Part shown: positions 1 through 64,000 of the stretch, piece after piece
Layout of the letters: every line of letters begins with the position of its first letter
Position numbering within the stretch: position 1 is the first letter of the stretch
Source: an uncultured Thermoanaerobaculia bacterium
GTDB lineage: Bacteria; Acidobacteriota; Thermoanaerobaculia; Thermoanaerobaculales; Sulfomarinibacteraceae
Assembly (NCBI GenBank): GCA_964423595.1
Contig: CAYRFI010000004.1
Span: 12,327-76,326, forward strand
Direction of reading: 5' to 3'
DNA: 64,000 bases
Translations under genes and position numbers: made by a program
The notes under the pieces: model-generated
Seen by the model: only the letters and a program-made list of their open reading frames with translations
What the model was told of the DNA's origin: nothing
Database searches by the model: none

Positions 1-204
1 GAGCTGCACCAGGCCGGCAGGGTTGGCGAAGGCCGCGGTTGCGTCGTCGGCGAGGGCGGCAAAGGCGCCGCCGAGGCCGAGGCTTCGTGCGCCCGGGTTC
101 GAGAAGCTGAACTCGAAGGTGGAGGGGGTCTCCTGAGGAAAAGCAATCGCGGGCACGACGATCACCGCGACGAAAACCAAGGGAATGATTCGTTGTGCTT
201 TCAT
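1..204 (-). CDS. Outer-membrane beta-barrel protein, N-terminal fragment (gene continues beyond the window start)
   Basis: Hand translation of the reverse strand from ATG at complement(202..204) gives MKAQRIIPLVFVAVIVVPAIAFPQETPSTFEFSFSNPGARSLGLGGAFAALADDATAAFANPAGLVQL. This is a signal peptide followed by a GAR-x-LGLGGA...ADD...NPAGL motif typical of PorV/FadL-type OM barrels. It is not in the ORF track because the window edge truncates it. Confidence 0.55.
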   Translation of the reverse strand, partial: MKAQRIIPLVFVAVIVVPAIAFPQETPSTFEFSFSNPGARSLGLGGAFAALADDATAAFANPAGLVQL

Positions 205-453
205 GCTTTGATCCGCGTCGTTTTCACTGACTGCAGGATTCCCAACCGGAATCGTAGCACGGGGAAAACCCTCATCAGATCCTCATCCCATCCTCAAGCA
301 CCATATGAGTCCACACCGTAGCTTGATAATGAGAGGAGAAGTCAAATCACCTCTGTCCGAACCTCCGCACGGGCTTTTGTCCGCCTCATACGCCGTTTCG
401 GGAGAAGGGCTCGTGACGAGGGCTCACCGAGTCTCTCAGCGGCTGATTGTCTC

Positions 454-1053
454 GTGATGGAGCAACGTGAGCAGTTAATCCGACGCATCCTGAGCTCGAT
501 CCACAACAACAGCATTCTTTTGAGCGGCGAACCTGGGTGTGGAAAGTCCTCGATTCTCCTGCACCTCAAGGGTCGCCTCATGGCCGGCTCGGACCCGGTC
601 GTGGATTTCTACCCCGTCTACATCGACCTGCGCGCGGTGCCTGAGGAGCTCCTATTCGCTACGGTCGCAGACGCCGTGTTGGGCCAGCTCACATTCGCCC
701 CGCCGAGCAAAGTCTTACATTTCGGCTCCGACTACAGTCATCGCGACCTCGCCAACGACCTCCGTGGCGTGATCCTCGCGCTGCGGGCGCGCGACCTCAA
801 GCCCGCCCGTTTGGTTTTACTGGTCGACGGCATCGACGCGCTCAACCACTACGACCCGCGGACGACCCAGAGGGTCCGAAGCCTCTTCATGGCGAGCCTC
901 GCCGAAAGCCTGGTGATGGTGGCGTCGGCTATTCAAATCGACCGGCATTGGGAACAGGAGGGAAGCCCCTGGTACAACTTCTTCGAGGAAATCGAACTCG
1001 TACCGGCCCGCGTGAATAGAAGCGCCCAGGATAGAATGCCTCGTGATGAATAG
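454..1053 (+). CDS. Small stand-alone P-loop NTPase (AAA/STAND-like)
   Basis: Walker A is GEPGCGKSS and Walker B-like is LVLLVDGID. Start is GTG454 or ATG457. The 3' end overlaps the start of the next gene by 8-11 nt. Confidence 0.7.
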   Translation: MMEQREQLIRRILSSIHNNSILLSGEPGCGKSSILLHLKGRLMAGSDPVVDFYPVYIDLRAVPEELLFATVADAVLGQLTFAPPSKVLHFGSDYSHRDLANDLRGVILALRARDLKPARLVLLVDGIDALNHYDPRTTQRVRSLFMASLAESLVMVASAIQIDRHWEQEGSPWYNFFEEIELVPARVNRSAQDRMPRDE

Positions 1054-2527
1054 CCCGGATACACCGGAACGGCCCTCTCCAGCCGATTTCTGGCTTGCCG
1101 GATGGCTCGTCCAACCGAGTCTCAACCGACTTTCGTTCAACGATCAGGTCATCCACATCGAACCCAAGCTGATGGATGTCCTGGTCTATCTGGCGGACAA
1201 CGCCGGCCGGGTCATGTCGAAGATCGACATCAGCGATGCCGTATGGCCCGATCTCTTCATCACCGAGTCGGTAATCACCCGCTCGATCGCAGGCCTGCGT
1301 CGCGCGTTCGGCGACGACGCCAAGGACCCCACATTCATCGAGACCATCTCGAAACGCGGTTATCGTCTGATCGCCGCGGTCGAACGAACGCCAGCCGGAG
1401 ACGAACGTTCGTCTCCCCTTCAACGTCCAGGACACCAGCAGACTGTCAACCTCGGGAAAACGACCGTTCCATTTGTCGTCGGACAATGGGTGCGCCGAGA
1501 GAACTTCTACGGCCGGGGGGCCGTCATCAACGAGGTTCTCTCAGGGAACCGCAACTGGTTGTGGCTTCTCGGCACCCGCAGGATCGGCAAGACCTCCGTC
1601 CTCAAACAGCTCGAATACCTCGCCCTGGACTCCCCCGATCTCGGCTTCCTGCCGGTCTTCTGGGATCTCCAGGGCGCTGACCGGCCGGAGGAGCTCCACC
1701 TCGACTTCGCCGACGCACTGCTCGATGCCGAGGGGCGCCTCGAAGAGGCCGGTGTTCCCCTGGCGGAGGTTCGTACCGATGATTGCTTCGAATCGCTGGG
1801 ACGTCTGCGGCGCAGATTGTTCACGAAAAACCTTCGGCTGTTGCTCCTCTGTGACGAGGTCGAGGAGCTGATCCAGCTCAATCGACAGGATCCATCCATC
1901 CTCCGAAAGCTTCGTCGAGCACTGCACTCGCGGGACGGCATCCGATCGGTGCTGGCGTCGAGCAGCAAGCTCTGGCAGCTCGCGCAAACCAACGAGGACA
2001 CCTCACCATTTCTCGATGGGTTCACGCCACCGCTTGCCATCGGTTCCCTCGACGACGACGAGGCTCGGCAGCTTATCCGCCAGACCCAACTCCCGGAGGC
2101 AACACACCCGAGCTTCAGCGACGACGAGGTCGAGCGAATCCGTCGCCAATGCGGCAACCATCCCTACCAGATCCAGCTCCTCTGTCGCAGGGCCCTCGAC
2201 CTGAAAGATCTCGACGACGCCATCGAAGACGTGGCGCACGACCGGGCGGTCAGCTTCTTCTTCTCGGTCGACTACGAGCTGCGCAGCGAGGTGGAACGGA
2301 CCATCCTTCGGTTTCTCGCCGATCAGCCCGGAGCGTCACCGGCGGAGATCGGCCGCCACACTCAGGAACTGTCCGATGCCATCACGATCAGTCTGTCGGC
2401 TCTCTACGAACTGGGCATCGTGAGCAGGGATCGCGACGGCCGGTACGAGATCGCAAGTCTGTTTCTGCGTCGATGGTTGGTGGACGGAGCGGCCATACCA
2501 CCAAACGATGCTGAAGACGTTTCTTAG
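1043..2527 (+). CDS. OmpR/CadC-type winged-helix DNA-binding domain fused to a P-loop ATPase with a C-terminal wHTH-like tail (putative signal-transducing regulator)
   Basis: The N-terminus (FWLAGWLVQPSLNRLSF...IHIEPKLMDVLVYLADNAGRVMSKIDISDAVWPD...IAGLRRAFGDD...IETISKRGYRL) is a trans_reg_C-like wHTH. Walker A is GTRRIGKTS and Walker B is LLLLCDEVEE. The C-terminus (ILRFLADQPGASPAEIGRHT...LYELGIVSRDRDGRYEI) looks like a wHTH. Confidence 0.7.
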   Translation: MMNSPDTPERPSPADFWLAGWLVQPSLNRLSFNDQVIHIEPKLMDVLVYLADNAGRVMSKIDISDAVWPDLFITESVITRSIAGLRRAFGDDAKDPTFIETISKRGYRLIAAVERTPAGDERSSPLQRPGHQQTVNLGKTTVPFVVGQWVRRENFYGRGAVINEVLSGNRNWLWLLGTRRIGKTSVLKQLEYLALDSPDLGFLPVFWDLQGADRPEELHLDFADALLDAEGRLEEAGVPLAEVRTDDCFESLGRLRRRLFTKNLRLLLLCDEVEELIQLNRQDPSILRKLRRALHSRDGIRSVLASSSKLWQLAQTNEDTSPFLDGFTPPLAIGSLDDDEARQLIRQTQLPEATHPSFSDDEVERIRRQCGNHPYQIQLLCRRALDLKDLDDAIEDVAHDRAVSFFFSVDYELRSEVERTILRFLADQPGASPAEIGRHTQELSDAITISLSALYELGIVSRDRDGRYEIASLFLRRWLVDGAAIPPNDAEDVS

Positions 2528-2600
2528 CCAGGAATTGGTTGGACACAGCAGTTTCCGAGAGATAGGATCCTGAAATCATCACGAACATCGGAGGTCAGCT

Positions 2601-3548
2601 GTGCGCACCCATCACCTGGTTTCGCCACTCCTCATCGGCACGACTGTATTGGCACTGGCGGCGTTGATGGCCGTTTCGACCTTCGCCAGAGCCGAAGACG
2701 ACGATCAGCCGAAAAAACTCCTGATCCGGTGCGACGATGTCGGCATGTCGCACACCGTCAATATGGCGGTGCGCGAGCTCATCGAGACCGGGGTGCCGTT
2801 CTCGACCTCGGTGATGATCGCCTGTCCCTGGTACCTCGAAGCGGTCGAGATCCTCAAGACCAACCCGCAGATCGGCGTCGGTATCCACCTCACCCTCAAC
2901 TCCGAGTGGCAGCACTACAAGTGGGGGCCGGTGCTCGGGGCTGCGACGGTGCCGTCGCTGGTCAACGCCAACGGCCACTTCTACGCTTCGGAGGCCGAGT
3001 TCGCTGCCGCAAAGGTGGATCTTGGCGAGGTCGAGATGGAGCTGCGCGCCCAGATCGAACGTGCCCTCAGAGCCGGCGTCCGCGTGGACTACCTCGATTA
3101 CCACATGTTGACTGCGGTCTCGACCCCCGAGCTGCGGGCCATCGTCGAGCGGCTCGCCGACGAGTACCGTCTCGGGCTCTCCCGCTACTTCGGCGAGGCG
3201 TCGGTGTCGATATGGGACGCCGACCCGGAAGACAAGCTGTCAAGCCTGCTCGACCATGTTCGCAACGCCCAGCCAGGACTCAATCTTCTGGTGATCCACC
3301 TCGGGATGGAAACCCCCGAAATGTCGGCGATGGTGGACATGAACAATCAGGCGGATCCCTACCGGGTCGCTATCCACCGCCAGGCGGAGCTCGACGCCAT
3401 CACCTCACCGGCATTTCGCGCAGCGATCGAGGAGGCCGGAATCGAGCTCGTCACCTACAAGGAAGTTGTTTCAGAGATGGGTCTCGAGTCGATGAACCCG
3501 CCCGAGAACCTGACCAGCTACTCTTCAAGTTTCGTTGAAGAAGATTGA
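2601..3548 (+). CDS. ChbG/YdjC-family carbohydrate deacetylase with N-terminal signal peptide
   Basis: YdjC-like motifs are LLIRCDDVGMSHTVN and GVGIHLTLNSEW. GTG start with GGAGG 6 nt upstream. The hydrophobic N-terminus ends in ARA-EDD. Confidence 0.75.
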   Translation: MRTHHLVSPLLIGTTVLALAALMAVSTFARAEDDDQPKKLLIRCDDVGMSHTVNMAVRELIETGVPFSTSVMIACPWYLEAVEILKTNPQIGVGIHLTLNSEWQHYKWGPVLGAATVPSLVNANGHFYASEAEFAAAKVDLGEVEMELRAQIERALRAGVRVDYLDYHMLTAVSTPELRAIVERLADEYRLGLSRYFGEASVSIWDADPEDKLSSLLDHVRNAQPGLNLLVIHLGMETPEMSAMVDMNNQADPYRVAIHRQAELDAITSPAFRAAIEEAGIELVTYKEVVSEMGLESMNPPENLTSYSSSFVEED

Positions 3549-3572
3549 TCCGTACCAAGCCAATAGATGCAG

Positions 3573-3658
3573 GTTAAGGGTAAAGAGTTAAGAGTTAAGC
3601 CCACCCATCCCACCGCCACTTTCTCTTCACCCTTAACCCTTTACTCTTCACTCTTGAC
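3573..3658. repeat. Inverted arrays of degenerate tandem heptamers (left GTTAAGG GTAAAGA GTTAAGA GTTAAGC; right TCTTCAC CCTTAAC CCTTTAC TCTTCAC TCTTGAC)
   Basis: Read directly. The left array is 3573-3600 and the right array is 3624-3658, with a 23-nt spacer. The units are reverse complements (consensus YCTTNAC). The element sits at the convergent junction of the ChbG and GH88/105 genes, and the right array encodes the last 5 codons and the stop of the GH88/105 gene. Confidence 0.8.
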
Positions 3659-4846
3659 CTCGCTAGCGAGCTTCAGCATCTCGCTGCCGGCAAGAAGGAA
3701 GGCGCCGGTGCCGTACTCCATGCTGTCCTCGGCGGTGACCGAGCGCGGGTCGTAGCCGATCTGCTGCACCCAACCGAGCCGTCCGTCCGGTTGGAGGGCC
3801 CAGATCAGACCCTCCCAACCCCGGTAGACTGCAAGCAAGAACGAATCGGCGTCCAGCACATCGTTGTTGACGCCCCACGCCAGCCCAAAGGTGAAAAAGC
3901 CGCTGCCGCTCGACTCCGGGATCGGAAACTCCTCTGGATCGAGGAGGCTCGACCGCCACAGCCCGTCGTCGCCCTGGACGGCGACGAGGGCCGCGGCCAT
4001 CTCGCGGAAGAGCTCAACGTAGCGCGGGCGATCCGGATAGTCGTCCGGCATGTGTTCGAGAACCAGCGCGAGGCTGGCGAACACCCAGCCATTGCCGCGC
4101 GACCAAAACACCTTTTGCCCATGCGTCGTCCGCGGCCCGGAGCCATTCTCCTGGATGACATACCGGCCATCGCGATACCAGAGGTGCTCCGCCGGATCAT
4201 AGAGGTAGTCGTAGGTCTGCCACCACATGCTGTTCATGAGGTCGAGGTACCTGAGGTCATGGGTCGCCTCGGCAATCAGAGCCATGGTCGGCGGCGCCAT
4301 GAAGAGGGCGTCGCACCACGACCAGTTGTCGTCCTCGTTCCACCCCACTTCAGGCCCAGGTCGCGGCTCCGCAATCATCTCGTCGAAATTGGCGACGATC
4401 GCGTCGATCATCCGCTTTTGGTGTTTGATGAGGAAGATCCTGGCATAGGTCTGGGCAATGCACTGGTCGTCTGCATGGCGCTGTCGCGGTCCCGGTTTCC
4501 AGTTGTTGCGATCCGAGATCTCCATCGCCGCATTCAGGTACTTCGGGTTACCGGTTGCCTCGTAGGCGGCCATCACTCCGGAGAAAAAGGCTCCGCGCAC
4601 CCATTCGGTATCGCTGACGTCCTGGAACCCCCCATCCGGTAACGGCGCCTTATAGACGATGTGGTCAATCTGCCAGTCGAACGCGCGCATCATCACGGTG
4701 TTGATGTACGAGCGGGAAAAGATCCGTTTTTCGCTTTTCACACCTTCCGCGGTTGTCTCCTCTGCAGGCGGGCGGTCGCAGCCAAGGGCCAGTGCGATGG
4801 CCAGCATTCCGAGAGCGAAACGGCCGACGTTCTTTGCTCGGTTCAT
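3641..4846 (-). CDS. GH88/GH105-family unsaturated glucuronyl / rhamnogalacturonyl hydrolase, lipoprotein
   Basis: Motifs WCDALFMAPP, FWSRGNGW, ESSGSGFF and YGTGAFLLAG fit the PF07470-type fold. The start is trimmed to MNRAKNVGRFALGMLAIALALGCD (lipobox LALGC) at 4846. The upstream 34 codons of the ORF are Arg/Gly-rich read-through. Confidence 0.8.
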   Translation of the reverse strand: MNRAKNVGRFALGMLAIALALGCDRPPAEETTAEGVKSEKRIFSRSYINTVMMRAFDWQIDHIVYKAPLPDGGFQDVSDTEWVRGAFFSGVMAAYEATGNPKYLNAAMEISDRNNWKPGPRQRHADDQCIAQTYARIFLIKHQKRMIDAIVANFDEMIAEPRPGPEVGWNEDDNWSWCDALFMAPPTMALIAEATHDLRYLDLMNSMWWQTYDYLYDPAEHLWYRDGRYVIQENGSGPRTTHGQKVFWSRGNGWVFASLALVLEHMPDDYPDRPRYVELFREMAAALVAVQGDDGLWRSSLLDPEEFPIPESSGSGFFTFGLAWGVNNDVLDADSFLLAVYRGWEGLIWALQPDGRLGWVQQIGYDPRSVTAEDSMEYGTGAFLLAGSEMLKLASEVKSEE

Positions 4847-4989
4847 CGAGCTTTCCCCTTTCGCACGCTCCACAGGATAACTCTTCGCGGCACCACCTAA
4901 CCCACACCTCGTCCGTGGCCGGGATCGTGCGATCATGGCGTCGAACATTGCGTCCCAACAACGACCTTTCGAAACAGGGGAGGCGGAGC

Positions 4990-5994
4990 ATGAACATCAC
5001 CAGCCGTTACACACCGGCTCCAGGTCGCTACGACTCGATGATCTACAACCGATGCGGCCGCAGCGGTCTCAAGCTGCCGGCAGTATCGCTCGGGCTGTGG
5101 CACAACTTCGGAGGCGTCGACTCCCTGGAGAACGCCCGCGCCATGCTGCGACGCGCCTTCGACCTGGGAATCACTCATTTCGACCTCGCCAACAACTACG
5201 GTCCACCCTACGGCTCGGCGGAGGCGACATTTGGACGGCTTTTCGCGCACGACTGGCGGCCGTTCCGCGACGAGCTGATCATCTCCTCCAAGGCCGGCTG
5301 GGACATGTGGCCCGGACCCTACGGCAATTGGGGCTCGCGCAAGTACCTGGTGGCGAGCCTCGACCAGAGCCTCGCCCGCACAGGGCTCGATTACGTCGAC
5401 ATCTTCTACCACCACCGCCCTGACCTCGACACCCCGCTCGAGGAGACGATGGGCGCGCTCGACTTCATCGTCCGTTCGGGGCGCGCGCTCTACGCCGGCA
5501 TCTCGATGTACCCGCCAGACCTCACGCGCAGAGCGGCCGAGATCCTGCGCTCGCTCGGGACCCCGTGTCTCATTCACCAGCCCAACTACAGCCTCTTCGA
5601 TCGCTGGATCGAGGGCGAGCTGCTCGACGTGCTCTCCGAGGAAGGCATCGGCTGCATCGTGTTTTCGCCCCTCGCCCAGGGTCTTCTCACCGACAGGTAC
5701 CTCGACGGTATCCCGGCAGGCTCGCGCGCTGCACGCGACGACAGCTACCTTTCAAGAGCCGAGGTGACCGACGAGGTCATGGCCACCGTCCGTCGGCTCA
5801 ACGAGGTGGCATCGGCACGTGGCCAGCGCATGGCCCAGCTTGCTGTAGCCTGGGTCCTCCGCCAGCCGGGCGTCACCTCCGCTCTGATCGGCGCGAGTCG
5901 GCCGTCCCAGATCGAGGACGCCGTCGCCGCCCTCGAACATCTCGACTTCACGGCGGACGAGCTCACCACCCTCGATCGGATCCTCGCCGGCTAA
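4990..5994 (+). CDS. yghZ: Aldo-keto reductase, YghZ/Gpr-like (L-glyceraldehyde-3-phosphate reductase family)
   Basis: Long collinear similarity to my recollection of E. coli YghZ: CGRSGLKLPAVSLGLWHNFG, AFDLGITHFDLANNYGPPYGSAE, ELIISSKAGWDMWPGPYG, SRKYL.ASLDQSL. Start is ATG 4990 after GGGGAGGCGGAG; the ORF-track start at 4753 is read-through. Confidence 0.8.
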   Translation: MNITSRYTPAPGRYDSMIYNRCGRSGLKLPAVSLGLWHNFGGVDSLENARAMLRRAFDLGITHFDLANNYGPPYGSAEATFGRLFAHDWRPFRDELIISSKAGWDMWPGPYGNWGSRKYLVASLDQSLARTGLDYVDIFYHHRPDLDTPLEETMGALDFIVRSGRALYAGISMYPPDLTRRAAEILRSLGTPCLIHQPNYSLFDRWIEGELLDVLSEEGIGCIVFSPLAQGLLTDRYLDGIPAGSRAARDDSYLSRAEVTDEVMATVRRLNEVASARGQRMAQLAVAWVLRQPGVTSALIGASRPSQIEDAVAALEHLDFTADELTTLDRILAG

Positions 5995-6172
5995 CCCGCA
6001 TATCTCACCGGGTTTCGTTGCGAGGGCGGCGAGGTGCCGTGCCCAGTGGGGTTTTCGACCCGAGGGGCGCGGAGCGCGTACTTGCAGTACGTCGAGCACC
6101 CCGAGGCGAGAAAACACCGTTGGGTGCGGTGCATCAGCGCTCGCAGCAGGAAGTTGGTGAGATATGCGGGCT
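5995..6172. repeat. Intergenic element bounded by a 15-nt perfect inverted repeat CCCGCATATCTCACC / GGTGAGATATGCGGG (REP/MITE-like)
   Basis: Copy A is at 5995-6009, immediately after the yghZ-like stop. Copy B is at 6156-6170 on the opposite strand, with extension to 6141-6172, about 15 nt downstream of the GH3 stop on the minus strand. A third copy is at 49958-49989. Confidence 0.75.
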
Positions 6173-6186
6173 AAGCTCGACGACAC

Positions 6187-8736
6187 TCACTCGCAGGGGA
6201 GGTCACCCTCGGCCGTCCCCTCCAGCCTGACATCGGCGAAACGCAGCGCGAGCGAGCCCTCGGTAGCGAGCAGGAACGGCGCCGTGATGTGGCTGAGATC
6301 TGCGCCGGAATCGCCGAAGTGACGCAGTCGGAGTTTCATCGTTTTCCATTCCCCGACGGGGCTTCGAGCCAGCGTTTCGGTGATGTCAACCCGGCCCTCG
6401 CAGCCCTCGCCGCACCGCATGGCCGCATAGACCGGCGCGCTCGGTGCCTCTTCCACCATCACGTCGAAGGCGAGCACCATGCAGTCTGAAGCCTCAGGAG
6501 TTAGATCCACCGCCGGCGCGGCTTCGAGATAGAGGATGGCGAGGTCGTACCCGGCCCAGCGGGCGGCGCGCGCGTCTTCCTGCAGCTCGCGATCGACCAC
6601 GGTCACGACCAGATTGTCGCGGTCCCAGGTCGAGGTGATTCCACCGACCGTCTTCACTGCCCAATTACGCTCGTCACCGACGTACAAACGCCACGGCGCC
6701 ACCGATCCGCCACGGAAGTAGACGGTGCGGCTCGTGTCCGGAATTGCTCCTCCAGGATCCTCCGGAAGATCGGCAAGGTCCGCGCTGTCGGCGTAGGTGA
6801 GTCCGAAGCCGTAGGCGAAGAGCGGATCGTAGCCTTCGTCTCCGAGATTGAGGGCCTCTTGCACCGCGGTCTTCGGCCACGAGTGGGCGAGCCGACCCTT
6901 GAAATCGTGATTGACGGCACCGTCGCCGGCGGCGAGGATCACCTCAGCCACCCCGTCCCCTTCTGAGCCCGGTAACCAAGCCGCCACGAATGCATCTGAG
7001 GCGTTGAGCTCAGGGTTGACCCACATCGGCCTGCCCGAAAGGAAGATCGAGACAACTGGGACTCCAGCAGCTTTCAATCGCTTCAACAACTCCAGATCGT
7101 CCGGTCGTGAAAAATCGTAGTCGAGGGTTTCGCGGTCACCCTGAAACTCTGCGTAAGGGTTCTCACCGAAGACAACGACAGCAACATCGGGCTTCGATCG
7201 GAACGAACCGTTCTCGGATAGGATGGCGGTGCCGCCGGCGCCTTCCACCACCGGCCTGATCCCATCCCAGATTGAAGATCCGCCCGGAAAGTCCTCGTTA
7301 CTGGTGTCGGTGCCCTGCCAGGTGAGGGTCCAACCGCCGCACTGTTTACCAATGTTGTCGGCGCCATCGCCGGCCACCAGCACCGTCTGCGCCCGTTCGA
7401 GCGGCAGCAGCCCGCCGTTGTTCTTGAGCAGGACCAGCGACTCGCGCACCGCCTGACGCGCCACCGCCCGGTGATCCGGCGAGCCGAGGCGATCGGTCTT
7501 TCCGGCCAGGGGCCGGCTCGACGGCTTGCCCTTGTCGAAGAGGCCCGCGCGCATCTTGACCCGGAGGATGCGACGCACCGCGTCATCGAGGCGTTCCATC
7601 GGGATCTCACCAGCTTCCACCTGATCGATGGTGTTCGATCGAAGCGCCTTCCAATCCTCGGGCGCCATGAACATATCGACGCCGGCGTTGAAGGCCGCCG
7701 GACAGCTCGAGTTGCTGCAGCCCCCCACCTCGCCGTGTCCGTTCCAGTCGCCGACCACAAACCCGTTGAATCCCATTCGCCCCTTCAGCACGTCGGTGAG
7801 AAGCCCCTTGTTGGCGTGCATCTTGAGCCCCTGCCAGGAGGAAAAAGACGCCATCACGGTCTGCACGCCAGCCTCGAGCGCGGAGAAGTAACCGGCGCCG
7901 TGGATGTCGCGCAGCTCGGCCTCGGTCGAGAGGTTGTTCCCGCGGTCGACGCCGTTCGCGGTACCGCCGTCGCCGAGGAAATGCTTGGCACAGGCGACCA
8001 CGTGATCTACACCCAGGAATGCCTCGCTTTTCGCATCTCCCTGAAGACCACTGATCATTGCGCCGGCATAAGCTCGGGCCACCTCCGGGTCCTCTGACCA
8101 GCTCTCGTAGGAACGTCCCCAACGGTCGTCACGGACCACCGCAACGGTGGGGCTGAAATCCCAGTCGAGGCCGGTAACAGCCATCTCGACCGCGGTCACC
8201 CGCCCGATCTCGTGGATCAGCTCCGGATTGCCGGTGGCGCCGAGACCGATGTTCTGCGGAAAGACCGTAGCACCGACGACGTTTGTATGGCCGTGAACTG
8301 CATCCGTTCCCCAGATCACCGGGATCGCAACACCACCGTCCGAAGTGTCCATCGATGCTTCCCAGAAGGCATCGGCCAGCGCCAGCCAGTCGCCGACCGA
8401 CGCCCACTTCTTGTCAAAGGGCTGCACACCGCCGCCGTTGAGCACCGAGCCCAACCGGTATTTCCGGACGTCCTTCGGCTCGAGGTGGCGGATCTCGCCC
8501 TCGACGACCTGTCCCACTTTGTCCTCGATCGACATGCGGGCAAGGAGGTCGTCGATCCGCCCCTCGATTTCGGGATCTATGGCGACCGGACTTTCCATCG
8601 CGGGCCACACCTCTGGATGAACAATCGGGGGTTCCACGCCCCCGGCATTCTCCACAGCTTCGAACGACTGTCCACAACCCGAAAGCACTATCACTCCGAA
8701 TCCAAGCCCAAGTGCGACAACCTCATTGAGAGTCAT
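6187..8736 (-). CDS. GH3 beta-glucosidase / exo-beta-glucanase (ExoP-like, with about 190-aa C-terminal extra domain), lipoprotein
   Basis: GH3 motifs LGSVLNGGG, VIWGTDAVHGH and GFVVGDWNG. The N-terminus MTLNEVVALGLGFGVIVLSGCG carries a lipobox. Confidence 0.85.
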   Translation of the reverse strand: MTLNEVVALGLGFGVIVLSGCGQSFEAVENAGGVEPPIVHPEVWPAMESPVAIDPEIEGRIDDLLARMSIEDKVGQVVEGEIRHLEPKDVRKYRLGSVLNGGGVQPFDKKWASVGDWLALADAFWEASMDTSDGGVAIPVIWGTDAVHGHTNVVGATVFPQNIGLGATGNPELIHEIGRVTAVEMAVTGLDWDFSPTVAVVRDDRWGRSYESWSEDPEVARAYAGAMISGLQGDAKSEAFLGVDHVVACAKHFLGDGGTANGVDRGNNLSTEAELRDIHGAGYFSALEAGVQTVMASFSSWQGLKMHANKGLLTDVLKGRMGFNGFVVGDWNGHGEVGGCSNSSCPAAFNAGVDMFMAPEDWKALRSNTIDQVEAGEIPMERLDDAVRRILRVKMRAGLFDKGKPSSRPLAGKTDRLGSPDHRAVARQAVRESLVLLKNNGGLLPLERAQTVLVAGDGADNIGKQCGGWTLTWQGTDTSNEDFPGGSSIWDGIRPVVEGAGGTAILSENGSFRSKPDVAVVVFGENPYAEFQGDRETLDYDFSRPDDLELLKRLKAAGVPVVSIFLSGRPMWVNPELNASDAFVAAWLPGSEGDGVAEVILAAGDGAVNHDFKGRLAHSWPKTAVQEALNLGDEGYDPLFAYGFGLTYADSADLADLPEDPGGAIPDTSRTVYFRGGSVAPWRLYVGDERNWAVKTVGGITSTWDRDNLVVTVVDRELQEDARAARWAGYDLAILYLEAAPAVDLTPEASDCMVLAFDVMVEEAPSAPVYAAMRCGEGCEGRVDITETLARSPVGEWKTMKLRLRHFGDSGADLSHITAPFLLATEGSLALRFADVRLEGTAEGDLPCE

Positions 8737-8793
8737 CCGGCCCCCCGCCTTCGATTACCGAAGATTCTAACCCGCAAAAAAATTCTCCGAGGG

Positions 8794-8822
8794 TTGACAA
8801 ATGATACGAATCGTATTATAAC
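8794..8822 (+). promoter_or_regulatory. Sigma70-type promoter (TTGACA-17 nt-TATAAC) with an embedded palindrome ATACGA-A-TCGTAT; putative PadR auto-operator
   Basis: TTGACA is at 8794-8799 and TATAAC at 8817-8822, with an exact 17-nt spacer. The palindrome at 8804-8816 lies inside the spacer, and a further TTCGTA half-site is at 8825-8830. This is a local AT-rich island 11 nt upstream of the padR-like ATG. Confidence 0.6.
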
Positions 8823-8832
8823 TATTCGTACT

Positions 8833-9390
8833 ATGGAGAATGACATCACCTTCTCGCCCCTTCGCCTTGCGATTCTCGGGTTGGTCGCGATGCACCCACA
8901 ATCCGGTTACGACCTGAGAAAGGTCTTCGATACAACACCGATGGGCCACTTCAGCAGCAGCCCGGGCGCCATCTACCCGGCCCTCAAGAGCCTCGAAAAA
9001 AAGGGGTGGATACGCGGAGAGCCCGACAAGACAGAATCTCTCCGCCCCCGCCTCGTCTATTCGATCACCGAGGATGGAGACAACATCCTCCGCTCCGAGC
9101 TCGAGAAACCGGTCACCCATGAAGACCTGATCTGGCACTTCGATCTGGTCATGCTCCGCTTCGCTTTCATCGATCGCATCGGAAACGAGCAGGCGGTGCG
9201 TTTTCTCGGGGAATTTCGCGCCGAGTCCGAGGCCTATCTCGATCACCTCGAGGAAATCAGGGTCCAGATGCGAGAACAGATGTCGCCATGCGGGCGGCTC
9301 GCCCTCGAGCACGGCATCCAGGCCTTCCGCGGCAACGCCCTGTGGGCCAAGAAATCAATTGCCGAGCTCTCCAAGCTCGCAAAGAAATGA
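8833..9390 (+). CDS. PadR-family transcriptional regulator
   Basis: LRLAILGLVAMHPQSGYDLRKVF...SPGAIYPALKSLEKKGWI is a PadR wHTH signature. The start is trimmed to ATG 8833; the ORF-track start at 8212 lies antisense within GH3. Confidence 0.8.
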   Translation: MENDITFSPLRLAILGLVAMHPQSGYDLRKVFDTTPMGHFSSSPGAIYPALKSLEKKGWIRGEPDKTESLRPRLVYSITEDGDNILRSELEKPVTHEDLIWHFDLVMLRFAFIDRIGNEQAVRFLGEFRAESEAYLDHLEEIRVQMREQMSPCGRLALEHGIQAFRGNALWAKKSIAELSKLAKK

Positions 9391-10283
9391 GGTTCGAAAT
9401 GTCTCATGAAGCGCAAAGCCCCATCATCAGCTGGATGTGGAAGATTCCAGCAATCGCCGCCGCCTACTTCATTGGAGTCATGATCAGCGGCGCCGCCATC
9501 ACCGCAGTCAAGATGCCGTGGCCGGTATTTCCCGGGTCGGCGAGCGAATCAGGAAATTTCATCCTCGAGCTGATCAGCTCCATATTCATGGCCGCCTGTC
9601 TCGCGCTGCTCGCCCGGGGGATCCGTGGATCACAGTTTTCGCGTTGGCTCATCCTCGCCGCCTTCACCTACGTCGCATTCGGTCTCAACAACCAGATCGA
9701 AGCGGCCATCTTCACGACCTACGGCGGCACCGCAACAATGCTCGTGTTTTTGATTCTGCCCTGTGCCTTCGGTGCCGCGGCAGCCGTTTGGCTCTTCAAA
9801 CCCGAGCGAGCAAACGCATCTCTTGAGTCCGTCATCACCACCCAACCCGTGTCCAGGTGGTGGTGGCGGGCGGTCGTCGTGTGGCTTGCGTTTCCGGTGA
9901 TCTACGTGTTCTTTGGAATGCTCGCCGCGCCGTTCGTGGTGCCCGTCTACGAGGCGCAGGACTTTGGTCTGACACTCCCCGGTTGGGGGACCATGCTCCC
10001 GGTGGCGCTGTGCAGAAGCGCGCTTTACCTCGCCGTCACAGTTCCGATACTCGTCACATGGGCGCGATCTCGGCGAAGCTTGTACTGGGCGCTTGCCGTA
10101 GGCTTTTTCGCCATGATGGGATTGATCGGACTCCTCAGCGTCACCTTCCTCCCGCCGGTTCTGCGAATCACCCACAGCATCGAGATCCTCGGCGACGCCC
10201 TGGTCTATGCGTGGCTCCTCTTGGCGTTGTTCGTGCCGAAGTCGAAGGTCGGGCGCGCAGAGCTGGTACCAAGTCATCAGTAA
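9387..10283 (+). CDS. Polytopic membrane protein of unknown function, co-transcribed with PadR
   Basis: About 8 hydrophobic segments. ATG 9387 overlaps the padR stop (ATGA); an alternative ATG is at 9399. Confidence 0.6.
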   Translation: MRFEMSHEAQSPIISWMWKIPAIAAAYFIGVMISGAAITAVKMPWPVFPGSASESGNFILELISSIFMAACLALLARGIRGSQFSRWLILAAFTYVAFGLNNQIEAAIFTTYGGTATMLVFLILPCAFGAAAAVWLFKPERANASLESVITTQPVSRWWWRAVVVWLAFPVIYVFFGMLAAPFVVPVYEAQDFGLTLPGWGTMLPVALCRSALYLAVTVPILVTWARSRRSLYWALAVGFFAMMGLIGLLSVTFLPPVLRITHSIEILGDALVYAWLLLALFVPKSKVGRAELVPSHQ

Positions 10284-10381
10284 CCAGTTCCCTCCGCGCA
10301 ACCCCTCGGGCTCTCAAACTGATCACTGGTTACTGAGTGGCTCGTCGGGACTGGTTACTCGGACGCGAGGGTGGTTACACC
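10278..10381. repeat. Dispersed TGGTTAC / GTAACCA motifs (1 inverted + 3 direct copies) at a convergent gene junction
   Basis: CAGTAACCAG is at 10278-10287 and contains the stop of the membrane-protein gene. TGGTTAC occurs at 10327-10333, 10352-10358 and 10372-10378; the last contains the stop of the PIG-L gene. The unit is the same as in the array at 33045-33131. Confidence 0.65.
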
Positions 10382-11232
10382 TGGCGGTTCATCCGCACGA
10401 TCCGGTCGGTGACATCGTCCTTCATGTTGCGCAGCAAGCTGAGCGTGTAGTCGGCAACGTTGAGGGATGGATCCTTGATCAACGGCGTCAGATCCATGGC
10501 AAAGCTCAAGCGCTCGTACTTGTCAACCTCGTGCGACTCGTAGAAAGTCGCGTTGGCGAGGTGCCGACCGTGAACTGCAAGGTCGTACCTCTTCCCACCC
10601 GAGATTTGTGAGTCGAAGACGCCGCACAGCGCCTCTGCGATATTGGCCCGGTCGTAGAGGCGGAGGATCTGTTTGTCGGAGTCAAACAGCCAGTCGAGAC
10701 CGCGCCAAACCTCGCACCCGTAAACCTTTTGCGGGCGCTTGTCCTCCGGCAGGCTTCTGAGAGCGGCGATCGAACGCAGACAGCAGGCGACGTGAGTATC
10801 GTGTTTGTCGGCTGGGTTGTGGAGGTAGATCACCTCCGCGGTCGCCCCCTCAAAGATCGCCTTCAGGTACACGACCACGTCGTCGTTTGCTGCGTCTTTC
10901 ACCGCCGCGCTCGGGAAGCCGAGCTGAATCTGGCATGCGTAGTCGCCGACCAACGCCGCCTTGCGCTGCTCGGCAACCCGAATCTTTCGAATCTCTTCGT
11001 TGGAGTACTTTTCGTAAGGGCCGCTCCTTGGGCTGCCGGCACCATCTGTGACGGTGACGCCGCTGAACCAGCGATCGGCTTGACGGAAACACTCGAGAAT
11101 GCCGTGCATGGCCATGAACTCGATGTCGTCCTGGTGCGCGCCCACTGCCAGATGGGTGGTCTTGGCGAGGGCTTCCGCGACGGTTGAACCATCGGGGGCA
11201 TAGACATCGGCATCAGAGTTTTTGAGCTGCAT
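10375..11232 (-). CDS. PIG-L/LmbE-family N-acetylglucosaminyl deacetylase
   Basis: VGAHQDDIEF (AHxDD motif) and NPADKHDTH (HxDH-like). Confidence 0.7.
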   Translation of the reverse strand: MQLKNSDADVYAPDGSTVAEALAKTTHLAVGAHQDDIEFMAMHGILECFRQADRWFSGVTVTDGAGSPRSGPYEKYSNEEIRKIRVAEQRKAALVGDYACQIQLGFPSAAVKDAANDDVVVYLKAIFEGATAEVIYLHNPADKHDTHVACCLRSIAALRSLPEDKRPQKVYGCEVWRGLDWLFDSDKQILRLYDRANIAEALCGVFDSQISGGKRYDLAVHGRHLANATFYESHEVDKYERLSFAMDLTPLIKDPSLNVADYTLSLLRNMKDDVTDRIVRMNRQV

Positions 11233-11318
11233 CCTTGATTCCCCTCAATAACCTCGGAGTCCTCCCTATATACACGCGAGAATCCGCCACTCCATCATAA
11301 CGTGAGTCGAGTTGTACT

Positions 11319-12773
11319 TCAGTATTGGGGAGAAGAGGTAGTGGATGGGAGGATTGGCAGGCTGGCAGCGGCAATTGCCTGCCCATGCCGCTTGAATCTT
11401 TCATCCGGCGCCATCATCCGCAGGTGATCCGCGAGCTCCGGGAATTCGTCTCTCAACACCTCCGACGCGGTATCGATGATGACCTGACCGCCCGCACCCG
11501 AGGTCACCCGGCCGAGGGTCAGGAGATTTTCCATCTCGTACCAGCGGGCGAACCAGGCGACGGAGTATCCGAGGTAAACGCCGATGGACTCGTAAATCCG
11601 ACGCGCTCGCTCGTCACCCCTGTTCATCAATCTCTGGACGTCGACCAACCGCTCGGCAAACGGCATCTCTTGCGGATGATCGAGACCGGCGGCCGGCGCC
11701 AACCGCGCAACCGCCTGTTGCGAGAAGTACTGCACCCCGCAACCGGCATCCCCCGACCACTCGTCGACCGGCGAATTATCGCGGTAGTCGACAGGGACAA
11801 ACGCGAGCTCGTTGAGCTGTCCGGTGATGCGCCGATCGGCATCGCAAAACCCGGCGGCCAGACTGGTGCCCATGGCAAGGCCGAGAACTTTGCTGGTGTC
11901 AAAGGCGAGCGCTGCAGCCAGCGCGGTGACCTCGCCGTCGTTGACCACCTCGAAGGGCACATCGTTCATGTGGTGCCGGAGTTTTTTGAAGATCGGCCGG
12001 ATCTCGCTTTCGAATTCGCCCTCTGCGATGCCCCGGAAGAGTGATCCGACGCGCGGTTCGCTGTCGATGTAGACGCCCGCAGCGCTGCCGCCAACGGCGT
12101 CGACGCGCGGCAGGTGGGCGGCGGCGCGTTCGAGCGAATCCATGATGCCGTCAAAGTGATATCGGGGGTCGGACTCGAAGTAGGGACTCCACGCAACCTC
12201 CTCGGAATGCACCACCTCACCATCGACCACGGCGGCGCATTTGCGGTCACTGCCGCCGAGATCGAAGCCGATGCGGCAGCCCTCGAGGTGGCCGCCGAGC
12301 TGGATCGCAGTCACCTTCTCCTCCGACACAAACTCGAAATCGCACGATGTGACCGTCATCGGTTCGAGAAAGATCCTCCTGCCGACGATATCGCAGTCGA
12401 AGGAGCGGCCGCCCCCCGGCATATAGAGGCCGGATACCGCCTTCGCCAGCTCCGGGTGGCCGCCGATCACGATGCCCGAACCTCCTTTCATCCACAGCAG
12501 GAGCTTGACGATACGCTCGACGTATTTGAGGTTGAGGGGGCTGTTCTCGTCCGTGTGCGGGAGGACCCGAGTCTGGTGGCGAAAAATCGTGCCGTCGGGC
12601 CGGGTCACGGCCACGACAAGCGGCGTGCTCCCCGGGTCAACCTCGGCCCACTCTTCGTAGGCCCGATTCCAGAGCAAGGCCGGGACGAAATCGGGATCGA
12701 GAACTGGCCGGTGCCTCGCTTCGACCGCCAACCCGTTCAATCGCTCGCCCTCCAGATCTTCGGCACCACCCAT
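11319..12773 (-). CDS. ASKHA-fold sugar kinase, ROK-like, with about 150-aa N-terminal extension
   Basis: Phosphate-1-like IGFDLGGSDRKCAAV; LGLAMGTSLAAGF; VVNDGEVTALA. The start is uncertain. ATG 12773 would overlap the upstream symporter by 37 nt. The ORF-track start at 13196 is read-through. Confidence 0.6.
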   Translation of the reverse strand: MGGAEDLEGERLNGLAVEARHRPVLDPDFVPALLWNRAYEEWAEVDPGSTPLVVAVTRPDGTIFRHQTRVLPHTDENSPLNLKYVERIVKLLLWMKGGSGIVIGGHPELAKAVSGLYMPGGGRSFDCDIVGRRIFLEPMTVTSCDFEFVSEEKVTAIQLGGHLEGCRIGFDLGGSDRKCAAVVDGEVVHSEEVAWSPYFESDPRYHFDGIMDSLERAAAHLPRVDAVGGSAAGVYIDSEPRVGSLFRGIAEGEFESEIRPIFKKLRHHMNDVPFEVVNDGEVTALAAALAFDTSKVLGLAMGTSLAAGFCDADRRITGQLNELAFVPVDYRDNSPVDEWSGDAGCGVQYFSQQAVARLAPAAGLDHPQEMPFAERLVDVQRLMNRGDERARRIYESIGVYLGYSVAWFARWYEMENLLTLGRVTSGAGGQVIIDTASEVLRDEFPELADHLRMMAPDERFKRHGQAIAAASLPILPSTTSSPQY

Positions 12774-14503
12774 GCCAACCCGAGACCGGCGCCGAGAGTG
12801 GCCGAGAGACAAACGACACCCTGAAGGTGGTGGCCGTAGAGCAAAGCCCCGGTCCCGAAGAGGCCGGAGTAAACGAAGGTGCAGCCGAAGACCCAGCCGA
12901 GAAATGCCAACGACAGATTGTCCCGTGGACCATCCAGCTCCTCGGGGCCTATGACCTTTGCCCATCCGCGGCCTGCCGGCCGGATCTTGCGGTAGAAGCG
13001 GCGCAAGGTCTCGATGTCGGAAGGTTTGGTGAGGAAGGTCACCACCACCCACACGACGGTGGTCAGAGCAACCGACCACACGAGGGCGGCGTGGGACGAA
13101 AGGTCGAGCCCGGTCTTTCGGGCCACGAGCAGGGCCAGTGCAATCGTGAACGAGGACGCCATGGCGGCGATCTCGGACCACGCGTTGATCCGCCACCAGA
13201 ACCAGCGTAGGAGGTAGATCAGACCGGTGCCGGCGCCGATCGATAGCAGGAGTTGGAAGGCCTCACCCGCGGTCGAGAGCAGGAAGACGGTCGCGCCGGA
13301 CACCACCATCAGGACAGCGGTCATGATCCTCGACAGCCACACCAGGTGTCGCTCCGATGCGTCGGGTCTGAGAAATCGTCGGTAGAGGTCGTGCACCAGG
13401 TAGGAGCAGCCCCAGTTGAGGTGGGTCGACATGGTCGAGACGTAGGCCGACAGCAGCGACGCGACCAGGAGGCCGAGAAGGCCTGCCGGCAGCAGCGTCA
13501 GCATCGCCGGGTAGGCGAGATCGTTGCCGATGAGATTGTCGGACACGTGCGGCAGGGCGGTTTGGATGTCGTTCAGACTCGGGAAGACCAGCATCGAGCA
13601 CAGCGCGACGACGATCCACGGCCACGGCCTGAGGGCGTAGTGGGCGATGTTGAACCACAGGGTAGCGGCCATCGCGTTCTTCTCGTCCTTGGCGGCCAGC
13701 ATGCGCTGGGCGATGTAGCTGCCGCCGCCCGGCTCAGCACCTGGATACCACACGGACCACCACTGGATAGTGAGCGGGATGATCAGGACCGACAGTGTCA
13801 AACCCCAGTTCGAAAAGTCGGGCAATAGCCTCAAGGTCGAGGGGTCGATCTTGGCGACCAACCCGGCCAATCCACCCACCTCGGGCTGGGACAACGCCAC
13901 GTAGGCGGCCGCAAAGACCCCTATCATGGCGATCACGAACTGCACCATGTCCGAAGCCAGCACCCCCCACAATCCCGAGATCGCCGAGAAGACGATGCAG
14001 ATCAGGCCGCAGATGATCACCGTCTGCAGCCGGCTCCACCCGAGCATCACGTTGGCGATCTTGACCGCGGCCAGGGTTACCGAGGCCATAATGGCGCAGT
14101 TGAAGAAGAGCCCGAGATAGACTGCGCGAAAGCCGCGGACGAAGGCCGCCGAGCGGCCAGAGTAGCGCAGCTCGTAAAACTCGAGGTCGGTGAGCACTCC
14201 CGACCTCCGCCACATCCGGGCGTAGAAGAACACGGTCAGCATCCCGGTGAGAAGGAACGCCCACCACGCCCAGTTCTGTGACACGCCGCCGGTGCGCACG
14301 AAGTCGGTCACCAGATTCGGGGTGTCGGTCGAAAAGGTGGTGGCCACCATCGAGGTCCCGATCAGCCACCACGGCGCCGAGCGGCCCGAGGCGAAGAACT
14401 CCGCCGTTCCCGTGCTCGCGCGGCGAGCAAAGAAAACGGCCGGTGCGAAAGCGGCCGCCAGGCAGATGACAATCACGACCCAGTCGATCGAGGCAAGCTG
14501 CAT
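12737..14503 (-). CDS. Sodium:solute symporter (SSF family)
   Basis: MQLASIDWVVIVICLAAAFAPAVFFARRASTGTAEFFASGRSAPWW.. is a typical SSF N-terminus, with 12 or more TM segments. The start is trimmed to ATG 14503. Confidence 0.8.
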   Translation of the reverse strand: MQLASIDWVVIVICLAAAFAPAVFFARRASTGTAEFFASGRSAPWWLIGTSMVATTFSTDTPNLVTDFVRTGGVSQNWAWWAFLLTGMLTVFFYARMWRRSGVLTDLEFYELRYSGRSAAFVRGFRAVYLGLFFNCAIMASVTLAAVKIANVMLGWSRLQTVIICGLICIVFSAISGLWGVLASDMVQFVIAMIGVFAAAYVALSQPEVGGLAGLVAKIDPSTLRLLPDFSNWGLTLSVLIIPLTIQWWSVWYPGAEPGGGSYIAQRMLAAKDEKNAMAATLWFNIAHYALRPWPWIVVALCSMLVFPSLNDIQTALPHVSDNLIGNDLAYPAMLTLLPAGLLGLLVASLLSAYVSTMSTHLNWGCSYLVHDLYRRFLRPDASERHLVWLSRIMTAVLMVVSGATVFLLSTAGEAFQLLLSIGAGTGLIYLLRWFWWRINAWSEIAAMASSFTIALALLVARKTGLDLSSHAALVWSVALTTVVWVVVTFLTKPSDIETLRRFYRKIRPAGRGWAKVIGPEELDGPRDNLSLAFLGWVFGCTFVYSGLFGTGALLYGHHLQGVVCLSATLGAGLGLAWVVPKIWRASD

Positions 14504-14603
14504 ATGACGGGACCCCTTCCGTTGGACGAATTCTAGCCCATTGCTGGCGCCTCCGCGCTGGGTGGGCGAGAATATGCGGGTGAATCCAGACACGGGGGAA
14601 GCC

Positions 14604-16703
14604 ATGAAATACGCATCGTTTGCCGTCGTCCTTATGCTGTCGATTCCGGTCGCCGCGGTCGAGGGTCCCCCAACTCTCAACCTGATGCCCGTGCCGGCCC
14701 AGATCGAGTTCGGCGAGGCCGCCGTCGAGATCAGTCCGAATTTCTCGGTGACGATCGAAGGTGCCGGCGCCACACCACGTCTCCGCGGCGGTGTCCAGCG
14801 GATGTTGCGCCGGCTCTCGGACCGCTCCGCCATTTTCTTCGACAACTCCACCTTTCTTCAGCTCGAAGGGAGATCGATGGCATCGATGGTGGTAACAGCG
14901 GGTCGGGAGGGCGAGCTGTTTCTCGGTGAGGACGAGAGCTATCGGCTGACGATCACCACGGACGGCATCGCGTTGCAGGCGGCGACCGACATCGGCGCCC
15001 TCCGCGGTCTCGAGACATTCCTCCAGCTGCTGAGCCTCGACGAGCGCGGGGTGACCGTTCCAGAGATCGCCATATTCGACGAGCCGCGCTTCCCGTGGCG
15101 GGGCCTGATGATCGACGTGAGCCGCCACTTCATGCCCGTCGCGATGGTCAAGCGCAACCTCGACGGGATGGCTGCGGTCAAGCTCAACGTCCTCCATTGG
15201 CATCTGGTTGACGATCAGGGATTCCGGGTCGAGACGCTCGCCTGGCCGAAGCTGCACGAGCAGGCATCCGACGGCGATTACTACACCCGCGCCCAGATCC
15301 ATGACGTCATCGATTACGCCGCCGACCGCGGCATCCGCGTGGTCCCCGAGTTCGATCTCCCGGGTCACGGCAGCGCCTGGCTCACCGCCTATCCCGAGCT
15401 CGGCAGCGCGCCCGGGCCGTACGAGATTGAACGCAGCTGGGGAATCTTCGACCCCACGATCATCCCCACCATCGAGAAGACCTACGAGTTTCTCGACGCC
15501 TTCTTCGCGGAGATGGCCGAGCTCTTCGACGACGAGTTCATCCACATCGGCGGCGACGAGAACAATGGCAAGGACTGGCTCGCCAATCCCGAGATCGTAG
15601 CTTTCATGGAAGAGCAGGGCTACGCGGGCCCGTTGACCTTGCAGCGCTATTTCAACGAGCGCGTTTTGGCCATCCTGACGAAGTACGGCAAGCGGATGAT
15701 CGGATGGGACGAGATCTTCGAGGAAGGTCTGCCGAAGAACGTCGTCATCCAGTCGTGGCGCGGGCGGGAATCGCTCTTCGAGGCCGCCCGCCTTGGTTAC
15801 TCCGGCATCCTCTCCAACGGCTACTACATCGACCTCATCCAGCCGACGGACTTCCACTATCTCAACGACCCACTGCCGGCTGACTCACCCGTTACGCCCG
15901 AGGAGGCTGCCAGGATCCTTGGCGGCGAGGCCACGATGTGGGCGGAGTACGTCTCGCCCGAGACCGTCGATTCCCGGATCTGGCCGCGCACCGCCGCCAT
16001 CGCCGAGCGCTTCTGGTCCCCGGGCAGGGTCCGCGACCTCGAGGACATGTACCGGCGGATGGACCACATGAGCCTGACGCTCGAGGAGCTCGGTTTGCAG
16101 CACGAACGCAACCGGCCGATGATGCTGCGCCGGCTCTGCCAGTGCCGCAATGTGGCCGCCTTCGAGGTCCTGCTCGGCGCCATCGAGCCGGTCAAGGTCT
16201 ACAACCGCGGCCGCCTTCGCGAGCACACCCAGTTCTCGCCCCTGACCCGGATGGTAGACGCGGCGTGGCCCGACGCTGGACCGGCGCGCGAGTTCAGGTG
16301 GGCGGTCGAACGCCTGATCGAATCCGACTTCATGGACGAGGACGATCTCGATGCCGTCCATACGGCCCTCGTCACGTGGCGGGACAACCATGCGGCCCTC
16401 GAGGCAACGCTTAAGACCTCACCGGCCCTGGCCGACATCGGACCGATGTCCATCGCCCTCACCGAGGTTTCGACGATCGGTCTCGAGGCCCTCGATCTGG
16501 CGAGCGCAGGCACCGCGGCGAAGCGAGACTGGCTCGATCTCCGGCTCGATAGCCTCGACAAGGCGCGAGAGTCCTACGGCCAGACCGAGCTGATGATCGT
16601 CGATCCGGTGGTGGATCTGGTGTGCGCGGTCTCATTGCCAGCGAGTCTGACGGCAGAGGGATGTCAGGAAAAGGACGCGGTAGCCGTGGGTGGGGATGAT
16701 TGA
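14604..16703 (+). CDS. GH20 beta-N-acetylhexosaminidase, secreted
   Basis: LNVLHWHLVDDQGFR, PEFDLPGH and FIHIGGDE (D-E catalytic pair). Signal peptide MKYASFAVVLMLSIPVAA. ATG 14604 follows GGGGGA. Confidence 0.85.
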   Translation: MKYASFAVVLMLSIPVAAVEGPPTLNLMPVPAQIEFGEAAVEISPNFSVTIEGAGATPRLRGGVQRMLRRLSDRSAIFFDNSTFLQLEGRSMASMVVTAGREGELFLGEDESYRLTITTDGIALQAATDIGALRGLETFLQLLSLDERGVTVPEIAIFDEPRFPWRGLMIDVSRHFMPVAMVKRNLDGMAAVKLNVLHWHLVDDQGFRVETLAWPKLHEQASDGDYYTRAQIHDVIDYAADRGIRVVPEFDLPGHGSAWLTAYPELGSAPGPYEIERSWGIFDPTIIPTIEKTYEFLDAFFAEMAELFDDEFIHIGGDENNGKDWLANPEIVAFMEEQGYAGPLTLQRYFNERVLAILTKYGKRMIGWDEIFEEGLPKNVVIQSWRGRESLFEAARLGYSGILSNGYYIDLIQPTDFHYLNDPLPADSPVTPEEAARILGGEATMWAEYVSPETVDSRIWPRTAAIAERFWSPGRVRDLEDMYRRMDHMSLTLEELGLQHERNRPMMLRRLCQCRNVAAFEVLLGAIEPVKVYNRGRLREHTQFSPLTRMVDAAWPDAGPAREFRWAVERLIESDFMDEDDLDAVHTALVTWRDNHAALEATLKTSPALADIGPMSIALTEVSTIGLEALDLASAGTAAKRDWLDLRLDSLDKARESYGQTELMIVDPVVDLVCAVSLPASLTAEGCQEKDAVAVGGDD

Positions 16704-16747
16704 GCAGGGGGCCGGGGAGCAGAGGAGAAAAAGAGGTGGAGGTTTTC

Positions 16748-17827
16748 ATGAAGAGACGCATCGCATATTCAATTGTTATTTCGATGGTGTTGTTCTCGTG
16801 TTCAGTGGCAGGTGCGGGTGAGGCGGAGGAGGGGAGCGGGGACTGGTGGTACGTTCCGTACCCCGAGCCGTTCGACGCATCGAAGATCGAGACCACTCTG
16901 CAGTTCATCCACGTCGAGGGCAACCGCTTTGTCGACGAGGACGGCAACACGAGGATCTTTCAGGGGGTCAACATTTCCGATCCCGACAAGCTGGAAAAAA
17001 ACGGCTACTGGAGCAAGGCCCACTTCCAGGTCATCAAGGACTGGGGAGCGAACCTCGTCCGCGTGCCGGTTCACCCGGTCGCCTGGAAGGGACGCGGTGA
17101 GGCCGAGTACTTCAATCTCCTCGACCAGGCGGTGACCTGGGCCTCTGAGCTCGGTCTCTACCTCAACATCGAGTGGCACAGCATGGGCAATCTCGAAACC
17201 GAGGTCTTCCAGCACCCCATGCACTACACCACCCGGCAGGAGACCTACAACTTCTGGCGTGATATCTCGTTTCGCTACGCCGGCATCCCGGCGGTCGCGT
17301 TCTACGAGCTCTTCAACGAGCCCACCACCTACAACGGCCGACTCGGGCGGATCAGCTGGGCCGAGTGGAAGGTCATCGTCGAGCAGATGATCGGCATCAT
17401 CTTCGCCCACGACACCAGGGTCATCCCCCTGGTCGGGGGCTTCGACTGGGCCTACGAGCTGCGCAACGTTGGTGCAGATCCCATCGATTTCGAGGGCATC
17501 GGCTATGTCAGCCACCCTTACCCGATGAAGGCGCAGCAGCCGTGGGAGGTGAACTGGGAGAAGGATTTCGGCTATGTCGCCGACACCTACCCCCTGATGG
17601 CGGCCGAGATCGGCTTCATGGCCGCCGACCAGCCCGGCGCCCACATTCCGGTGATCGCGGACGAGGAGTACGGGCGGAGAATCCTGGCCTACTTCGAGAA
17701 GAAGGGGATCTCCTGGACCGCCTGGTGTTTCGACCCCGACTGGCCACCGCAGCTGATCTCCGATTGGGATTACACGCCGACGACGCAGGGAGCGTTTTTC
17801 AAGGCGTATATGTTAGGGGAGCAGTAG
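16748..17827 (+). CDS. GH5 family glycoside hydrolase (cellulase-type), secreted
   Basis: ANLVRVPVH; FYELFNEPT (acid/base NEP); LMAAEIGF (nucleophile Glu). Signal peptide MKRRIAYSIVISMVLFSCSVAGA. GAGGTGGAGG lies upstream. Confidence 0.8.
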   Translation: MKRRIAYSIVISMVLFSCSVAGAGEAEEGSGDWWYVPYPEPFDASKIETTLQFIHVEGNRFVDEDGNTRIFQGVNISDPDKLEKNGYWSKAHFQVIKDWGANLVRVPVHPVAWKGRGEAEYFNLLDQAVTWASELGLYLNIEWHSMGNLETEVFQHPMHYTTRQETYNFWRDISFRYAGIPAVAFYELFNEPTTYNGRLGRISWAEWKVIVEQMIGIIFAHDTRVIPLVGGFDWAYELRNVGADPIDFEGIGYVSHPYPMKAQQPWEVNWEKDFGYVADTYPLMAAEIGFMAADQPGAHIPVIADEEYGRRILAYFEKKGISWTAWCFDPDWPPQLISDWDYTPTTQGAFFKAYMLGEQ

Positions 17828-17886
17828 CGGTCGCTTGATTCAGCGCCCGAGACGGCTATGCGGAATGACGGCGAGACAGTTGTACG

Positions 17887-17975
17887 GGCTTGGGGCCTGC
17901 GACCTGAGGCTTGAGGTCGACAGCATCGATTTTATTGAGGCTCTTGAGCGATCTTCAAGCCCCAAGCCACAAGCC
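17887..17975. repeat. Inverted heptamer arrays (left GGCTTGG GGCCTGC GACCTGA GGCTTGA GGTCGAC; right TCAAGCC CCAAGCC ACAAGCC)
   Basis: The left array is 17887-17921 and the right array is 17955-17975. Additional same-sense half-units TTGAGGC TCTTGAG are at 17935-17948. The element lies between the GH5 stop (17827) and the symporter start (18024). TATAAT at 17986-17991 follows the element. Confidence 0.75.
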
Positions 17976-18023
17976 ATGCGACTCATATAATCTGACTCGA
18001 GAAATCAACATGCCGGGGGATTG

Positions 18024-19859
18024 ATGAGACAGTTGGGATTGACCGGCCTCGACCTGAGCATCATCGTCGTCTATCTGGTAGCGGTGACCGCCATCGGCTT
18101 TGCAATGCGACGCCGCGCCGCCAAGAGCGTGGAGTCCTACCTGCTCGGCGGCAAGGACATCCCCTGGTACATGCTGGGGCTGTCCAACGCCTCCGGGATG
18201 TTCGACATCTCGGGCACCATGTGGCTGGTCACCATCGGATTCGTTTACGGTTTGAAAAGCATCTGGCTGCCATGGCTGTGGCCGACCTTCAACCAGATCT
18301 TCCTTATGGTCTACCTGTCGGCGTGGCTCCGACGGTCGAACGTGACCACCGGCGCGCAGTGGATCGAGACCCGCTTTGGTACCGGGACAGGTGCCCGTCT
18401 GTCGCACACGGTGGTGGTGATCTTCGCGTTGATCGGCGGGCTCGGCTTCCTGGCCTACGGCTTCGTCGGCCTCGGCAAGTTCGTCGAGATCTTCCTCCCC
18501 TGGGAGGTCGTGCAGCCGCTTCTCGGGATCCACATCGCGCCCGAGTTCGTGCCTCACTTTTATGGCATCGTGTTCACCCTGGCGGCGGTCCTCTACACCA
18601 TTCTCGGCGGCATGCGCAGCATCGTGTTGGCCGACGTACTGCAGTTCACGATCATGACCATCTCGGCGGTAGTGGTTGCTGTGATCGCCATGACCGCGCT
18701 CGCCCACACACCGCTGGTCGTGCCCGACGGCTGGATGAGTCCGTGGTTCGGTTGGGAGCTCGACCTCGATTGGTCCGGCATCATCGCAGAGGTGAGCCAA
18801 AAGATCTCCTCGGACCAATTCTCGCTCTTCACGGTCTTTTTCATGATGATGGTTTTCAAGGGAATCCTCGTCAGCGCCGCCGGCCCGGCGCCCAACTACG
18901 ATATGCAGAAGATCCTCGCTACACGGTCGCCCCGCGAAGGGGCGCTGATGAGCGGCTTCGTGAGCCTCGTCCTGGCGCCGGCACGGTACCTGATGATCGC
19001 CGGATTCGTGGTTCTGGGGCTTCTGTTCTACGACCGGCTCGATCTGATCTCCGGAGGACAGCTCGACTTCGAACAGATTCTGCCGTCGGCCATCAACGAG
19101 TTCGTACCCGCGGGCTTTACCGGTGTCCTGCTTGCGGGCCTCGCCGCGGCCTTCGTCTCCACCTTCTCGGGGACCCTCAACGCGGCCCAGGCCTACGTGG
19201 TGAACGACCTCTACCACAAGTACATCGACCCCAAGGCCTCACACAAGCGCACGGTGATCGTCAACTACGCGAGTGGCTTACTCATTGTCGTCATCAGTAT
19301 CGTCCTCGGCTTATTCGCCAAGAACGTCAACAACATGCTGCAGTGGATCGTGTCGGCTCTGTGGGGAGCCTATCTCTCCTCCAACGTGCTCAAGTGGTAC
19401 TGGTGGCGGTTCAACGGCTACGGCTACTTCTGGGGCATGGTGGCGGGAATCATTCCGGCCCTCATCTTCCCGACCATCTGGTCCGAGATGCTGCCGCTCT
19501 ATTACTTCCCGCACCTGATGGGGATCTCGCTGGTCGGATGTATTCTCGGCACCTATCTGACCAAAGCGACCGACAGGGAAACCTTGAAGGCCTTTTACCG
19601 CTCGGTGAGGCCATGGGGATTCTGGGGGCCGATCCAACTCGAGGTCGAGGCCGAGGACCCGGATTTCAGGCGCAACACGAACTTCAAACGCGACATGGTC
19701 AACGTGGTGGTCGGCACGATCTGGCAGACGGCGCTGGTGGCGATGCCGATCTACTTCGTGCTCATGCGATGGACGCCGGTCGCCGTCACGGCGGCGATTG
19801 TGGTCGTGACGATGATCTTCCTCAAGAAGAACTGGTACGACAAGCTGGAGAGGGAATGA
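18024..19859 (+). CDS. Sodium:solute symporter (SSF family), first gene of the mannan operon
   Basis: Polytopic SSF-like sequence. ATG 18024 is preceded by GGGGGA. The stop overlaps the next start (ATGA). Confidence 0.8.
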   Translation: MRQLGLTGLDLSIIVVYLVAVTAIGFAMRRRAAKSVESYLLGGKDIPWYMLGLSNASGMFDISGTMWLVTIGFVYGLKSIWLPWLWPTFNQIFLMVYLSAWLRRSNVTTGAQWIETRFGTGTGARLSHTVVVIFALIGGLGFLAYGFVGLGKFVEIFLPWEVVQPLLGIHIAPEFVPHFYGIVFTLAAVLYTILGGMRSIVLADVLQFTIMTISAVVVAVIAMTALAHTPLVVPDGWMSPWFGWELDLDWSGIIAEVSQKISSDQFSLFTVFFMMMVFKGILVSAAGPAPNYDMQKILATRSPREGALMSGFVSLVLAPARYLMIAGFVVLGLLFYDRLDLISGGQLDFEQILPSAINEFVPAGFTGVLLAGLAAAFVSTFSGTLNAAQAYVVNDLYHKYIDPKASHKRTVIVNYASGLLIVVISIVLGLFAKNVNNMLQWIVSALWGAYLSSNVLKWYWWRFNGYGYFWGMVAGIIPALIFPTIWSEMLPLYYFPHLMGISLVGCILGTYLTKATDRETLKAFYRSVRPWGFWGPIQLEVEAEDPDFRRNTNFKRDMVNVVVGTIWQTALVAMPIYFVLMRWTPVAVTAAIVVVTMIFLKKNWYDKLERE

Positions 19860-21724
19860 AATGCGAAACCCTTCGCTCGGCCCTGTTCGACACTGCCCTG
19901 GCGGTGGTATGCGCCGGATGCTTCGCATCGTGCGCACCGAAGCCTGCGCCGCTGGTTTCGGCCCAGATCGGGTTCGTGACAGCTCGCGGCGACGGTCTCT
20001 TCGACGGCAAGGAAGAGTTTCGCTTTCTCTCGTTCAACGTTCCCAACCTCCATTACATCGAAGACGACCTCCGCTTCGCTCAGGCGATGCCGTTTCGATG
20101 GCCGGTTGAGTTCGAGGTCCGCGACGCCCTCGATTCGATCCGCCAGATGGGCGGCCGGGTGGTTCGCACCTACACCCTGTCGATACGCAAGGCGGACGAC
20201 CCACCGGAGATGCCGCGTCATGTCCTCGGACCGGATAAGTTCGACGAACGGGCCTTCGAGGCCCTTGACATGGTGCTCGACGTCGCTCGAGCCAAGGGAA
20301 TCCGAGTCATTATCCCGATGATTGACAATTGGTCCTGGTGGGGAGGGGTGACCGAGTACGCGAGCTTTCGAGGCAAAACCCGCAGCGCCTTCTGGTCGGA
20401 CCCGCAGCTTGTCGAGGATTACAAGCACATGATTCGGTTCGTGCTCGAGCGCGTCAACACGCGCACCGGGGTGGCCTACAAGGACGACCCGACGATCCTC
20501 GCCTGGGAGACCGGCAACGAGCTCCACTGCCCGCACAGTTGGACCGCGGAGATTGCCGCCTTCATCAAGGAGATCGATCCCAATCACCTCGTGATCGACG
20601 GCCGGCACGAACAGGTTCTGCGCCGGGAGACGATCGATGATCCCAATATCGACCTTGTGCAGACCCACCATTACGAGAAGGACCCGCGTGAAATGATCGC
20701 CAACATCCGCCGCAGCGCGGCCCTGGCGCGCGGACGAAAGCCCTATCACGTCGGCGAGTTCGGCTTCCTGACCACAGCCGGCATGACGGCGGTGATGGAC
20801 ACCATCATCGATGAGGGCCTGGTCGGAGGATTCATGTGGTCGTTGCGCTTTCACAGCCAGGACGGCGGTTTCTACTGGCACTCGGAGCCGCACGGCGGAG
20901 ATCTCTTCAAGGCGTACCATTGGCCCGGCTTCGCATCCGGTGAGGTCTATGACGAAGCCCGACTGCTGCGCGAGACCCGTCGCCGTGCGTTCTCGATCCG
21001 CGGCATCCGCGACCCGGAACGCGGGGTCCCCGCAGCGCCAGTCCTCATCAATGTCGGCTCCGGCGGACTCTTGTCCTGGCGCGGATCTGCGGGCGCGAAT
21101 CTTTACGACATACAGAGGACGGAGTCTCTCGAGGACGCGTGGCGCACCGTCACAGCCGGAGTTTCCGACGCCGCCGTGCAATACCGTCCGCTGTACTCCG
21201 ACCAGTCGGTGATCCCCGGCAGGAGCTACTGGTACCGAGTCGTGGCACGCAACGACGCCGGCCGTTCCGCGCCGTCGGAACCGTCCGGCCCGGTCACCAT
21301 GACCCACCGCACGCTGGTCGACGAGCTCTGGAACGGCTCGCGGATGTTCTTCTCCGTCGGCTCACTCGAGTTCCGCAGCGACCGGGCGCGGAGATTCAAG
21401 GAGGACGCGCATGCGCTGACGGGCGGCAAGGGCTCGGCAGCGGTCTACCGGACCGACGGGCCGATCATCGGCGGCCGCATCTGGGCGTTCGCGGACACGG
21501 CTGATGAACACGTCACGTTCAGCGTCTCCGGCGACGGCGAGGATTTCTCGGTGATCAAACCCTACGTGGAGTCCATTTTGCCCGGCGACACCGCCACCTA
21601 CGGCTACTGGCGGCCGGTCCGTTACCGCCTCGACGACCCGCCGATAGGGACACGGTTCCTGCGAATGGAGTTCGAAGGGGCCCCCGTGCGTATCACCCGC
21701 ATCGAGCTCGAGTACGGTGAGTAG
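19856..21724 (+). CDS. GH5-type beta-mannanase-like lipoprotein with C-terminal FN3-like and beta-sandwich domains
   Basis: MKCETLRSALFDTALAVVCAGCFASC (lipobox); ILAWETGNELHCP (NE acid/base); YHVGEFGF (nucleophile); YWYRVVARNDAGRSAPSEP (FN3-like). The 1167-aa ORF in the track is this gene plus an out-of-context 5' extension across the symporter. Confidence 0.7.
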   Translation: MKCETLRSALFDTALAVVCAGCFASCAPKPAPLVSAQIGFVTARGDGLFDGKEEFRFLSFNVPNLHYIEDDLRFAQAMPFRWPVEFEVRDALDSIRQMGGRVVRTYTLSIRKADDPPEMPRHVLGPDKFDERAFEALDMVLDVARAKGIRVIIPMIDNWSWWGGVTEYASFRGKTRSAFWSDPQLVEDYKHMIRFVLERVNTRTGVAYKDDPTILAWETGNELHCPHSWTAEIAAFIKEIDPNHLVIDGRHEQVLRRETIDDPNIDLVQTHHYEKDPREMIANIRRSAALARGRKPYHVGEFGFLTTAGMTAVMDTIIDEGLVGGFMWSLRFHSQDGGFYWHSEPHGGDLFKAYHWPGFASGEVYDEARLLRETRRRAFSIRGIRDPERGVPAAPVLINVGSGGLLSWRGSAGANLYDIQRTESLEDAWRTVTAGVSDAAVQYRPLYSDQSVIPGRSYWYRVVARNDAGRSAPSEPSGPVTMTHRTLVDELWNGSRMFFSVGSLEFRSDRARRFKEDAHALTGGKGSAAVYRTDGPIIGGRIWAFADTADEHVTFSVSGDGEDFSVIKPYVESILPGDTATYGYWRPVRYRLDDPPIGTRFLRMEFEGAPVRITRIELEYGE

Positions 21725-21730
21725 ACGACG

Positions 21731-22948
21731 GTGAACGCCGCGACGCTCCGTGCCGAGATCGCATCGGAGCTCGAGGGTAACCTCCTCCCGTTCTGGCGCG
21801 AGCGAAGTGTTGACAACGCCCACGGCGGCTTCGTGGCCGAGATGGCCTCGGACGGCACTGTTCGCGAGGGCACTCCGCGCGGCCTGATCCTCAACTCCCG
21901 CCTGCTGTGGACCTTTGCGGCCCTGTATCGCCGTCTCGGCCAAGAACGCGATCTCGAGCTGGCTCGGCACGCATTCGATGTCCTCGAATCGGGCTTCCGC
22001 GACCGCGAGAACGGTGGCTATTTCTGGCAGGTCGACGTCGACGGGCGAGCTCTCGACCGCTCCAAGAAGATCTACGGCCAGGCCTTTTGCACCTATGCAT
22101 TCAGCGAGTTCTCCCTGGCCACCGGGGAGCCCGAGCCGTTGGCGGCGGCGCGAGAGCTCTTCCACCTCATCGAGCGCCACGCGCACGACTCTGAAAATGG
22201 CGGCTACATCGAGGCCCGAGCCGCCGACTGGTCAGCGGCATCCGACCTGCGCCTCTCCGCCAAGGACATGGACACGGCCAAATCGATGAACACCCACCTC
22301 CACCTCCTCGAGGCCTACACCAATCTTTACCGCGCGTGGCCGGACTCAACAGTTGCGACGCGGCTCGATGAGCTCATCGGAATCTTCGGCCGACACATCA
22401 TCACTCGCGATGCGGACGACCGCCACCTCCAGCACTTCTTTGACGAGGCGTGGAACCCGTGTTCCGACACCAGGATCTACGGCCACGATATCGAAGCCGC
22501 GTGGCTGCTCTCTGAGGCGACCGAGGTCCTTGGCGACAAGGAGCTGGAGGCGACCGTTCGTCTGTGGGCGATCGAGCTCGCACGGACGACCCTGGTGCAG
22601 GCCATCGATGCCGACGGCGGGCTCGCCTTTGAAGGCCGGGGCGGTGAGGTGGTCAACGCTGACCGCGATTGGTGGTGTCAAGCCGAAGCGGTGGTGGGAT
22701 TCTGGCACGTCTTCGAACTCACCGGCGAGCCGGCCTTTGCCGACGCGGCGGTCCGGATATGGCGATTCATCGACCGTCATCTGGTAGATAGGAACCGGGG
22801 TGAATGGTTCTGGCGGGTTCGGGCCGACGGTACGGTGGACGAGAACGAGCCCAAGGTCTCGGAGTGGAAGGGGCCTTACCACACGGTGCGGATGTGCCTC
22901 GAGATGGCGCGGCGCCTCGGCGACAATGCGAACGGGGAGATGCCATGA
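21731..22948 (+). CDS. AGE-family epimerase, cellobiose/mannobiose 2-epimerase-like
   Basis: [33 protein letters not shown] and [11 protein letters not shown] indicate the (alpha/alpha)6 AGE fold. GTG start. The stop overlaps the GH130 start. The context matches the CE + GH130 pathway. Confidence 0.8.
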
Positions 22949-24132
22949 AACAGCAGGAGTTCGACGAGCGGAGGCAACAGCTCTTTCGCGACTACGAGGA
23001 GCTGGTGACGCGACCCAACGAGCCGGTTGAGAAAAACAACGGGGTCATCCAGCGCTGGACGTACCCGGTGCTGACCGCCGACCACACGCCGCCATTTTGG
23101 CGCTATGATCTCGACCCGGCGACCAACTCGCATTTCATGGAGCGAATCGGTGTCAACGCAGTCTCCAACCCCGGCGCTATCGAGCTCGGCGGCACGTTCT
23201 GCCTGATGGCGCGGGTCGAGGGCGTCGACCGCAAGAGCTTTTTCGCAGTTGCCGAGAGCACGAGCGGCGTCGATGGTTTCCGCTTCCGCGACCGCCCGGT
23301 AGTGATGCCCGAAACCTCGAACCCCGACGTCAACGTTTACGACATGCGGCTGGTTGCGCACGAGGACGGCCACATTTACGGGCTCTTCTGCACCGAGCGC
23401 AAAGATCCGGACGCGCCGCGCGGGGACCTCTCGTCGGCGGTCGCCCAGTGCGGCATTGCCCGCACCGCCGACCTCGAAGCCTGGCAGCGCCTGGCCGATC
23501 TGAAGACGCGCTCGCCGCAGCAGCGCAACGTCGTCCTCCACCCTGAGTTCATCGACGGCAAGTACGCTTTCTACACCCGTCCCCAGGATGGGTTCATCGA
23601 GGCCGGGTCCGGCGGCGGTATCGGTTGGGGGCTGTCGGAAAGCATCGAAGAGGCGGTGATCGACGACGAGATCATCGTTCACGACCGCAAGTACCACACC
23701 ATCACCGAGGTCAAGAACGGGCTCGGCCCAGCCCCGGTCAGAACCGGCGAAGGCTGGCTGCAGCTGGCGCACGGGGTCCGCGGTACCGCATCGGGACTGC
23801 GCTACGTGCTCTACGCCTTCATGACCGACCTCGAAGAACCATGGCATGTGATCCATGAACCCGGCGGCTACCTGCTCGCTCCGCAGGGCGAGGAGTACAT
23901 CGGCGACGTCATGAACGTGACCTTCTCCTGCGGCTGGATCGCCCGCGCGGATGGCGAGCTCCTCATCTACTACGCGTCGTCGGACACCCGCTGTCACGTC
24001 GCGACGACGACGATCGAGCGACTGGTCGACTATTGCAGGAACACTCCGTCCGACCCGCTGCGCTCCGCCGACTGCGTCAAACAAAGGGTCGACCTCATCG
24101 ACAAAAACCTCAAGCTGATGGGAGGTGCGTGA
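22945..24132 (+). CDS. GH130 4-O-beta-D-mannosyl-D-glucose phosphorylase-like
   Basis: Full-length GH130_1-type sequence: N-terminal helical [11 protein letters not shown]..., [46 protein letters not shown]. The start is trimmed to ATG 22945. Confidence 0.85.
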
Positions 24133-25358
24133 TGAAGAGGGTCGCTCTCGCGCTGATCCCGATGCTCCTGAGCGTGGCCGCGACCGTTCACGCCCAGAAG
24201 TTCGAGGACCTGGCCCAGACACCGCCGATGGGGTGGAACAGCTGGAACCACTTTGGATGCGATGTCACCGAACAGCTGATCCGTGAAACCGCCGACGCAA
24301 TGGTGAGCTCGGGCATGCGCGGCGCCGGATACCGTTACGTCAACATCGACGACTGCTGGCACGGCGAACGCGACGCAGACGGTTTCATCCAACCCGACCC
24401 GGAGCGGTTTCCCTCGGGCATGAAGGCGCTCGCCGACTATGTCCACTCCAGGGGCCTCAAGCTCGGTATCTACTCCGACGCCGGTTGGGAGACCTGCGCC
24501 GCCCAGCCGGGGAGTCGTGGTTACGAGTACCAGGACGCCCTCACCTACGCACGTTGGGGCATCGACTACCTCAAGTACGACTGGTGCAACATTGCGGGCC
24601 TCAACGCCGAAGGCGCCTATCAGACGATGGCGAGAGCGATCGCTGCAGCGGGCCGGCCGGTGGTCTTCAGCCTCTGTGAGTGGGGCTCCAACCGGCCCTG
24701 GGAATGGGCTCGAGAAATCGGCCATCTGTGGCGCACCACCGGCGACATCACTGCGTGCTGGGATTGCGAGGTCGATCACGGCAGCTGGTCGTCGTGGGGC
24801 GTGCTGCGCATCCTCGACCTGCAGGATGGTTTGCGCATCCACGCCGGACCCGGTCACTGGAACGATCCCGACATGATGGAGGTCGGCAACGGCATGAGCG
24901 AGAGCGAGGATCGGGGCCACTTCTCGATGTGGGCGATGCTTGCCGCGCCGATGATCGCCGGCAACGACCTCCGGACCATGTCCGAGGAAACGCGCCGGAT
25001 TCTCACCAACTCCGAGGTGATCGCGGTCAACCAGGACGCGCTCGGCATCCAGGGCTTCAAGTATTCCGACGATGGCGATCTCGAGATCTGGTTCAAACCG
25101 CTCGCCGAAGAGGACTGGGCGGTGTGCATTCTCAACCGGGGTCCCTCGGCTCGGAAGGTGGAGTTCACCTGGCAGGGCGAACCGGTCGCCGACGATTTTT
25201 CTGGCAGAGAGACTCTTTTTAAGGCGAGGCTCTATCGAATCCGGGATCTGTGGTCTGGAGACGATCTGGGCACCACGCGGCAGACTCTCGAAGCAGAGGT
25301 CCCAGAGCACGACGTTTTGATGATGCGCCTCACCCGGCTTCTCGAGCCCGGCGAGTGA
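24132..25358 (+). CDS. GH27 alpha-galactosidase, secreted
   Basis: TPPMGWNSWNHFGCDV..., YRYVNIDDCW and LKYDWC. Signal peptide [21 protein letters not shown]. Confidence 0.85.
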   Translation: MKRVALALIPMLLSVAATVHAQKFEDLAQTPPMGWNSWNHFGCDVTEQLIRETADAMVSSGMRGAGYRYVNIDDCWHGERDADGFIQPDPERFPSGMKALADYVHSRGLKLGIYSDAGWETCAAQPGSRGYEYQDALTYARWGIDYLKYDWCNIAGLNAEGAYQTMARAIAAAGRPVVFSLCEWGSNRPWEWAREIGHLWRTTGDITACWDCEVDHGSWSSWGVLRILDLQDGLRIHAGPGHWNDPDMMEVGNGMSESEDRGHFSMWAMLAAPMIAGNDLRTMSEETRRILTNSEVIAVNQDALGIQGFKYSDDGDLEIWFKPLAEEDWAVCILNRGPSARKVEFTWQGEPVADDFSGRETLFKARLYRIRDLWSGDDLGTTRQTLEAEVPEHDVLMMRLTRLLEPGE

Positions 25359-25371
25359 CGGAGACGACCCC

Positions 25372-27294
25372 ATGCGGATAACCTTCATCCTGACGACCCT
25401 GATGGCCCTTGCCCAACCCGCGGCAGCAAAGCTCACGGTGGGCGAACTCTTCGGTGACGGGATGGTGTTGCAACGCGATGCCACCGTCCCTGTCTGGGGA
25501 ACGGCGCCGTCCGGAATGCACATCACCGTTGCCATCGCCAATCGCACAGCCAAAGCCCAAGCCGACGCGAGGGGCCGCTGGCGGGCGGAGCTTCAGCCGA
25601 TGGCGGCCGGTGGGCCGTACGAGCTGACGATCACGAGTGACGGCCAGGATCTGAGCTTCGCCAACGTGCTGGTAGGCGACGTCTGGATCTGCTCCGGCCA
25701 GTCCAACATGGAATGGACGGTGGCGGATTCGATGAAAGCAGCGCAGGAGATCGCAGCGGCCCACGATCCCGCGATCCGCCAGTTCAAGGTCCCCAGATCA
25801 TGGGCCGAAGAGCCGGAGACCTCGCTCGCCGGAGGATCGTGGGAGCCCGCCGATCCTGAGCACGTTGGCGCATTCACTGCGGTGGGTTACTTCTTCGCCC
25901 GCGAGCTACGTCGTCACCACGACGTGCCCATCGGCCTCATCAACACCACCTGGGGCGGCAGCCGCATCGAGCCCTGGATGAGCGCCGGTTCGCTCGGTCT
26001 TGATGCAGACGGTGTGGCCCGGATTCTTGCCACCGAAGAGGTCGACGAACTGGAGACCCTTCACGCGATTCGCGCACGCATCGGCGACCTGCCCGACACC
26101 GACCACGGCCTCGTCGACGGGCTGGCGCTGTGGGCCGATTCAGAACTCGACGACTCGGGATGGCAAAAGACGAGCGCGGCGTCAGTGTGGGAGGACCAGG
26201 GCTGGGAGGGCATGGACGGCGTCGCCTGGTACCGCACCACGTTCACCCTCACGGCCGAGGAGGCGCAGACGGAGGTCCTTCTCGGTCTCGGGACGATTGA
26301 CGATTCCGACATTACCTGGGTCAACGGACACGAGGTGGGCCGGACGATGCTGGCCTGGAACAAACCGCGGGTTTACGCCGTGCATCCGGCCACTTTGAAA
26401 GAGGGACGCAACGTCATCGCCGTGCGGGTCGAGGACACCGGTGGCGGCGGTGGTCTTTATGGTGATTCCGATCAGCGGTACGTCGAGATCGCCGGAACCA
26501 AGCGTCCACTCGCCGGCCCCTGGCGCTTCCAGGTCGGTCTGGTCACGATCAACACCGACTACCGGAAAAACCAGGTACCGACGGTGCTCTACAACAAGAT
26601 GGTGCACCCGTTGCTGCCCTACCCGGTCGCCGGCTTCATCTGGTACCAAGGCGAATCCAACGCTGGTCGCGATGACGCCCTCGCCTACCGCTTGCTGTTT
26701 GCGACGATGATTCAGGAGTGGCGTGCGGGTTGGGGGCTGGGCGAGCTGCCGTTCCTTTGGGTGCAGCTTGCCAACTACATGGCCGCGGCCGACCAGCCCG
26801 GCGACAGCGACTGGGCCGTGCTCCGCGAATCACAGTCGGCGGCGTTGACCCTCCCGAAGACCGCGCAAGCGGTGATCATTGACATCGGTGAGGCTGACGA
26901 CATCCACCCGCGAAACAAGCAAGAGGTCGGCCGTCGTCTGGCATTGGCGGCGCGCGGGGTCGCGTACGGAGAAGAGATCGTTTTCTCCGGTCCCGTGTAC
27001 CGCTCGCACGTGGTGCGGGACGGCCGCGTGATCATCGACTTCGATCACGTCGGCGGCGGGCTGGTAGCCAGGGGGAACGCGGAAGGGAAGCTGGCGGAGT
27101 TCGCCATCGCCGGAGCCGACCGACACTTTGTGTGGGCCGAAGCGATCATTGAAGACAACAGGGTGGTGGTGTGGAGCGACGAAGTTCAAGAGCCGGTGGC
27201 GGTGCGCTACGCCTGGGCCGACAACCCTGACGGAGCGAATCTCTACAACGCGGAAGATCTCCCTGCATCACCGTTCCGCACGGATTCCTGGTAG
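25372..27294 (+). CDS. SASA/DUF303-type carbohydrate O-acetylesterase (sialate-O-acetylesterase-like) with inserted galactose-binding-like domain
   Basis: GDVWICSGQSNMEW (SGNH-like GQSNM motif), FIWYQGESN and WYRTTFTL...WVNGHEVG (GH2_N-like sugar-binding insert). Confidence 0.75.
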   Translation: MRITFILTTLMALAQPAAAKLTVGELFGDGMVLQRDATVPVWGTAPSGMHITVAIANRTAKAQADARGRWRAELQPMAAGGPYELTITSDGQDLSFANVLVGDVWICSGQSNMEWTVADSMKAAQEIAAAHDPAIRQFKVPRSWAEEPETSLAGGSWEPADPEHVGAFTAVGYFFARELRRHHDVPIGLINTTWGGSRIEPWMSAGSLGLDADGVARILATEEVDELETLHAIRARIGDLPDTDHGLVDGLALWADSELDDSGWQKTSAASVWEDQGWEGMDGVAWYRTTFTLTAEEAQTEVLLGLGTIDDSDITWVNGHEVGRTMLAWNKPRVYAVHPATLKEGRNVIAVRVEDTGGGGGLYGDSDQRYVEIAGTKRPLAGPWRFQVGLVTINTDYRKNQVPTVLYNKMVHPLLPYPVAGFIWYQGESNAGRDDALAYRLLFATMIQEWRAGWGLGELPFLWVQLANYMAAADQPGDSDWAVLRESQSAALTLPKTAQAVIIDIGEADDIHPRNKQEVGRRLALAARGVAYGEEIVFSGPVYRSHVVRDGRVIIDFDHVGGGLVARGNAEGKLAEFAIAGADRHFVWAEAIIEDNRVVVWSDEVQEPVAVRYAWADNPDGANLYNAEDLPASPFRTDSW

Positions 27295-27309
27295 AAAGGA
27301 GGATGGCTC

Positions 27310-28299
27310 ATGCGCGTTCTGTTCATCGGCGGAACCGGCACCATCAGCTCGGCCTGCACTCGACTCGCAGCGGAGCGCGGGATCGAGCTCTACGTTCTGA
27401 ACCGGGGCCACAGCTGGCGGCCGATCCCCGATGAGGTCACCCGCCTCATGGGAGACATTCGTGACCCGGCGTCTGCCGTAAGCGCGATCGGCAAGCTCAA
27501 GTTCGACGCAGTCGTCGACTGGGTGGCCTTCACCCCCGAGCATGTCGAGACCGACCTCGAGCTGTTCCGGGACCGTACGGGCCACTACTTCTTCATCAGC
27601 TCGGCGTCCGCCTACCAGACGCCGCCAACCAGCTTGCCGGTGACCGAGTCGACAATCCTCGACAACCCGATCTGGCAGTACTCGCGCGACAAAATCGCGT
27701 GTGAGGAAAGGCTCGTCCGCGCCTACCGCGAGGAGCACTTCCCCTCCACCATCGTCCGCCCGTCCCACACCTACGACTGTTCTCTGCCACCCCCGCGCGG
27801 GGGGTGGACGGCGGTCGACCGTATGCGCCGCGGAGAGCCGGTGGTGGTTCACGGCGACGGCTCGAGCGTCTGGACCCTGACCCACCACCGCGACTTCGCC
27901 AAAGGCCTCATCGGACTCCTGGGTCGCGAGGACGCCATCGGCGAATCCTTCCACATCACTTCTGACGAATGGCTGAACTGGGACCGGATCAACCAGATCC
28001 TGGCGCGGGCGGCCGGCACCACCGCCGAGATCGTTCACGTACCGTCAGAAGTCATCCACCGCTACGATCGCAGATGGGGGGAGAGCCTGCTCGGTGACAA
28101 GACCCACAGCAAGATCTTCGACAACTCCAAGATCAAGCGCTTTGTCCCCGACTTCAGAGCGACAATTCCCTTTTCACGGGGCGCCGAGGAGATCGTCACC
28201 TGGTTCGACACCGACCCATCACGCAAGATCATCGATGAAGAGCTCGACCAGACGATGACTCGGATCATCGCCGACTGGCGACAAGCGTTCCCCGTCTGA
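27310..28299 (+). CDS. NAD-dependent epimerase/dehydratase-family SDR
   Basis: MRVLFIGGTGTISSAC (Rossmann GxxGxxG); YSRDK (YxxxK). Confidence 0.75.
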   Translation: MRVLFIGGTGTISSACTRLAAERGIELYVLNRGHSWRPIPDEVTRLMGDIRDPASAVSAIGKLKFDAVVDWVAFTPEHVETDLELFRDRTGHYFFISSASAYQTPPTSLPVTESTILDNPIWQYSRDKIACEERLVRAYREEHFPSTIVRPSHTYDCSLPPPRGGWTAVDRMRRGEPVVVHGDGSSVWTLTHHRDFAKGLIGLLGREDAIGESFHITSDEWLNWDRINQILARAAGTTAEIVHVPSEVIHRYDRRWGESLLGDKTHSKIFDNSKIKRFVPDFRATIPFSRGAEEIVTWFDTDPSRKIIDEELDQTMTRIIADWRQAFPV

Positions 28300-28333
28300 G
28301 GTTATGGTCCAGTGGGACCCTGGGCGTGTGGGA

Positions 28334-28361
28334 ATTCCTCATTCCTCATTCCTCATTTCAA
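28334..28361. repeat. Solo tandem heptamer array ATTCCTC x3 (+ATTTCAA)
   Basis: Read directly as ATTCCTC ATTCCTC ATTCCTC ATTTCAA. I saw no inverted partner nearby. A small hairpin GGTCC-AGTG-GGACC at 28306-28319 precedes it. The array contains the stop codon of the SDR remnant. Confidence 0.75.
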
Positions 28362-28480
28362 ATCGTCGGCGTCTCGCTGCCGCCGCAGACCGGAATGAAG
28401 GCACCGGTGATGAACTCCGCGAGTTCCGATGCGAGAAATGAGACCGCGTTGGCGACGTCCTGATCGGTCCCCCGAGATCG
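28358..28480 (-). pseudogene. Remnant of the C-terminus of a classical short-chain dehydrogenase (about the last 40 codons only)
   Basis: The translation ...GTDQDVANAVSFLASELAEFITGAFIPVCGGSETPTI* matches the conserved SDR C-terminal block (xEVAxxVxFLASDxAxxITGxxIxVDGG). There is no Rossmann N-terminus, because the RraA-like gene ends at 28503. Confidence 0.5.
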
Positions 28481-28502
28481 ATCTTCGTGACCATGGTCCA
28501 CC

Positions 28503-29345
28503 TCACTCGATCGACGGATCTTCGGGCAAGCCCAGCTCACGGTAGAGTTCGCGTCGTCCCGCCTTGTCGTTGTCGAGGATCGTCCGCGCATAGCGAGCCA
28601 CCTCTTCGGCCTGCGCCCGCGGTACCACCACCACGCCGTCGCCATCCGCAACGATGACGTCGCCTGGAATAACGAGTACGCCGCCGCAGACGATCGGCCG
28701 GTTGACTGACTCGATCTCGTTGCGGCCCGGCCGGATCCCGCGGCCGACGCCCCGAAAGTAGAGGGGCACACCCTCGGTCTCGATTTCGTCGGTGTCGCGG
28801 GCGGTAGCGTTGGTCACCACCCCGACCATCCCACGCTTCTTCCAGGCCAGGATGTTGTACGACCCGATCGAGCCCACGTCGACGGAGTTCGCGTCGTCGA
28901 GGACCAGCGCCGAGCCCGGACGAAGCAGGGCGTCAAAGGGCTCCGGGGAGATCTTCGAGTACCACTCCCCGACCCACTCGTCGAAGTCCCCGATCGACAT
29001 CTTTCCCGGGGAAGGACGGTTGGTCGGCACGTAGCGCGCGGTGACGGCGATACCGATGAAACGGTGGCGGTAGGTCTCGGAGTCCTTCCACAGAGGATGA
29101 ATTGCCGGGTCCATCAGCCCCGTGTTAGGGAGCCCGACGGCGGCGTCCATGCCGTCCGAGACGTCGGCGACCCGCAGCCCGTCAAAGAGCGTCAGCAGCT
29201 TCTGATCCTCCTCGGCCGTGAAGACCGGCGTCTTGATGAAGCTTTTGCCGGTTTGCAGTTCTTCGATCGCCGCACCATCCGGCGCCGTCTGGGCCGCTGA
29301 GGCGACCGCCATGAACACTGTCAAAACCGCGAAGATGGCTCGCAT
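28503..29345 (-). CDS. RraA/dimethylmenaquinone-methyltransferase-fold protein (HMG/CHA-aldolase-like) with signal peptide
   Basis: LRVADVSDGMDAVGL, VTNATARDTDEI and VIPGDVIVADGDGVVVVP. The start is trimmed to MRAIFAVLTVFMAVASAAQ (ATG 29345, GGAGGT upstream). Confidence 0.7.
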   Translation of the reverse strand: MRAIFAVLTVFMAVASAAQTAPDGAAIEELQTGKSFIKTPVFTAEEDQKLLTLFDGLRVADVSDGMDAAVGLPNTGLMDPAIHPLWKDSETYRHRFIGIAVTARYVPTNRPSPGKMSIGDFDEWVGEWYSKISPEPFDALLRPGSALVLDDANSVDVGSIGSYNILAWKKRGMVGVVTNATARDTDEIETEGVPLYFRGVGRGIRPGRNEIESVNRPIVCGGVLVIPGDVIVADGDGVVVVPRAQAEEVARYARTILDNDKAGRRELYRELGLPEDPSIE

Positions 29346-29358
29346 GGTGACCTCCTGG

Positions 29359-30558
29359 TCATTCTTCGATATTGAAAAGCAGCCGGGGCGCGTCGGCTTC
29401 ACGTGTGGAGAAGGACGCGTTGATCGAGCCCAACGGCGTGACGGCGATGCCGAGTGTTCGACCATCGGCCAGTCGTTGAAGAACGGGGCGCGAAATCGTG
29501 AACCAGGTCTTCGCACCCGCGGTCTCGGTCACCGGCCAATCGATGATCATCTGCGAATTGAAAACCTCTTCGAACGCCTCTCTCCGCAACAGGCTGGCGA
29601 CCGTCACCGTATTCCGCCGCCACGATGGGTCGCCGGCAAGGATTTCCACCACCCGGACGAGCCCGAAGTCCTTCATTTCCTCTTTATTTCGCTGGACCGA
29701 GTGGGTCGTCAGTTCCAGGAGGCCGTGGTCCGCCACCCGTCGACCCTGAAACACGTCGAGGTTCCAGCGGAGGATCACCCACATCGTCCCGCCGACCGTC
29801 AGCAGGCGGCGCCTCGACCCACCCTCGAGCACGGACCACCCACCCAGGTTGACGTCCGGATTCGCCACATCGATGATCGCGCTCTCAGCCGCCGGGATCG
29901 CGTGCTCGAAGGTGCCGGGATCCGGAACTGGTGGATGGTAGGGCAACGGCTCGCCGAGGTCGGGTCCCACCCGCGCCGCTTCCACGACATCGACCTTGAA
30001 CGAGTCGATATCGACCCGGTAGCGGCCGAGCCCCCAGTCCATCAGCGCCATCTGTGCGAAGACCGTGTCGCCCGTCTCGACCGGAAAGTCCCTGGTCGTC
30101 ATGCTGATGGTGTACCAGGTCTCCGCTTCGGGAATGTCGAACTCCATGAGGTGGCTGTGAAAGTCGGTCGTGCGTTGGGTGTTGACGTGAAGGTTGACCC
30201 GCCGCGGGGCGTGGCTGGATCGGATCCTCGCCTCCACCCGCAGCTCCCAGCCGGGCAGGGCCAGCGTTTCCAGGTCCATCTCTTGCGAAACCTTGTGCTT
30301 GATCAGCGCCCACCAGATATTGCGGCGGTCGCGGGTGGCATCGACCAGGATCGAGGCGTAACCCTCCGCCGTGCTCCGGAAATCGATCGTCGCCTTGCCG
30401 TCACCCGTGAAGAAGGACCAGCCCTCGAGACCGCTCTGATCGACCCGCAACACGGGATCGTCAAAGGTTTCGAGGAACTGCGCATCGGCAGAAATGGCGC
30501 AGGTCAGCAAAAATATCGACCAGATCACGAACCCAGAGGTGCTCTTCATGACCTGCAT
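29359..30558 (-). CDS. Secreted two-domain protein of unknown function (predicted beta-sandwich)
   Basis: Signal peptide [24 protein letters not shown] recognise no catalytic motif. It ends 13 nt upstream of the RraA-like gene. Confidence 0.55.
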
Positions 30559-30562
30559 TCTC

Positions 30563-30612
30563 CCCCTGCCTCAGTGCGCTGTCGACCGTAGTAGACTCCG
30601 CGCGGAGGCAGC
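30563..30612 (+). promoter_or_regulatory. Hairpin that can sequester the GH94 Shine-Dalgarno (CCTGCCTC...GCGC / GCGC GGAGGCAG)
   Basis: CTGCCTC at 30566-30572 is complementary to GAGGCAG at 30605-30611, which contains the GGAGG 4 nt before ATG 30615. Flanking GCGC/GCGC extends the stem. Confidence 0.3.
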
Positions 30613-30614
30613 AG

Positions 30615-33041
30615 ATGCGATTCGGACACTTCGACGACGAGGCGCGAGAGTACGTCATCGCCACGCCGCGCACGCCCTATCCGTGGATCAACTACCTCGG
30701 AACCGAGGAGTTTTTTTCGTTGATCTCGCACACCGGCGGCGGCTACTGCTTCTATCGCGACGCCCGCTTCCGGCGGCTGCTGCGCTATCGCTACAACAAC
30801 AGCCCGACCGACGTCGGTGGTCGGGCGTTCTACATCCGTGACGGCGACGATGTGTGGTCGCCGGCCTGGATGCCGATAAAGCCGAAGCTCGACTCATTCG
30901 AGTGCCGCCACGGACTGGGAACGACGAAGATCCGGGGCTCGAGGAACGGTGTGACCGCCGAGATGTTCTATCTGGTGCCGCTGGGGGAGACCGCTGAGGT
31001 CTGCCGGCTCACTCTGACAAACGATTCAAAGACGCCGAAAGCGCTCAAAGTCTTCAGCTTTGTCGAGTTCTGCCTGTGGAACGCGTGGGACGACCAGACC
31101 AACTTCCAGCGCAACTTCTCGACCGGCGAGGTCGAGGTCGAGGGCAGCACCATCTATCACGTGACCGAGTACCGCGAGCGGCGCAATCACTACGCCGTCT
31201 TCGGCGTCAACGCGCCTATCGCCGGCTTTGACACCGACCGCGAGACCTTCATCGGCCTCTACAACGGTCTCCACGAACCTGAGGTTGTGCTGACCGGCAG
31301 CCCGCGCAACTCCACCGCCTCAGGCTGGGCGCCGATCGGATCCCACTGTCTCGAGGTCTCGATCGCGCCGGGCGAAGGCCGGGACTTCGTTTTCGTCCTC
31401 GGTTACGTCGAGAACCCGGTCGACGACAAGTGGGAGAAGCCGGGAGAGGTCAACAAGGAGCCGGCGCGCGCCCTGATGTCACGATTCAGCGACTCTGCGC
31501 AGGTCGAAGCCGCGGTCGCCAAGCTGCGCGACTACTGGTCATCACTGCTGGGAACCTACGTACTCGAGTCGCCCGACGAACGACTCAACCGGATGGTCAA
31601 CACCTGGAATCCCTACCAGTGCATGGTGACCTTCAATCAATCGCGCAGCGCCTCCTACTTCGAGAGCGGTATCGGCCGCGGCATGGGCTTTCGCGACTCC
31701 AACCAGGACCTTCTCGGTTTTGTCCACCTGATCCCGGAACGGGCCCGGCAGCGGATCCTCGACATCGCCGCCACCCAGTTTTCGGACGGCAGCGCCTATC
31801 ACCAGTACCAGCCGCTGACCAAACGCGGCAACCACGATATCGGCTCGGGCTTCAATGACGACCCGCTGTGGCTGATCGTCGGTGTCGCCGCCTACATCAA
31901 GGAAACCGGAGATTTCGAGATCCTGTCGGAGGAGGTGCCGTTCGACAACGACGAGGCCAACACCGCCTCGCTCTTCGAGCACCTGCGTCGATCTTTCCAC
32001 TTCACCTTGGAGAACCTCGGTCCGCACGGGCTGCCGCTGATCGGCCGCGCCGACTGGAACGACTGCCTCAACCTCAACTGCTTTTCGGAGACCCCGGATG
32101 AGCCCTACCAGACCACCGCCAACCGCGAGGGCCGAACCGCCGAGTCGGTCTTCATCGCCGGCCAGTTCGTCTATACGGCGTCCGACTACGCCGCCCTCGC
32201 AGATCACATGGGTTTCACGGAAGAAGCGACGGCGGCCCGCGAGCACGCAGCCAGCATGAAGGAAGCAATCCTCGAGCACGGTTGGGATGGCGATTGGTTC
32301 CTCCGTGCCTACGACTTCTTTGGCCACAAGGTCGGCAGCCATGAGTGCGAGGACGGCCAGATATTTATCGAGCCCCAGGGCTTCTGCGTCATGGCCGGGG
32401 TTGGCGTCGAGGATGGGAAGGCGTTGCGGGCCCTCGATTCGGTCGCAGAGAGACTCGCTACGCCCTACGGCATCGTCCTCAACCAGCCGGCCTACTCGGG
32501 CTACCACGTCGAGCTCGGTGAGATCTCATCCTACCCGCCCGGTTACAAAGAGAACGCGGGTATCTTCTGCCACAACAACCCGTGGGTGATGATCGCCGAG
32601 ACCCGGGTTGGGCGCGGCGACCGCGCCTTCGACTACTACAAACGGATCGCGCCGGCCTACCTCGAAGAGATCTCTGAGATTCACCGTACCGAGCCCTACG
32701 TCTATTCGCAGATGGTCGCGGGCCGGGACGCGGTTCGCGAGGGCGAGGCCAAGAACTCCTGGCTGACCGGCACCGCCGCCTGGAACTACGTTGCCATCGC
32801 CCACCACATGTTGGGGGTCCGCCCCGAGCTCGACGGACTCAGGGTGTCGCCGCGCATCGGCGCCGAGGTCCCGAGCTTCAGCGTCACCAGGAAGTGCCGC
32901 GGTGCCGTCTACCGTATCCGCGTCGTGAACTCGCTGGCGCACGATGAGCCGAGGCTGGTTGTCGATGGCACGGCAATCGAAGGCACTCTGGTGTCGTACG
33001 CCGCCGCCGGCGCCACCGTTGATGTGGAGTGTGAAACCTGA
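30615..33041 (+). CDS. GH94 disaccharide phosphorylase (cellobiose / N,N'-diacetylchitobiose phosphorylase family)
   Basis: [62 protein letters not shown] is the canonical GH94 N-terminus. At 808 aa it is full length. Confidence 0.85.
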
Positions 33042-33044
33042 TGA

Positions 33045-33131
33045 GTGACCAGTAACCAGTACCCAGAACCGCCCACGCCCCCCGGGATATTGAATCCTCA
33101 AACTGATTACTGGTTACTGGTTACTGGCTTC
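33045..33131. repeat. Inverted heptamer arrays (left GTGACCA GTAACCA GTACCCA GAACC..; right TGATTAC TGGTTAC TGGTTAC TGGCTTC)
   Basis: The left array is 33045-33070, starting 4 nt after the GH94 stop. The right array is 33104-33131 and contains the stop and last codons of the lipoprotein gene. The spacer is 33 nt. This is a convergent junction. Confidence 0.8.
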
Positions 33132-34284
33132 CGCCTCGCACGACGCGCCGAATGATCTCGGCCCGCTCGGGGTCAGCCTCGATATGGTCCCACGACCAGA
33201 AGACGACCCCGGCCGACGGCGGTTCGAGGGCGGCGCGCAACGCGCCCTCGAACTTGGCACCGGAGAAGACCTCGCCCTCGCGATAGGCCGGGGCGACCTG
33301 GATGCTCGGCAGCACCGGGCAATCCGCGACCTGGTCGATGTCCTCGACCACCGACGCGATCCACTCGGGTGGTCGCCGAAGCATGAACGAGTAAGCCATC
33401 GGTGAGAGGAAGTCGGCAATCTCACTCAAGGCCGCGACATCCTGGCCGGCGACATGCTCAATGGCACCGTTGTAGTCGTCGCGCCTCCAGGGCACGATGT
33501 GGAGATTGATCAAAATGTCCGGATCGATATCCCGCACCGCATCGGAGATCTCTGCCGCCATCGAGGTGATGGTCTCCGTTTTGAAGCGGATCCACTGTTC
33601 GGCAGCGTTGGCCCGAATCCAGGCCGCCGCCCGCTGCGGCTGAGGAGGGATCGAAAATGCCGGCACACCAAGGAACGTCGCGAACGCCTGCAGACAGTGA
33701 ACGCAGTAGCAGGTATCCGGCAGCGTGGCCGGATCCCGGTCCGGCCCCACCATCTCCCAGAACACGAAGTCGCGAATGAAATCGATGCTGAGACCTTCGG
33801 GGCGCAACCGTTTGACGACGGCCCGCGCTTCCTCGATTCTGCGATCACGGAAGTCCGTGCGGCTCGGGCAGGCAAACTCCACCCAATCTTCCTTCGCCCG
33901 CTCGCCCGCCGCAGTAATGGCCCACAGGCCGGGATCCTCAGCGAGCTCTTCAGGGGCAAAGAAAACCGGAAAGATAATGAAGAGGTCAGTATTGTTTTTC
34001 TTTGCCAGCGCCCTGAAGCCGCCCGACGAGGTCAACTCTTCGCTGGCGAACACGGTGTTGATTCCAAGCGCCCGCCACTCATCGAAGAGCTCCGGGAGAT
34101 CGCGCTCGGTCTCGTAGATCTTGACACCGACGATGGATCCATCGGTCCGTTCCACCCGGTTTGTCGATTGAGCGCTATCCGGTATCGCCATCTCACCGGA
34201 TGTGTCGGGCGAGCCACCACAGCCTGCCGTGAGACAAGCGCTCAGCAGAAAGATCGCGTCCAGTGGGAGTATTCGACGAGTCAC
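33121..34284 (-). CDS. Uncharacterised lipoprotein, TIM-barrel glycoside-hydrolase-like (tentative)
   Basis: MTRRILPLDAIFLLSACLTAGCGG (lipobox). Alternating beta/alpha-like pattern (GINTVFAS, DLFIIFPVF, EGLSIDFIRDFVFWE, ILINLHIVPW, FLSPMAY, VVFWSW). Last gene of a sugar operon. Confidence 0.45.
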   Translation of the reverse strand: MTRRILPLDAIFLLSACLTAGCGGSPDTSGEMAIPDSAQSTNRVERTDGSIVGVKIYETERDLPELFDEWRALGINTVFASEELTSSGGFRALAKKNNTDLFIIFPVFFAPEELAEDPGLWAITAAGERAKEDWVEFACPSRTDFRDRRIEEARAVVKRLRPEGLSIDFIRDFVFWEMVGPDRDPATLPDTCYCVHCLQAFATFLGVPAFSIPPQPQRAAAWIRANAAEQWIRFKTETITSMAAEISDAVRDIDPDILINLHIVPWRRDDYNGAIEHVAGQDVAALSEIADFLSPMAYSFMLRRPPEWIASVVEDIDQVADCPVLPSIQVAPAYREGEVFSGAKFEGALRAALEPPSAGVVFWSWDHIEADPERAEIIRRVVRGGSQ

Positions 34285-35207
34285 GGCGCGTTTTCCTCTC
34301 CAGGCTCTTCGGGTGGCGGCAGGTCATCGGGCCCCGGCGGGAAGAGTTCGAGGACCGTGAAGTCGACCCAGTAGAGACCTTCGGTGTTCGCCACCCGGTC
34401 GAGGATCGCCCGCCCGATGTCACCCGGCGGATCGTCGAGCTCGGACCACCACGGGCGGTCCGAAGGGTAACCGTATTGAAAGCCGACCGGGGCCGGTGCG
34501 AAGGCGCGCCCCCATTCCGCGAACTCGTCCACCATCGCCTCGAGCGAGGGCAGGATCTGGCTGTCATCGATGAAGAACAGACCGTCGCGCACGGTCGGCG
34601 GCATCATGCCGGCCTCCCAGTGCTTGAGGAAGAGACGGTAGTCGGGATCGTGCTGCCGCACCGCCTCGAGCCAGGCGCTCGCCTCGGCATCGGTCACCGC
34701 CCTCCCCTCGGGCTGCTCGGTGGATTCGAACCACTCCACGTCAAGCCCGAACCCGACCACGGAAGGATGGTGCTTGTAGCGCCCGAGGATGAGGTGGATC
34801 AGCTCTTCGACCGGGGCATGGCCCGGCTCCGCCTGTAGCCACACTCGGAAGCCGTGGCGGTCGAAGAGGTCGAGCACGGCTTCGTTTTCGTCCGTCTCGG
34901 AGCCCGTGATGAGCGGATGGGCGTTCTCGACGGGGAAGTTCAGCACCGTCCCGTCGTCCTTCAATCGGCTGACGATCCAGATGGTTTCCGGCTTCGAGCC
35001 CGGGAAACGCGCCGCCATCTCCTGGCCGACCCGCAGCCAGTACTGCGGCCCGGGATTGTAGTCGGGACCGTACTCCGAGTAGCGGAAGCCCGCGCCGAGC
35101 GCAGGCCTCTCCTCGACGGCTTGCTTGCGAAGCGTGGCGCAGCCGACCGCGATCAACAGCGTGACCGCGCCTGCAACCGTGAATGAAACACGTGACGTCA
35201 GTCGCAT
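34281..35207 (-). CDS. Uncharacterised lipoprotein, glycoside-hydrolase-like (tentative)
   Basis: MRLTSRVSFTVAGAVTLLIAVGCA (lipobox), with AAGGAGAAAG upstream of ATG 35207. Internal VVGFGLDVEWFE and FRVWLQAEPGH. It overlaps the downstream gene by 4 nt. Confidence 0.45.
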   Translation of the reverse strand: MRLTSRVSFTVAGAVTLLIAVGCATLRKQAVEERPALGAGFRYSEYGPDYNPGPQYWLRVGQEMAARFPGSKPETIWIVSRLKDDGTVLNFPVENAHPLITGSETDENEAVLDLFDRHGFRVWLQAEPGHAPVEELIHLILGRYKHHPSVVGFGLDVEWFESTEQPEGRAVTDAEASAWLEAVRQHDPDYRLFLKHWEAGMMPPTVRDGLFFIDDSQILPSLEAMVDEFAEWGRAFAPAPVGFQYGYPSDRPWWSELDDPPGDIGRAILDRVANTEGLYWVDFTVLELFPPGPDDLPPPEEPGEENAP

Positions 35208-35220
35208 CACTTTCTCCTTA

Positions 35221-36072
35221 TCATCCTGTCGCATCCACGTAGAGGGCCGCCGCGCCGAGCACCGCCGCATCCTCCAGCACGCTCGGTGCCATCGCCAGCC
35301 GCTCGACGACGTGCGGGTAGGCGAACCGCTCGAGGCCCCGGCGCAGACCGCCCTCGAAGAGATCGAAGGCGGCGCTGATCGAACCACCGAAGATCACCGC
35401 CTGCGGGTCGTAGGCGTAGAGCGCAATCATCACCGCCTCCGAGAGCTCGGCGCCGTAGCGCGCGAAAGCCTCCAGCGCCGCTGCGTCACCCACGCGCGCC
35501 CGTCGGTAGATCTCGTCGCCGGCCTCGCCGCACTCCCGCTGAAAGAACCGGCCGGAGCAGTAATCCTCGAGCGTCAGCCCCTTGTGGGCCATCATGCCGA
35601 TCTCGCCGGCGCCGCAGTTGACGCCGCTGTAGAGCCTGCCGTTGATGATGACGCCGGTGCCCATGCCGGTGCCGAGGGTGAGGCCGACCAGGTCCGCGAA
35701 ATCCCGGCCGCGGCCGAAGACATGCTCGCCGACAGCGAAGGCATTGGCGTCGTTGTTGACGGAAACCGGCACGCCGAAGCGGTCTTCAAGCGCCGCCTTG
35801 AGGCGCACCTCCTTCCAGGAGGGGATGTTCTCGACGTCGAAGACGATGCCCTCGGCGACATCGACGACGCTGGGCACGCCGCAGCCGATGCCCACGACGG
35901 ATGGATCGAAAACCTCGTCAATGGCCTCAACGATCTCCGCCAGGACGACCTCCGCCGCCTCCTGCGCCGGCACGTTCCGGCGCACGACCCTGGACACGGT
36001 GCCTTCGATGACGGCGCCGACCGACACCTTGGTGCCGCCGAGGTCGACGCCGATGATGGCCGGCGCAGCCAT
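35221..36072 (-). CDS. ROK-family sugar kinase (glucokinase / N-acetylglucosamine kinase-like)
   Basis: IIGVDLGGTKVSVGAV, VNNDANAFAVGE and GTGMGTGVIINGRLYSGVNCGAGEIGMM. Confidence 0.8.
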   Translation of the reverse strand: MAAPAIIGVDLGGTKVSVGAVIEGTVSRVVRRNVPAQEAAEVVLAEIVEAIDEVFDPSVVGIGCGVPSVVDVAEGIVFDVENIPSWKEVRLKAALEDRFGVPVSVNNDANAFAVGEHVFGRGRDFADLVGLTLGTGMGTGVIINGRLYSGVNCGAGEIGMMAHKGLTLEDYCSGRFFQRECGEAGDEIYRRARVGDAAALEAFARYGAELSEAVMIALYAYDPQAVIFGGSISAAFDLFEGGLRRGLERFAYPHVVERLAMAPSVLEDAAVLGAAALYVDATG

Positions 36073-36075
36073 CGC

Positions 36076-37356
36076 TCAGTCGGCCCCGCCCCCGGTGAGC
36101 GATCGCAGGAGCTCACGGGGGCTGACGGTCGCGTTGTCGATCAACGGCTTCGCCCACAGCCCGATCGAGAGGATGTAGCCCAGCGTCACGAAAAGCACGG
36201 TCATGCCGATGCGGAGACCGAACTGATCGCCGAGCCAGCCGACCAGCGCCGACACCACCGCGCCACCGACGATGCCGGTGCAGAGGATGCCGGAGAACGA
36301 CCCGTGGTGCTCGGCCACCGAGTTGAGGGCGAGCGAGAAGACCACCGACCACATCACCGACAGGAAGAAGCCGACCATCATGAAAGCGATGTACGACACC
36401 GCGGTCGGTCCGAAGAGCGCGACCGCGAAGCTGATCATCGCCGCCGCCGAGAACCACACCAGGACCCTGCGGGCGTCGATCAGCTTGAGCAGAACGAGCC
36501 CGAGCAGACAGCCGGCGGTCAGTAGCCCCCAGAAATACGAAACGGCGCGGGCGCCTTCGACCTGGGGATCGAGCCCGTGATAGGTTTCGAGGAAACGCGA
36601 GACCCAATTGGCGACACCCTGCTCAGAGCCGACGTAGGCGAAGATGCCGAAGAAGAAGAGCCACACGTAGCGGTTCTTGAGGAGCTCGAGATACGAGGCG
36701 GCTGCACCAGCCTTCTCATCCTCCTTGAGTTCGACCTTCGGCAGTCGCACCGCGAAAAGGACCAGGATCATGATCAGAGTCACCACCGTGAAGACCCAGT
36801 ACAGTGACACCCAGGGCAGCTCGGACGGCACGACCCGCGCCAGCATCCCGAGGACGCCGCCCGCCGGCGCCGCACCGTCTCCGCCGAGGCGCGTCACCAG
36901 GTACGAGTAGACGTGGGGGCTGAGAAACGAAGCCGATCCGAAGACGAGCTGGCCCAGCACCGAGTAGAAGGCGAAGTGCTCCTCGCCGCCGGCCACTCGC
37001 AACAGCGGGTTGATAGCGACCTGGAGCATGGTCATGCCGATGCCGATCATGAAGAGCGACATCAGGGCGACGGTGAAGGTCGGCAACGAGGCGAAGAGGA
37101 ACGAACCGCCGAAGGCGAGGACGAAGGCTGCGATGAGAATCGGCTTCTGGCCGAAGCGATCGAGCAGGACGCCGGCCGGGATCGACATCACCCCATAGGC
37201 GACGAAAAATGAGAAGGGCAGGAACCCGGCCAGGGTCAGGCTGAGGCTGAATCCCTTGATGATGTCCGGCACCAACGGACCGAGGATGTTGGTGAGGAAC
37301 GAGATCACAAAGAAGATCAGAAGGACGAGTAAAACGATTCCCATGCTGCGTTTCAT
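36076..37356 (-). CDS. MFS sugar transporter, FucP/GluP (glucose/galactose/fucose:H+ symporter) type
   Basis: FFVISFLTNILGPLVPDIIKGFSLSLTLAGFLPFSFFVAYGVMSIPAGVLLDRFG is a FucP/GluP-type N-terminus. The start is trimmed to MKRSMG (ATG 37356). Confidence 0.8.
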   Translation of the reverse strand: MKRSMGIVLLVLLIFFVISFLTNILGPLVPDIIKGFSLSLTLAGFLPFSFFVAYGVMSIPAGVLLDRFGQKPILIAAFVLAFGGSFLFASLPTFTVALMSLFMIGIGMTMLQVAINPLLRVAGGEEHFAFYSVLGQLVFGSASFLSPHVYSYLVTRLGGDGAAPAGGVLGMLARVVPSELPWVSLYWVFTVVTLIMILVLFAVRLPKVELKEDEKAGAAASYLELLKNRYVWLFFFGIFAYVGSEQGVANWVSRFLETYHGLDPQVEGARAVSYFWGLLTAGCLLGLVLLKLIDARRVLVWFSAAAMISFAVALFGPTAVSYIAFMMVGFFLSVMWSVVFSLALNSVAEHHGSFSGILCTGIVGGAVVSALVGWLGDQFGLRIGMTVLFVTLGYILSIGLWAKPLIDNATVSPRELLRSLTGGGAD

Positions 37357-37390
37357 GGTGTTACCCCTTGAACTGACTGTTTGGCGAGCA

Positions 37391-37620
37391 TCCCGAGTCC
37401 GAGTCCGCGCCCGAATTCCGAACATGAACCACCAAGACACCAAGTACACCAAGAAAGCACGAAGGACTTCCACCCAGTCGCTTCCTCGCTGATCGGATCG
37501 CCTTGGCCAACGAAATCAAGAAATTCCTGATTGATCGCCGCCCGGCATTCCGGAAACAAAGGATTTCCCTGGTGTCCTTGGTGCTTTGGTGGTGAAAATT
37601 CGCGCGAACCGGGCATTTGG
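37391..37620. repeat. Long composite imperfect inverted repeat (CACCAAG-unit arrays and CCGAGT-type hexamers) in the GH2-MFS intercistronic gap
   Basis: CACCAAG occurs at 37430, 37438 and 37447, with CACGAAG at 37458. On the other arm, CCTGGTG is at 37568, CTTGGTG at 37577 and CTTTGGTG at 37584. The outer arms (CCGAGT CCGAGT CCGCGC CCGAAT at 37393-37416 versus ATTCGCGCGAACCGGG at 37598-37613) are partially complementary. Confidence 0.7.
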
Positions 37621-37624
37621 ATAA

Positions 37625-40255
37625 TCATTTACCCAACCCCACCTCAATCGCCGCAACATTCCACCCTTGCAGCGCGAGGGCTGCATCCGACACATCATCC
37701 ACGGTCGGGAAACGCGCCGTCAGCTCCCGGCTCTCACCGGGGAGGATCGAGACATAGTTGTCGCTCCACAGGACCGGCAGGATGGAATTGCCCTCGGCAT
37801 CGACCACCCGCAGCTCGACAAAGAAGGCGAGAGCCTCAGTGGGGTTGCCGAGATGTACCGTGACCTCCGGTCCGTTTGCGGAAGCCGAGACTTCGAGCTC
37901 AACCTCGGGGAGGTCCCCGAGCGCAGTGAAGTCGGCAAATTTCCTGGTCGGCGTCACATACCAGAGGTTGTTTTCGTAGTCGAGGACATCGGGCTTGCTC
38001 GAGAGCCAGTAGAAGTTGCGGGCCACCTCGGCCTCCGTGGTGTCGCGCAGCCGCAGATCGAGAAACCACACCGGCGTCGGCGACTCCTGATCAGCGAGCG
38101 ACACCAAAGGCTGCGCCCCGGCCGGCGGCAGATCGATTTCATAGCGCTTGCTGTAGAACTCCTTCGCGGAGAGATCGAAGGCCCGGACAACGGCCGTCAG
38201 ACCACCGCTCGCAAACTGGGAATCGTTGACCGCGTACACCGTTTCGTCGGCGTAATTGAACGAGAGGTTGAGCCGTTGGCTCGCAACGCGGGTGCCGTAG
38301 AAAGCGCCGTTCGGCATCAGGTACCAGTCGTAGAGCTGCCAATACGTTTCGGGCCAGGCGGAGTTGAGCATCCACTGGATCAGGCCGGTGGTCAGGGGCC
38401 GATTGACGGCAAAGCTCTCGAACATCGGCCGGATCGCCTCGTAGTTGGCCACCTGCGCCTTGATGAGGAACTCCTCCACCGAGGTCGATCGCCCGTAGCG
38501 CCGGTTGAGGGCCTCGACGTAGCGATCCATGTTGCTGAACTCGCCGCGGCCGCAGTGGAAGTTCCAGACCTCGTCGATCGGCCACAGGTGCTCGGGTGGG
38601 ATCATCCGCTCGACGCTCTCCAGCGGCGGCGGTTGAGGCCCCGGTCCGGTCTCGGTGTTGAAACCGAAAGCGCCACCGTGCTCGCGATCTGACCACCAGT
38701 AGACCGGCGGCACCCAGTCGTAGGGCCCGTTCATCTTGACCCCGCTCGGACCGCTGACCTCGGACTGCAGCCAGCCGCAGGAGACCAGTGGCGGCCGCGT
38801 CGGATCGACCTCCTCGAGCATGAGCCGGTAGCGTCGCTCGAGGTCGGGGTGGGGGAGCAGGTCGCTCGCCAGCACCCAGGTGAAGATGCTCGGGTGGTTG
38901 CGGAGCCAGCGTATCTGGTCGGCGAGCGAAGCAGCCACCAGGTCCATCTCTTCGGGTTCCAACACTCCGCCGTAGTCCTCGCTCACCGGCTTGCCGACGT
39001 AGTTCTCCCACTCCCACTGGCAGCTCCAGCCCGGCATGATGAGGATTCCCTCGCGGTCAGCCGCGTCGTACAAATATTGGCTCGAGCCCCAGAAGCCCTC
39101 GAGTCGGATGGTATTGAGGTGCATTTGTTTGACGTATGCGAGCTGGGCGTCGATCTTCTCCGGCGTGTCCGACAGCAACAGATCATCTGCCCAGCCGCCG
39201 CCGCGGATCAGCACTGGCTGGCCGTTGACCGTGAAACCGCGGTGGCCCTCGTCGTTGAAGTAGGTTCCGAGTTGGCGGATGCCGAAGGTGATCTCTGCGA
39301 CGTCGGACACCCGCCGATCGATCGTCGCGGTCATCGTCATCGCGTACAGGTTCGGCTCACCGAGAGTGTGTGGCCACCACAGTCGAGGACCGTCGACCCT
39401 CAGGACGTCGTAGTCGTCTGGGGTGAACCAAACGCGCTGCGACTCGTACGGCGCGAGGATGACATCGGCGGCGAATGTGCGTTCTTCGATGCGTCCAACC
39501 ACCTTCGTTGTGACCTGGGCGTCTCCGTGGTTGCGCATCAGCACCGACACCCTGATGTCGGCCGACTCCAGAGTCTCGAGATCGACGTCGGTCTCGACGA
39601 AGACATCGTCGAGGGTCACGTCCCCGGTGAGGCGGAGAGTGACCGGCCGCCAGATGCCCATGTTCTTGTCCGGCGGGCGGGGGTTCCAGTCGACGAAGCC
39701 GATGGTGAAGTCGCCCGGCTGCGGCGGGTACACTGCCACCGCGAGCGCGTTGCGGCCCGCGACGAGTTGACCCGAAACGTCGAGCTGGTGAACACGAAAC
39801 GCACCGACCACTGTGTTGCGCGCAGCAATCTGCTCGCCGTTGAGCCAGATGTCGGCCGCGTAGTTGATGCCCGCGAACTGCAGGCGGGCGACCTGCTCGG
39901 CCTCTTCGACGGAGATCTCGAACTCGGTCCGGTACCACCACGGTCCTTCGAACTGCTCGCTGTCGACCTTTTCGAGGTTGGTGCCAAGGTACAGATCGGG
40001 GTAGAGGCCGTTGGCTACGAGCGCCGCCATCGGCGTCGATGGCACGGAGGTCGCAAACCAGCCGCTGGTATCGAAGCCCACCGACGACACCTCCGCCCCA
40101 TTACCGGTGACATCGGCCGCCGCGCGAATGAACCAGCCGTCGGTCAATTGCCGCGATGTGGTCACCGATTCCTCAGGCGTGCCACATGCGGTGCCCAACA
40201 ACAATAAAATCACTCCCAAGAATTGACACGCCCAACTGAAATGCATTTTTCGCAT
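37625..40255 (-). CDS. GH2 family glycoside hydrolase, exo-beta-D-glucosaminidase / beta-mannosidase subgroup, lipoprotein
   Basis: GH2 N-terminal sugar-binding block (WWYRTEFEI...LQFAGINYAADIWLNGEQI), FVDWNPRPPDKNMGIWRPV and a TIM barrel with NTIRLEGFW. MRKMHFSWACQFLGVILLLLGTACG (lipobox). GGAGGAG precedes ATG 40255. Confidence 0.75.
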   Translation of the reverse strand: MRKMHFSWACQFLGVILLLLGTACGTPEESVTTSRQLTDGWFIRAAADVTGNGAEVSSVGFDTSGWFATSVPSTPMAALVANGLYPDLYLGTNLEKVDSEQFEGPWWYRTEFEISVEEAEQVARLQFAGINYAADIWLNGEQIAARNTVVGAFRVHQLDVSGQLVAGRNALAVAVYPPQPGDFTIGFVDWNPRPPDKNMGIWRPVTLRLTGDVTLDDVFVETDVDLETLESADIRVSVLMRNHGDAQVTTKVVGRIEERTFAADVILAPYESQRVWFTPDDYDVLRVDGPRLWWPHTLGEPNLYAMTMTATIDRRVSDVAEITFGIRQLGTYFNDEGHRGFTVNGQPVLIRGGGWADDLLLSDTPEKIDAQLAYVKQMHLNTIRLEGFWGSSQYLYDAADREGILIMPGWSCQWEWENYVGKPVSEDYGGVLEPEEMDLVAASLADQIRWLRNHPSIFTWVLASDLLPHPDLERRYRLMLEEVDPTRPPLVSCGWLQSEVSGPSGVKMNGPYDWVPPVYWWSDREHGGAFGFNTETGPGPQPPPLESVERMIPPEHLWPIDEVWNFHCGRGEFSNMDRYVEALNRRYGRSTSVEEFLIKAQVANYEAIRPMFESFAVNRPLTTGLIQWMLNSAWPETYWQLYDWYLMPNGAFYGTRVASQRLNLSFNYADETVYAVNDSQFASGGLTAVVRAFDLSAKEFYSKRYEIDLPPAGAQPLVSLADQESPTPVWFLDLRLRDTTEAEVARNFYWLSSKPDVLDYENNLWYVTPTRKFADFTALGDLPEVELEVSASANGPEVTVHLGNPTEALAFFVELRVVDAEGNSILPVLWSDNYVSILPGESRELTARFPTVDDVSDAALALQGWNVAAIEVGLGK

Positions 40256-40319
40256 GTCTCCTCCTTGCTCCGAGCACAACAGTCAACACCGCATCCAACC
40301 CGGTCGACACGTGAGTTCC

Positions 40320-42662
40320 CTATCCCCCGCCGCCTTCGATCCGCGACCGGTAGTACTGAGCCCGTTCCAGCACGTGCTTGAGCTCGCTCTGCCGCCCCTG
40401 GCGCGAGTAGACATCGGCCAACAGGTAGTAGCCGAGCACCTTGAGCTCGTCGTCCTCGGTCCGCACGAGGCCGGCGCGGGCGAGGCGTTCGACTTCAGGC
40501 AGGTCTTCTTCCTGCTGCAGGAGAACCCGGGCGAGAAAGAGATAGGGTTTTGCAGTCTCGGGTGATTCTGTGATCAACACCCGCATCTCTCGCTCCGCCG
40601 CCGCCGGGTCTCCGAGACGGAACAGTATGTCGCCGAGGTTGAACCGGGCCAGCACCGAGCTTGGGTAGAGCTCCACCTCATCGGCATAGGCCGCCCGAGC
40701 CTCCTCGAGCCGTCCCTGCTCTTCGTACAGCAGGCCCAGATGGTAATGGGCCAGCGGGAACTTCGGGTGTTCGGCGACTATCTGATCGAGCACGGTCTCC
40801 GCCTGGTCGAGGCGACCGAGACCCATGTAGGCCACCGCGAGATTGAGACGGGGACGAGTCAGCTTCGGCTGAATCTCCACCGCCTTTTGCAGTGCAGAGA
40901 GTGCCCTTTGGTGATCGTTCGCTTTCATGAAGACACCGGCCATGAGTTCCCAGGCCTGGGTGTTGCGGTCGTCGACCGCCAGCACCCTCTTGGTGAGAGC
41001 CAGTACCTCGTCCGTCCTGTCCTCGTCCGACAGGATCCCGGCCATGGTGATGAGCGCCAACGTGTCGTCCGGGTTGTCACGCAGGTAGGGGTCGAGGACC
41101 GCCTTGGCATCCTCGTTGCGCCCGAGCTTCCGGAAGACGGTGGCGAGCATGAGCTTGGCCTGTGGGATCTCAGGATCGTCCCCGAGCACGATCTCCAAGA
41201 CCTTGGCGGCACCCTCGTAGTCCTCGCCGGTGATCAAGTGCGATGCGTAGCCAACCGACTCGAAGAGGTGGATTTTGTCTTTTGGATCGGCAAGGTTGTT
41301 CCCCTCGGGAGCCGCCGTTGCGCCGCCGACGTAGCCCAGGGCCGCCAGCATGCCCAGGGTCTCCTGATCGAGATTCGCCTGCTGTGTATCGGGCGCACCA
41401 GTTTCGATCTCTTCGCGGAGGCTCGCCAGCCGATTCCGCAGTCCTTTTGCGATCTCCGGCTCTCGGCCGAGGAGGTTGTCGGTCTCTCCGGGATCGAGGG
41501 TGACGTCGTACAGCTCGGCCCGCGGTGCGTCGATGAACTTGTGGGTCGATGTCCGCAGCCCGTACAACGCGCTCCAGCCGTACTGGAGGTGGACCGACAT
41601 CGACTCCGAGTAGGCCAGTCGCGGTTCACCACCCGCGGGATCGCGCATCAGGGGCACCAACGACGAACCGTGCAACGGCTGCGGCGGGTCGATGCCCGTC
41701 AGATCGAGGATCGTCGGCAGCACGTCGATGGTTCGTACCTGCTGCCGCACCCGCACGCCGCGGAGGACGGAACCTGGCGCCTTGATGATCAGCGGCACCC
41801 GCACGGTAGCGTCGTAAATGTAGTAGCCGTGCTCCTTCTCCCCGTGGTCGCCGAGACTTTCGCCGTGGTCTCCGACCACCACCACGATCGTCTTCTCCGT
41901 CAGCCCTCTTGCGGCGAGCCAATCGAAGACGCGGCCGACCTGGGAGTCGGCAAAGGCAATCTCGCCGTCGTAGAGCCCGCTCTTGCCTCTCCCGGCAAAA
42001 CGTGTCGCGTACGGTTCTGGCGGTTGGTAGGGGATGTGGGCGTCGTAAAAGTGGAGCCACACGAAGAAGGGCCTGCCGTCGTCCTCTCCGAGCCACTCGA
42101 GGCCGAGATTCACGACCCGGTCCCCCGGACGCTGCACGCCGGCCAGGTCGAGACGCTGGTCCGGCGCCATTTCGAAATCGTCGTCGTAGTACTCGAAGCC
42201 CTGGTTCAAACCCCAGCGCCCGTCGACTACGAAGGCGCCGACGACGGCCCCACAGCGGTATCCGGCCCCCGTCAATCGCTCGGCAAGGGTGATCTGGACG
42301 TCTGCCAGGGCCGAGCCGCCGTTGAGCCGGACGCCGTGAAACGGTGGATACAGGCCGGTCATGATCGAAGAGTGCGAGGGCAGGGTAAAGGCGGTGGGCG
42401 TGACCGTCTGCTCGAAGAGCACGCCCTCCTCGGCAAGGCGGTCGAGGTGGAGGGTTTCGGCCGCTGCGTACCCGTAGGCGCCGATGCGATCGGCCCGCGT
42501 CGTGTCAAGCGTAATCAGCAACACGTTGGCGCCGCGGAGGCCGAAATCCCGTAGCGCCCGATCAGTCCCGGGAACCGAGATCTTGCCGCCACGGAGCAGC
42601 GCGATAGCGATCACGATGACGACGATGATCGCTGCAGCCACCATGGCGCGTTTCAGGTTCAT
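40320..42662 (-). CDS. Membrane-anchored sulfatase-fold (alkaline-phosphatase superfamily) enzyme fused to a C-terminal TPR array
   Basis: N-terminal TM segment; NVLLITLDTTRADRIGAYGY; FTLPSHSSIMTG at the position of the sulfatase C/S-x-P-x-R motif; VVVGDHGE. About 350 aa of TPR-like repeats follow. Confidence 0.75.
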   Translation of the reverse strand: MNLKRAMVAAAIIVVIVIAIALLRGGKISVPGTDRALRDFGLRGANVLLITLDTTRADRIGAYGYAAAETLHLDRLAEEGVLFEQTVTPTAFTLPSHSSIMTGLYPPFHGVRLNGGSALADVQITLAERLTGAGYRCGAVVGAFVVDGRWGLNQGFEYYDDDFEMAPDQRLDLAGVQRPGDRVVNLGLEWLGEDDGRPFFVWLHFYDAHIPYQPPEPYATRFAGRGKSGLYDGEIAFADSQVGRVFDWLAARGLTEKTIVVVVGDHGESLGDHGEKEHGYYIYDATVRVPLIIKAPGSVLRGVRVRQQVRTIDVLPTILDLTGIDPPQPLHGSSLVPLMRDPAGGEPRLAYSESMSVHLQYGWSALYGLRTSTHKFIDAPRAELYDVTLDPGETDNLLGREPEIAKGLRNRLASLREEIETGAPDTQQANLDQETLGMLAALGYVGGATAAPEGNNLADPKDKIHLFESVGYASHLITGEDYEGAAKVLEIVLGDDPEIPQAKLMLATVFRKLGRNEDAKAVLDPYLRDNPDDTLALITMAGILSDEDRTDEVLALTKRVLAVDDRNTQAWELMAGVFMKANDHQRALSALQKAVEIQPKLTRPRLNLAVAYMGLGRLDQAETVLDQIVAEHPKFPLAHYHLGLLYEEQGRLEEARAAYADEVELYPSSVLARFNLGDILFRLGDPAAAEREMRVLITESPETAKPYLFLARVLLQQEEDLPEVERLARAGLVRTEDDELKVLGYYLLADVYSRQGRQSELKHVLERAQYYRSRIEGGGG

Positions 42663-42782
42663 TGCGGGCTGTAACCTCCTCGATCCAGAATTCTTAGGTT
42701 TGAACGTTCCAAGGTTTCACCCTCGACTGCTCCCTTGGCCCATCTGCACCCTGTGACCGCGGAAACGAGCGCGGAAGCCCCT

Positions 42783-42812
42783 AAAACTGGAGGGCCCAGC
42801 GAGGGCCCTCCA
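42783..42812 (-). terminator. Rho-independent terminator downstream of the TonB-dependent receptor gene
   Basis: The minus strand reads CTGGAGGGCCC-TCGC-TGGGCCCTCCAG followed by TTTTAG. It lies 27 nt after the stop at 42839. Confidence 0.7.
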
Positions 42813-42838
42813 GAGGATAGCAGCGATCCCGGAGACCG

Positions 42839-45800
42839 CTAGAAATCGAACTTCAAACCGAGCCGATAGATCCGCGGTGTGACCAGACCGTAGACCCGGC
42901 CGTAGTCGCCGGGTCGGAAGCCGACCCGGTTGGCGGCGTTCTCGTTGAAGGCGTTGAGCGCGTCGAATGCGACCGAGACGCCCATTCCACGGCCGATCCC
43001 GAAGCGCTTGTTGAGGCTCAGATCGACAATGGTCGTCGACGGCAGCCAGTCGTTGTCAGTGGGGTCGATCGCCACCATGTCGTTGCCCCACCCGGTGGTG
43101 AGAAGCGTGCCAGGCGGCGGCGTGTCGCCCATCCATCCGGCATAGATCGGGAGCGTATCGACCGGGAAGATCGCCCGGCCCGAGTCGTAGCGCACCCGGA
43201 AGCCGAAGTCGGTTTCGATCACCGGGATCGTGTAGCTGCCGGCCAGCTTGGCCATCCACTTGGGGGTCATGAGCGCAGGCCCCTCGAGGTTGTTCTGGAA
43301 GTGGTTGTAGCTGCTGCCAAACGGCGTGTCCATCACCAGCGGGCCGTCGATGTACCAGTTCTGATCGACCACCCTCGGGTAGAAGCCGTTCGTATCGGTG
43401 TAGTTGATCGCGAACATCCCCTGCCAACGGTTGGAGTAGCGCTTGTTGAGCACCATCTGGAGGCCCTGATAGGTCCGCTTGACGTCGTGGCCATCGAACT
43501 CTGTAGCGTTGATCGTCCTGTAAAACCGTCCGTCGCCGGTCGCGGTGACGTACGCGCCATCGCCCGACCAGTTGACGACACCGTCGCCGTTGTAGTCCTC
43601 GAGCACGATCGACCACACCTGGGTTTGATAGCCGGTTGAGGACGTGTACGGCATCGATTCCCACTCGTAGAACTCGCCGGTCCCGGGATCGTACGGCCGC
43701 AGCACCAGGAGATCCTTTGTGACCTTGTAGATATAGGTGAATTCGACGGCGATATCGCGGCCGAGCTGCCGTTGGATCGAGAGGTTGAACTGGTCCGTAT
43801 AGGGGCTGGTGGTGCCCGGTTCCACCTGGAGGTCCCACGACGGGTCGGAAACCTCGCTGCTGTTCAGAGACCTTGGCAAGCTGTAGAGGAGGTTGGTTGC
43901 GGGCGGTGTCTCGTTGAAGTCGACCAGTCCGTTGCCGTTGGTGTCGAACTCACTCCAGGGCACCAGGTAGATGTACGTATCGGTAATGGTATCCCCCATG
44001 TCCGGCCCGAAACGGCGCAGGCTCTCGACCCCGAGCGGGAAGAAGTAGCGTCCCACGTGCCCCCGGAGGACCGTCTTGCCGTCGCCGGTCAGTGTCCACG
44101 CAAACCCGAGACGTGGCGACCAGGTCTTGAAGTCATAGATATTGTCGGTGCCCTGTCGTTCACGGAGGACGGTCGGGTTGTTGACATCGTCCGGCGTTGC
44201 GAAAGGCTCGTAGACGTAGCCCTTGCCGTATTTGGCGGACATGTTGTCGTAACGGAGGCCGATGTCCAGCGTCAACCGATCCGACACGACCCACTGGTCG
44301 TCGACAAAGACGCCGAGGGAGTCCGATTCGCGCTTGGTCAACCACGGATTGCGGGTGACCTCGCGATTGTAGAACGGGACGTAGACATCATCGGTCGGAG
44401 CCAGACACCAGGTGTAGTCGCAGTGCCACCAGGCGGTGTTCATGTAGTCGTAATCATAGCCCCATGGGTAGGGGTAAGCGAAGTTGGCATAGTTCTGGAA
44501 GTAGCCTCCCAGCCAGTCACCGTGGGCGGTCGTGTACTGGACGCCGAACTTGAGCTCGTGATCACCGGCCCAGTTGTCGGCGTAGTGGGTGAAGTCCGCC
44601 TGGATGGTCTCGCGCCCGTTCTTCGACCCCTCGACGTACGGAAAGTCGCCGTTGACCCCGATGCTCTGGGTGCCGCACCACTTCCACCAGTTGATAAATC
44701 CGGGATGGCCGACCTCTCCTGGAGTGCTCGGGGTCACTTCGGTGTTGTAGCCCAGGTATTTCGCGCCGAGGAGGTTGCGGTCGGAGATCACCCACTGGTA
44801 CTGGGCGGTGACGGTGTCGTTCGTCTGCGGGCTGTCGTAGCGCATGGTCGGGTCCCAGGTCGCGCCCCACGACGTGTTGCCGCTGACGTTGTCCTCGTAG
44901 TGGTAGCCCAACCATGCCCGTTGACTCGTCCCGAACTCTCCGGTCAACTTGAGGTCGTAGAGGTCCGATTTGTAGGTTTCGAGCGGGATCCAGAGCGGTG
45001 TGTCGGTGCTCGAATCGCGGCGGTTGAAGCCTGCGTAGAACCACAGCATATCCTTGACGATCGGGCCACCCACCGTGATGCTGTATTCCGTGTTGTCGAC
45101 GGGCAAGGTGGTGATGACGTCCGCGGGATCGACGTACATCCAACTGTTGCCAAAGCTTGTGGTGTAGTTGTCCGCCGCGTCACCGAGCTGGGTGTAGTAA
45201 CTCCCGCTGCCGTGAAACGTGTTGCTCCCGCTCTTGGTCAGGACGTCCACCGCAGCGCCGGAGAAGGAACCGTACTCGGCCCGCGAGCCGAGCGACAGGA
45301 CCTTGACCTCCTGCACGGTGTCGTAGTTCACGGCCACCAGCGAGCCCCACGAGGCACCGCGCGGGTTGGTGGTGTTGACCCCGTCGACCAGGAAGATATT
45401 TTCATTCGACGCCGAGCCATAGGCCGAGGGGCTCGGCAGCCACGACTCGTCGGCGCCCACTGCCGACATTCCCGCCGCCGTCAGCGTCAAGTCGTAGAAC
45501 GAGTTACGAGCCGTTGGCATCACCTCGAGTAGCTTGTCGCTGAAGGTGGTGTCGATGGTCGATTTCCGGGTGTCGACGATCGGGGCCTCGGAGGTGACGA
45601 CGATCTCACCGGTCGCAGGCGCGATCTCCAGATTGAGCGTCAACGGCACGGTGGACCCCGAGTTGATGACAATGTCCTCGACCTTGGCGGTGTTGAAGCC
45701 CGACAGGCTAGCGCTCACCGTGTAGGTTCCCGGCGGCACCCTGAGAAAGACGAAGGTCCCTCTGTCATCCGAAATCGTCGGCCAGTTGCCCCGCACCAGA

Positions 45801-45973
45801 GCGGGGCCCTCGAGCACGACGGTGGCGCCCGGTCCGGGTGTCCCGTCCGGCAACATCACGCTGCCCGTCACCGTGCCGGAGTTGACCGCCTGCGACCACG
45901 CCGGGTTGGCGCCGAACAACACAACGAGGCCCAGAACGAAGGCCCCAGACCACAGAACTGCTCTACTCCTCAT
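42839..45973 (-). CDS. TonB-dependent receptor with N-terminal carboxypeptidase-regulatory-like domain
   Basis: Signal peptide MRSRAVLWSGAFVLGLVVLFGANPAWSQA. GTVTGSV...DDRGTFVFLRVPPGTYTV (CarboxypepD_reg). Long beta-barrel ending in the terminal motif GLKFDF. GGGAGGAAG lies before ATG 45973. Confidence 0.85.
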   Translation of the reverse strand: MRSRAVLWSGAFVLGLVVLFGANPAWSQAVNSGTVTGSVMLPDGTPGPGATVVLEGPALVRGNWPTISDDRGTFVFLRVPPGTYTVSASLSGFNTAKVEDIVINSGSTVPLTLNLEIAPATGEIVVTSEAPIVDTRKSTIDTTFSDKLLEVMPTARNSFYDLTLTAAGMSAVGADESWLPSPSAYGSASNENIFLVDGVNTTNPRGASWGSLVAVNYDTVQEVKVLSLGSRAEYGSFSGAAVDVLTKSGSNTFHGSGSYYTQLGDAADNYTTSFGNSWMYVDPADVITTLPVDNTEYSITVGGPIVKDMLWFYAGFNRRDSSTDTPLWIPLETYKSDLYDLKLTGEFGTSQRAWLGYHYEDNVSGNTSWGATWDPTMRYDSPQTNDTVTAQYQWVISDRNLLGAKYLGYNTEVTPSTPGEVGHPGFINWWKWCGTQSIGVNGDFPYVEGSKNGRETIQADFTHYADNWAGDHELKFGVQYTTAHGDWLGGYFQNYANFAYPYPWGYDYDYMNTAWWHCDYTWCLAPTDDVYVPFYNREVTRNPWLTKRESDSLGVFVDDQWVVSDRLTLDIGLRYDNMSAKYGKGYVYEPFATPDDVNNPTVLRERQGTDNIYDFKTWSPRLGFAWTLTGDGKTVLRGHVGRYFFPLGVESLRRFGPDMGDTITDTYIYLVPWSEFDTNGNGLVDFNETPPATNLLYSLPRSLNSSEVSDPSWDLQVEPGTTSPYTDQFNLSIQRQLGRDIAVEFTYIYKVTKDLLVLRPYDPGTGEFYEWESMPYTSSTGYQTQVWSIVLEDYNGDGVVNWSGDGAYVTATGDGRFYRTINATEFDGHDVKRTYQGLQMVLNKRYSNRWQGMFAINYTDTNGFYPRVVDQNWYIDGPLVMDTPFGSSYNHFQNNLEGPALMTPKWMAKLAGSYTIPVIETDFGFRVRYDSGRAIFPVDTLPIYAGWMGDTPPPGTLLTTGWGNDMVAIDPTDNDWLPSTTIVDLSLNKRFGIGRGMGVSVAFDALNAFNENAANRVGFRPGDYGRVYGLVTPRIYRLGLKFDF

Positions 45974-46040
45974 CACTTCCTCCCTTCTCATCCCAGTCGA
46001 AAACGGCCGTATCCAGCGACTGGACGACATACGGCCAACA

Positions 46041-46069
46041 ACGAAAAGACCGGGATCGTGAGATCCCGG
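46041..46069 (-). terminator. Terminator-like hairpin inside the 5' leader of the TonB-dependent receptor gene (possible attenuator)
   Basis: The minus strand reads CCGGGATC-TCAC-GATCCCGG (46050-46069) followed by TCTTTTCGTTGTT, about 68 nt upstream of ATG 45973. No minus-strand gene lies upstream of it. Confidence 0.35.
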
Positions 46070-46173
46070 CAACCTTGGATCGACGGTTTCGAGGCGTGAG
46101 AGACGACAGCGGCATACATCGGACCCCCGCATGGTCGCAGATTAGATCACCCGGGGGCGGTCGTCGCACTTCA

Positions 46174-46214
46174 GAATTGAATTTGGAAAAGGTCAAGATT
46201 GTCGAATTCAATTC
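46174..46214. promoter_or_regulatory. AT-rich island with 9-bp perfect inverted repeat AATTGAATT-N21-AATTCAATT in the divergent TBDR / SIS-GH20 control region
   Basis: GAATTGAATT is at 46174-46183 and GAATTCAATTC at 46204-46214. On the minus strand a TTGACC lies between them. Confidence 0.35.
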
Positions 46215-46496
46215 GAAAAATGTGGTTGATCCCTTCCAAACAGCGCGCCCTGAAACGGACGATTGATGGCACCGGACGCCAGCATCGTGCTTGTCCGGAT
46301 TCGCTGGAGGGCAGGATCCTGGCTGGCCGGTCGTTCCGTCAGGCGATCGGTGCCGGCTCCTGAGAAGAGAACCACGAGCCGTGGATCCACGGTCGATCGT
46401 CTTCACCCCCCCTCACGCTGGCCCGCACAGTATACTCCGAATGCAACGCCGCGCGCCGCGACGACGATTCGGACTCTGTCGCTTTTGGAGGTGGGC

Positions 46497-47534
46497 ATGG
46501 GCTTGCGGGACGAGATCTTCGAGCAACCGGCGGTGATTCGGCGCCTGCTCGAGATGCAGGCCGAAACGGTGCGCGAGGTCGCGGCCCGCATCCGCGACGA
46601 AAACCCATCGTTCGTCTACCTCGCCGCCCGCGGCACCTCGGACAACGCCGGCCTCTATGCGAAGTATCTGTGGGGAATCTGCGACGGCCTCCCGGTGGCG
46701 TTGGCGGCGCCGTCGATGTTCAGCGTTTTCAAGAAACCGCCGAGGATCAAAGATGCGCTGGTGGTTGCGATCTCACAATCGGGCCGGAGTCCTGACATCA
46801 TCAGCGTCGTCGAGGAGGGCCGTCGCCAGGGTGCGCTGACCCTCGCCATCACCAATGACGGCAACTCGCCGCTCGCCGGGGCGGCCGAGCTCGTCATCGA
46901 TTTGGTTGCCGGTCCCGAAAAGGCGGTTGCCGCCACCAAGACCTATACGGCCCAGCTCACCGCCATCGCCATGCTGTCGGTCGCCCTCAGCGGCGACGCC
47001 GAGCAGCGCGAATGGCTGGGGCGGCTCCCCTCCCTGGTCGAGGACGCGCTCAAGCTCGACGAGACCGTCAAGGACGCCTCCGACCGCTACCGTTACATGA
47101 ACGAGTGCGTGGTCCTCGGCCGCGGCTTCAACTACGCCACCGCCCACGAGTGGTCACTGAAGCTCAAGGAGCTCGCCTACGTGGTCGCCGAGCCGTACTC
47201 GTCTGCAGACTTCCAGCACGGACCGGTGGCTCTCGCCCGTCCCGGTTTCCCGGTCTTCGCGGTGGTGCCCGGCGGCAAGATCGACCAGGAAATCATCACC
47301 CTCCTCACCGAGCTCGTGCAGAACCAGCAGGTTGAGCTGCTCGCCGTCTCCTCGGAGGGTTCGGCCCTGGCCCTCGCCAACACGCCCGTCCAGTTGCCGG
47401 AGCGACTGCCGGAGTGGCTCACGCCGATCCCCGCCATCGTCCCCGCGCAGCTCTTCTGCTATCACCTGACCCGGGCCAAGGGCTACAACACCGAAGGCCC
47501 CCGCGGGCTGTCGAAGGTGACGTTGACATGGTGA
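46497..47534 (+). CDS. Double-SIS-domain sugar-phosphate isomerase/deaminase (GlmS-isomerase-like; NagB-II-type glucosamine-6-phosphate deaminase candidate)
   Basis: AISQSGRSPD, KAVAATKTYTAQL and EWSLKLKELAY..AEPYSSADFQHGP. ATG 46497 follows GGAGGTGGG; the ORF-track start at 46263 is read-through. Confidence 0.75.
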   Translation: MGLRDEIFEQPAVIRRLLEMQAETVREVAARIRDENPSFVYLAARGTSDNAGLYAKYLWGICDGLPVALAAPSMFSVFKKPPRIKDALVVAISQSGRSPDIISVVEEGRRQGALTLAITNDGNSPLAGAAELVIDLVAGPEKAVAATKTYTAQLTAIAMLSVALSGDAEQREWLGRLPSLVEDALKLDETVKDASDRYRYMNECVVLGRGFNYATAHEWSLKLKELAYVVAEPYSSADFQHGPVALARPGFPVFAVVPGGKIDQEIITLLTELVQNQQVELLAVSSEGSALALANTPVQLPERLPEWLTPIPAIVPAQLFCYHLTRAKGYNTEGPRGLSKVTLTW

Positions 47535-48649
47535 CCCGGGTTTTCGGCGCTGCGGCTGCCGTAATACTTGCCCTCATTTCCGGCCAGGCGCTCGCCGAGG
47601 AGCCGACTGACCTCGACGCTGTCCTCCCAGTCCGGGGCTTCGCGATCGGAGTCCCGTCACCCGAACGCGTCGATGACTTCATCGATTTCATCGACGGCGA
47701 GCTGGTGCCGAACAACGTCAATACTCTCGTCCTGCGGGTGGACTTCAAGTACCGCTACAAGTCACACCCCGAGCTCCGCGACGAGGACGCCCTCGGCAAA
47801 TCCGATGTGCGCAAGATCGTCAAGGCCTGCCGGAAAGGCGGCATCCGCCTCATCCCGCAGATCAACCTCCTCGGCCACCAGTCGTGGGAGACCGAGCCCG
47901 GCCGATTGCTCGAGGTCTACCCCGAGTTCGACGAGACGCCGTGGATCGAGATTCCGGAGACCTATCAGTGGCCGAACCCTGACGGTCTCTACTGCAAGAG
48001 CTACTGCCCCCTCCACCCTGACGTGCACAACGTGGTCTTTGCATTGGTCGACGAGCTGGTCAAGGTCTTCAACGCGGACGCCTTCCACGCCGGTATGGAC
48101 GAGGTCTTCTACATCGGCATGGATCGCTGCCCGCGCTGCCGGGGACGCGACAAGGCGGAGCTCTTCGCCGGCGAGGTCGCCCGCGTGCGCAACCACCTCG
48201 CCCGATCAGGCGTCGAGCTGTGGATCTGGGGCGACCGGCTGCTCGACGGCGCGACGACCGGCATCGGCGAGTGGGAGGCGAGCATGAACAGCACCCACCG
48301 CGCCATCGATCTCATCCCGAAAGACATCATGATCAACGACTGGCACTACGAGCGCGCCGACCCGACCGCGCCTTACTTCGCGGCCCAGGGGTTCACGGTA
48401 GTGACCTGCCCATGGAAGCTGGGCGAGGTTGCCGTCACCCAGATCGAGGACATGATTCGCTTCCGCCGCAGCTCGACGCCCACGATGCGCGATCACTTCG
48501 CCGGGGTTATGCAAACAATCTGGTCCCCGGCCGACGCCTTCCTCGACCAGTATTTCGGACGCGTACCGCCGGTCGAAAACGTGTACGGCGGCGATCCGAT
48601 CGCGTGCAGCAAGACCGTTTTCGAGGAGTTCAGGAAGCTCGACCGGTGA
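47528..48649 (+). CDS. GH20-like catalytic-domain protein, secreted
   Basis: Signal peptide MVTRVFGAAAAVILALISGQALA. IPQINLLGHQSW and AFHAGMDEVF resemble the GH20 H-x-G-x-D-E block. It overlaps the SIS gene by 7 nt. Confidence 0.6.
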   Translation: MVTRVFGAAAAVILALISGQALAEEPTDLDAVLPVRGFAIGVPSPERVDDFIDFIDGELVPNNVNTLVLRVDFKYRYKSHPELRDEDALGKSDVRKIVKACRKGGIRLIPQINLLGHQSWETEPGRLLEVYPEFDETPWIEIPETYQWPNPDGLYCKSYCPLHPDVHNVVFALVDELVKVFNADAFHAGMDEVFYIGMDRCPRCRGRDKAELFAGEVARVRNHLARSGVELWIWGDRLLDGATTGIGEWEASMNSTHRAIDLIPKDIMINDWHYERADPTAPYFAAQGFTVVTCPWKLGEVAVTQIEDMIRFRRSSTPTMRDHFAGVMQTIWSPADAFLDQYFGRVPPVENVYGGDPIACSKTVFEEFRKLDR

Positions 48650-48652
48650 TCG

Positions 48653-49057
48653 CTATTCGTCAGATGGTGAATCACCGCGGTCTTTGTTCATGCTCTCCGA
48701 GATGTGCACGGCGACAAAACCGGCCACCATCACCGCCAGGTAGAGCTGGCCGATCAGGGCCTCGAGCCAGGCCAGGGTCTGCGCATGCTCGGCGGCGGGT
48801 GTGATGTCCCCATAACCAAGGGTCGTGAGGGTAACGAAGCTGTAGTAGGTAAAGACCGGCACAAGGCTCGACTCTTCGGATGCCGCAGCACCGATGCCCT
48901 GGTTGGAAATGGAAAAAGTCCCCGGCCGCCGGTGCTCCATGTGGGCGCAGATCAGGGCCAAGAAGATATTGCGGTACGGCCGCTCGCGGTAGGCCTCGTA
49001 TATTGTTTTCCGGCCGGTCATGGTAGGGAGATCCAACCTCAGCTCGGGGTGGGCCAC
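48653..49057 (-). CDS. Minimal K+-channel pore protein (2-TM, selectivity filter TLGYGD)
   Basis: FTYYSFVTLTTLGYGDITP (pore helix + filter) followed by inner helix LAWLEALIGQLYLAVMVAGFV. The first TM segment is short (IFLALICAHM). The start is uncertain (ATG 49057 or 49021). Confidence 0.65.
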   Translation of the reverse strand: MAHPELRLDLPTMTGRKTIYEAYRERPYRNIFLALICAHMEHRRPGTFSISNQGIGAAASEESSLVPVFTYYSFVTLTTLGYGDITPAAEHAQTLAWLEALIGQLYLAVMVAGFVAVHISESMNKDRGDSPSDE

Positions 49058-49124
49058 AAAAAACGGAATTCCCGTTCGACCTCGATCCGGCTACAATTGC
49101 GGCGTACCCCTGGGAGGAACCAGC

Positions 49125-49958
49125 ATGCGTCAGGTCATCATCGCAATCGTTTTCGTTGTGGTCGCTGCAGCCCCTGGCGGAGCGGTGGAGTTTCTCGGCG
49201 TCGAGCTGTGCGCGGATCCGGTCGACACCGGTGTCATCTTGCCCGCGGAATCCCCGCTGTCTTTGGAGAGCGTCGAGGTAGGCCAGCACGGGGGGTTGGT
49301 GATGCTCCTCCACTCGAAGAAGGGCGCCGTCCTCGAGCAGGTCGATGATCTAATGGCGTCCTTCACCGGCAGCCGCGGCACAGGTGACGACCGCAAGCTC
49401 GAGTGGACGAGCGACGAGATCACCGCCTTCGCCCAGGTCATCAAGAAGGACTATGTCGCCCTTGCCGTCACCGCAACCACAGACTGCTCGGTCGAACCCG
49501 AAGCCGTTGCGGAGGCGGCGACCGTCGAAAGCGACGAGAGCCCTGAGGTCGAGGCAACCTTGGACACCTTCAATAGAGAGGCGGTCGCGGCTGCCGCAGC
49601 CGCCGGCGCAGCGACCGCGACTGAAGAGCCGACCGTGGTTGAGGAGCCGACCGAGGACGAATCGCCGGCCGAGGATTTGGACTTCGCGCTCAAGGGACGC
49701 CTCAAACACTCAGCCGCGGGGGACGACTGGGTCGACGTTATGGGCATCGTCGTCAACAACTCCGGTGCCTCGTACGCTGTCGCCAGCTTCGACCTCAGTC
49801 TCTACGATGGCGGCGGCGAGCTCATCTGCGTCGACACGATTTCAGTCAACCAGTTGCGAGAGGGGCAGGAGCGCGCCTTCCGCGGCGCCATCCGCTGCGC
49901 CGATTACGTTGCAGACGAGGTCGCGAGCTGGAAGCTCCAGTTCGCCGGCGGGCACTAG
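49125..49958 (+). CDS. Secreted protein of unknown function with an acidic Ala/Glu/Pro/Thr-rich linker
   Basis: Signal peptide MRQVIIAIVFVVVAAAPGGAVE, with GGGAGGA upstream of ATG 49125. I recognise no catalytic motif. Confidence 0.55.
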   Translation: MRQVIIAIVFVVVAAAPGGAVEFLGVELCADPVDTGVILPAESPLSLESVEVGQHGGLVMLLHSKKGAVLEQVDDLMASFTGSRGTGDDRKLEWTSDEITAFAQVIKKDYVALAVTATTDCSVEPEAVAEAATVESDESPEVEATLDTFNREAVAAAAAAGAATATEEPTVVEEPTEDESPAEDLDFALKGRLKHSAAGDDWVDVMGIVVNNSGASYAVASFDLSLYDGGGELICVDTISVNQLREGQERAFRGAIRCADYVADEVASWKLQFAGGH

Positions 49959-49989
49959 CCCGCATATCTCACCAACTATCTGCTGCGGC
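49958..49989 (+). repeat. Third copy of the CCCGCATATCTCACC repeat (29 of 32 nt identical to the reverse complement of 6141-6172)
   Basis: AGCCCGCATATCTCACCAACTATCTGCTGCGG compares with AGCCCGCATATCTCACCAACTTCCTGCTGCGA. It begins inside the stop codon of the preceding gene. Confidence 0.75.
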
Positions 49990-49997
49990 CGGAATTG

Positions 49998-51506
49998 TTA
50001 CGGCGTAACGGGACCGGCCGGGGTGACTCGGCGACCTGCGCGACGGGTGATGACGCTGCGGCTTTCGAGAGCAGCTTTGATGAGATCGCCGTCCGCCTGG
50101 GAGATCCCAGCCGACGGGATGGTGATCGTTTGGTCGTCACCCCCCATCGGCGGCAGGCCGTTCGGCTGGTTGTTGATGACGAGGACGGCCACCGCGCCGG
50201 CATTCTGAGCGTTCTTTACCTTCTGGGTGAAAAAACATGTGCCCCGATCGATGACGGCGATCCTGCCCGCAATTTCGGAGGCATTGACCAGGGATTCGCA
50301 GCCCAACGTCGGTGCTTCTGAACCGTCATCCACCACCGCCAGCTCGCCGCTGACTCCGGTCAGGTTAATCGACGGTCCGAACTCGGCGGATTGCACCGCA
50401 TAGCTTCCCTCGATATCGCTCGGCGAGTTGATGGTGAGAGTCGGCGCGTTGTCGAGAAAGGCGGGCGCCGCGTTGGTGGTCTGGGGACCGTCCCACACCA
50501 CCCGGTTGGTGTTGACCGCCGATGCCCGGCGTTGGGTGTTGGTCATCTCCGACCAGTGAAGCTGCTCGTCTTTGTCGAAAGTGAAAACTGTGTAGATGTC
50601 CGGCATCGGCGGGAGGCCGGGAAAATCAGGCGGCGAGCCGGTGGCGTCGTCGACGAAGTTGGCGAAACCCAAGCCGTGACCCATTTCATGGAGCGCCACC
50701 GAGGCAAAGGAGACCTGGCCAGTTGGCGTGTTCCCGTCCAACCCGTAGTAGTAGCGGTACCCGGGCGCCAGACAGCCTTCGTCGATCTGGCGGTTGAAGG
50801 TGACGACGAGCTCACCAGCCTCCGGAGGATAGGCGTCCTCGGTGGTGCTGAGGTTCTCGTCGGCAAGCGCTTCGGCCAGGGCGCCGTGATACCAGGTTCC
50901 CTGCCTCGGTGCGTTGGGAAAATCGAAGAACAGGAATTGAGCGCCCGCGGCAGCCAGGACCGCTCCGTCTTCGGGTTCGGGGCCGCAATCGAGCTCGTCA
51001 AAGGACGTCTCGATGTTGATCTCGACGCCGCTTCCGAGGAGGGATGCCCAGACGCCCGCGACCCACTGCATGGCGGCCAGACGCTGTCCGCCCAACGTCG
51101 TCCCACCCGGATTGTCCGGAGCTGCCGGCACGGCTGTCGGGTCATTGAAACCCTCTTCCTCGGGGTCAGTGACCCGGATGGTCATCACGGATGAACCCTG
51201 CGGCCAGCCGATGTCCAAGAAGTGCGGCAGGGTCAGGTCGACCTCGCCCAACGGCACGGTGGGAGAGTATGACGGCTCCATCAGTAGGTCCGGGGTGGCC
51301 GAGAGGTCCCAGTGGGAAATCGAGGAGCCTGCTTCCAGGGGGTCCGGAGTGTAGAGCAGCAGCTGTTCAAGGTCGTCGGTGCCCGAAAGCCTTGTGGGGT
51401 CGAGGGCCAGAGTCCCGTTGACCTCGGCCGCTCCGGCAGGGACCACCAAGACCATGGCCAACACTGGAAACAGGCACGCCAGGCGCAGCGCGATTCGCAT
51501 CGACAT
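49998..51506 (-). CDS. Secreted zinc metalloprotease (HExxH) with C-terminal PA (protease-associated) domain
   Basis: VALHEMGHGLGF. The PA-like block is AVIDRGTCFFTQKVKNAQNAGAVAVLVINN. Signal peptide MSMRIALRLACLFPVLAMVLVVPAGA. Confidence 0.7.
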   Translation of the reverse strand: MSMRIALRLACLFPVLAMVLVVPAGAAEVNGTLALDPTRLSGTDDLEQLLLYTPDPLEAGSSISHWDLSATPDLLMEPSYSPTVPLGEVDLTLPHFLDIGWPQGSSVMTIRVTDPEEEGFNDPTAVPAAPDNPGGTTLGGQRLAAMQWVAGVWASLLGSGVEINIETSFDELDCGPEPEDGAVLAAAGAQFLFFDFPNAPRQGTWYHGALAEALADENLSTTEDAYPPEAGELVVTFNRQIDEGCLAPGYRYYYGLDGNTPTGQVSFASVALHEMGHGLGFANFVDDATGSPPDFPGLPPMPDIYTVFTFDKDEQLHWSEMTNTQRRASAVNTNRVVWDGPQTTNAAPAFLDNAPTLTINSPSDIEGSYAVQSAEFGPSINLTGVSGELAVVDDGSEAPTLGCESLVNASEIAGRIAVIDRGTCFFTQKVKNAQNAGAVAVLVINNQPNGLPPMGGDDQTITIPSAGISQADGDLIKAALESRSVITRRAGRRVTPAGPVTP

Positions 51507-51510
51507 GCCC

Positions 51511-51987
51511 CTATTTGTCCCGGGGCTCTGCATCCGCCCCGGCCGACTCGTCATGCAAGAATTTCTCGGCCGCATGCGAGCTATTTGTGCAGAGGGTTTC
51601 CAAAGACCCGTCCGGTTTCATCCGGACCATAAGTACATGCTCGAAACGGCCGTCCAGAAAGACGCCCTTGCCGCCGTCTGCAAGCTCGAAGACCCGCAGG
51701 CCGTCGGTCGAGCGGGTCAACGCCTTGGTCAGCGGGGCGGACAGGACATCGGTTTCCCGAAGCGGCACGGAAATGATTTCGCCGGTTTCCGGGTCGACGA
51801 AGACCTTCATCAATTTCGTCACACCGGTTTCGGCGCTCGACGCCTTCGGCGCCTGCCGCCTGAGCTCTGGATTTTCGTCTGGAGAGGACGCGGCCACCGG
51901 CACCGCGATAGCCGCCATCACGAAGGCGACACACAGGGCCCGGATGGTGCGGGAGGCGTTCCCTCGCGCATGAGGTCTTTGGTTCAT
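51511..51987 (-). CDS. Small secreted protein of unknown function, immediately upstream of the metalloprotease
   Basis: The N-terminal hydrophobic segment ALCVAFVMAAIAVPVAA acts as a signal peptide. The stop is 4 nt before the protease start. Confidence 0.5.
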   Translation of the reverse strand: MNQRPHARGNASRTIRALCVAFVMAAIAVPVAASSPDENPELRRQAPKASSAETGVTKLMKVFVDPETGEIISVPLRETDVLSAPLTKALTRSTDGLRVFELADGGKGVFLDGRFEHVLMVRMKPDGSLETLCTNSSHAAEKFLHDESAGADAEPRDK

Positions 51988-52408
51988 GGGTTGCTCCGTT
52001 TGGGCCTCTCAGAAAGCCGCCGGTAGTCATGTCGTGGCCGGATAACCGTGTCGGCGGGGCAATAAATGCCAGTCCGCACTCTCAGCATACCTTCCCGAGG
52101 GAAAAACCGTCTCGGTGCTCACGTCAAACAACGGTCAAAGCGCCGCCGGTACTCCATGCGTGGTGCCTGCGGAGGGGCATGGCGCCGGATGAGGGGGCTG
52201 CTGAGAGCGAATTCGATCACGGCGAGAGGCAGCTGCTGTTGCCGCCTGACGAAAATCCGCCCGTTGCGGGCACCGATGGTTGGCACTATCTTGTCAGAAG
52301 GGCACACCCGGATCGGTCGTGACCGTGGGACGAATAGGCGAATTCGAGCTTGAGAGGGCCTGAGGTGGAGTGCGTCACGCCGCCGGCCGCTGAAAGTTGG
52401 GGTGAGTT

Positions 52409-53320
52409 GTGACTTTCACCCGCAGGCAGTTGCTGAGAACGGTGGGTGCCGCCTGCGCCGCCGACATTGTTCCGAGGGGCGCGGCCGCGAGCAACGGTGA
52501 GTCAACTGCCGACGACAGCGTCGGTGTGCTCGTGGACACCACCGCCTGCATCGGCTGCCGCAAGTGCGAGTGGGCGTGCAATCGCGCCAACCAGCTTCCG
52601 GTCCAGCCCCTCGAGACCTTCGAGGATGTCCTGGTGTTCGCGGACGATCGCCGCCCTGACGCCGCTCACTATACGGTGGTGAACCGCTTTCCCGGAGCGA
52701 CCCCGGCGGCGCCTCCGGTCCACGTCAAGGTCCAATGTATGCATTGCAACGAACCGGCGTGCGCTTCGGCGTGCCTGGTGAGCGCGCTGGTGAAGCAGGC
52801 GAACGGGGCGGTGACCTACGACCCATGGCGCTGCATGGGTTGCCGCTACTGCATGGTCGTGTGCCCTTTCGGCGTGCCTGCCTACGAGTACCACAACCCC
52901 ACCACACCCCGGGTTCGCAAGTGCAGCTTCTGCCACGAGCGGGTCGTCAACGAGGGACGGCTGCCGGCCTGTGTGGAGATCTGCCCTCCCCAATGTCTCA
53001 TCTTCGGCCAACGCGCCGAACTCCTCCGGCTCGCCCATCGGCGGATACGCAGGGAACCGGACCGCTATGTGGATCACGTGTACGGTGAAACCGAGGCCGG
53101 TGGCACCTCCTGGCTTTACCTGGCGAGCACCCAGTTCGCCGAGCTCGGGTTTCCCACCCTCTCGCCGCAGTCCCCGTCGCATCTCACCGAGTCCCTCCAG
53201 CACGGCCTCTTCAGGAATTTCATCCCGCCGCTCTCCTTGTTTGCGGTGCTCACAGCGGTCATGGCCCTCACTCACCCTGACGCGACCCGGGACGGATCCC
53301 GCGACGGGGAGCAACGTTGA
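52409..53320 (+). CDS. Tat-exported 4x[4Fe-4S] ferredoxin subunit (HybA/NrfC/DsrO/HmcB-type) with C-terminal TM anchor
   Basis: Twin-arginine TRRQLL. Cys clusters are CIGCRKCEWAC, CMHCNEPACASAC, CMGCRYCMVVCP and CSFCHERV...LPACVEICP. C-terminal hydrophobic IPPLSLFAVLTAVMAL. GTG start. Confidence 0.8.
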   Translation: MTFTRRQLLRTVGAACAADIVPRGAAASNGESTADDSVGVLVDTTACIGCRKCEWACNRANQLPVQPLETFEDVLVFADDRRPDAAHYTVVNRFPGATPAAPPVHVKVQCMHCNEPACASACLVSALVKQANGAVTYDPWRCMGCRYCMVVCPFGVPAYEYHNPTTPRVRKCSFCHERVVNEGRLPACVEICPPQCLIFGQRAELLRLAHRRIRREPDRYVDHVYGETEAGGTSWLYLASTQFAELGFPTLSPQSPSHLTESLQHGLFRNFIPPLSLFAVLTAVMALTHPDATRDGSRDGEQR

Positions 53321-54585
53321 CCCACCTTGAAGCCGCCCCTCTCGACCGACGACTGAACACGCCGGGGGTGCGCGTGCTCCTGCTGCTGATGGCCGTGGGT
53401 GCGGGGTTCGCCGTTGTTCGCTTCCGGTCGGGGCTCGGGGCGGTCACCCACCTCGACGACCGCTTCCCGTGGGGACTGTGGATCGCTGTCGATGTCGCCA
53501 CCGGCGTGGCCCTCGCCGCCGGCGGCTTCACGACCGCTGCCGTCACCCACATCTTCCACCGTCATCGCTACGAATCGTTGACCCGTCCCGCCCTGCTCAC
53601 CGCCGCGCTCGGATACACCTTCGTGGCACTGGGGATCCTCATGGACCTGGGCCGCTACTACAACATCTGGCACCCGGCGCTTCCCTCCATGTGGTCGGGC
53701 CACTCGGCGCTCTTCGAAGTGGCCATGTGCGTCATGGCGTATCTCACCGTGCTCTATATAGAGCTCGTGCCGATCGTGGTCGAACGCTTTGGCGGACGGG
53801 TGCGTCTGCCCGGCCCCCTGGCCCTTCTCGACCGCCCAGTTGAAGTCTTCCTTTACCTGTTCGATAAGACCCTCGGCCGGGTGATGTTCGTATTCATCAT
53901 CCTCGGTGTCGTTCTTTCGTGTCTGCACCAATCGTCCCTCGGCACCCTGATGCTGCTGGCACCATCGAAGATGAACCCTCTGTGGTGGACGCCGATCCTA
54001 CCCCTCTTGTTCCTGCTTTCGGCGGTGGCGGTGGGTTTCTCCATGGTCATCTTCGAGTCCCTGGTGTCCGCGCGGGCGTTCGGCCGGCGGCCCGAGTTGA
54101 ACGTGCTCGGCTCTCTCGCGCGAATCGTGCCGGTGGTCCTGCTGGTGTATCTCGGGTGCAAGGTCGCGGACCTGGCCATCCGTGGGGTGGTCCCACGCCT
54201 CCTTGACGGGAGCACCGCCTCGACCATCTTCCTGCTCGAGGTCGGCGCCGGCGTGGTGGTTCCGCTCGTCATGCTGTTCTCGGATCGGGTGCGGCGCAGC
54301 CCGAGGCTGCTGCTCACCGCCGCCACTCTGACGGTCCTCGGCGTCGCCGGCAACCGGATCGACGTCTTCCTGGTGGCCTACACGCCACCCTTCGCCACCC
54401 ACCGTTATGTTCCGAGTATCGGCGAGGTCGCCGTCACGGTTGGCCTCATCGCCGGGCTGGTGCTGCTCTACCGCGTGCTGGTGACCGTGCTCCCGATTCT
54501 GCCCGCCGGGGAGGACGCCGAGCCTGCCGATCCAGACATGCATCGCCCCAGAGGCTGGCTGGCGGCCAGCTGGGGCAAGTGGTGA
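53317..54585 (+). CDS. NrfD/PsrC/HybB-family integral membrane quinone-interacting subunit
   Basis: About 10 TM segments. The N-terminus ...FAVVRFRSGLGAVTHLDDRFPWGLWIAVDVATGVALAAGGF is typical of the HybB/DsrP/HmcC family. The TTG start overlaps the upstream stop (TTGA). Confidence 0.75.
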   Translation: MTHLEAAPLDRRLNTPGVRVLLLLMAVGAGFAVVRFRSGLGAVTHLDDRFPWGLWIAVDVATGVALAAGGFTTAAVTHIFHRHRYESLTRPALLTAALGYTFVALGILMDLGRYYNIWHPALPSMWSGHSALFEVAMCVMAYLTVLYIELVPIVVERFGGRVRLPGPLALLDRPVEVFLYLFDKTLGRVMFVFIILGVVLSCLHQSSLGTLMLLAPSKMNPLWWTPILPLLFLLSAVAVGFSMVIFESLVSARAFGRRPELNVLGSLARIVPVVLLVYLGCKVADLAIRGVVPRLLDGSTASTIFLLEVGAGVVVPLVMLFSDRVRRSPRLLLTAATLTVLGVAGNRIDVFLVAYTPPFATHRYVPSIGEVAVTVGLIAGLVLLYRVLVTVLPILPAGEDAEPADPDMHRPRGWLAASWGKW

Positions 54586-55709
54586 TGAGGTACCGGGCCG
54601 CGCTCGGTCTCACGGTGAGTGTGCTGCTCGGGCTGGCGGCGGCTTCGTTTCCGGCCCATAGCCGGGCAGCGAACGCCGATGCGCCGGACTGCTTGGAGTG
54701 CCACACCTGCCCGGAACCTCTCCCAGATCGGCCGTGCCTGCAGCCGTGCCCGCGCCACGCCCGGGCCGCCGTCCTTTCTCCGGACCTCGGCCCCGACGTA
54801 GTGGTGCTCGGCGAGCTGGAGGACCTCTACGTGCCGGTGCGGTTCGACCACAGGACCCACGCCGTGATGGCGGGCATGTCCAACGGCTGCGACATCTGTC
54901 ACCACTACACGCCGCCTGACTTGCCGCACCCCGACTGCAAGGGCTGCCATCCCACCGATGTCGCGCATGAAGACCTCGCGCAACCGGGCCTCAGGGGCGC
55001 GTATCACCGGCGGTGCCTGAGCTGCCACAGTGAATGGGACCACGAAACCGCGTGTGGGATCTGCCACGAAAAACGCAAAGGAGGTGGGCTCGGCGGGACC
55101 GCCACGACCGTGTGCGACCACAGCCTCTACCGGCCGATGATTCTCGAGGAGCTGATCATCTTCACCACCGCCTTCGCCCCCGGTGACACGGTGCCGTTCC
55201 ACCATCGCAATCACAGCCGGCGCTACGAGCGCGACTGCACCGAGTGCCACCGCGAGCAGAGCTGTAACCGCTGCCACATCCAGGACGGCGGCGAACTCCA
55301 TCCCATGGGTCGGCCCGACGAAGTGAATCTCCACGAAACGTGTTTCGTCTGCCACCAAAGCCAGCGGTGCCGTGATTGCCACGGCCGCGACCCAGCGGAC
55401 CTCTTCTCTCACTCCGACACCGGTTGGCCTCTCGGGGTCTACCACGCCGATCTCGACTGCCGAACCTGCCACGGGCGCGGCGCCGGCATTCACAAGCTCG
55501 ACGCCCGCTGCGAGGCCTGCCACCAGGGGGGATTCCCGACCGCGAACTTCGACCACCGCGTCACCGGCGTCATCCTTGACGAGGTCCATCGGCAGGCGGA
55601 CTGCAGCGACTGCCACGCGGGCGGCTGGTCGGCCCTACCACAGTGCGACGCCTGCCACGACGACGGTCGGACCTACGACCGGAACCGGGGCTTTGTCGCG
55701 TCCTCATGA
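54585..55709 (+). CDS. Periplasmic multiheme cytochrome c, 13 CxxCH motifs (cytochrome c3-type repeats)
   Basis: I counted CLECH, CDICH, CKGCH, CLSCH, CGICH, CTECH, CNRCH, CFVCH, CRDCH, CRTCH, CEACH, CSDCH and CDACH. c3-like distal-His contexts are VRFDHRTH, VPFHHRNH and ANFDHRV. A signal peptide is present. The ATG overlaps the upstream stop (TGATG); alternative GTG 54579. Confidence 0.8.
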   Translation: MRYRAALGLTVSVLLGLAAASFPAHSRAANADAPDCLECHTCPEPLPDRPCLQPCPRHARAAVLSPDLGPDVVVLGELEDLYVPVRFDHRTHAVMAGMSNGCDICHHYTPPDLPHPDCKGCHPTDVAHEDLAQPGLRGAYHRRCLSCHSEWDHETACGICHEKRKGGGLGGTATTVCDHSLYRPMILEELIIFTTAFAPGDTVPFHHRNHSRRYERDCTECHREQSCNRCHIQDGGELHPMGRPDEVNLHETCFVCHQSQRCRDCHGRDPADLFSHSDTGWPLGVYHADLDCRTCHGRGAGIHKLDARCEACHQGGFPTANFDHRVTGVILDEVHRQADCSDCHAGGWSALPQCDACHDDGRTYDRNRGFVASS

Positions 55710-55831
55710 TTCGCCCCGCTGCGGCCGGATCCCAGGCTGAAAAGGCAGGGCGGGTGGTGGACAGCTTACGGCCACCCGCTGATTCCGACGTGAGCTCGCG
55801 TGCACAGCACGCGAGCAACCCTAGCGACGAA

Positions 55832-55914
55832 TGCCGGAGGAGGGGATCGAACCCTCACGGGATTACTCCCAGGGGATTTTAAGTCCCCAGCGTCTGCCAT
55901 TCCGCCACTCCGGC
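55832..55914 (-). tRNA. tRNA-Leu (anticodon UAA), 83 nt, long variable arm, CCA not encoded
   Basis: Hand-folded GCCGGAG-TG-GCG-GAATGGCAGA-CGC-T-GGGGA-CTTAAAA-TCCCC-TGGGAGTAATCCCGT-GAGGG-TTCGATC-CCCTC-CTCCGGC-A. All four stems pair, and the T-loop TTCGATC is present. Confidence 0.9.
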
Positions 55915-55936
55915 AGGAGACACAGCCATCATAGCC

Positions 55937-55971
55937 GGAAATCTGAATTCGGAATTCGGAATTCGGAGTGC
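55937..55971. repeat. Tandem heptamer array GGAAATC TGAATTC GGAATTC GGAATTC GGAGTGC
   Basis: Read directly. It lies between tRNA-Leu and the FAD-oxidoreductase start. The unit differs by 1 nt from the arrays at 57385-57557. Confidence 0.8.
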
Positions 55972-56003
55972 CGCCCACCCACCCGTGTGCTACAACTTCC
56001 TCG

Positions 56004-57386
56004 ATGACTGCGCAGAACGCAGAAGTCGTGATCTGCGGAGCCGGGATCGCGGGGATCTCGACAGCCTGGCGGCTGGCGGTGAAGCACGGAACTAGAAACG
56101 TCGTCCTGGTGGACTCGCGGCCGCCGATGACGCTGACCTCGGACAAGTCGACCGAGGCCTACCGCAACTGGTGGCCGGGGCCCGATGACGCGATGGTGCG
56201 GCTGATGAACCGCTCGATCGATCTCCTCGAAGAGATGGCGGAAGCGAGCGACAACCGTTTTTTGATGAACCGGCGTGGCTATCTCTACGCCACCGCCGAT
56301 CCGGAGCGAGCCGACGCGATGCACGCTGCGGGAGTACTCGCCTCCAGCTACGGAGCTGGCCCGTTGCGGGTCCACTCCGGAGGGGCGGGCGGCCCCGATT
56401 ACCTGCCAACACCGGCGGAGGGCTGGAAGGATCAACCCGACGGAGCGGATCTGATTCTCGGTGAGGGTTTACTCCGAAAGACTTTCCCCTTCCTCTCTCA
56501 GGAAACAGTGGCGGTGCTGCACGCCCGCCGCTGCGGCTGGTTCTCGGGCCAGCAGCTCGGCATGCTGCAACTCGAAGAAGCTCGGGCGGCCGGCGTCGAG
56601 GTGATCGAGGGCCGCGTCGAGTGGATTGAAACTACCGGCGGCCGCGTGTCGTCGGTCCAGATCGGCACCGGCAACGAAATCGTCTCCGTTGCTACGCCCC
56701 AGTTCGTGGTCGCCGCCGGGCCGATGCTACGAGAGGTCGGGGCCCTGCTCGGCCTCGAGCTGCCGGTCTTCTCCGAGCTTCACCTCAAGATGTCTCTCGA
56801 GGACCAGCTCGGCGTGGTGCCCCGTGACGCGCCTCTCTTGATCTGGGAGGATCCGCAGCGCCTCGGTTGGAGTGACGAGGAACGCGAGTTCGTGGCCGAG
56901 CTGGCGGACGGTGAGCTGTTGCTCGGCGAGATGCCTCCGGGAGTCCACGCGCGAATCGAGGGCGGGAGGGAAAGCCGCTACCTGCTCATCCTGTGGCCCT
57001 ACCATTTGGATCCGGTTGCGGAGAACTTCCCCCTGCCGATACCGGATCACTACGCCGAGATCTGTGTGCGCGGAATCTCGACCATGATCCCCGGGCTCGG
57101 CGCCTATGTGGAGCGGATGCCCAAACCGTGGATCGACGGCGGCTACTACACCAAGACGAAGGACAACCGCCCGCTCGCCGGTCCGCTGCCGATCGACGGG
57201 GCATTCGTTCATGGTGCGTTGTCGGGTTACGGGCTGATGGCCTCGGCGGCGACGGCGGAGATGGTCGCGCTGCACATCACCCAGGGGCAGTTGCCGGACT
57301 ACGCCGGTGCGTTCCTCCCAGCGCGGTTCGATGATCCGGAGTACCTCGCCTTGATCGAGGGATGGGATGACACCACACAGTTGTGA
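56004..57386 (+). CDS. FAD-dependent oxidoreductase (DAO/glycine-oxidase-like family)
   Basis: VVICGAGIAGISTAWRL (GxGxxG dinucleotide fold). The C-terminus is GALSGYGLMASAATAEMVA. The start is trimmed to ATG 56004. Confidence 0.7.
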   Translation: MTAQNAEVVICGAGIAGISTAWRLAVKHGTRNVVLVDSRPPMTLTSDKSTEAYRNWWPGPDDAMVRLMNRSIDLLEEMAEASDNRFLMNRRGYLYATADPERADAMHAAGVLASSYGAGPLRVHSGGAGGPDYLPTPAEGWKDQPDGADLILGEGLLRKTFPFLSQETVAVLHARRCGWFSGQQLGMLQLEEARAAGVEVIEGRVEWIETTGGRVSSVQIGTGNEIVSVATPQFVVAAGPMLREVGALLGLELPVFSELHLKMSLEDQLGVVPRDAPLLIWEDPQRLGWSDEEREFVAELADGELLLGEMPPGVHARIEGGRESRYLLILWPYHLDPVAENFPLPIPDHYAEICVRGISTMIPGLGAYVERMPKPWIDGGYYTKTKDNRPLAGPLPIDGAFVHGALSGYGLMASAATAEMVALHITQGQLPDYAGAFLPARFDDPEYLALIEGWDDTTQL

Positions 57387-57557
57387 TTTCGAATTTCGGA
57401 TTTCGTATTTCGGATTTACCCACCCACCCCTTCCAGTTACGCAGGAGGACGAGTCAGGCGCGGTCTTCGAACACAGTCGGGAACTGAAAGTGTAAAAGGA
57501 GACCGCCCGCGTGAGCCGAGCAGAAAATTCGAAATCCGAATTTCGAAATCCGAAATC
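57385..57557. repeat. Inverted heptamer arrays (left GATTTCG AATTTCG GATTTCG TATTTCG GATTTAC; right units GAAATCC / GAATTTC x5)
   Basis: The left array is 57385-57419 and starts inside the stop codon of the oxidoreductase gene. The right array is 57524-57557 and ends in the EF-G stop codon. The spacer is about 104 nt. This is a convergent junction. Confidence 0.8.
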
Positions 57558-59638
57558 TAGTCCTCGTCTTCCTCTTCGTCCTTCGCGGCCGCGGCGATGA
57601 TCTTCTCCTGCATCTGTTTCGGAACCTCGGTGTACTGGCCGAATTCCATGTGGAAGTCGCCGCGGCCCTGGGTGATCGAGCGCAGGGTCGGCGCGTAGGT
57701 CAGCATCTCGGCCAGCGGCACCGCCGCCTTGACGGTCGTCGTGCCGTCTTCCGAATCCATACCCTGGACCCGGCCGCGGCGCGAGTTGAGATCGCCCATG
57801 ACGTCACCGAGATTTTCCTCGGGTACGTAGACCTCGACCTGCATGATCGGCTCGAGCAAGGTCGCCTTGCAGTTAGCTGCGGCCTCCCGGAATGCCTTGC
57901 GACCGGCAAGCTTGAACGCCATTTCCGACGAATCCACCGCGTGCTCTTTACCATCAAGAAGTGTGATCTTGAAGTCCACCATCGGGTAACCGGCGACGAC
58001 GCCGCGCTCGGCGGCCTCCTGGATGCCCTTATCGACCGCCGGCCTGTACGTCTGCGAGATCGAACCGCCGAAGATCTTGTCGATGAACTCGTAGCCTTTG
58101 CCGGGGTTGGGCTCCATTTTGATCGAGCATTGGGCAAACTGGCCCGAGCCGCCGGTCTGCTTCTTGTGGCGGGTGGTGACCTCCGTGGACGACTTGATGG
58201 TCTCGCGATAAGGCACCTTGGGCTGATGGAGGACGACATTGACGTTGTAACGTTTCTTGAGACGGCCGACGACGACCTCGACGTGCAGCTGGCCGGCGCC
58301 GGATATCAACATTTCCTTGGTCTGCGGGTCGCGGCCGACGGTGATCGTGGGGTCCTCGTCGCGAATCTTGGCCAGCGCCGACGCCAGCTTGTTCTCGTCG
58401 CCCTTGGACTCGGCCTCGAGCGCAAAGCTGATGGCGGGCTCCGGGATACTCACAGGGGTCAGCCTGATGTTCTGTTTGGCCGCGCACAAGGTGTCGCCGG
58501 TGTGGGTTTCCTTGAGCTTGGGAAGAGCGCCGATGTCACCGGCGGCGAGCTCGGTCACATGCTCGAGGTCTTTCCCCTGAGCAATCGACATCGAGCTCAA
58601 GCGTTCCACCGAGTCGCGGGTGGAGTTGGACACGGTGGCGTCTGTGGCAACCCCGCCCGAAAACACGCGCATCAGAGTGATGTGACCGGCAAAGGGATCA
58701 GAGATCGACTTGAAGACGTAGGCAACAAATGGTGCATCGGATGACACCGCGAACTCCTGTTCCTCGCCATTCACCGTCGCCTGAACGGGGCGCCAGTCGG
58801 GGGTCGGAGCCAGGTCCACCAGCGCGTCCATCAAAGGCTGGACACCAATGTTCTTGGCCGCCGCGAGGGCGAAGACCGGGAAGAGCTCGCGCGCGGTGAT
58901 CGCCTTCTTGAGGCCACCCACAAGGGTCTTGCCATCGAGCTCACCCTCCTCGAGGTACTTCTCCATCAGCTCTTCGTCCTGCTCGGCAACCATTTCCATC
59001 AGCGCCTCTCGCGCCGACGCGACGGCATCTGCAATGTCGCCCGGGACATCAACCTCCGCGGCCTTTCCGCTCTCGTCGCGCTCCCAGGTGAACGCCTTTC
59101 CGCTGACCAGATCGACGACTCCGGAGAAGTTCGCCTCCTCACCAATCGGAAGCTGCAGCGGTGTGACCTCCCGGCCATACTTCTTCTGCAGCGTTTCGAC
59201 CACGCGCGAGTACGAGGCTCGGTCGCGATCCATGAGATTGACGGCGAAGAGGACCGGCAGGTCGAACTCTGCTGCAGATTTCCACATCTTCTCGGTCTGT
59301 ACCTCGATGCCTGCGACCGCCGAGACCATCATCAGGGCGGCGTCAGCCACCCGCAACCCTTGCAGGGCGTCGGTGGTGAAGATGCCGTAACCCGGGGTAT
59401 CAATCAGATTGACCTTGACCCCGCGGTGCTCGAAGTGGGCGACCGCCGTGTTGATGGTGATCTTGCGATCGTGCTCATCGTCGTCGAAATCTGTGGTGGT
59501 GTTGCCGTCGTCCACCTTGCACAGGCGGTTGACGGCGCCACTGTCGAAGAGCAGCGCCGAGACCAGCGAGGTCTTGCCGGTGTCGGAGTGGCCCACCACC
59601 GCTATGTTGCGGATGTTCGCGGTCGCATACACGGTCAT
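57557..59638 (-). CDS. fusA: Elongation factor G paralog (EF-G/EF-G2-like translational GTPase) with acidic C-terminal tail
   Basis: NIAVVGHSDTGKTS (G1), DTPGY (G3) and full five-domain length. It ends KDEEEDED. ATG 59638 follows GGAGGAG. Confidence 0.8.
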   Translation of the reverse strand: MTVYATANIRNIAVVGHSDTGKTSLVSALLFDSGAVNRLCKVDDGNTTTDFDDDEHDRKITINTAVAHFEHRGVKVNLIDTPGYGIFTTDALQGLRVADAALMMVSAVAGIEVQTEKMWKSAAEFDLPVLFAVNLMDRDRASYSRVVETLQKKYGREVTPLQLPIGEEANFSGVVDLVSGKAFTWERDESGKAAEVDVPGDIADAVASAREALMEMVAEQDEELMEKYLEEGELDGKTLVGGLKKAITARELFPVFALAAAKNIGVQPLMDALVDLAPTPDWRPVQATVNGEEQEFAVSSDAPFVAYVFKSISDPFAGHITLMRVFSGGVATDATVSNSTRDSVERLSSMSIAQGKDLEHVTELAAGDIGALPKLKETHTGDTLCAAKQNIRLTPVSIPEPAISFALEAESKGDENKLASALAKIRDEDPTITVGRDPQTKEMLISGAGQLHVEVVVGRLKKRYNVNVVLHQPKVPYRETIKSSTEVTTRHKKQTGGSGQFAQCSIKMEPNPGKGYEFIDKIFGGSISQTYRPAVDKGIQEAAERGVVAGYPMVDFKITLLDGKEHAVDSSEMAFKLAGRKAFREAAANCKATLLEPIMQVEVYVPEENLGDVMGDLNSRRGRVQGMDSEDGTTTVKAAVPLAEMLTYAPTLRSITQGRGDFHMEFGQYTEVPKQMQEKIIAAAAKDEEEDED

Positions 59639-59683
59639 GGAAATCTCCTCCACTCGTCGGGGGATGCCCGAAGAAAAATTAGC

Positions 59684-60592
59684 TCAGTCCTTGGCCACCG
59701 CCTGCTCGAGGTCCTCCCCGGTCAGCAGGCGATAGGCCTCGAGGTAGCGCGAGAGGGTGCCCTCGACCACCTCGGGCGGAAGGGTCGGAGCCGGCGGCTC
59801 CTTGTCCCAGCCAATGGTCTCGAGCCAGTCACGCACGTACTGCTTGTCGAAGGATGCCTGGGAGCGCCCGGGCTCGTAATCGTCGGCCGGCCAGAAGCGG
59901 GACGAATCGGGGGTTAACGCCTCGTCCATCCAGACGATGCTCCCCTCCCCGTCGAACCCAAACTCGAACTTGGTGTCGGCGATCAGAATGCCGCGCTCGC
60001 GAGCGTAGTCGGCGGCAGCCGAATAGAGCTCGAGGGTCAGGTCGCGAAGGCGAGTCGCGGTGTCGTCGCCGACGATTCCCGCCATCCGCTCGAAGCTGAT
60101 GTTCTCGTCATGACCGTCGGTGGCCTTGGTTGCCGGCGTGAATATCGGTTCGGGAAGCTTTGCGGATTCGGTCAAACCCTTCGGCAGCGCGATTCCGCAC
60201 ACCGCGCAGTCGGCCTGGTACTCCTTCCAGCCCGAACCGGCGAGGTAGCCGCGCGCGACGCATTCAACCGGGACCGGATCGAGCCGCCGCACCAACACGC
60301 TGCGGCCGGCGAGCTCGGGATGACGACGGAACGGTTCCGGGAATTCGCCAAGCTCGGTTGCAAGGAGGTGGTTGGAAACGCGGTCGGTAAAATGCCGAAA
60401 CCAGAAGGTCGAGAGTTGGGTGAGGATTTCACCGCGGCCGGGGATGCCGGGCGACAGCACGCTGTCGAAGGCGCTGATGCGGTCGGTAGCGACAAGGATC
60501 AGCGCCTCGTCGGTGGCGTAGATGTCGCGGACCTTGCCCCGACTCACCAGATGTCCAGAAGGGATGGAAGTGGTGAGCAGGGCCTCTCGCAT
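59684..60592 (-). CDS. purC: Phosphoribosylaminoimidazole-succinocarboxamide (SAICAR) synthase
   Basis: GKVRDIY, LILVATDRISAFD and ILIADTKFEFG. Confidence 0.85.
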   Translation of the reverse strand: MREALLTTSIPSGHLVSRGKVRDIYATDEALILVATDRISAFDSVLSPGIPGRGEILTQLSTFWFRHFTDRVSNHLLATELGEFPEPFRRHPELAGRSVLVRRLDPVPVECVARGYLAGSGWKEYQADCAVCGIALPKGLTESAKLPEPIFTPATKATDGHDENISFERMAGIVGDDTATRLRDLTLELYSAAADYARERGILIADTKFEFGFDGEGSIVWMDEALTPDSSRFWPADDYEPGRSQASFDKQYVRDWLETIGWDKEPPAPTLPPEVVEGTLSRYLEAYRLLTGEDLEQAVAKD

Positions 60593-60596
60593 CGCC

Positions 60597-60887
60597 TCAG
60601 GCTTCCTTGCCAGAGATCACCGCTTGGGCCTGCCGCGCCATGCGCGATTTGTAGCGGGCCGCGGTGTTGCGGTGGAACACGCCCTTGCGCCAGCCGACGT
60701 CGATGACTGACATCGTGTCGGGCAGCAGCTCCTGGACCTTCTTTGAATCGCCGTCCGCCAGGGCGGCCCGCATCAGGCGCATCTGCCGGCGCACCCGCGT
60801 GCGCACCGCACGGTTCTTCATCCGCCGCTCGAGAGACTGGCGGTGGCGTTTGCGCGCCTGTTTCTTCGTACCCTTGATCGTAGCCAT
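60597..60887 (-). CDS. rpsT: 30S ribosomal protein S20
   Basis: KKQARKRHRQSLERRMKNRAVRTRVRR... and ...VFHRNTAARYKSRMARQ. 96 aa, highly basic. Confidence 0.85.
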   Translation of the reverse strand: MATIKGTKKQARKRHRQSLERRMKNRAVRTRVRRQMRLMRAALADGDSKKVQELLPDTMSVIDVGWRKGVFHRNTAARYKSRMARQAQAVISGKEA

Positions 60888-61038
60888 CGAGTTATCTCCT
60901 TGGTCGCACGCCGCACGCAGTGCGCAGCATAAGGTCGCATATGATAGCGGAAAACACTCGATCCGGCTAGTTCAATTTGGTTTTTTGGCGCCACCGAGTA
61001 TCAGAGATCGGGGATGCCACTGAGAATCAGGAGCCACC

Positions 61039-61099
61039 CTTCGCATTGTCTCCCTCAAGGAAGAACCCGTTTCAGCCGTAAGTACCAGACAATGCGAAG
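61039..61099. repeat. 13-bp perfect inverted repeat CTTCGCATTGTCT-N35-AGACAATGCGAAG
   Basis: The arms are at 61039-61051 and 61087-61099, in the cpoB-rpsT intergenic region. No adjacent U/T tract on either strand. Confidence 0.6.
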
Positions 61100-61169
61100 A
61101 ATGGCACCTGGCGCTTCCCGCCGAGATGCGTTTCCTCGGAACGCCCTCTAGGCCTCAACACCTCAAGAA

Positions 61170-61991
61170 TTATCGGATGGTGAGCCCGAGAGAGCGGAGC
61201 TGTTCGCGGGCAAGGTCTGCTTCGCGTGTGCCGGGGTGCTCATAGACCACGTACTGGAGGTTGACCACCCCTTGACCCTGGTCGCCCATCTTGAGGTAAA
61301 TCAGTCCCATTTTCAGCTGGGCGGCGGCCGCCTTGTCCGAGGTCGGGTAATCCTCGAGGACCCGAGAAAACGTGGCGAGCGCCTCTTCGGGCATCTCCTG
61401 GGCGTCATAGCACTCACCGATCCAATAAAGCGCGTTGTCGGTCAGCTCGGTGTCGGGCCAGCGCCTCATGTATTCGGCGAATCCATCGGCCGCGAGGTTG
61501 TAATTCCCGCGCATGTAATCTTCGTATGCGGATCGGTAGAGCTCGTCTGGGCTGTTCGCAACGCCGGCGGGCATACCGCCCGACTCGGCCCCGGACGCCC
61601 CCAACCCCTCGGCGCCCGGCGCCACAGTCACCGGTGGCAGCATGACGGCACCACCCTGGGCGCTCTCCGCGGCCAGTTGCTGAGAGATGGTCTGCAGTTT
61701 ACTGGTCGTGACCTCGAGACTCGCGTACAGTGCCTCGATCTGTTCCTGCAGCTCTTCGACCTTGAGCGCGAGGTCAGCGTTCGAACGCAGGTTCTTATTG
61801 GTTATGTCCTGCATCGACTGCTCCATGCCCTGCAGGTCCGACTGGTCGATGACCTCGGTCTGCAACCGGTCGACCGAACGCTGGACGTCGGTGATCTCCC
61901 GGTGCAGCAGGGCCATGTCTTCCGAGGAACTGCAGGCGGCAAGAGGCGTCAGCAGGGCGAAGCTCGCGACGATCAGATGAAGTGGACGCAT
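61170..61991 (-). CDS. cpoB: Tol-Pal system protein CpoB/YbgF (coiled coil + TPR)
   Basis: Lipoprotein-like signal peptide, a coiled-coil region and YRSAYEDYMRGNYNLAADGFAEYMRRWPDTELTDNALYWIGECY. Confidence 0.8.
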   Translation of the reverse strand: MRPLHLIVASFALLTPLAACSSSEDMALLHREITDVQRSVDRLQTEVIDQSDLQGMEQSMQDITNKNLRSNADLALKVEELQEQIEALYASLEVTTSKLQTISQQLAAESAQGGAVMLPPVTVAPGAEGLGASGAESGGMPAGVANSPDELYRSAYEDYMRGNYNLAADGFAEYMRRWPDTELTDNALYWIGECYDAQEMPEEALATFSRVLEDYPTSDKAAAAQLKMGLIYLKMGDQGQGVVNLQYVVYEHPGTREADLAREQLRSLGLTIR

Positions 61992-62001
61992 GATTGTGCT
62001 C

Positions 62002-62577
62002 CTAGCGCGCGACGATCACGAAATGAGAACGACGGTTGAGCCTCCAGACGCTCTCGCCGCTTCCGAAAGCGAACGGACGCTCCTCGCCGTAGGAAATAAT
62101 CTGAATTCTCTGCGGAGCGATGCCGAGGAATACGAGGTAATCGCGCACCGTGCTCGCCCGGCGTTCACCGAGCGCGAGGTTGTACTCGCGGGTGTTCCGC
62201 TCGTCGCAATGGCCTTCGACGAGGATCGAGATCGTGGGGTGTTTCTGCAACCAGGCGGCGTTCTTCGCAATTGCTTCGCGAGCCGCCGGCGTCAGATCAA
62301 ACCGGTCGGTGTCAAAAAAGGCGTCCTCCAAATACCCCTGCGCGTTGAGCTGCGCGAGGTCCTCTGGAAGCTCTTCCGTCACCTCCTCTGAAACGATCGT
62401 CTCGGTGATCGGCTCATGAACGACCTGTTCACTCACCGCAGCGGCATCCGGCGTCGCCACCCGAGTGGGCTGAGGTGGTGGCGCGTCCATTTTTGGGCCA
62501 CCGCTTTTGCAGGCGCCCACATGCAGCGCCAGAAATATTACCAGGGCGGTTGTTGTTAAACGCGTCGCGTTGCGCAT
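62002..62577 (-). CDS. pal: Peptidoglycan-associated lipoprotein Pal (OmpA-like domain)
   Basis: Lipobox LHVGAC; VEGHCDERNTREYNLALGERRASTVRDYL. AAGGAGG lies before ATG 62577. Confidence 0.85.
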   Translation of the reverse strand: MRNATRLTTTALVIFLALHVGACKSGGPKMDAPPPQPTRVATPDAAAVSEQVVHEPITETIVSEEVTEELPEDLAQLNAQGYLEDAFFDTDRFDLTPAAREAIAKNAAWLQKHPTISILVEGHCDERNTREYNLALGERRASTVRDYLVFLGIAPQRIQIISYGEERPFAFGSGESVWRLNRRSHFVIVAR

Positions 62578-62726
62578 CGATGCCTCCTTAGCGGCCGTCA
62601 TGTCCTAACTCGCTTTGCGAACAGCCTGTCGGTGATGCCGTCTCCGCTGCCATCCGCGTATTGTCTGTGCAGGCCCACTCTATCAGGGCATTTCTGCACG
62701 AACAACCATCGCCGGAGACGCCGGAT

Positions 62727-63341
62727 TCATCCTTTGTGATCTACGTCATCTTCGGCTTCCGGTTCACCTGCATTCTCCTCTGCAAACCCTCCGTCCGGGC
62801 GATCCAGCCGACCGTCGCCGTGGAGCTTTCCGAGATAGTCGTAGAGGACGATCGAGCCGGCGATTGCCAGATTGAGAGAGGGCACGAGCCCCCACTGGGG
62901 AATCTGAACCACCAGCTCCGCCTCCTCCAGCAGCTCGTCGGGCACCCCCGCAAGCTCGGCGCCGAGCAGGAAACACGGACGTTCCGGATAGACGGCATCG
63001 AAGACGTTGACCGCCCGGTGATCGAGCTCCACCGCCACCATGTTCCAACGCCGAGCCTTCAGGTGGCACCGAAACGCGTCGATATCTGCGAGCTGGGTAA
63101 CGGTTGTGTAAAGCTCGGATGTTTTTGCCGCCTCCAGGTTCCACTCGCGCTCGCCAACCAGAACCACCTCCTCGGCCGCCGCCGCGTGTGCTGTGCGGAC
63201 GAGCGACCCGACGTTGTGCTCCTTGGTAATATCCCAGGCCGCGATCGCCATCGGTCGCAAGCCACGGCGATACTGCTCGCGCCGGCGCTGTCGCCGTTCG
63301 AGCCGACGTTCCATGGCGAGCTGGTATTTCAGATCACGCAT
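62727..63341 (-). CDS. SpoU/TrmH-family RNA 2'-O-methyltransferase
   Basis: NVGSLVRTAHAAAAEEVVLVG, FLLGAELAGVPDELL and IPQWGLVPSLNLAIAGSIVLYD (SPOUT knot motifs). The start is placed at ATG 63341 because GAGGGA lies 6 nt upstream. Confidence 0.75.
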   Translation of the reverse strand: MRDLKYQLAMERRLERRQRRREQYRRGLRPMAIAAWDITKEHNVGSLVRTAHAAAAEEVVLVGEREWNLEAAKTSELYTTVTQLADIDAFRCHLKARRWNMVAVELDHRAVNVFDAVYPERPCFLLGAELAGVPDELLEEAELVVQIPQWGLVPSLNLAIAGSIVLYDYLGKLHGDGRLDRPDGGFAEENAGEPEAEDDVDHKG

Positions 63342-63384
63342 TGTCATTCCCTCGCAGTTTCGCACAGCAAAACAGCGAGGGAAC

Positions 63385-63417
63385 AAAAAAACGAAACCCC
63401 GCGGGGGCGGGATTTCG
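63385..63417 (-). terminator. Rho-independent terminator (minus strand)
   Basis: The minus-strand RNA reads CGAAAUCCCGC-CCCC-GCGGGGUUUCG followed by UUUUUUU. The stem is 11 bp including one G-U pair, which would be a C-A mismatch on the plus strand. That supports minus-strand function. Confidence 0.75.
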
Positions 63418-63500
63418 TCGTGGCGGGTGTGCCCGCCCGGACCTTTTCAGTGGGTATCGCGGCTGTGAGGTCCGTTCAACACCCGCGGTCCCTGAGGACA
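63385..63500 (-). ncRNA. Candidate small RNA or cis-regulatory leader, about 115 nt (promoter to terminator), class unknown
   Basis: It is bounded by the promoter at 63506-63534 and the terminator at 63385-63417. Internal hairpins are GUCC-UCAG-GGAC, GGACC...GGUCC and GGCGGG-CACA-CCCGCC. It contains no plausible ORF. Confidence 0.4.
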
Positions 63501-63505
63501 CTTCC

Positions 63506-63534
63506 AATATGGAACCTAAAATCGCCAATGTCAA
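63506..63534 (-). promoter_or_regulatory. Sigma70-type promoter TTGACA-17 nt-CATATT (minus strand) preceded by an AT-rich UP-like tract
   Basis: On the plus strand, TGTCAA is at 63529-63534 and AATATG at 63506-63511, with an exact 17-nt spacer. The AT-rich 63560-63660 region lies upstream. Confidence 0.5.
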
Positions 63535-63722
63535 GGGGGCTGACGGGTCGTCCTCATTGAGCTCGAAAAATTCCTAAGTATCTATTGATAAGAGCGTTAG
63601 AACAACGATATGAGCGAATGAAAAGCAGAGAATAAGGAGCTTGAGGCAGCATTTTCAACGGTATGAAGAGACCAGGAATCGTGTACCTGCCGGCATATAA
63701 AACCGGCCGGCATCGCCCCTGT

Positions 63723-64000
63723 TTACTGTGGATTCTTCACGAGTGAATCCGGTGTAAAGGCATCCGGCAGCAGCTCTCCAACACTCGTCAGAATTCGATC
63801 GCCCTCCAGGTTCGCCAGGATCACCGGAAAATCGCCAAATTCGACCAGCACCTGGCGGCACGCACCGCATGGTGGGGTCGGTGGGCTCGTATCGGTGACC
63901 ACCGCGAGGCCCTCGAAGGCCAGGCTGCCGACGGATACGGCCGCCGCCACGGCGTTCCGTTCGGCGCAGACGCTGAGGCCGTAGGACGCATTCTCGACGT
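63723..64000 (-). CDS. cdd: Cytidine deaminase, C-terminal part (gene continues beyond the window end)
   Basis: Translating the reverse strand to the window edge gives VENASYGLSVCAERNAVAAAV...PCGACRQVLVEF, which are the zinc-binding CAE and PCGxCRQ motifs. Confidence 0.8.
   Translation of the reverse strand, partial: VENASYGLSVCAERNAVAAAVSVGSLAFEGLAVVTDTSPPTPPCGACRQVLVEFGDFPVILANLEGDRILTSVGELLPDAFTPDSLVKNPQ

Follow-up and report, generated by a model that had tools for sequence, protein, structure and literature searches.

What are the short tandem heptamers that recur at gene junctions in this genome, and what could maintain them there? The window, a 64-kb stretch of DNA analysed as a whole, belongs to a member of Ca. 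Sulfomarinibacteraceae (Acidobacteriota) from marine sediment, and it carries 8-9 period-7 arrays in total, which lie in non-coding DNA (~6% of the sequence) or overlap only the last codons of genes. Tandem Repeats Finder (TRF) placed them at 3573-3599, 3625-3659, 17956-17976, 28334-28357, 33044-33070, 33102-33127, 55936-55967, 57385-57417 and 57525-57557, while the repeat at 37430-37454 was assigned period 8. A period scan of the window (at least three copies, at least 85% match) returned nine arrays for period 7, two for period 6 and none for periods 5 and 8-12. The intergenic DNA (4.8 kb) holds eight arrays, where 200 dinucleotide-preserving shuffles averaged 0.025, and shuffling of the whole window gave an expectation of 0.13. 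TRF, the period scan and the shuffles agree that the heptamer arrays described in the sequence-only reading are real and far in excess of what composition would yield. The arrays are 21-50 nt long with a narrow copy number (3-7, median 4.6), and their units are AT-richer than the surroundings, as had been claimed, with a mean GC of 42% versus 63% for the background.

The eight loci, numbered along the window, were described earlier as running into stop codons, and the stops at 3641, 10375, 28358, 33121, 57384-6 and 57557 are indeed inside or next to units, as is a further one at 10281-10283 that had been missed. Convergent placement was also recovered, at five junctions (3548/3641, 10283/10375, 28299/28358, 33041/33121 and 57386/57557) instead of the four first counted. 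Inverted partners had been proposed for six loci; they are clear at four (3573, 33044, 37430 and 57385; hairpin z -4.8 to -6.6) and degenerate at loci 2 and 3, and the remaining two loci (28334 and 55937) are solo. In total, five different units occur at five loci, each with its own reverse complement.

At locus 1, the left array on the + strand (GTTAAGR x3.9, 3573..3599) begins 24 nt past the stop of a YdjC-family gene (3546-3548) and is immediately followed by the C-rich box CCCACCCATCCCACC (3600..3614, +). Its reverse complement, the right array (CTTNACY x5, 3619..3659, +; period 21 is also called by TRF), includes the stop (3641-3643) and final codons of a GH88 gene; pairing extends over 29 nt with 83% complementarity, and the hairpin at 3569-3663 folds at -30.7 kcal/mol (z -4.76). 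Locus 5 repeats this arrangement, with a left array (AGTAACC x3.9, 33044..33070, +) starting 2 nt past a GH94 stop, the C-rich box CCGCCCACGCCCCC (33069..33082, +) and a right array (TGGTTAC x4.4, 33101..33131, +) that includes the stop of a convergent 387-aa gene (33121-3), the arms pairing over 23 nt (87%) in a hairpin of -38 kcal/mol (z -6.09). Locus 6 is a long hairpin on the - strand (37419..37602) in the tandem (- -) gap from a GH2 stop (37625) to an MFS gene, whose arms at 37430-37454 (CACCAAG-type, period 7-8) and 37571-37594 (CTTGGTG-type) form a 38-nt stem with 76% pairing and a fold of -87 kcal/mol (z -6.64); the entire module is kept in two relatives (L162 and L163), one unit shorter in L163. 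At locus 8, the left array (GATTTCG x4.7, 57385..57417, +; also period 14 in TRF) overlaps the stop of a FAD-oxidoreductase gene (57384-6) and precedes the C-rich box CCCACCCACCCC (57419..57430, +), and the right array (CGAAATY x4.7, 57525..57557, +) abuts the EF-G stop (57557-9). The two arrays make a 33-nt outer stem with 85% complementarity, and the whole fold reaches -68.4 kcal/mol (z -5.05). Straight after the EF-G-proximal array, on the EF-G sense strand (-), lies a weak terminator-like hairpin with UCUCCUUUUA (57503..57523), the position held by the post-array terminator hairpin in 15 EF-G orthologues.

The degenerate module at locus 2 (GTAACCA / TGGTTAC, 10277..10378) consists of dispersed, non-tandem copies of 12-16 nt (10277-88, 10325-36, 10347-59 and 10371-78) with both flanking stops (10281-3 and 10375-7) within units; it folds with a z of only -1.7, and is paralogous to locus 5 (72% over ~95 nt), CTCAAACTGATYACTGGTTAC being common to both. 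Locus 3, in a tandem (+ +) gap, combines a degenerate GGCTTGR-like left array (17887..17916, +) with a right array of CAAGCCN x3.3 (17955..17977, +), and the pairing is weak (21 nt, 76%; z -2.1). The solo array of locus 4 (28332..28360) reads on the - strand as the stop TGA, (AATGAGG)x3 and AATTCCCACACGCCC, that is, a stop-array-C-box order for an adh_short-like ORF ending at 28358, and the orthologous position in L163 holds an array with another unit (AATTCGG). Locus 7, a solo array in a divergent region (GGAATTC x4.6-4.9, 55936..55971, +) with the C-rich box CCGCCCACCCACCC (55971..55984, +), lies 22 nt upstream of the 5' end of tRNA-Leu(TAA) (55831-55915, - strand), and at least eight relatives also carry an array upstream of this tRNA gene.

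A recurring layout emerges from these loci, with a stop codon, an array of 3-7 AT-richer units, a C-rich box, a loop of 15-300 nt, a G-rich box and the complementary array, and it was seen again in 15 sequences. In the long hairpin the arrays supply the outer stem and the C and G boxes, where both exist, a GC-rich inner stem, and array units on the sense strand are biased to G over C and T over A. The array-then-box order occurs 27 times and the reverse six, against a background of 0.8%. Family-wide counts come largely from orthologous EF-G/FAD-oxidoreductase neighbourhoods and are pseudo-replicated; so read, 78 of the 84 arrays in 329 kb of family DNA are non-coding, and the densities per kb are 3.8 in convergent, 1.6 in tandem and 0.34 in divergent gaps. 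Array starts fall within -25..+5 nt of a facing stop codon in 53 of 132 cases and near a start codon in one, and of 42 pairs of neighbouring arrays 26 are inverted-complementary, compared with a 23% null. Paired arrays thus recur non-randomly at gene 3' ends and fold into long hairpins, as first noticed. The family carries 28.7 arrays per 100 kb and the outgroup about 1, the dominant units are limited and lineage-specific (AATTCGG, AATTAGG, ATTTCGG and similar), and the distribution covers Ca. Sulfomarinibacteraceae and a patchy set of other Acidobacteriota.

Comparison of orthologous junctions shows that the arrays change much faster than their flanks: units are replaced, copy numbers shift and whole arms are gained or lost, while position and approximate length persist. 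The EF-G stop is followed by an array, placed ahead of the downstream hairpin, in 19/19 genomes, with differing units, and a canonical terminator hairpin comes after the array in 15. Between L009 and L097, the flanks are 98.3% identical and the terminator hairpin is near-identical, while the arrays, equal in length, are built of AATTAGG and ATTTCGA units, respectively; the swapping of a unit within such flanks points to slippage-driven turnover. A solo array in L031 corresponds to a paired module in L099 (97.7% identical), and copy numbers differ between L085 and L088 (3 vs 4 and 3 vs 5), the slippage-type dynamics for which the sequence-only reading had proposed a comparison of related genomes. 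One site has lost its array in the window lineage, and at equivalent junctions of close relatives REP-like palindromes or plain GC hairpins replace arrays, which suggests that the kinds of 3'-end hairpin are interchangeable.

The reading we favour, with a probability of about 45%, is that these are hypervariable heptanucleotide microsatellites, of the long simple-sequence-repeat (SSR) class, that build or extend 3'-end hairpins and are not U-tract terminators. Slipped-strand mispairing beside the GC-rich hairpin or G4-prone boxes would create and homogenise the arrays, and complementarity between arms could be kept by selection for pairing or by intra-hairpin template switching. The hairpins may then act at the RNA level like REP/BIME or STRR hairpins, serving as a spacer and extending the stem at the 3' ends of transcripts, so that upstream mRNA would be protected and convergent or neighbouring units insulated. 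Several observations count against this. Among stem mismatches G.U is not more frequent than A.C (25 vs 36, with 81 others), and hence there is no signature of RNA-level selection. Some orthologous pairs are non-complementary (L012 709/776, L034 661/747 and L071 2960/3150), two loci of the window are solo, and locus 7, in a tRNA promoter region, lies outside gene 3' ends. In a second neighbourhood, the GH94 region, relatives carry no more than 0-1 arrays per 22 kb, which, with the pseudo-replication of the family counts, also weighs against the main reading, and long persistence at one site is expected from a fast neutral microsatellite life cycle as well.

Bidirectional Rho-independent termination by the paired arrays themselves, the first interpretation offered, would explain stable hairpins at convergent gene ends, and canonical terminators are rare in the family (24/335 gene ends, where arrays occupy 76/335), so something else must end many transcripts. 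However, the stems lack a following U-tract on both strands, and in sense orientation their 3' arms are rich in A; terminator scans found no array-formed site, and terminator-like sites are not enriched in the window; and the stems of 25-38 bp with loops of 15-300 nt are unlike those of intrinsic terminators. In EF-G orthologues with a canonical terminator, the array is a spacer upstream of a separate GC-rich hairpin with a T-tract. Lacking U-tracts, the paired arrays are not canonical terminators, the claim is not supported in that sense, and we consider it improbable overall. A function-free mutational origin is a more serious competitor, though still unlikely: gene-end boxes that form a GC-rich hairpin or are prone to G4 would stall replication, the nascent strand would slip by 7 nt, quasipalindrome template switching would carry changes between arms, and arrays would fill the unconstrained spacer from the stop codon to the next constrained element. 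The extreme turnover relative to flanks, variable copy number, stems without a wobble signature, non-complementary pairs and array-free orthologous junctions all fit, as do the strict G4 motifs, 16 of the 17 having an array no more than 15 nt away, and polymerase slippage is the published hypothesis for the heptamer excess (PMC4692102, as it cites Mrazek 2007). Against it stand the ~10-fold lower array density per base in divergent than in convergent gaps, the narrow copy-number range, the constancy of an array after EF-G despite unit replacement, and the consistent orientation in both strand bias and box order.

That orientation, fixed relative to the gene, also fits the proposal that the arrays act in cis as sites bound by a factor specific to the lineage and reading a 7-nt register, such as a cold-shock-domain protein, some other binder of single-stranded RNA/DNA or a nucleoid-associated protein, with array and C-box as an oriented stop-array-C-box 3'-end signal. 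The limited, lineage-specific unit repertoire, the patchy phylogenetic distribution and the solo arrays, one of them conserved upstream of a tRNA gene, agree with it, and heptamer repeats bound by CspB-type proteins, one protein per unit, have been discussed (PMC4679880). Yet the 64-kb window alone holds at least six unrelated units (GTTAAGA, GTAACCA, GGCTTGR, CACCAAG, GGAATTC-type and ATTCCTC), the unit is swapped between 98%-identical genomes with the array retained, and a candidate factor was not found, which leaves this proposal doubtful, on a par with termination. Still less probable is a mobile-element reading, in which the modules are copied non-autonomously (MITE or REPIN-like) and have terminal inverted repeats built of the heptamers. 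Loci 2 and 5 are paralogous over the entire module, non-array sequence included, a whole module differs in presence between 97.7%-identical genomes, and the same niches hold other REP/MITE-like elements; but loci differ in unit, modules of the same genome share no loop or flank similarity once arrays are masked, bar one 20-nt match, and neither target-site duplications nor an associated transposase were seen beside the arrays. Short repeats can in principle confuse assemblers, and no actual support for such an artefact was found: reads are far longer than the 21-50 nt of an array, and dozens of MAGs and metagenome contigs (some of 0.15-4.5 Mb), assembled independently in different projects, show the same arrays at the orthologous sites, so that an assembly or sequencing artefact, the concern raised at the outset, has a negligible chance of being the explanation.

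For microsatellite-built 3'-end hairpins, REP/BIME (REPIN) elements of Proteobacteria offer a parallel, with the same kind of hairpin at 3' ends in convergent and intercistronic gaps. REP hairpins shield upstream mRNA from 3' exonucleases. REPs are, however, near-identical copies of one RAYT-mobilised 20-40-nt palindrome, whereas here each locus has its own unit, tandem-repeat stems and an unrelated loop. STRRs, named earlier as the closest precedent, are likewise intergenic 7-bp tandem repeats with several unit families and potential hairpins between genes (e.g. hupS-hupL), with a proposed effect on transcript stability or translational coupling (PMC2670836). Unlike the present arrays, they belong to AT-rich heterocystous cyanobacteria and have their own consensus units. 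We know of no description of a C-box/G-box layout or of stop-codon abutment for STRRs.

That precedent was of the right kind and incomplete, as heptamer over-representation in many bacteria and the GGGAATC repeats of Xanthomonas had been published (PMC4692102); the latter stand with STRRs as the nearest precedents. Mrazek et al. 2007, as cited there, made the general statistical observation that period 7 is specifically over-represented among 5-11-nt prokaryotic SSRs, which are mostly intergenic and put down to polymerase slippage, and the present arrays share both the period-7 excess and the placement. Rehm et al. 2015 (PMC4692102) described intergenic heptamer repeats with the units GGGAATC in Xanthomonas and GGGGAYT in Nostoc. 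Inverted GGGAATC arrays lie near upstream ORFs in high-GC Xanthomonas, so a GC-rich background is not unprecedented. The similarities include 7-nt tandem units (typically about 4 copies in Xanthomonas), an intergenic location close to the upstream ORF (there 89-93% intergenic, mean 28 nt), under-representation between divergent genes, convergent inverted pairs able to form stem-loops (70-75 sites per genome there), occupation of the same intergenic sites in related species with varying length and sequence, and a link to G4/i-motif-capable sequence (PMC4692102). In Xanthomonas, however, one dominant unit makes the G4 from its own G-tract, whereas here the units are many, mostly with only GG, a C/G box of its own, adjoining the array, holds the G4/i-motif-capable tracts, and the arrays, in Acidobacteriota, very often touch or contain a stop codon. 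The TAACTGA repeats of Beggiatoaceae, cyanobacteria and Bacteroidetes are also intergenic tandem heptamers (2-6 copies) with a patchy distribution, but they have a single unit, almost always direct, just upstream of start codons, which suggests a role in translation initiation (MacGregor 2015, PMC4679880); the present arrays instead adjoin stop codons. Heptamer arrays after stop codons are common to the host and many of its relatives; they are real and evolve fast, and they place in a new phylum a class of repeat that was already known in cyanobacteria and Xanthomonas.

Nine period-7 arrays were recovered from the window by TRF (3573-3599, 3625-3659, 17956-17976, 28334-28357, 33044-33070, 33102-33127, 55936-55967, 57385-57417 and 57525-57557), and nine were also returned by a self-match scan with a cut-off of at least three copies and at least 85% match, in which periods 5 and 8-12 gave no array and period 6 gave two. 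In the 4.8 kb of intergenic sequence, including 25-nt margins, eight period-7 arrays are present, where 200 dinucleotide-preserving shuffles average 0.025, so the excess over composition holds in the window, and no array of period 5, 6 or 8-10 was found in this intergenic DNA. The arrays have 3-7 copies (median 4.6) and an average GC content of 42% against a background of 63%, confirming the sequence-only reading in its description of tandem heptamers at intergenic loci and of units AT-richer than their surroundings. Two loci depart from the simple pattern: that at 37419-37602 has a period of 7-8, its segment 37430-37454 being assigned period 8 by TRF, and that at 10277-10378 is without a tandem array, carrying dispersed copies of 12-16 nt only. 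With head-to-tail 7-nt units in three or more copies, a period over-represented relative to other periods and to composition, and many dispersed loci with a strong non-coding bias, the arrays belong to the class of intergenic heptanucleotide SSRs (STRR / long SSR).

All window arrays fall within the ~6% of non-coding sequence, and 78 of 84 arrays are non-coding in 329 kb of DNA from the family (Ca. Sulfomarinibacteraceae); genes were delimited with a crude codon-usage caller, whose 'coding' arrays mostly reflect ORFs extended too far, at positions where other genomes have intergenic sequence. Array density per kb of gap in the same 329 kb is 3.8 between convergent, 1.6 between tandem and 0.34 between divergent genes. 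Among 132 arrays, in counts that orthology inflates, the nearest gene end is a 3' end for 97 and a 5' end for 35, and 53 start between -25 and +5 nt from a stop codon facing them. As the arrays follow stops and only one of the 132 comes as close as 5 nt to a start codon, they are not phase-variation (contingency) SSRs. The family pattern is repeated in the window, whose loci are independent, with heptamer units in five of its seven convergent gaps, and the stop codons said earlier to lie in or beside the units do so, as does a further one at 10281-10283. Stop-proximal arrays carry more G than C (459 vs 278) and more T than A on the sense strand. A three-frame stop trap was considered and rejected, a stop being present in 24 of 61 stop-proximal arrays in the sense and 19 of 61 in the antisense direction.

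Genes flanking the arrays have housekeeping or carbohydrate-metabolism functions, those of the window including polysaccharide-degradation enzymes, TonB-dependent receptors, a sulfatase and EF-G. At 28358-28771, an adh_short-like ORF that terminates in the array at 28332-28360 encodes 137 aa and matches the C-terminal part of the domain only, compared with 255 aa in relatives, and a GH5-like gene (18021-21724) is divided between the overlapping frames 18021-19859 and 18221-21724; both may represent frameshifts, pseudogenes or assembly indels. The array at 55936-55971 lies ~22 nt upstream of the 5' end of tRNA-Leu(TAA) (55831-55915, minus strand), with a TATGAT -10-like hexamer in between, and an array occupies the same site in at least eight relatives (e.g. 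L011 14547 and L058 14721), a setting that may be promoter-like or UP-element-like. A sigma-54-type promoter consensus (TGGCAC-N5-TTGCA) occurs within ~10 nt after the distal array of one conserved module in relatives L008 (~3403-3430), L011 (~3307-3335), L012, L034, L058, L003 and L004. An Rfam scan of the window at gathering thresholds matched the tRNA alone.

Inverted partners had been proposed for six loci. They are clear at four of these, namely 3573-3659 (29 nt, 83% complementary, RNA fold z -4.76), 33044-33131 (23 nt, 87%, z -6.09), 37419-37602 (38 nt, 76%, z -6.64) and 57385-57557 (33 nt, 85%, z -5.05); the partner at 17887-17977 is weak (z -2.1), and the dispersed copies at 10277-10378 fold with a z of -1.7. 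No inverted partner was found for the arrays at 28334 and 55937. At five window loci the five units are unrelated to one another, and each is accompanied by its own reverse complement nearby. Across the family, adjacent arrays were compared in 42 cases and are inverted-complementary in 26; the null expectation, itself inflated by common unit families, is 23% for inverted similarity and 24% for direct.

The paired arrays form part of a module with the recurrent order stop, array, C-rich box, loop of 15-300 nt, G-rich box and complementary array, in which each arm, when followed inwards along its strand, presents the array first and the C-box second. The C-rich box approximates CCCACCCRCCC (an example of the C-box/G-box sequence is GGGAGGGCGGGTGGG), and its G-rich complement lies on the 5' side of the partner array; C-rich boxes lie directly 3' of arrays in the window at 3600-3614, 33069-33082, 55971-55984 and 57419-57430 and in relatives, for instance, at L071 12122-12136 and L084 4807-4821. 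Throughout the family, of 128 cases, 27 have the box after the array and 6 have it before, against a background of 0.8% per 25-nt window. The count in the window alone is not significant (3 matches vs 1.3 expected), and the link between box and array is evident family-wide only. Many boxes of the relatives are perfect G3N1G3N1G3N1G3 motifs, and of the 17 strict G4 motifs that relatives show in 415 kb, 16 are no more than 15 nt away from a heptamer array, the window containing none. Most units carry GG at most, CAAGCCC-type arrays alone having a G3+ tract within the unit. The boxes may act as a GC-rich inner stem, as a G4/i-motif or otherwise.

Comparison of orthologous junctions revealed rapid turnover. 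The array begins at the EF-G stop in all 19 genomes examined, with units that vary among AATTAGG, AATTCGG, AATCAGG, ATTTCGA, GTTTTGA and others. Around EF-G, identity between the relatives L009 and L097 is 98.3%, and their terminator hairpins are almost the same; stop and terminator are separated by a 28-nt array, which reads (AATTAGG)n in one genome and (ATTTCGA)n in the second. Between L031 and L099 (97.7% identical), a difference of ~120 nt separates a full paired module from a solo array fused to the stop. The unit-number variation anticipated as a sign of slippage was found, in L085 versus L088 (3 vs 4 and 3 vs 5 copies) and at 37419-37602, a locus that the GH94-region relatives L162 and L163 keep whole, L163 being one unit shorter. 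From such differences in unit, copy number and arms on near-identical flanks, it follows that the arrays turn over far faster than their flanks; array position and approximate length can nevertheless persist long. By these comparisons the arrays have a further SSR-class property, length and unit variation between related genomes. The loci at 28332-28360 and 33044-33131 are not kept in most GH94-region relatives, where plain GC hairpins or other palindromic repeats are found, and the adh_short gene of L163 retains the stop-array-C-box order with a different unit. A CAAGCCC array near EF-G in relatives is missing from the window. The only other record of the organism found, L001, is 100% identical; exact-protein look-ups with the GH94 and GH88 ORFs gave no matches, and the best match in a metagenome scan was 88% identical.

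A canonical terminator hairpin whose tail is T-rich, exemplified by CCGCCCTCCC-loop-GGGAGGGCGG-TTTTTT, comes directly after the EF-G array in 15 of the 19 genomes, and in the window a weak hairpin and UCUCCUUUUA likewise come after the array next to EF-G. The array stems themselves are without a U-tract, their 3' arms being A-rich, and a terminator scan of the window found no site formed by arrays and no enrichment of terminator-like sites. Since the stems have no U-tract and a separate terminator is present at EF-G, the arrays are not canonical terminators of the Rho-independent type, in which a GC-rich stem with a short loop runs directly into a U-tract, and the proposal that they serve as bidirectional terminators of this kind is not supported. 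At EF-G the arrays are a spacer upstream of a terminator; elsewhere they form or extend hairpins.

A mobile-element reading was rejected as well. All-against-all BLAST of array-masked modules within genomes returned a single 20-nt match, and the near absence of shared sequence argues against MITEs or REPINs, with the loci at 10277-10378 and 33044-33131 as the exception (72% alignment over ~95 nt, non-array sequence included). The loops are unrelated and no target-site duplications are evident, contrary to a MITE, and the units differ between loci, contrary to the near-identical copies of one palindrome that make up REP/BIME/REPIN families. Repeats of other kinds were seen alongside. A convergent gap at 5994-6187 holds a ~190-nt near-perfect hairpin (-119.9 kcal/mol) with terminal inverted repeats AGCCCGCATATCTCACC / GGTGAGATATGCGGGCT, and another convergent gap, at 49957-49977, contains the same 17-mer; this looks like a MITE/REP-like family with no relation to the heptamers. 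A REP-like repeat, GTCATYCCGASCGAGGGAG..GCGA.CGAG.GGAGRRATC, is intergenic in relatives, lying downstream of EF-G in L006, L011, L012 and L033, also occurring in L084-L088, and forming at L164 16760-16800 the palindrome that takes the place of the array at 37419-37602. The junction orthologous to 28332-28360, between epimerase and adh_short genes in L162-L164, carries the palindromic family CTGTCGCCCCCTYCAGGGGCT ... AGCCCCTGAAGRGGGCGACAG (e.g. L164 6990-7120) together with GGGGCTCACGCCCC hairpins. In L165, the only Y1_Tnp gene encountered (IS200/RAYT-like, 324 aa; 8341-9315) is flanked by its own repeat CCGGTGCCAGGTATCACAACCTCGCAAC, with two copies downstream and one inverted upstream, giving a RAYT-REP-like look; this repeat is unrelated to the heptamers.

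Intergenic heptamer repeats became known with the work on cyanobacterial STRR, and to our knowledge their role has never been established. The STRR heptamers fold into hairpins between genes, with a possible stabilising effect on transcripts (PMC2670836), and the TAACTGA repeats of Beggiatoaceae adjoin start codons (PMC4679880). The high-GC Xanthomonas genomes contain ~185 GGGAATC repeats each, 89-93% of them intergenic (Rehm et al. 2015, PMC4692102), at a mean distance of 28 nt to the upstream ORF and under-represented in divergent gaps, with 70-75 sites per genome being convergent inverted pairs; they are G4-capable, differ in length and sequence among species at the same intergenic sites, and their function is given as unknown (PMC4692102). 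In that paper, Mrazek 2007 is cited both for a general heptamer SSR excess among bacteria and for the hypothesis of polymerase slippage. With the Xanthomonas type the present arrays share their closeness to the upstream ORF, their scarcity between divergent genes and the frequency of convergent inverted pairs. Unlike in Xanthomonas, the unit does not bear a G3+ tract from which four units would make a G4, and G3 tracts lie in the adjacent C/G boxes. The STRR precedent invoked earlier was apt as to the kind of repeat and not as to the family, since the host is an acidobacterium and the units differ from STRR consensus units. Peculiar to the present arrays are the many unit families, the separate C/G box and the frequent fusion with the stop codon.

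The preferred reading, tentative at a probability of about 0.45, is that the arrays are hypervariable heptanucleotide microsatellites: slippage beside GC-rich hairpins or G4-prone boxes at gene 3' ends would generate them, their arms would be kept largely complementary so as to build long 3'-end hairpins, and these would act as REP or STRR hairpins do. The arms could stay matched either via selection for pairing or via hairpin template switching. The main rival, regarded as rather unlikely, takes the arrays as a purely neutral mutational by-product. On its side may be set the mismatched arms of some orthologous pairs and the stem mismatches, which show no G.U excess (25 G.U vs 36 A.C and 81 others, in a small, pseudo-replicated set not oriented by gene), so that a signature of RNA-level selection in the stems was rejected; on the other stands the excess of inverted pairing over its null.

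More improbable still is that the oriented stop-array-C-box module signals 3'-end formation or RNA processing in a lineage-specific manner, with register and not sequence being what would matter. Recognition of such a module would be by a trans-acting factor or through a G4/i-motif-type structure, and the module would stand in for U-tract terminators in these Acidobacteriota, where canonical terminators are rare, being found at 24 of 335 gene ends (mostly EF-G), and arrays at 76.

At EF-G the array is never missing, its unit freely replaced, its orientation fixed and the C/G box tightly linked to it, whereby a need for an array becomes separable from a need for its sequence. The EF-G comparative system makes neutral slippage, an RNA hairpin and factor binding, as competing ideas, testable in metatranscriptomes and population metagenomes.

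The EF-G of the window is 92-93% identical to that of Ca. Sulfomarinibacter and other Ca. Sulfomarinibacteraceae MAGs (Acidobacteriota, Thermoanaerobaculia). Across 80 EF-G neighbourhoods, one genome per species, the density of period-7 arrays in the family reached 28.7 per 100 kb versus 0-5 for other periods, with a patchy 5-14 per 100 kb in other Acidobacteriota, including Vicinamibacteria and some Thermoanaerobaculaceae, and ~1 in a Desulfobacterota-like outgroup. The arrays recur in independent assemblies of relatives, and their presence in MAGs and contigs of many independent projects excludes an assembly artefact. Because they run over stops and last codons, they can disturb gene-end and strain-level variant calling in such MAGs. 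A literature search combining Acidobacteria and heptanucleotide repeats found no paper making the link, and the occurrence of heptamer repeats in an uncultured high-GC sediment acidobacterial family makes the phenomenon much wider than cyanobacteria and Xanthomonas.

Follow-up and report, generated by a model that had tools for sequence, protein, structure and literature searches.

The question raised by this locus is what a stand-alone set of three redox genes does amid genes for glycan breakdown. We analysed a window of 64,000 nucleotides (64 kb) of DNA from an uncultured Thermoanaerobaculia bacterium, in which positions 52409-55709 encode an iron-sulfur (FeS) subunit, an NrfD-type membrane subunit and a cytochrome with 13 CxxCH motifs. 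The trio is best read as a new form within the HybAB/HmcBC/Nhc/Qrc kind, and we give a probability of roughly 70% that it would act as a self-contained, reversible and periplasm-facing multiheme cytochrome c:quinone oxidoreductase. Its heme occupancy, cluster content and assembly into a complex are what we infer from the sequence.

All three genes lie on the plus strand. The ORF called for the FeS subunit (52409-53320, 303 aa) ends in TTGA at 53317-53320, where its stop codon TGA is shared with the TTG start of the gene for the NrfD/PsrC-type membrane quinone subunit (53317-54585, 422 aa) in a 4-nt overlap. The stop codon of the latter in turn overlaps the ATG of the c-type cytochrome gene (54585-55709) in TGATG at 54585, and these overlaps bear out the translational coupling proposed in a preliminary description of the locus. 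The length of 376 aa given there for the cytochrome fits the ORF as first called (54579-55709, from GTG 54579) but probably not the product. The start is likely the ATG at 54585, because the alignment of homologues begins there and because three public contigs carry exactly the gene call that yields this 374-aa product; no record exists of a 376-aa version. The upstream non-coding region (52031-52408, plus strand) is the expected place of the promoter and regulatory sites of the operon and contains the Shine-Dalgarno-like GGGGTGAG 4 bases 5' of the GTG start, while no sigma-70-like site was found in 51500-56200 and no FNR/CRP-like box close to the three genes. On its 3' side, the operon is bounded by a tRNA-Leu (55831-55915, minus strand). 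The genes around the trio belong to glycan catabolism (GH94, GH2, two GH20, GH3, GH88, GH5, GH130, a melibiase, a sulfatase and a TonB-dependent receptor). This part of the earlier characterization as "aerobic-looking glycan catabolism" stands, but the adjective is unsupported because no specifically aerobic feature was seen nearby. The 64 kb window holds no other ORF with at least two CxxCH motifs and no other cytochrome, hydrogenase or terminal reductase. The adjacent catalytic partner reported to be missing, be it a hydrogenase, a molybdopterin subunit or HmcDEF, is indeed absent beside the trio.

The FeS subunit carries the twin-arginine motif TRRQLL of a Tat signal, 16 cysteines that all align with those of E. 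coli HybA and leave room for four [4Fe-4S] clusters, and a single C-terminal hydrophobic helix (residues 271-289) as membrane anchor. Among 66 family members, each of these cysteines occurs in 65-66 and the tyrosine of the CRYC motif in 60, the window protein included. Besides a Pfam match to Fer4_11 (62 bits), the subunit shows 32% identity to E. coli HybA over its full length and has FdnH (1kqf_B, E 1e-31) as its best sequence match in the PDB. HmcB (NF045715) is the best NCBIfam model with 332.7 bits against a cut-off of 420; HybA (NF008134, the Hyd-2 equivalog model) reaches 250.9 of 263 bits and QrcC 49 of 400, so that all three stay below cut-off. Judged by these features, the protein can be classed as HybA/HmcB-like with four putative clusters and predicted Tat export, as had been claimed.

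For the NrfD subunit, ten transmembrane helices without cofactor motifs are predicted, and PF03916 matches residues 45-353 with 79.4 bits (gathering cut-off 25.8). The AF2 model (pLDDT 79) consists of 10 long helices, and its best Foldseek match is ActC of alternative complex III, with TM-scores of 0.64-0.71 under either normalisation for 6btm_C, 8k9e_C, 6lod_C and 6f0k_C. This modelled, ActC-like double four-helix-bundle fold places the subunit in the 10-helix clade of HybB, HmcC, QrcD, DsrP and ActC, whose members always pair with an adjacent four-cluster FeS subunit; such a subunit, with 16 conserved cysteines, is encoded next to it with the 4-nt overlap. HybB (equivalog model NF008133) is again a model below cut-off, although the best one (358.1 vs 450 bits), as are HmcC (NF045714; 278.8 vs 550) and QrcD (122.5 vs 570). 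With 35% identity to E. coli HybB from end to end, the window NrfD is of a HybB-like "type A". From the published list of quinone-site and proton-path residues of HybB (PMC8076601), the quinone-site residues D58, D109, S129 and E133, the N-side path Y84, R89, Y99, Y141, E148, E155, H184, S186 and S187, and K198, E291 and R329 are identical in the window protein, and each occurs in 47-48 of 48 type-A sequences except Y84 (42/48). The path residues that are changed are T63V, S95A, S105G and H200N. Mutagenesis has shown HybB D58 and Y99 and their QrcD equivalents D70 and Y110 to be required for activity, and likewise QrcD S138 (corresponding to HybB S129), QrcD Y150 and QrcC Y113 (PMC13059093). 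The subunit keeps most of the proposed HybB/QrcD quinone and proton-path residues, including all those tested by mutagenesis, and its Pfam match, best model and fold agree with the HybB/HmcC-like quinone-interacting protein described before.

The cytochrome begins with a Sec signal peptide (cleavage site ANA/D), followed by a single N-terminal heme beside a Cys-rich motif and by three tetraheme c3/c7-like units, in line with Pfam matches to Cytochrom_CIII and Cytochrome_C7. All 13 CxxCH motifs are invariant among 15 aligned sequences. When the window cytochrome served as reference row for 107 sequences, 38 of 39 motif positions were invariant and the remaining one was kept in 106/107; the full set of 13 occurs in 105/107 homologues and 88/89 locus copies. 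Number and conservation of the motifs are far above chance, and the objection that non-canonical motifs might lower the heme count fails, all 13 being canonical and conserved. Flanking heme 1, Cys42, Cys51 and Cys55 are kept in 104-106/107, and Met95 is present in all 107 homologues. In sequence, residues ~60-166 align with the C-terminal c3 domain of HmcA/NhcA (E 6e-10), and their fold agrees with that of 19hc and 1gws over ~120 columns, with a TM-score on query length of 0.23; the best structural matches are the NhcA entries 19hc and 1ofw. Since this one c3-like tetraheme domain of only ~120 residues is the sole part in common with HmcA and NhcA, heme count and architecture fit neither Hmc nor Nhc; the models for HmcA (NF045713; 42 vs 400 bits) and nine-heme NhcA (NF045784; 32.4 vs 640) are far from their cut-offs. 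The count of 13 was correctly set apart from the 9 hemes of Nhc and the 16 of Hmc.

While the heme count fits no named complex, as the preliminary description held, the trio is not the singular oddity that it seemed. A search for the 13-heme architecture in other genomes found relatives of the cytochrome in at least 524 species-level genomes, mostly of heterotrophic FCB-group and Acidobacteriota lineages. The trio belongs to a large family, tightly conserved and to all appearances unstudied, that occurs in hundreds of bacteria, most of them uncultured; we found no publication describing such a 13-heme complex. We define the family by a cytochrome of ~370-390 aa with 13 CxxCH in conserved register, an N-terminal CxxCHxC-x8-C-x3-C and Met95, whose gene lies next to HybA/HmcB-like and HybB/HmcC-like genes and is inherited together with them; the window trio has both features. 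In 80 loci, the FeS and NrfD genes adjoin the cytochrome gene wherever the flank is long enough, mostly in the order B-C-A. There is no fourth conserved gene among them, no neighbour occurring in more than 15/80, and hydrogenase, molybdopterin subunit and HmcDEF genes are not among the conserved neighbours, so that the trio stands alone in the window and in most related loci. Within each lineage, the pairwise identities vary in step for the three proteins (r = 0.86-0.95), NrfD-cytochrome fusions form three protein clusters (P0149, P0177, P0226), and FeS-NrfD fusions occur as well. Across phyla the trio is passed on as one unit, with gene fusion in some organisms. A sister "type B" lineage with the same cytochrome family has modules close to HmcBC (412 vs 420 bits for HmcB, 529.5 vs 550 for HmcC); the window membrane module is nearer to HybAB.

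In the proposed mechanism, a quinone site on the periplasmic side of NrfD, the wire of four clusters and the chain of hemes would form an electron path, whose heme end would exchange electrons, in either direction, with a periplasmic partner not encoded nearby. Protons of the quinone chemistry would be exchanged with the cytoplasm. It follows from this exchange that the complex would be electrogenic on quinone reduction, as Qrc is, and assisted by the proton motive force on quinol oxidation toward low-potential hemes, as in reverse Hyd-2. Experiments have shown Qrc to be electrogenic by taking up protons from the cytoplasm, with the same proton path in HybB and HmcC (PMC6303296). The HybA/HmcB- and HybB/HmcC-like subunits, the conserved quinone-site residues and the c3-like domain agree with the quinol-to-periplasm wiring of the Hmc/Nhc kind suggested earlier. 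As for direction, we lean slightly, at little better than even odds, towards flow from quinol to cytochrome as an electron outlet for a heterotroph. Counted in favour of the oxidoreductase reading as such is a link to a periplasmic cytochrome network: further multiheme cytochromes lie within 3 kb in 19/80 loci, the window not being one of them, and are CbcL-like (multiheme c with cytochrome b), NapC/NirT-like or 19- and 42-heme proteins, with CbcL-like genes adjoining the trio in ~15/80. With only these 19 loci to point to, flow to metals or out of the cell is a conjecture.

That the same complex serves electron entry instead, passing electrons from reduced periplasmic carriers through the 13-heme cytochrome and FeS-NrfD to menaquinone in an electrogenic reaction of the kind run by Hyd-2, Qrc and, by proposal, Nhc and Hmc, is a tentative but sizeable possibility. 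The carriers would then receive their electrons from H2 or formate oxidation or from an extracellular source, be it Fe(II), humics or a partner cell. Bis-His hemes of the c3 kind typically have low potentials, which counts for entry, and CbcL-/NapC-type quinol dehydrogenases beside the trio in some loci would be less redundant if the two systems ran in opposite directions. In every close relative of the membrane module that has been characterised, electrons flow towards quinone (PMC6303296; PMC8076601), and the residues of the proton-uptake path are conserved in the window NrfD; however, the identical path serves the reverse reaction too (PMC6303296). Moreover, a periplasmic hydrogenase, formate dehydrogenase or c3 gene was found near the trio in 0/80 loci and not in the window, and the carriers are mostly the heterotrophs named above, not cytochrome-c3-rich sulfate reducers. 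We consider it unlikely that the cytochrome is itself catalytic and the trio a complete terminal enzyme (quinol:X reductase or X:quinone oxidoreductase, like MccACD or NrfABCD) with its active site either at a heme whose sixth position is unusual or open, or at the Cys-rich site next to heme 1. The 11 invariant histidines and Met95 are the only distal ligands available for 13 hemes, and the sixth ligand is not universally conserved at one heme, probably heme 7, whose candidates H239 and M241 occur in just 78-79/107; the assignment of these ligands follows c3 patterns and does not derive from coordinates. A role as wire only does not explain this gap or the three extra cysteines at heme 1, and a terminal enzyme would fit a trio in no need of a conserved neighbour. 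DsrJ has His/Cys ligation at one of its hemes. Both DsrJ (in DsrMKJOP) and MccA (in MccACD) sit on FeS-NrfD modules (PMC8076601) and provide a precedent. On the other hand, the cytochrome has no CxxCK or other atypical heme motif and no likeness in sequence or fold to NrfA, MccA, Otr or HAO, its sole structural matches being the electron-transfer c3 domains of NhcA and HmcA. If true, the catalytic role would mean an unrecognised respiratory enzyme for soluble sulfur, nitrogen or metal species, widespread in Acidobacteriota and FCB-group phyla.

The possible objection that the trio simply falls inside a characterised complex family fails, with the HybA/B, HmcA/B/C, nine-heme and QrcC/D models all below cut-off. 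E. coli Hyd-2 resembles it in the Tat-exported, C-terminally anchored four-cluster FeS subunit and the 10-helix cofactor-less quinone subunit (32%/35% identity to HybA/HybB) and in the conserved D58 and Y99. HybB is the best model for NrfD, and public annotation calls homologues "Ni/Fe-hydrogenase cytochrome b subunit" or "HybB-like", a label on one subunit under which the family is usually hidden. We nevertheless give hardly any credence to the trio being the half that anchors a Hyd-2-type [NiFe] hydrogenase in the membrane, with HybOC encoded elsewhere. The 13-heme cytochrome takes the partner position of HybOC and is fused to NrfD in the three protein clusters, both Hyd-2 models fall short, and the identity of type-A NrfD with E. 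coli HybB is only 33%, equal to that with the HmcC-like lineage. The hybO/hybC-type genes of the E. coli operon are absent from the window, and hydrogenase genes adjoin the trio in 0/80 loci. A truncated Hmc/Nhc complex of sulfate respiration, with HmcDEF and NhcD elsewhere, is likewise very improbable. It would account for HmcB as best FeS model, the cytochrome domain homologous to the C-terminal domain of HmcA/NhcA and the near-cut-off scores of type B, but not for a heme number fixed at 13 across the family, for the low cytochrome scores, or for carriers overwhelmingly from lineages not known for sulfate reduction. Desulfovibrio Hmc (HmcABCDEF) shares a multiheme c3-type cytochrome, an HmcB-like FeS and an HmcC-like NrfD subunit with the trio, but differs in its 16 hemes and in the gene order. 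HmcD, HmcE and HmcF are absent from the window, where the operon ends at the opposite-strand tRNA-Leu, and no HmcDEF-like gene is conserved even in four A-B-C-ordered loci examined gene by gene; the trio would therefore have no route to the cytoplasm. Identity with Hmc was rejected at 42/400 (HmcA), 332.7/420 (HmcB) and 278.8/550 bits (HmcC).

Closest in concept to the oxidoreductase that we favour is NhcABCD, with a periplasmic multiheme cytochrome, a four-cluster FeS subunit, an NrfD subunit and no subunit in the cytoplasm, for which the role of a cytochrome c3:quinone oxidoreductase has been proposed (PMC8076601). It differs in its 9 hemes, its phyla and its small fourth membrane gene, no NhcD-like counterpart of which is conserved at trio loci; the NhcA model and structures and the gene content set it apart, NhcB and NhcC being likened by description only. 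QrcABCD has a membrane module of the same 10-helix clade with mutagenesis-validated residues that the trio conserves, but also a QrcB-like cofactor-less molybdopterin protein, which the trio lacks, and a membrane-anchored hexaheme instead of a soluble or associated 13-heme cytochrome (QrcD 122/570, QrcC 49/400). The inner-membrane quinol:cytochrome c oxidoreductases Cbc4/CbcSTU and CbcL of Geobacter follow the same logic of cytochrome, four-cluster FeS and cofactor-less membrane subunit, and for them, as for clusters of Melioribacter roseus and MBNT15, flow of quinol electrons to periplasmic cytochromes has been proposed (bioRxiv 10.1101/2025.04.14.648717; PMC3534657; PMC9386147). CbcS, however, is a membrane-anchored NrfH/CymA-like tetraheme cytochrome (bioRxiv 10.1101/2025.04.14.648717) unrelated to the 13-heme protein. 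In the Melioribacter roseus and MBNT15 genomes, FeS and NrfD subunits occur with a multiheme cytochrome replacing the molybdopterin subunit (PMC3534657; PMC9386147), a comparison at the level of genome descriptions, as these papers contain no heme-architecture or family analysis. Alternative complex III (ActABCDEF) provides the best structural match in ActC and links quinol to periplasmic c-type hemes, but at 15-19% identity and with an ActB-type molybdopterin-like fusion, ActF, ActA, ActD and ActE, all lacking in the trio. Tmc, which we take to have a cytochrome b in place of the NrfD subunit, is a poor comparison for the trio.

The three genes are best read as a self-contained, periplasm-facing multiheme cytochrome c:quinone oxidoreductase, a general assignment to which we give a probability of about 0.7 and which builds on observed cofactor motifs, export signals, topology class, conservation of quinone-site and proton-path residues, co-inheritance and gene fusions. 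On the plus strand of the window, the FeS subunit (52409–53320, 303 aa) is followed by the NrfD-type membrane subunit (53317–54585, 422 aa) and the cytochrome (54579–55709, 376 aa, or 374 aa from the ATG at 54585). The translational coupling proposed in the preliminary description was borne out, with TTGA as the overlap of FeS stop and NrfD start and TGATG as that of the NrfD stop and the ATG at 54585. This ATG is probably the true cytochrome start, since the homologue alignments begin there and since public contigs carry the 374-aa product, in identical gene calls with 303-aa and 422-aa genes upstream; no public record of the 376-aa version was found. G-rich, SD-like stretches lie upstream of all three starts, and neither an FNR/CRP-like box nor a sigma-70-like promoter was found upstream of the operon. 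A tRNA-Leu(taa) gene on the minus strand (55831–55915), directly downstream of the cytochrome gene, closes the unit. Beyond this tRNA gene and just before the start of a DAO-family gene, there are three tandem copies of GAATTCG (55945–55965).

The FeS subunit combines a twin-arginine signal (TRRQLL) with a single C-terminal hydrophobic helix. Its 16 cysteines form four ferredoxin-type motifs, all align with cysteines of E. coli HybA, and each is kept in 65–66 of 66 relatives. The tyrosine of the CRYC motif is also retained; in QrcC the corresponding residue, Y113, is required for reducing quinone (PMC13059093). The membrane subunit matches Pfam NrfD and shares 35% of its residues with E. coli HybB in an end-to-end alignment. 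Ten long helices were counted in an AF2 model built with database homologues, which was used here as a crude hydropathy count under-called them. Twenty-five HybB residues have been assigned to the quinone site and two half-channels (PMC8076601); the window protein has 16 of them unchanged, and five more are conservative or protonatable substitutions. The identical residues include D58, Y99 and S129; the first two are needed according to mutagenesis of HybB, and QrcD S138, which corresponds to S129, is essential (PMC13059093). A search of PDB sequences with the NrfD subunit, both as a single sequence and as a profile, returned zero matches, and there is no close relative with a solved structure. 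ActC of alternative complex III, the best fold match (TM-scores of 0.64–0.71 for four ActC matches), was found by fold search only.

The cytochrome starts with a Sec-type signal peptide, which ends in ANA/D, and has 13 CxxCH motifs. Whether fewer hemes might be supported had been raised as a check, and all 13 motifs hold: of the 39 CxxCH positions in an alignment of 107 homologues (37–89% identity), 38 never vary, the remaining cysteine is present in 106, and exactly 13 motifs occur in 105 of the proteins. A heme count fixed at 13 down to 37% identity implies a strong functional constraint. From the sequence register against the c3 ligand pattern, the heme architecture is read as 1+4+4+4, in which a single N-terminal heme would precede three units with four, only three and again four conserved distal histidines; the first of these would be a c3-like tetraheme unit. 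Met95, invariant in the 107 homologues, may be a ligand of heme 1, and H239 and M241, possible sixth ligands of heme 7, are present in only 78–79 of them. Beside heme 1 but outside the heme motifs, three extra cysteines (C42, C51 and C55, numbered from the ATG at 54585) are kept in 104–106 of the 107 homologues and form a Cys-rich motif, CxxCH-x-C-x8-C-x3-C, at about 54708–54752. The model is confident around them (pLDDT 83–93 at residues 41–60), and they could represent a disulfide plus a free thiol, a metal site or a heme ligand; a search for a known role gave none.

Clustering of the trio within a characterised complex family had been raised as a check and was not borne out: all NCBIfam equivalog scores of the three subunits fall short of their cut-offs. 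The FeS subunit reached 333 bits with the HmcB model (cut-off 420), 251 with HybA (263) and 49 with QrcC (400), the membrane subunit 358 bits with HybB (450), 279 with HmcC (550) and 122 with QrcD (570), and the cytochrome 42 bits with HmcA (400) and 32 with the nine-heme cytochrome model (640). The C-terminal c3 domain of HmcA (2e84, 1gws) resembles cytochrome residues of about 60–166 by sequence and fold, and the likeness to NhcA (19hc, 1ofw) is likewise confined to this part; the match covers about 120 aligned columns with 31% identity and a TM-score on query length of 0.23. Outside these residues, sequence and fold searches found no similarity to a solved structure. Given the sub-threshold scores and a likeness limited to the c3 domain, the module is by sequence of the HybAB/HmcBC/Nhc/Qrc kind, that is, of the 10-helix clade (PMC6303296), and a member of no characterised family there. 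Geobacter Cbc4 was also considered as the identity of the trio and ruled out, because CbcS is an NrfH-like tetraheme cytochrome. Multiheme cytochromes that face the periplasm and sit on an NrfCD-type module are already known as a kind. In the literature searched, we found neither experimental work on this 13-heme FeS-NrfD-cytochrome family, with its fixed heme register, Cys-rich N-terminal motif, two membrane-module lineages and very wide distribution, nor a description of it.

A protein search yielded 294 relatives of the cytochrome, and a library of 50%-identity representatives contained 118 clusters at E <= 1e-30. Relatives of the 13-heme cytochrome, whose architecture the preliminary description had suggested looking for elsewhere, occur in at least 524 genomes in a scan with one genome per species. 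The locus analyses refer to the best 80 of these carriers, which are MAGs without exception and are labelled Acidobacteriota, Eisenbacteria, Krumholzibacteriia, Latescibacterota, Fibrobacteraceae, Gemmatimonadota, Ignavibacteria, Zixibacteria, KSB1, Omnitrophota, Phycisphaerae, Thermodesulfobacteriota and others. Of the 89 cytochrome copies at these 80 loci, 88 carry exactly 13 CxxCH motifs. The FeS and NrfD genes adjoin the cytochrome wherever the flank suffices, and the order FeS-NrfD-cytochrome is usual, with the cytochrome in first place in four loci. The same cytochrome is found on two membrane-module lineages. Type A, that of the window, is HybB-like (54–74% identity to the window NrfD) and equidistant (33%) from E. 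coli HybB and type B; type B shares about 35% identity with the window NrfD and nears the Hmc cut-offs (up to 529.5 against 550 for HmcC, 412 against 420 for HmcB). Pairwise identities of the FeS, NrfD and cytochrome proteins rise and fall together inside each lineage (r = 0.86–0.95), and cytochrome similarity is 41% between lineages and 44% within a lineage. In several MAGs, mostly labelled Krumholzibacteriia, a complete HmcC-like and a complete HybB-like trio adjoin each other, back to back in loci L042, L045, L046, L048 and L050 and in tandem in L066, which suggests two complexes in one cell with the same cytochrome type and different quinone-side properties.

Fusions of NrfD and cytochrome were identified in three clusters of database proteins with both Pfam domains (P0149, P0177, P0226), where the former signal peptide would become an eleventh transmembrane helix. 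FeS-NrfD fusions are common (locus L087, 7905–10004; clusters P0342, P0348, P0358, P0363, P0388). Both kinds of fusion support a physical complex of the three predicted subunits. Apparent NrfD-cytochrome ORFs of ~770 aa were discarded as artefacts of an open upstream frame, as established by a frame check for locus L002 and presumed for the others.

Near the trio there was no sign of a hydrogenase, molybdopterin subunit or HmcDEF, either in the window, as had been stated before, or in the 80 loci. All-against-all ORF clustering of these loci revealed, beyond the trio, no gene present in more than 15. The most frequent extra gene is CbcL-like and encodes a multiheme c domain fused to a Ni_hydr_CYTB cytochrome b; NapC/NirT-like proteins and cytochromes with 19 or 42 CxxCH motifs also occur near some trios, and in 19 of the 80 loci a further multiheme cytochrome lies no more than 3 kb away. 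The 64-kb window contains no other multiheme cytochrome. Proteins with 42 motifs in Paired_CXXCH_1 repeats (~1065 aa) lie 0.5–6 kb from the trio in L029 (11754–14951) and L055 (17027–20221), and 19-heme cytochrome c/b fusion proteins are encoded directly upstream of it in the Eisenbacteria MAGs L004, L006, L007, L009 and L012.

In the proposed mechanism, electrons would travel between the NrfD quinone site near the periplasmic face, the four [4Fe-4S] clusters and the 13 hemes, and protons would be exchanged with the cytoplasm; that the cytochrome in addition has a catalytic role seems to us unlikely. We slightly favour an electron outlet, from quinol to cytochrome. Similar clusters were proposed to oxidise quinol towards periplasmic cytochromes in the Melioribacter and MBNT15 genome papers (PMC3534657, PMC9386147), and the occasional clustering of the trio with large cytochromes fits this direction; the Melioribacter multi-omics paper holds no data on the NrfCD cluster. 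Reverse Hyd-2 has been proposed to draw on the pmf, which could likewise aid the oxidation of quinol towards low-potential hemes. An electron inlet, from cytochrome to quinone, is somewhat less probable but a serious candidate, as quinone reduction is the direction of the nearest characterised relatives. It would be electrogenic if the protons come from the cytoplasm, and electrogenicity has been measured for quinone reduction by Qrc (PMC6303296).

The cytochrome is annotated at best as 'cytochrome c3 family protein', and fragments of it go under 'DnaJ-class molecular chaperone', a name that stems from matches of the CxxC repeats to the DnaJ zinc-finger model. Relatives of the membrane subunit are widely named 'Ni/Fe-hydrogenase cytochrome b subunit' or 'HybB-like protein', though no hydrogenase is nearby. 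Both the hydrogenase-type and the DnaJ-type names are misleading, and the former could lead metabolic reconstructions to wrongly score hydrogen metabolism in the carriers. Soils and sediments commonly harbour the carrier lineages, about whose respiratory chains, to our knowledge, little is available beyond MAG annotation. If characterised, the trio would provide a further point at which periplasmic cytochromes and the quinone pool of these lineages are coupled, and offer a natural comparison of one cytochrome with two diverged NrfD modules, HybB-like and HmcC-like.

The trio may move as a cassette, because flanks differ even at an 89%-identical homologue; its window neighbours (DAO-family oxidoreductase, PA-domain protease, GH20) stand beside it in none of the 80 loci. 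The location amid glycan catabolism genes was confirmed, the surroundings being a polysaccharide-utilisation region with no evident link to the redox module. This large region (window 1–48700) encodes glycosidases (GH88, GH3, two GH20, two GH5-like, GH130, GH27-type melibiase, GH94, GH2 exo-glucosaminidase), a sulfatase-TPR protein, a CarboxypepD_reg-type TonB-dependent receptor, YdjC, a PIG-L deacetylase, a GlcNAc 2-epimerase, a SIS protein and an MFS transporter, and looks like a set for the breakdown of an amino-sugar or chitin-type polymer. Finally, genes for proteins of ~220–280 aa with a glycine-cleavage-H-like (GCV_H) domain immediately adjoin HmcBC-like FeS-NrfD modules (L054, 8774–9460; L058, 9274–9936; L062, 3165–3944 and 7498–8331), an observation that extends to L051 (5176–6774), L070 (5263–6867) and L077 (4882–6677). 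An N-terminal hydrophobic segment is present in one set and a CxxxxxCxxC motif in another; some lie beside 13-heme modules and others beside a third, cytochrome-free FeS-NrfD type.
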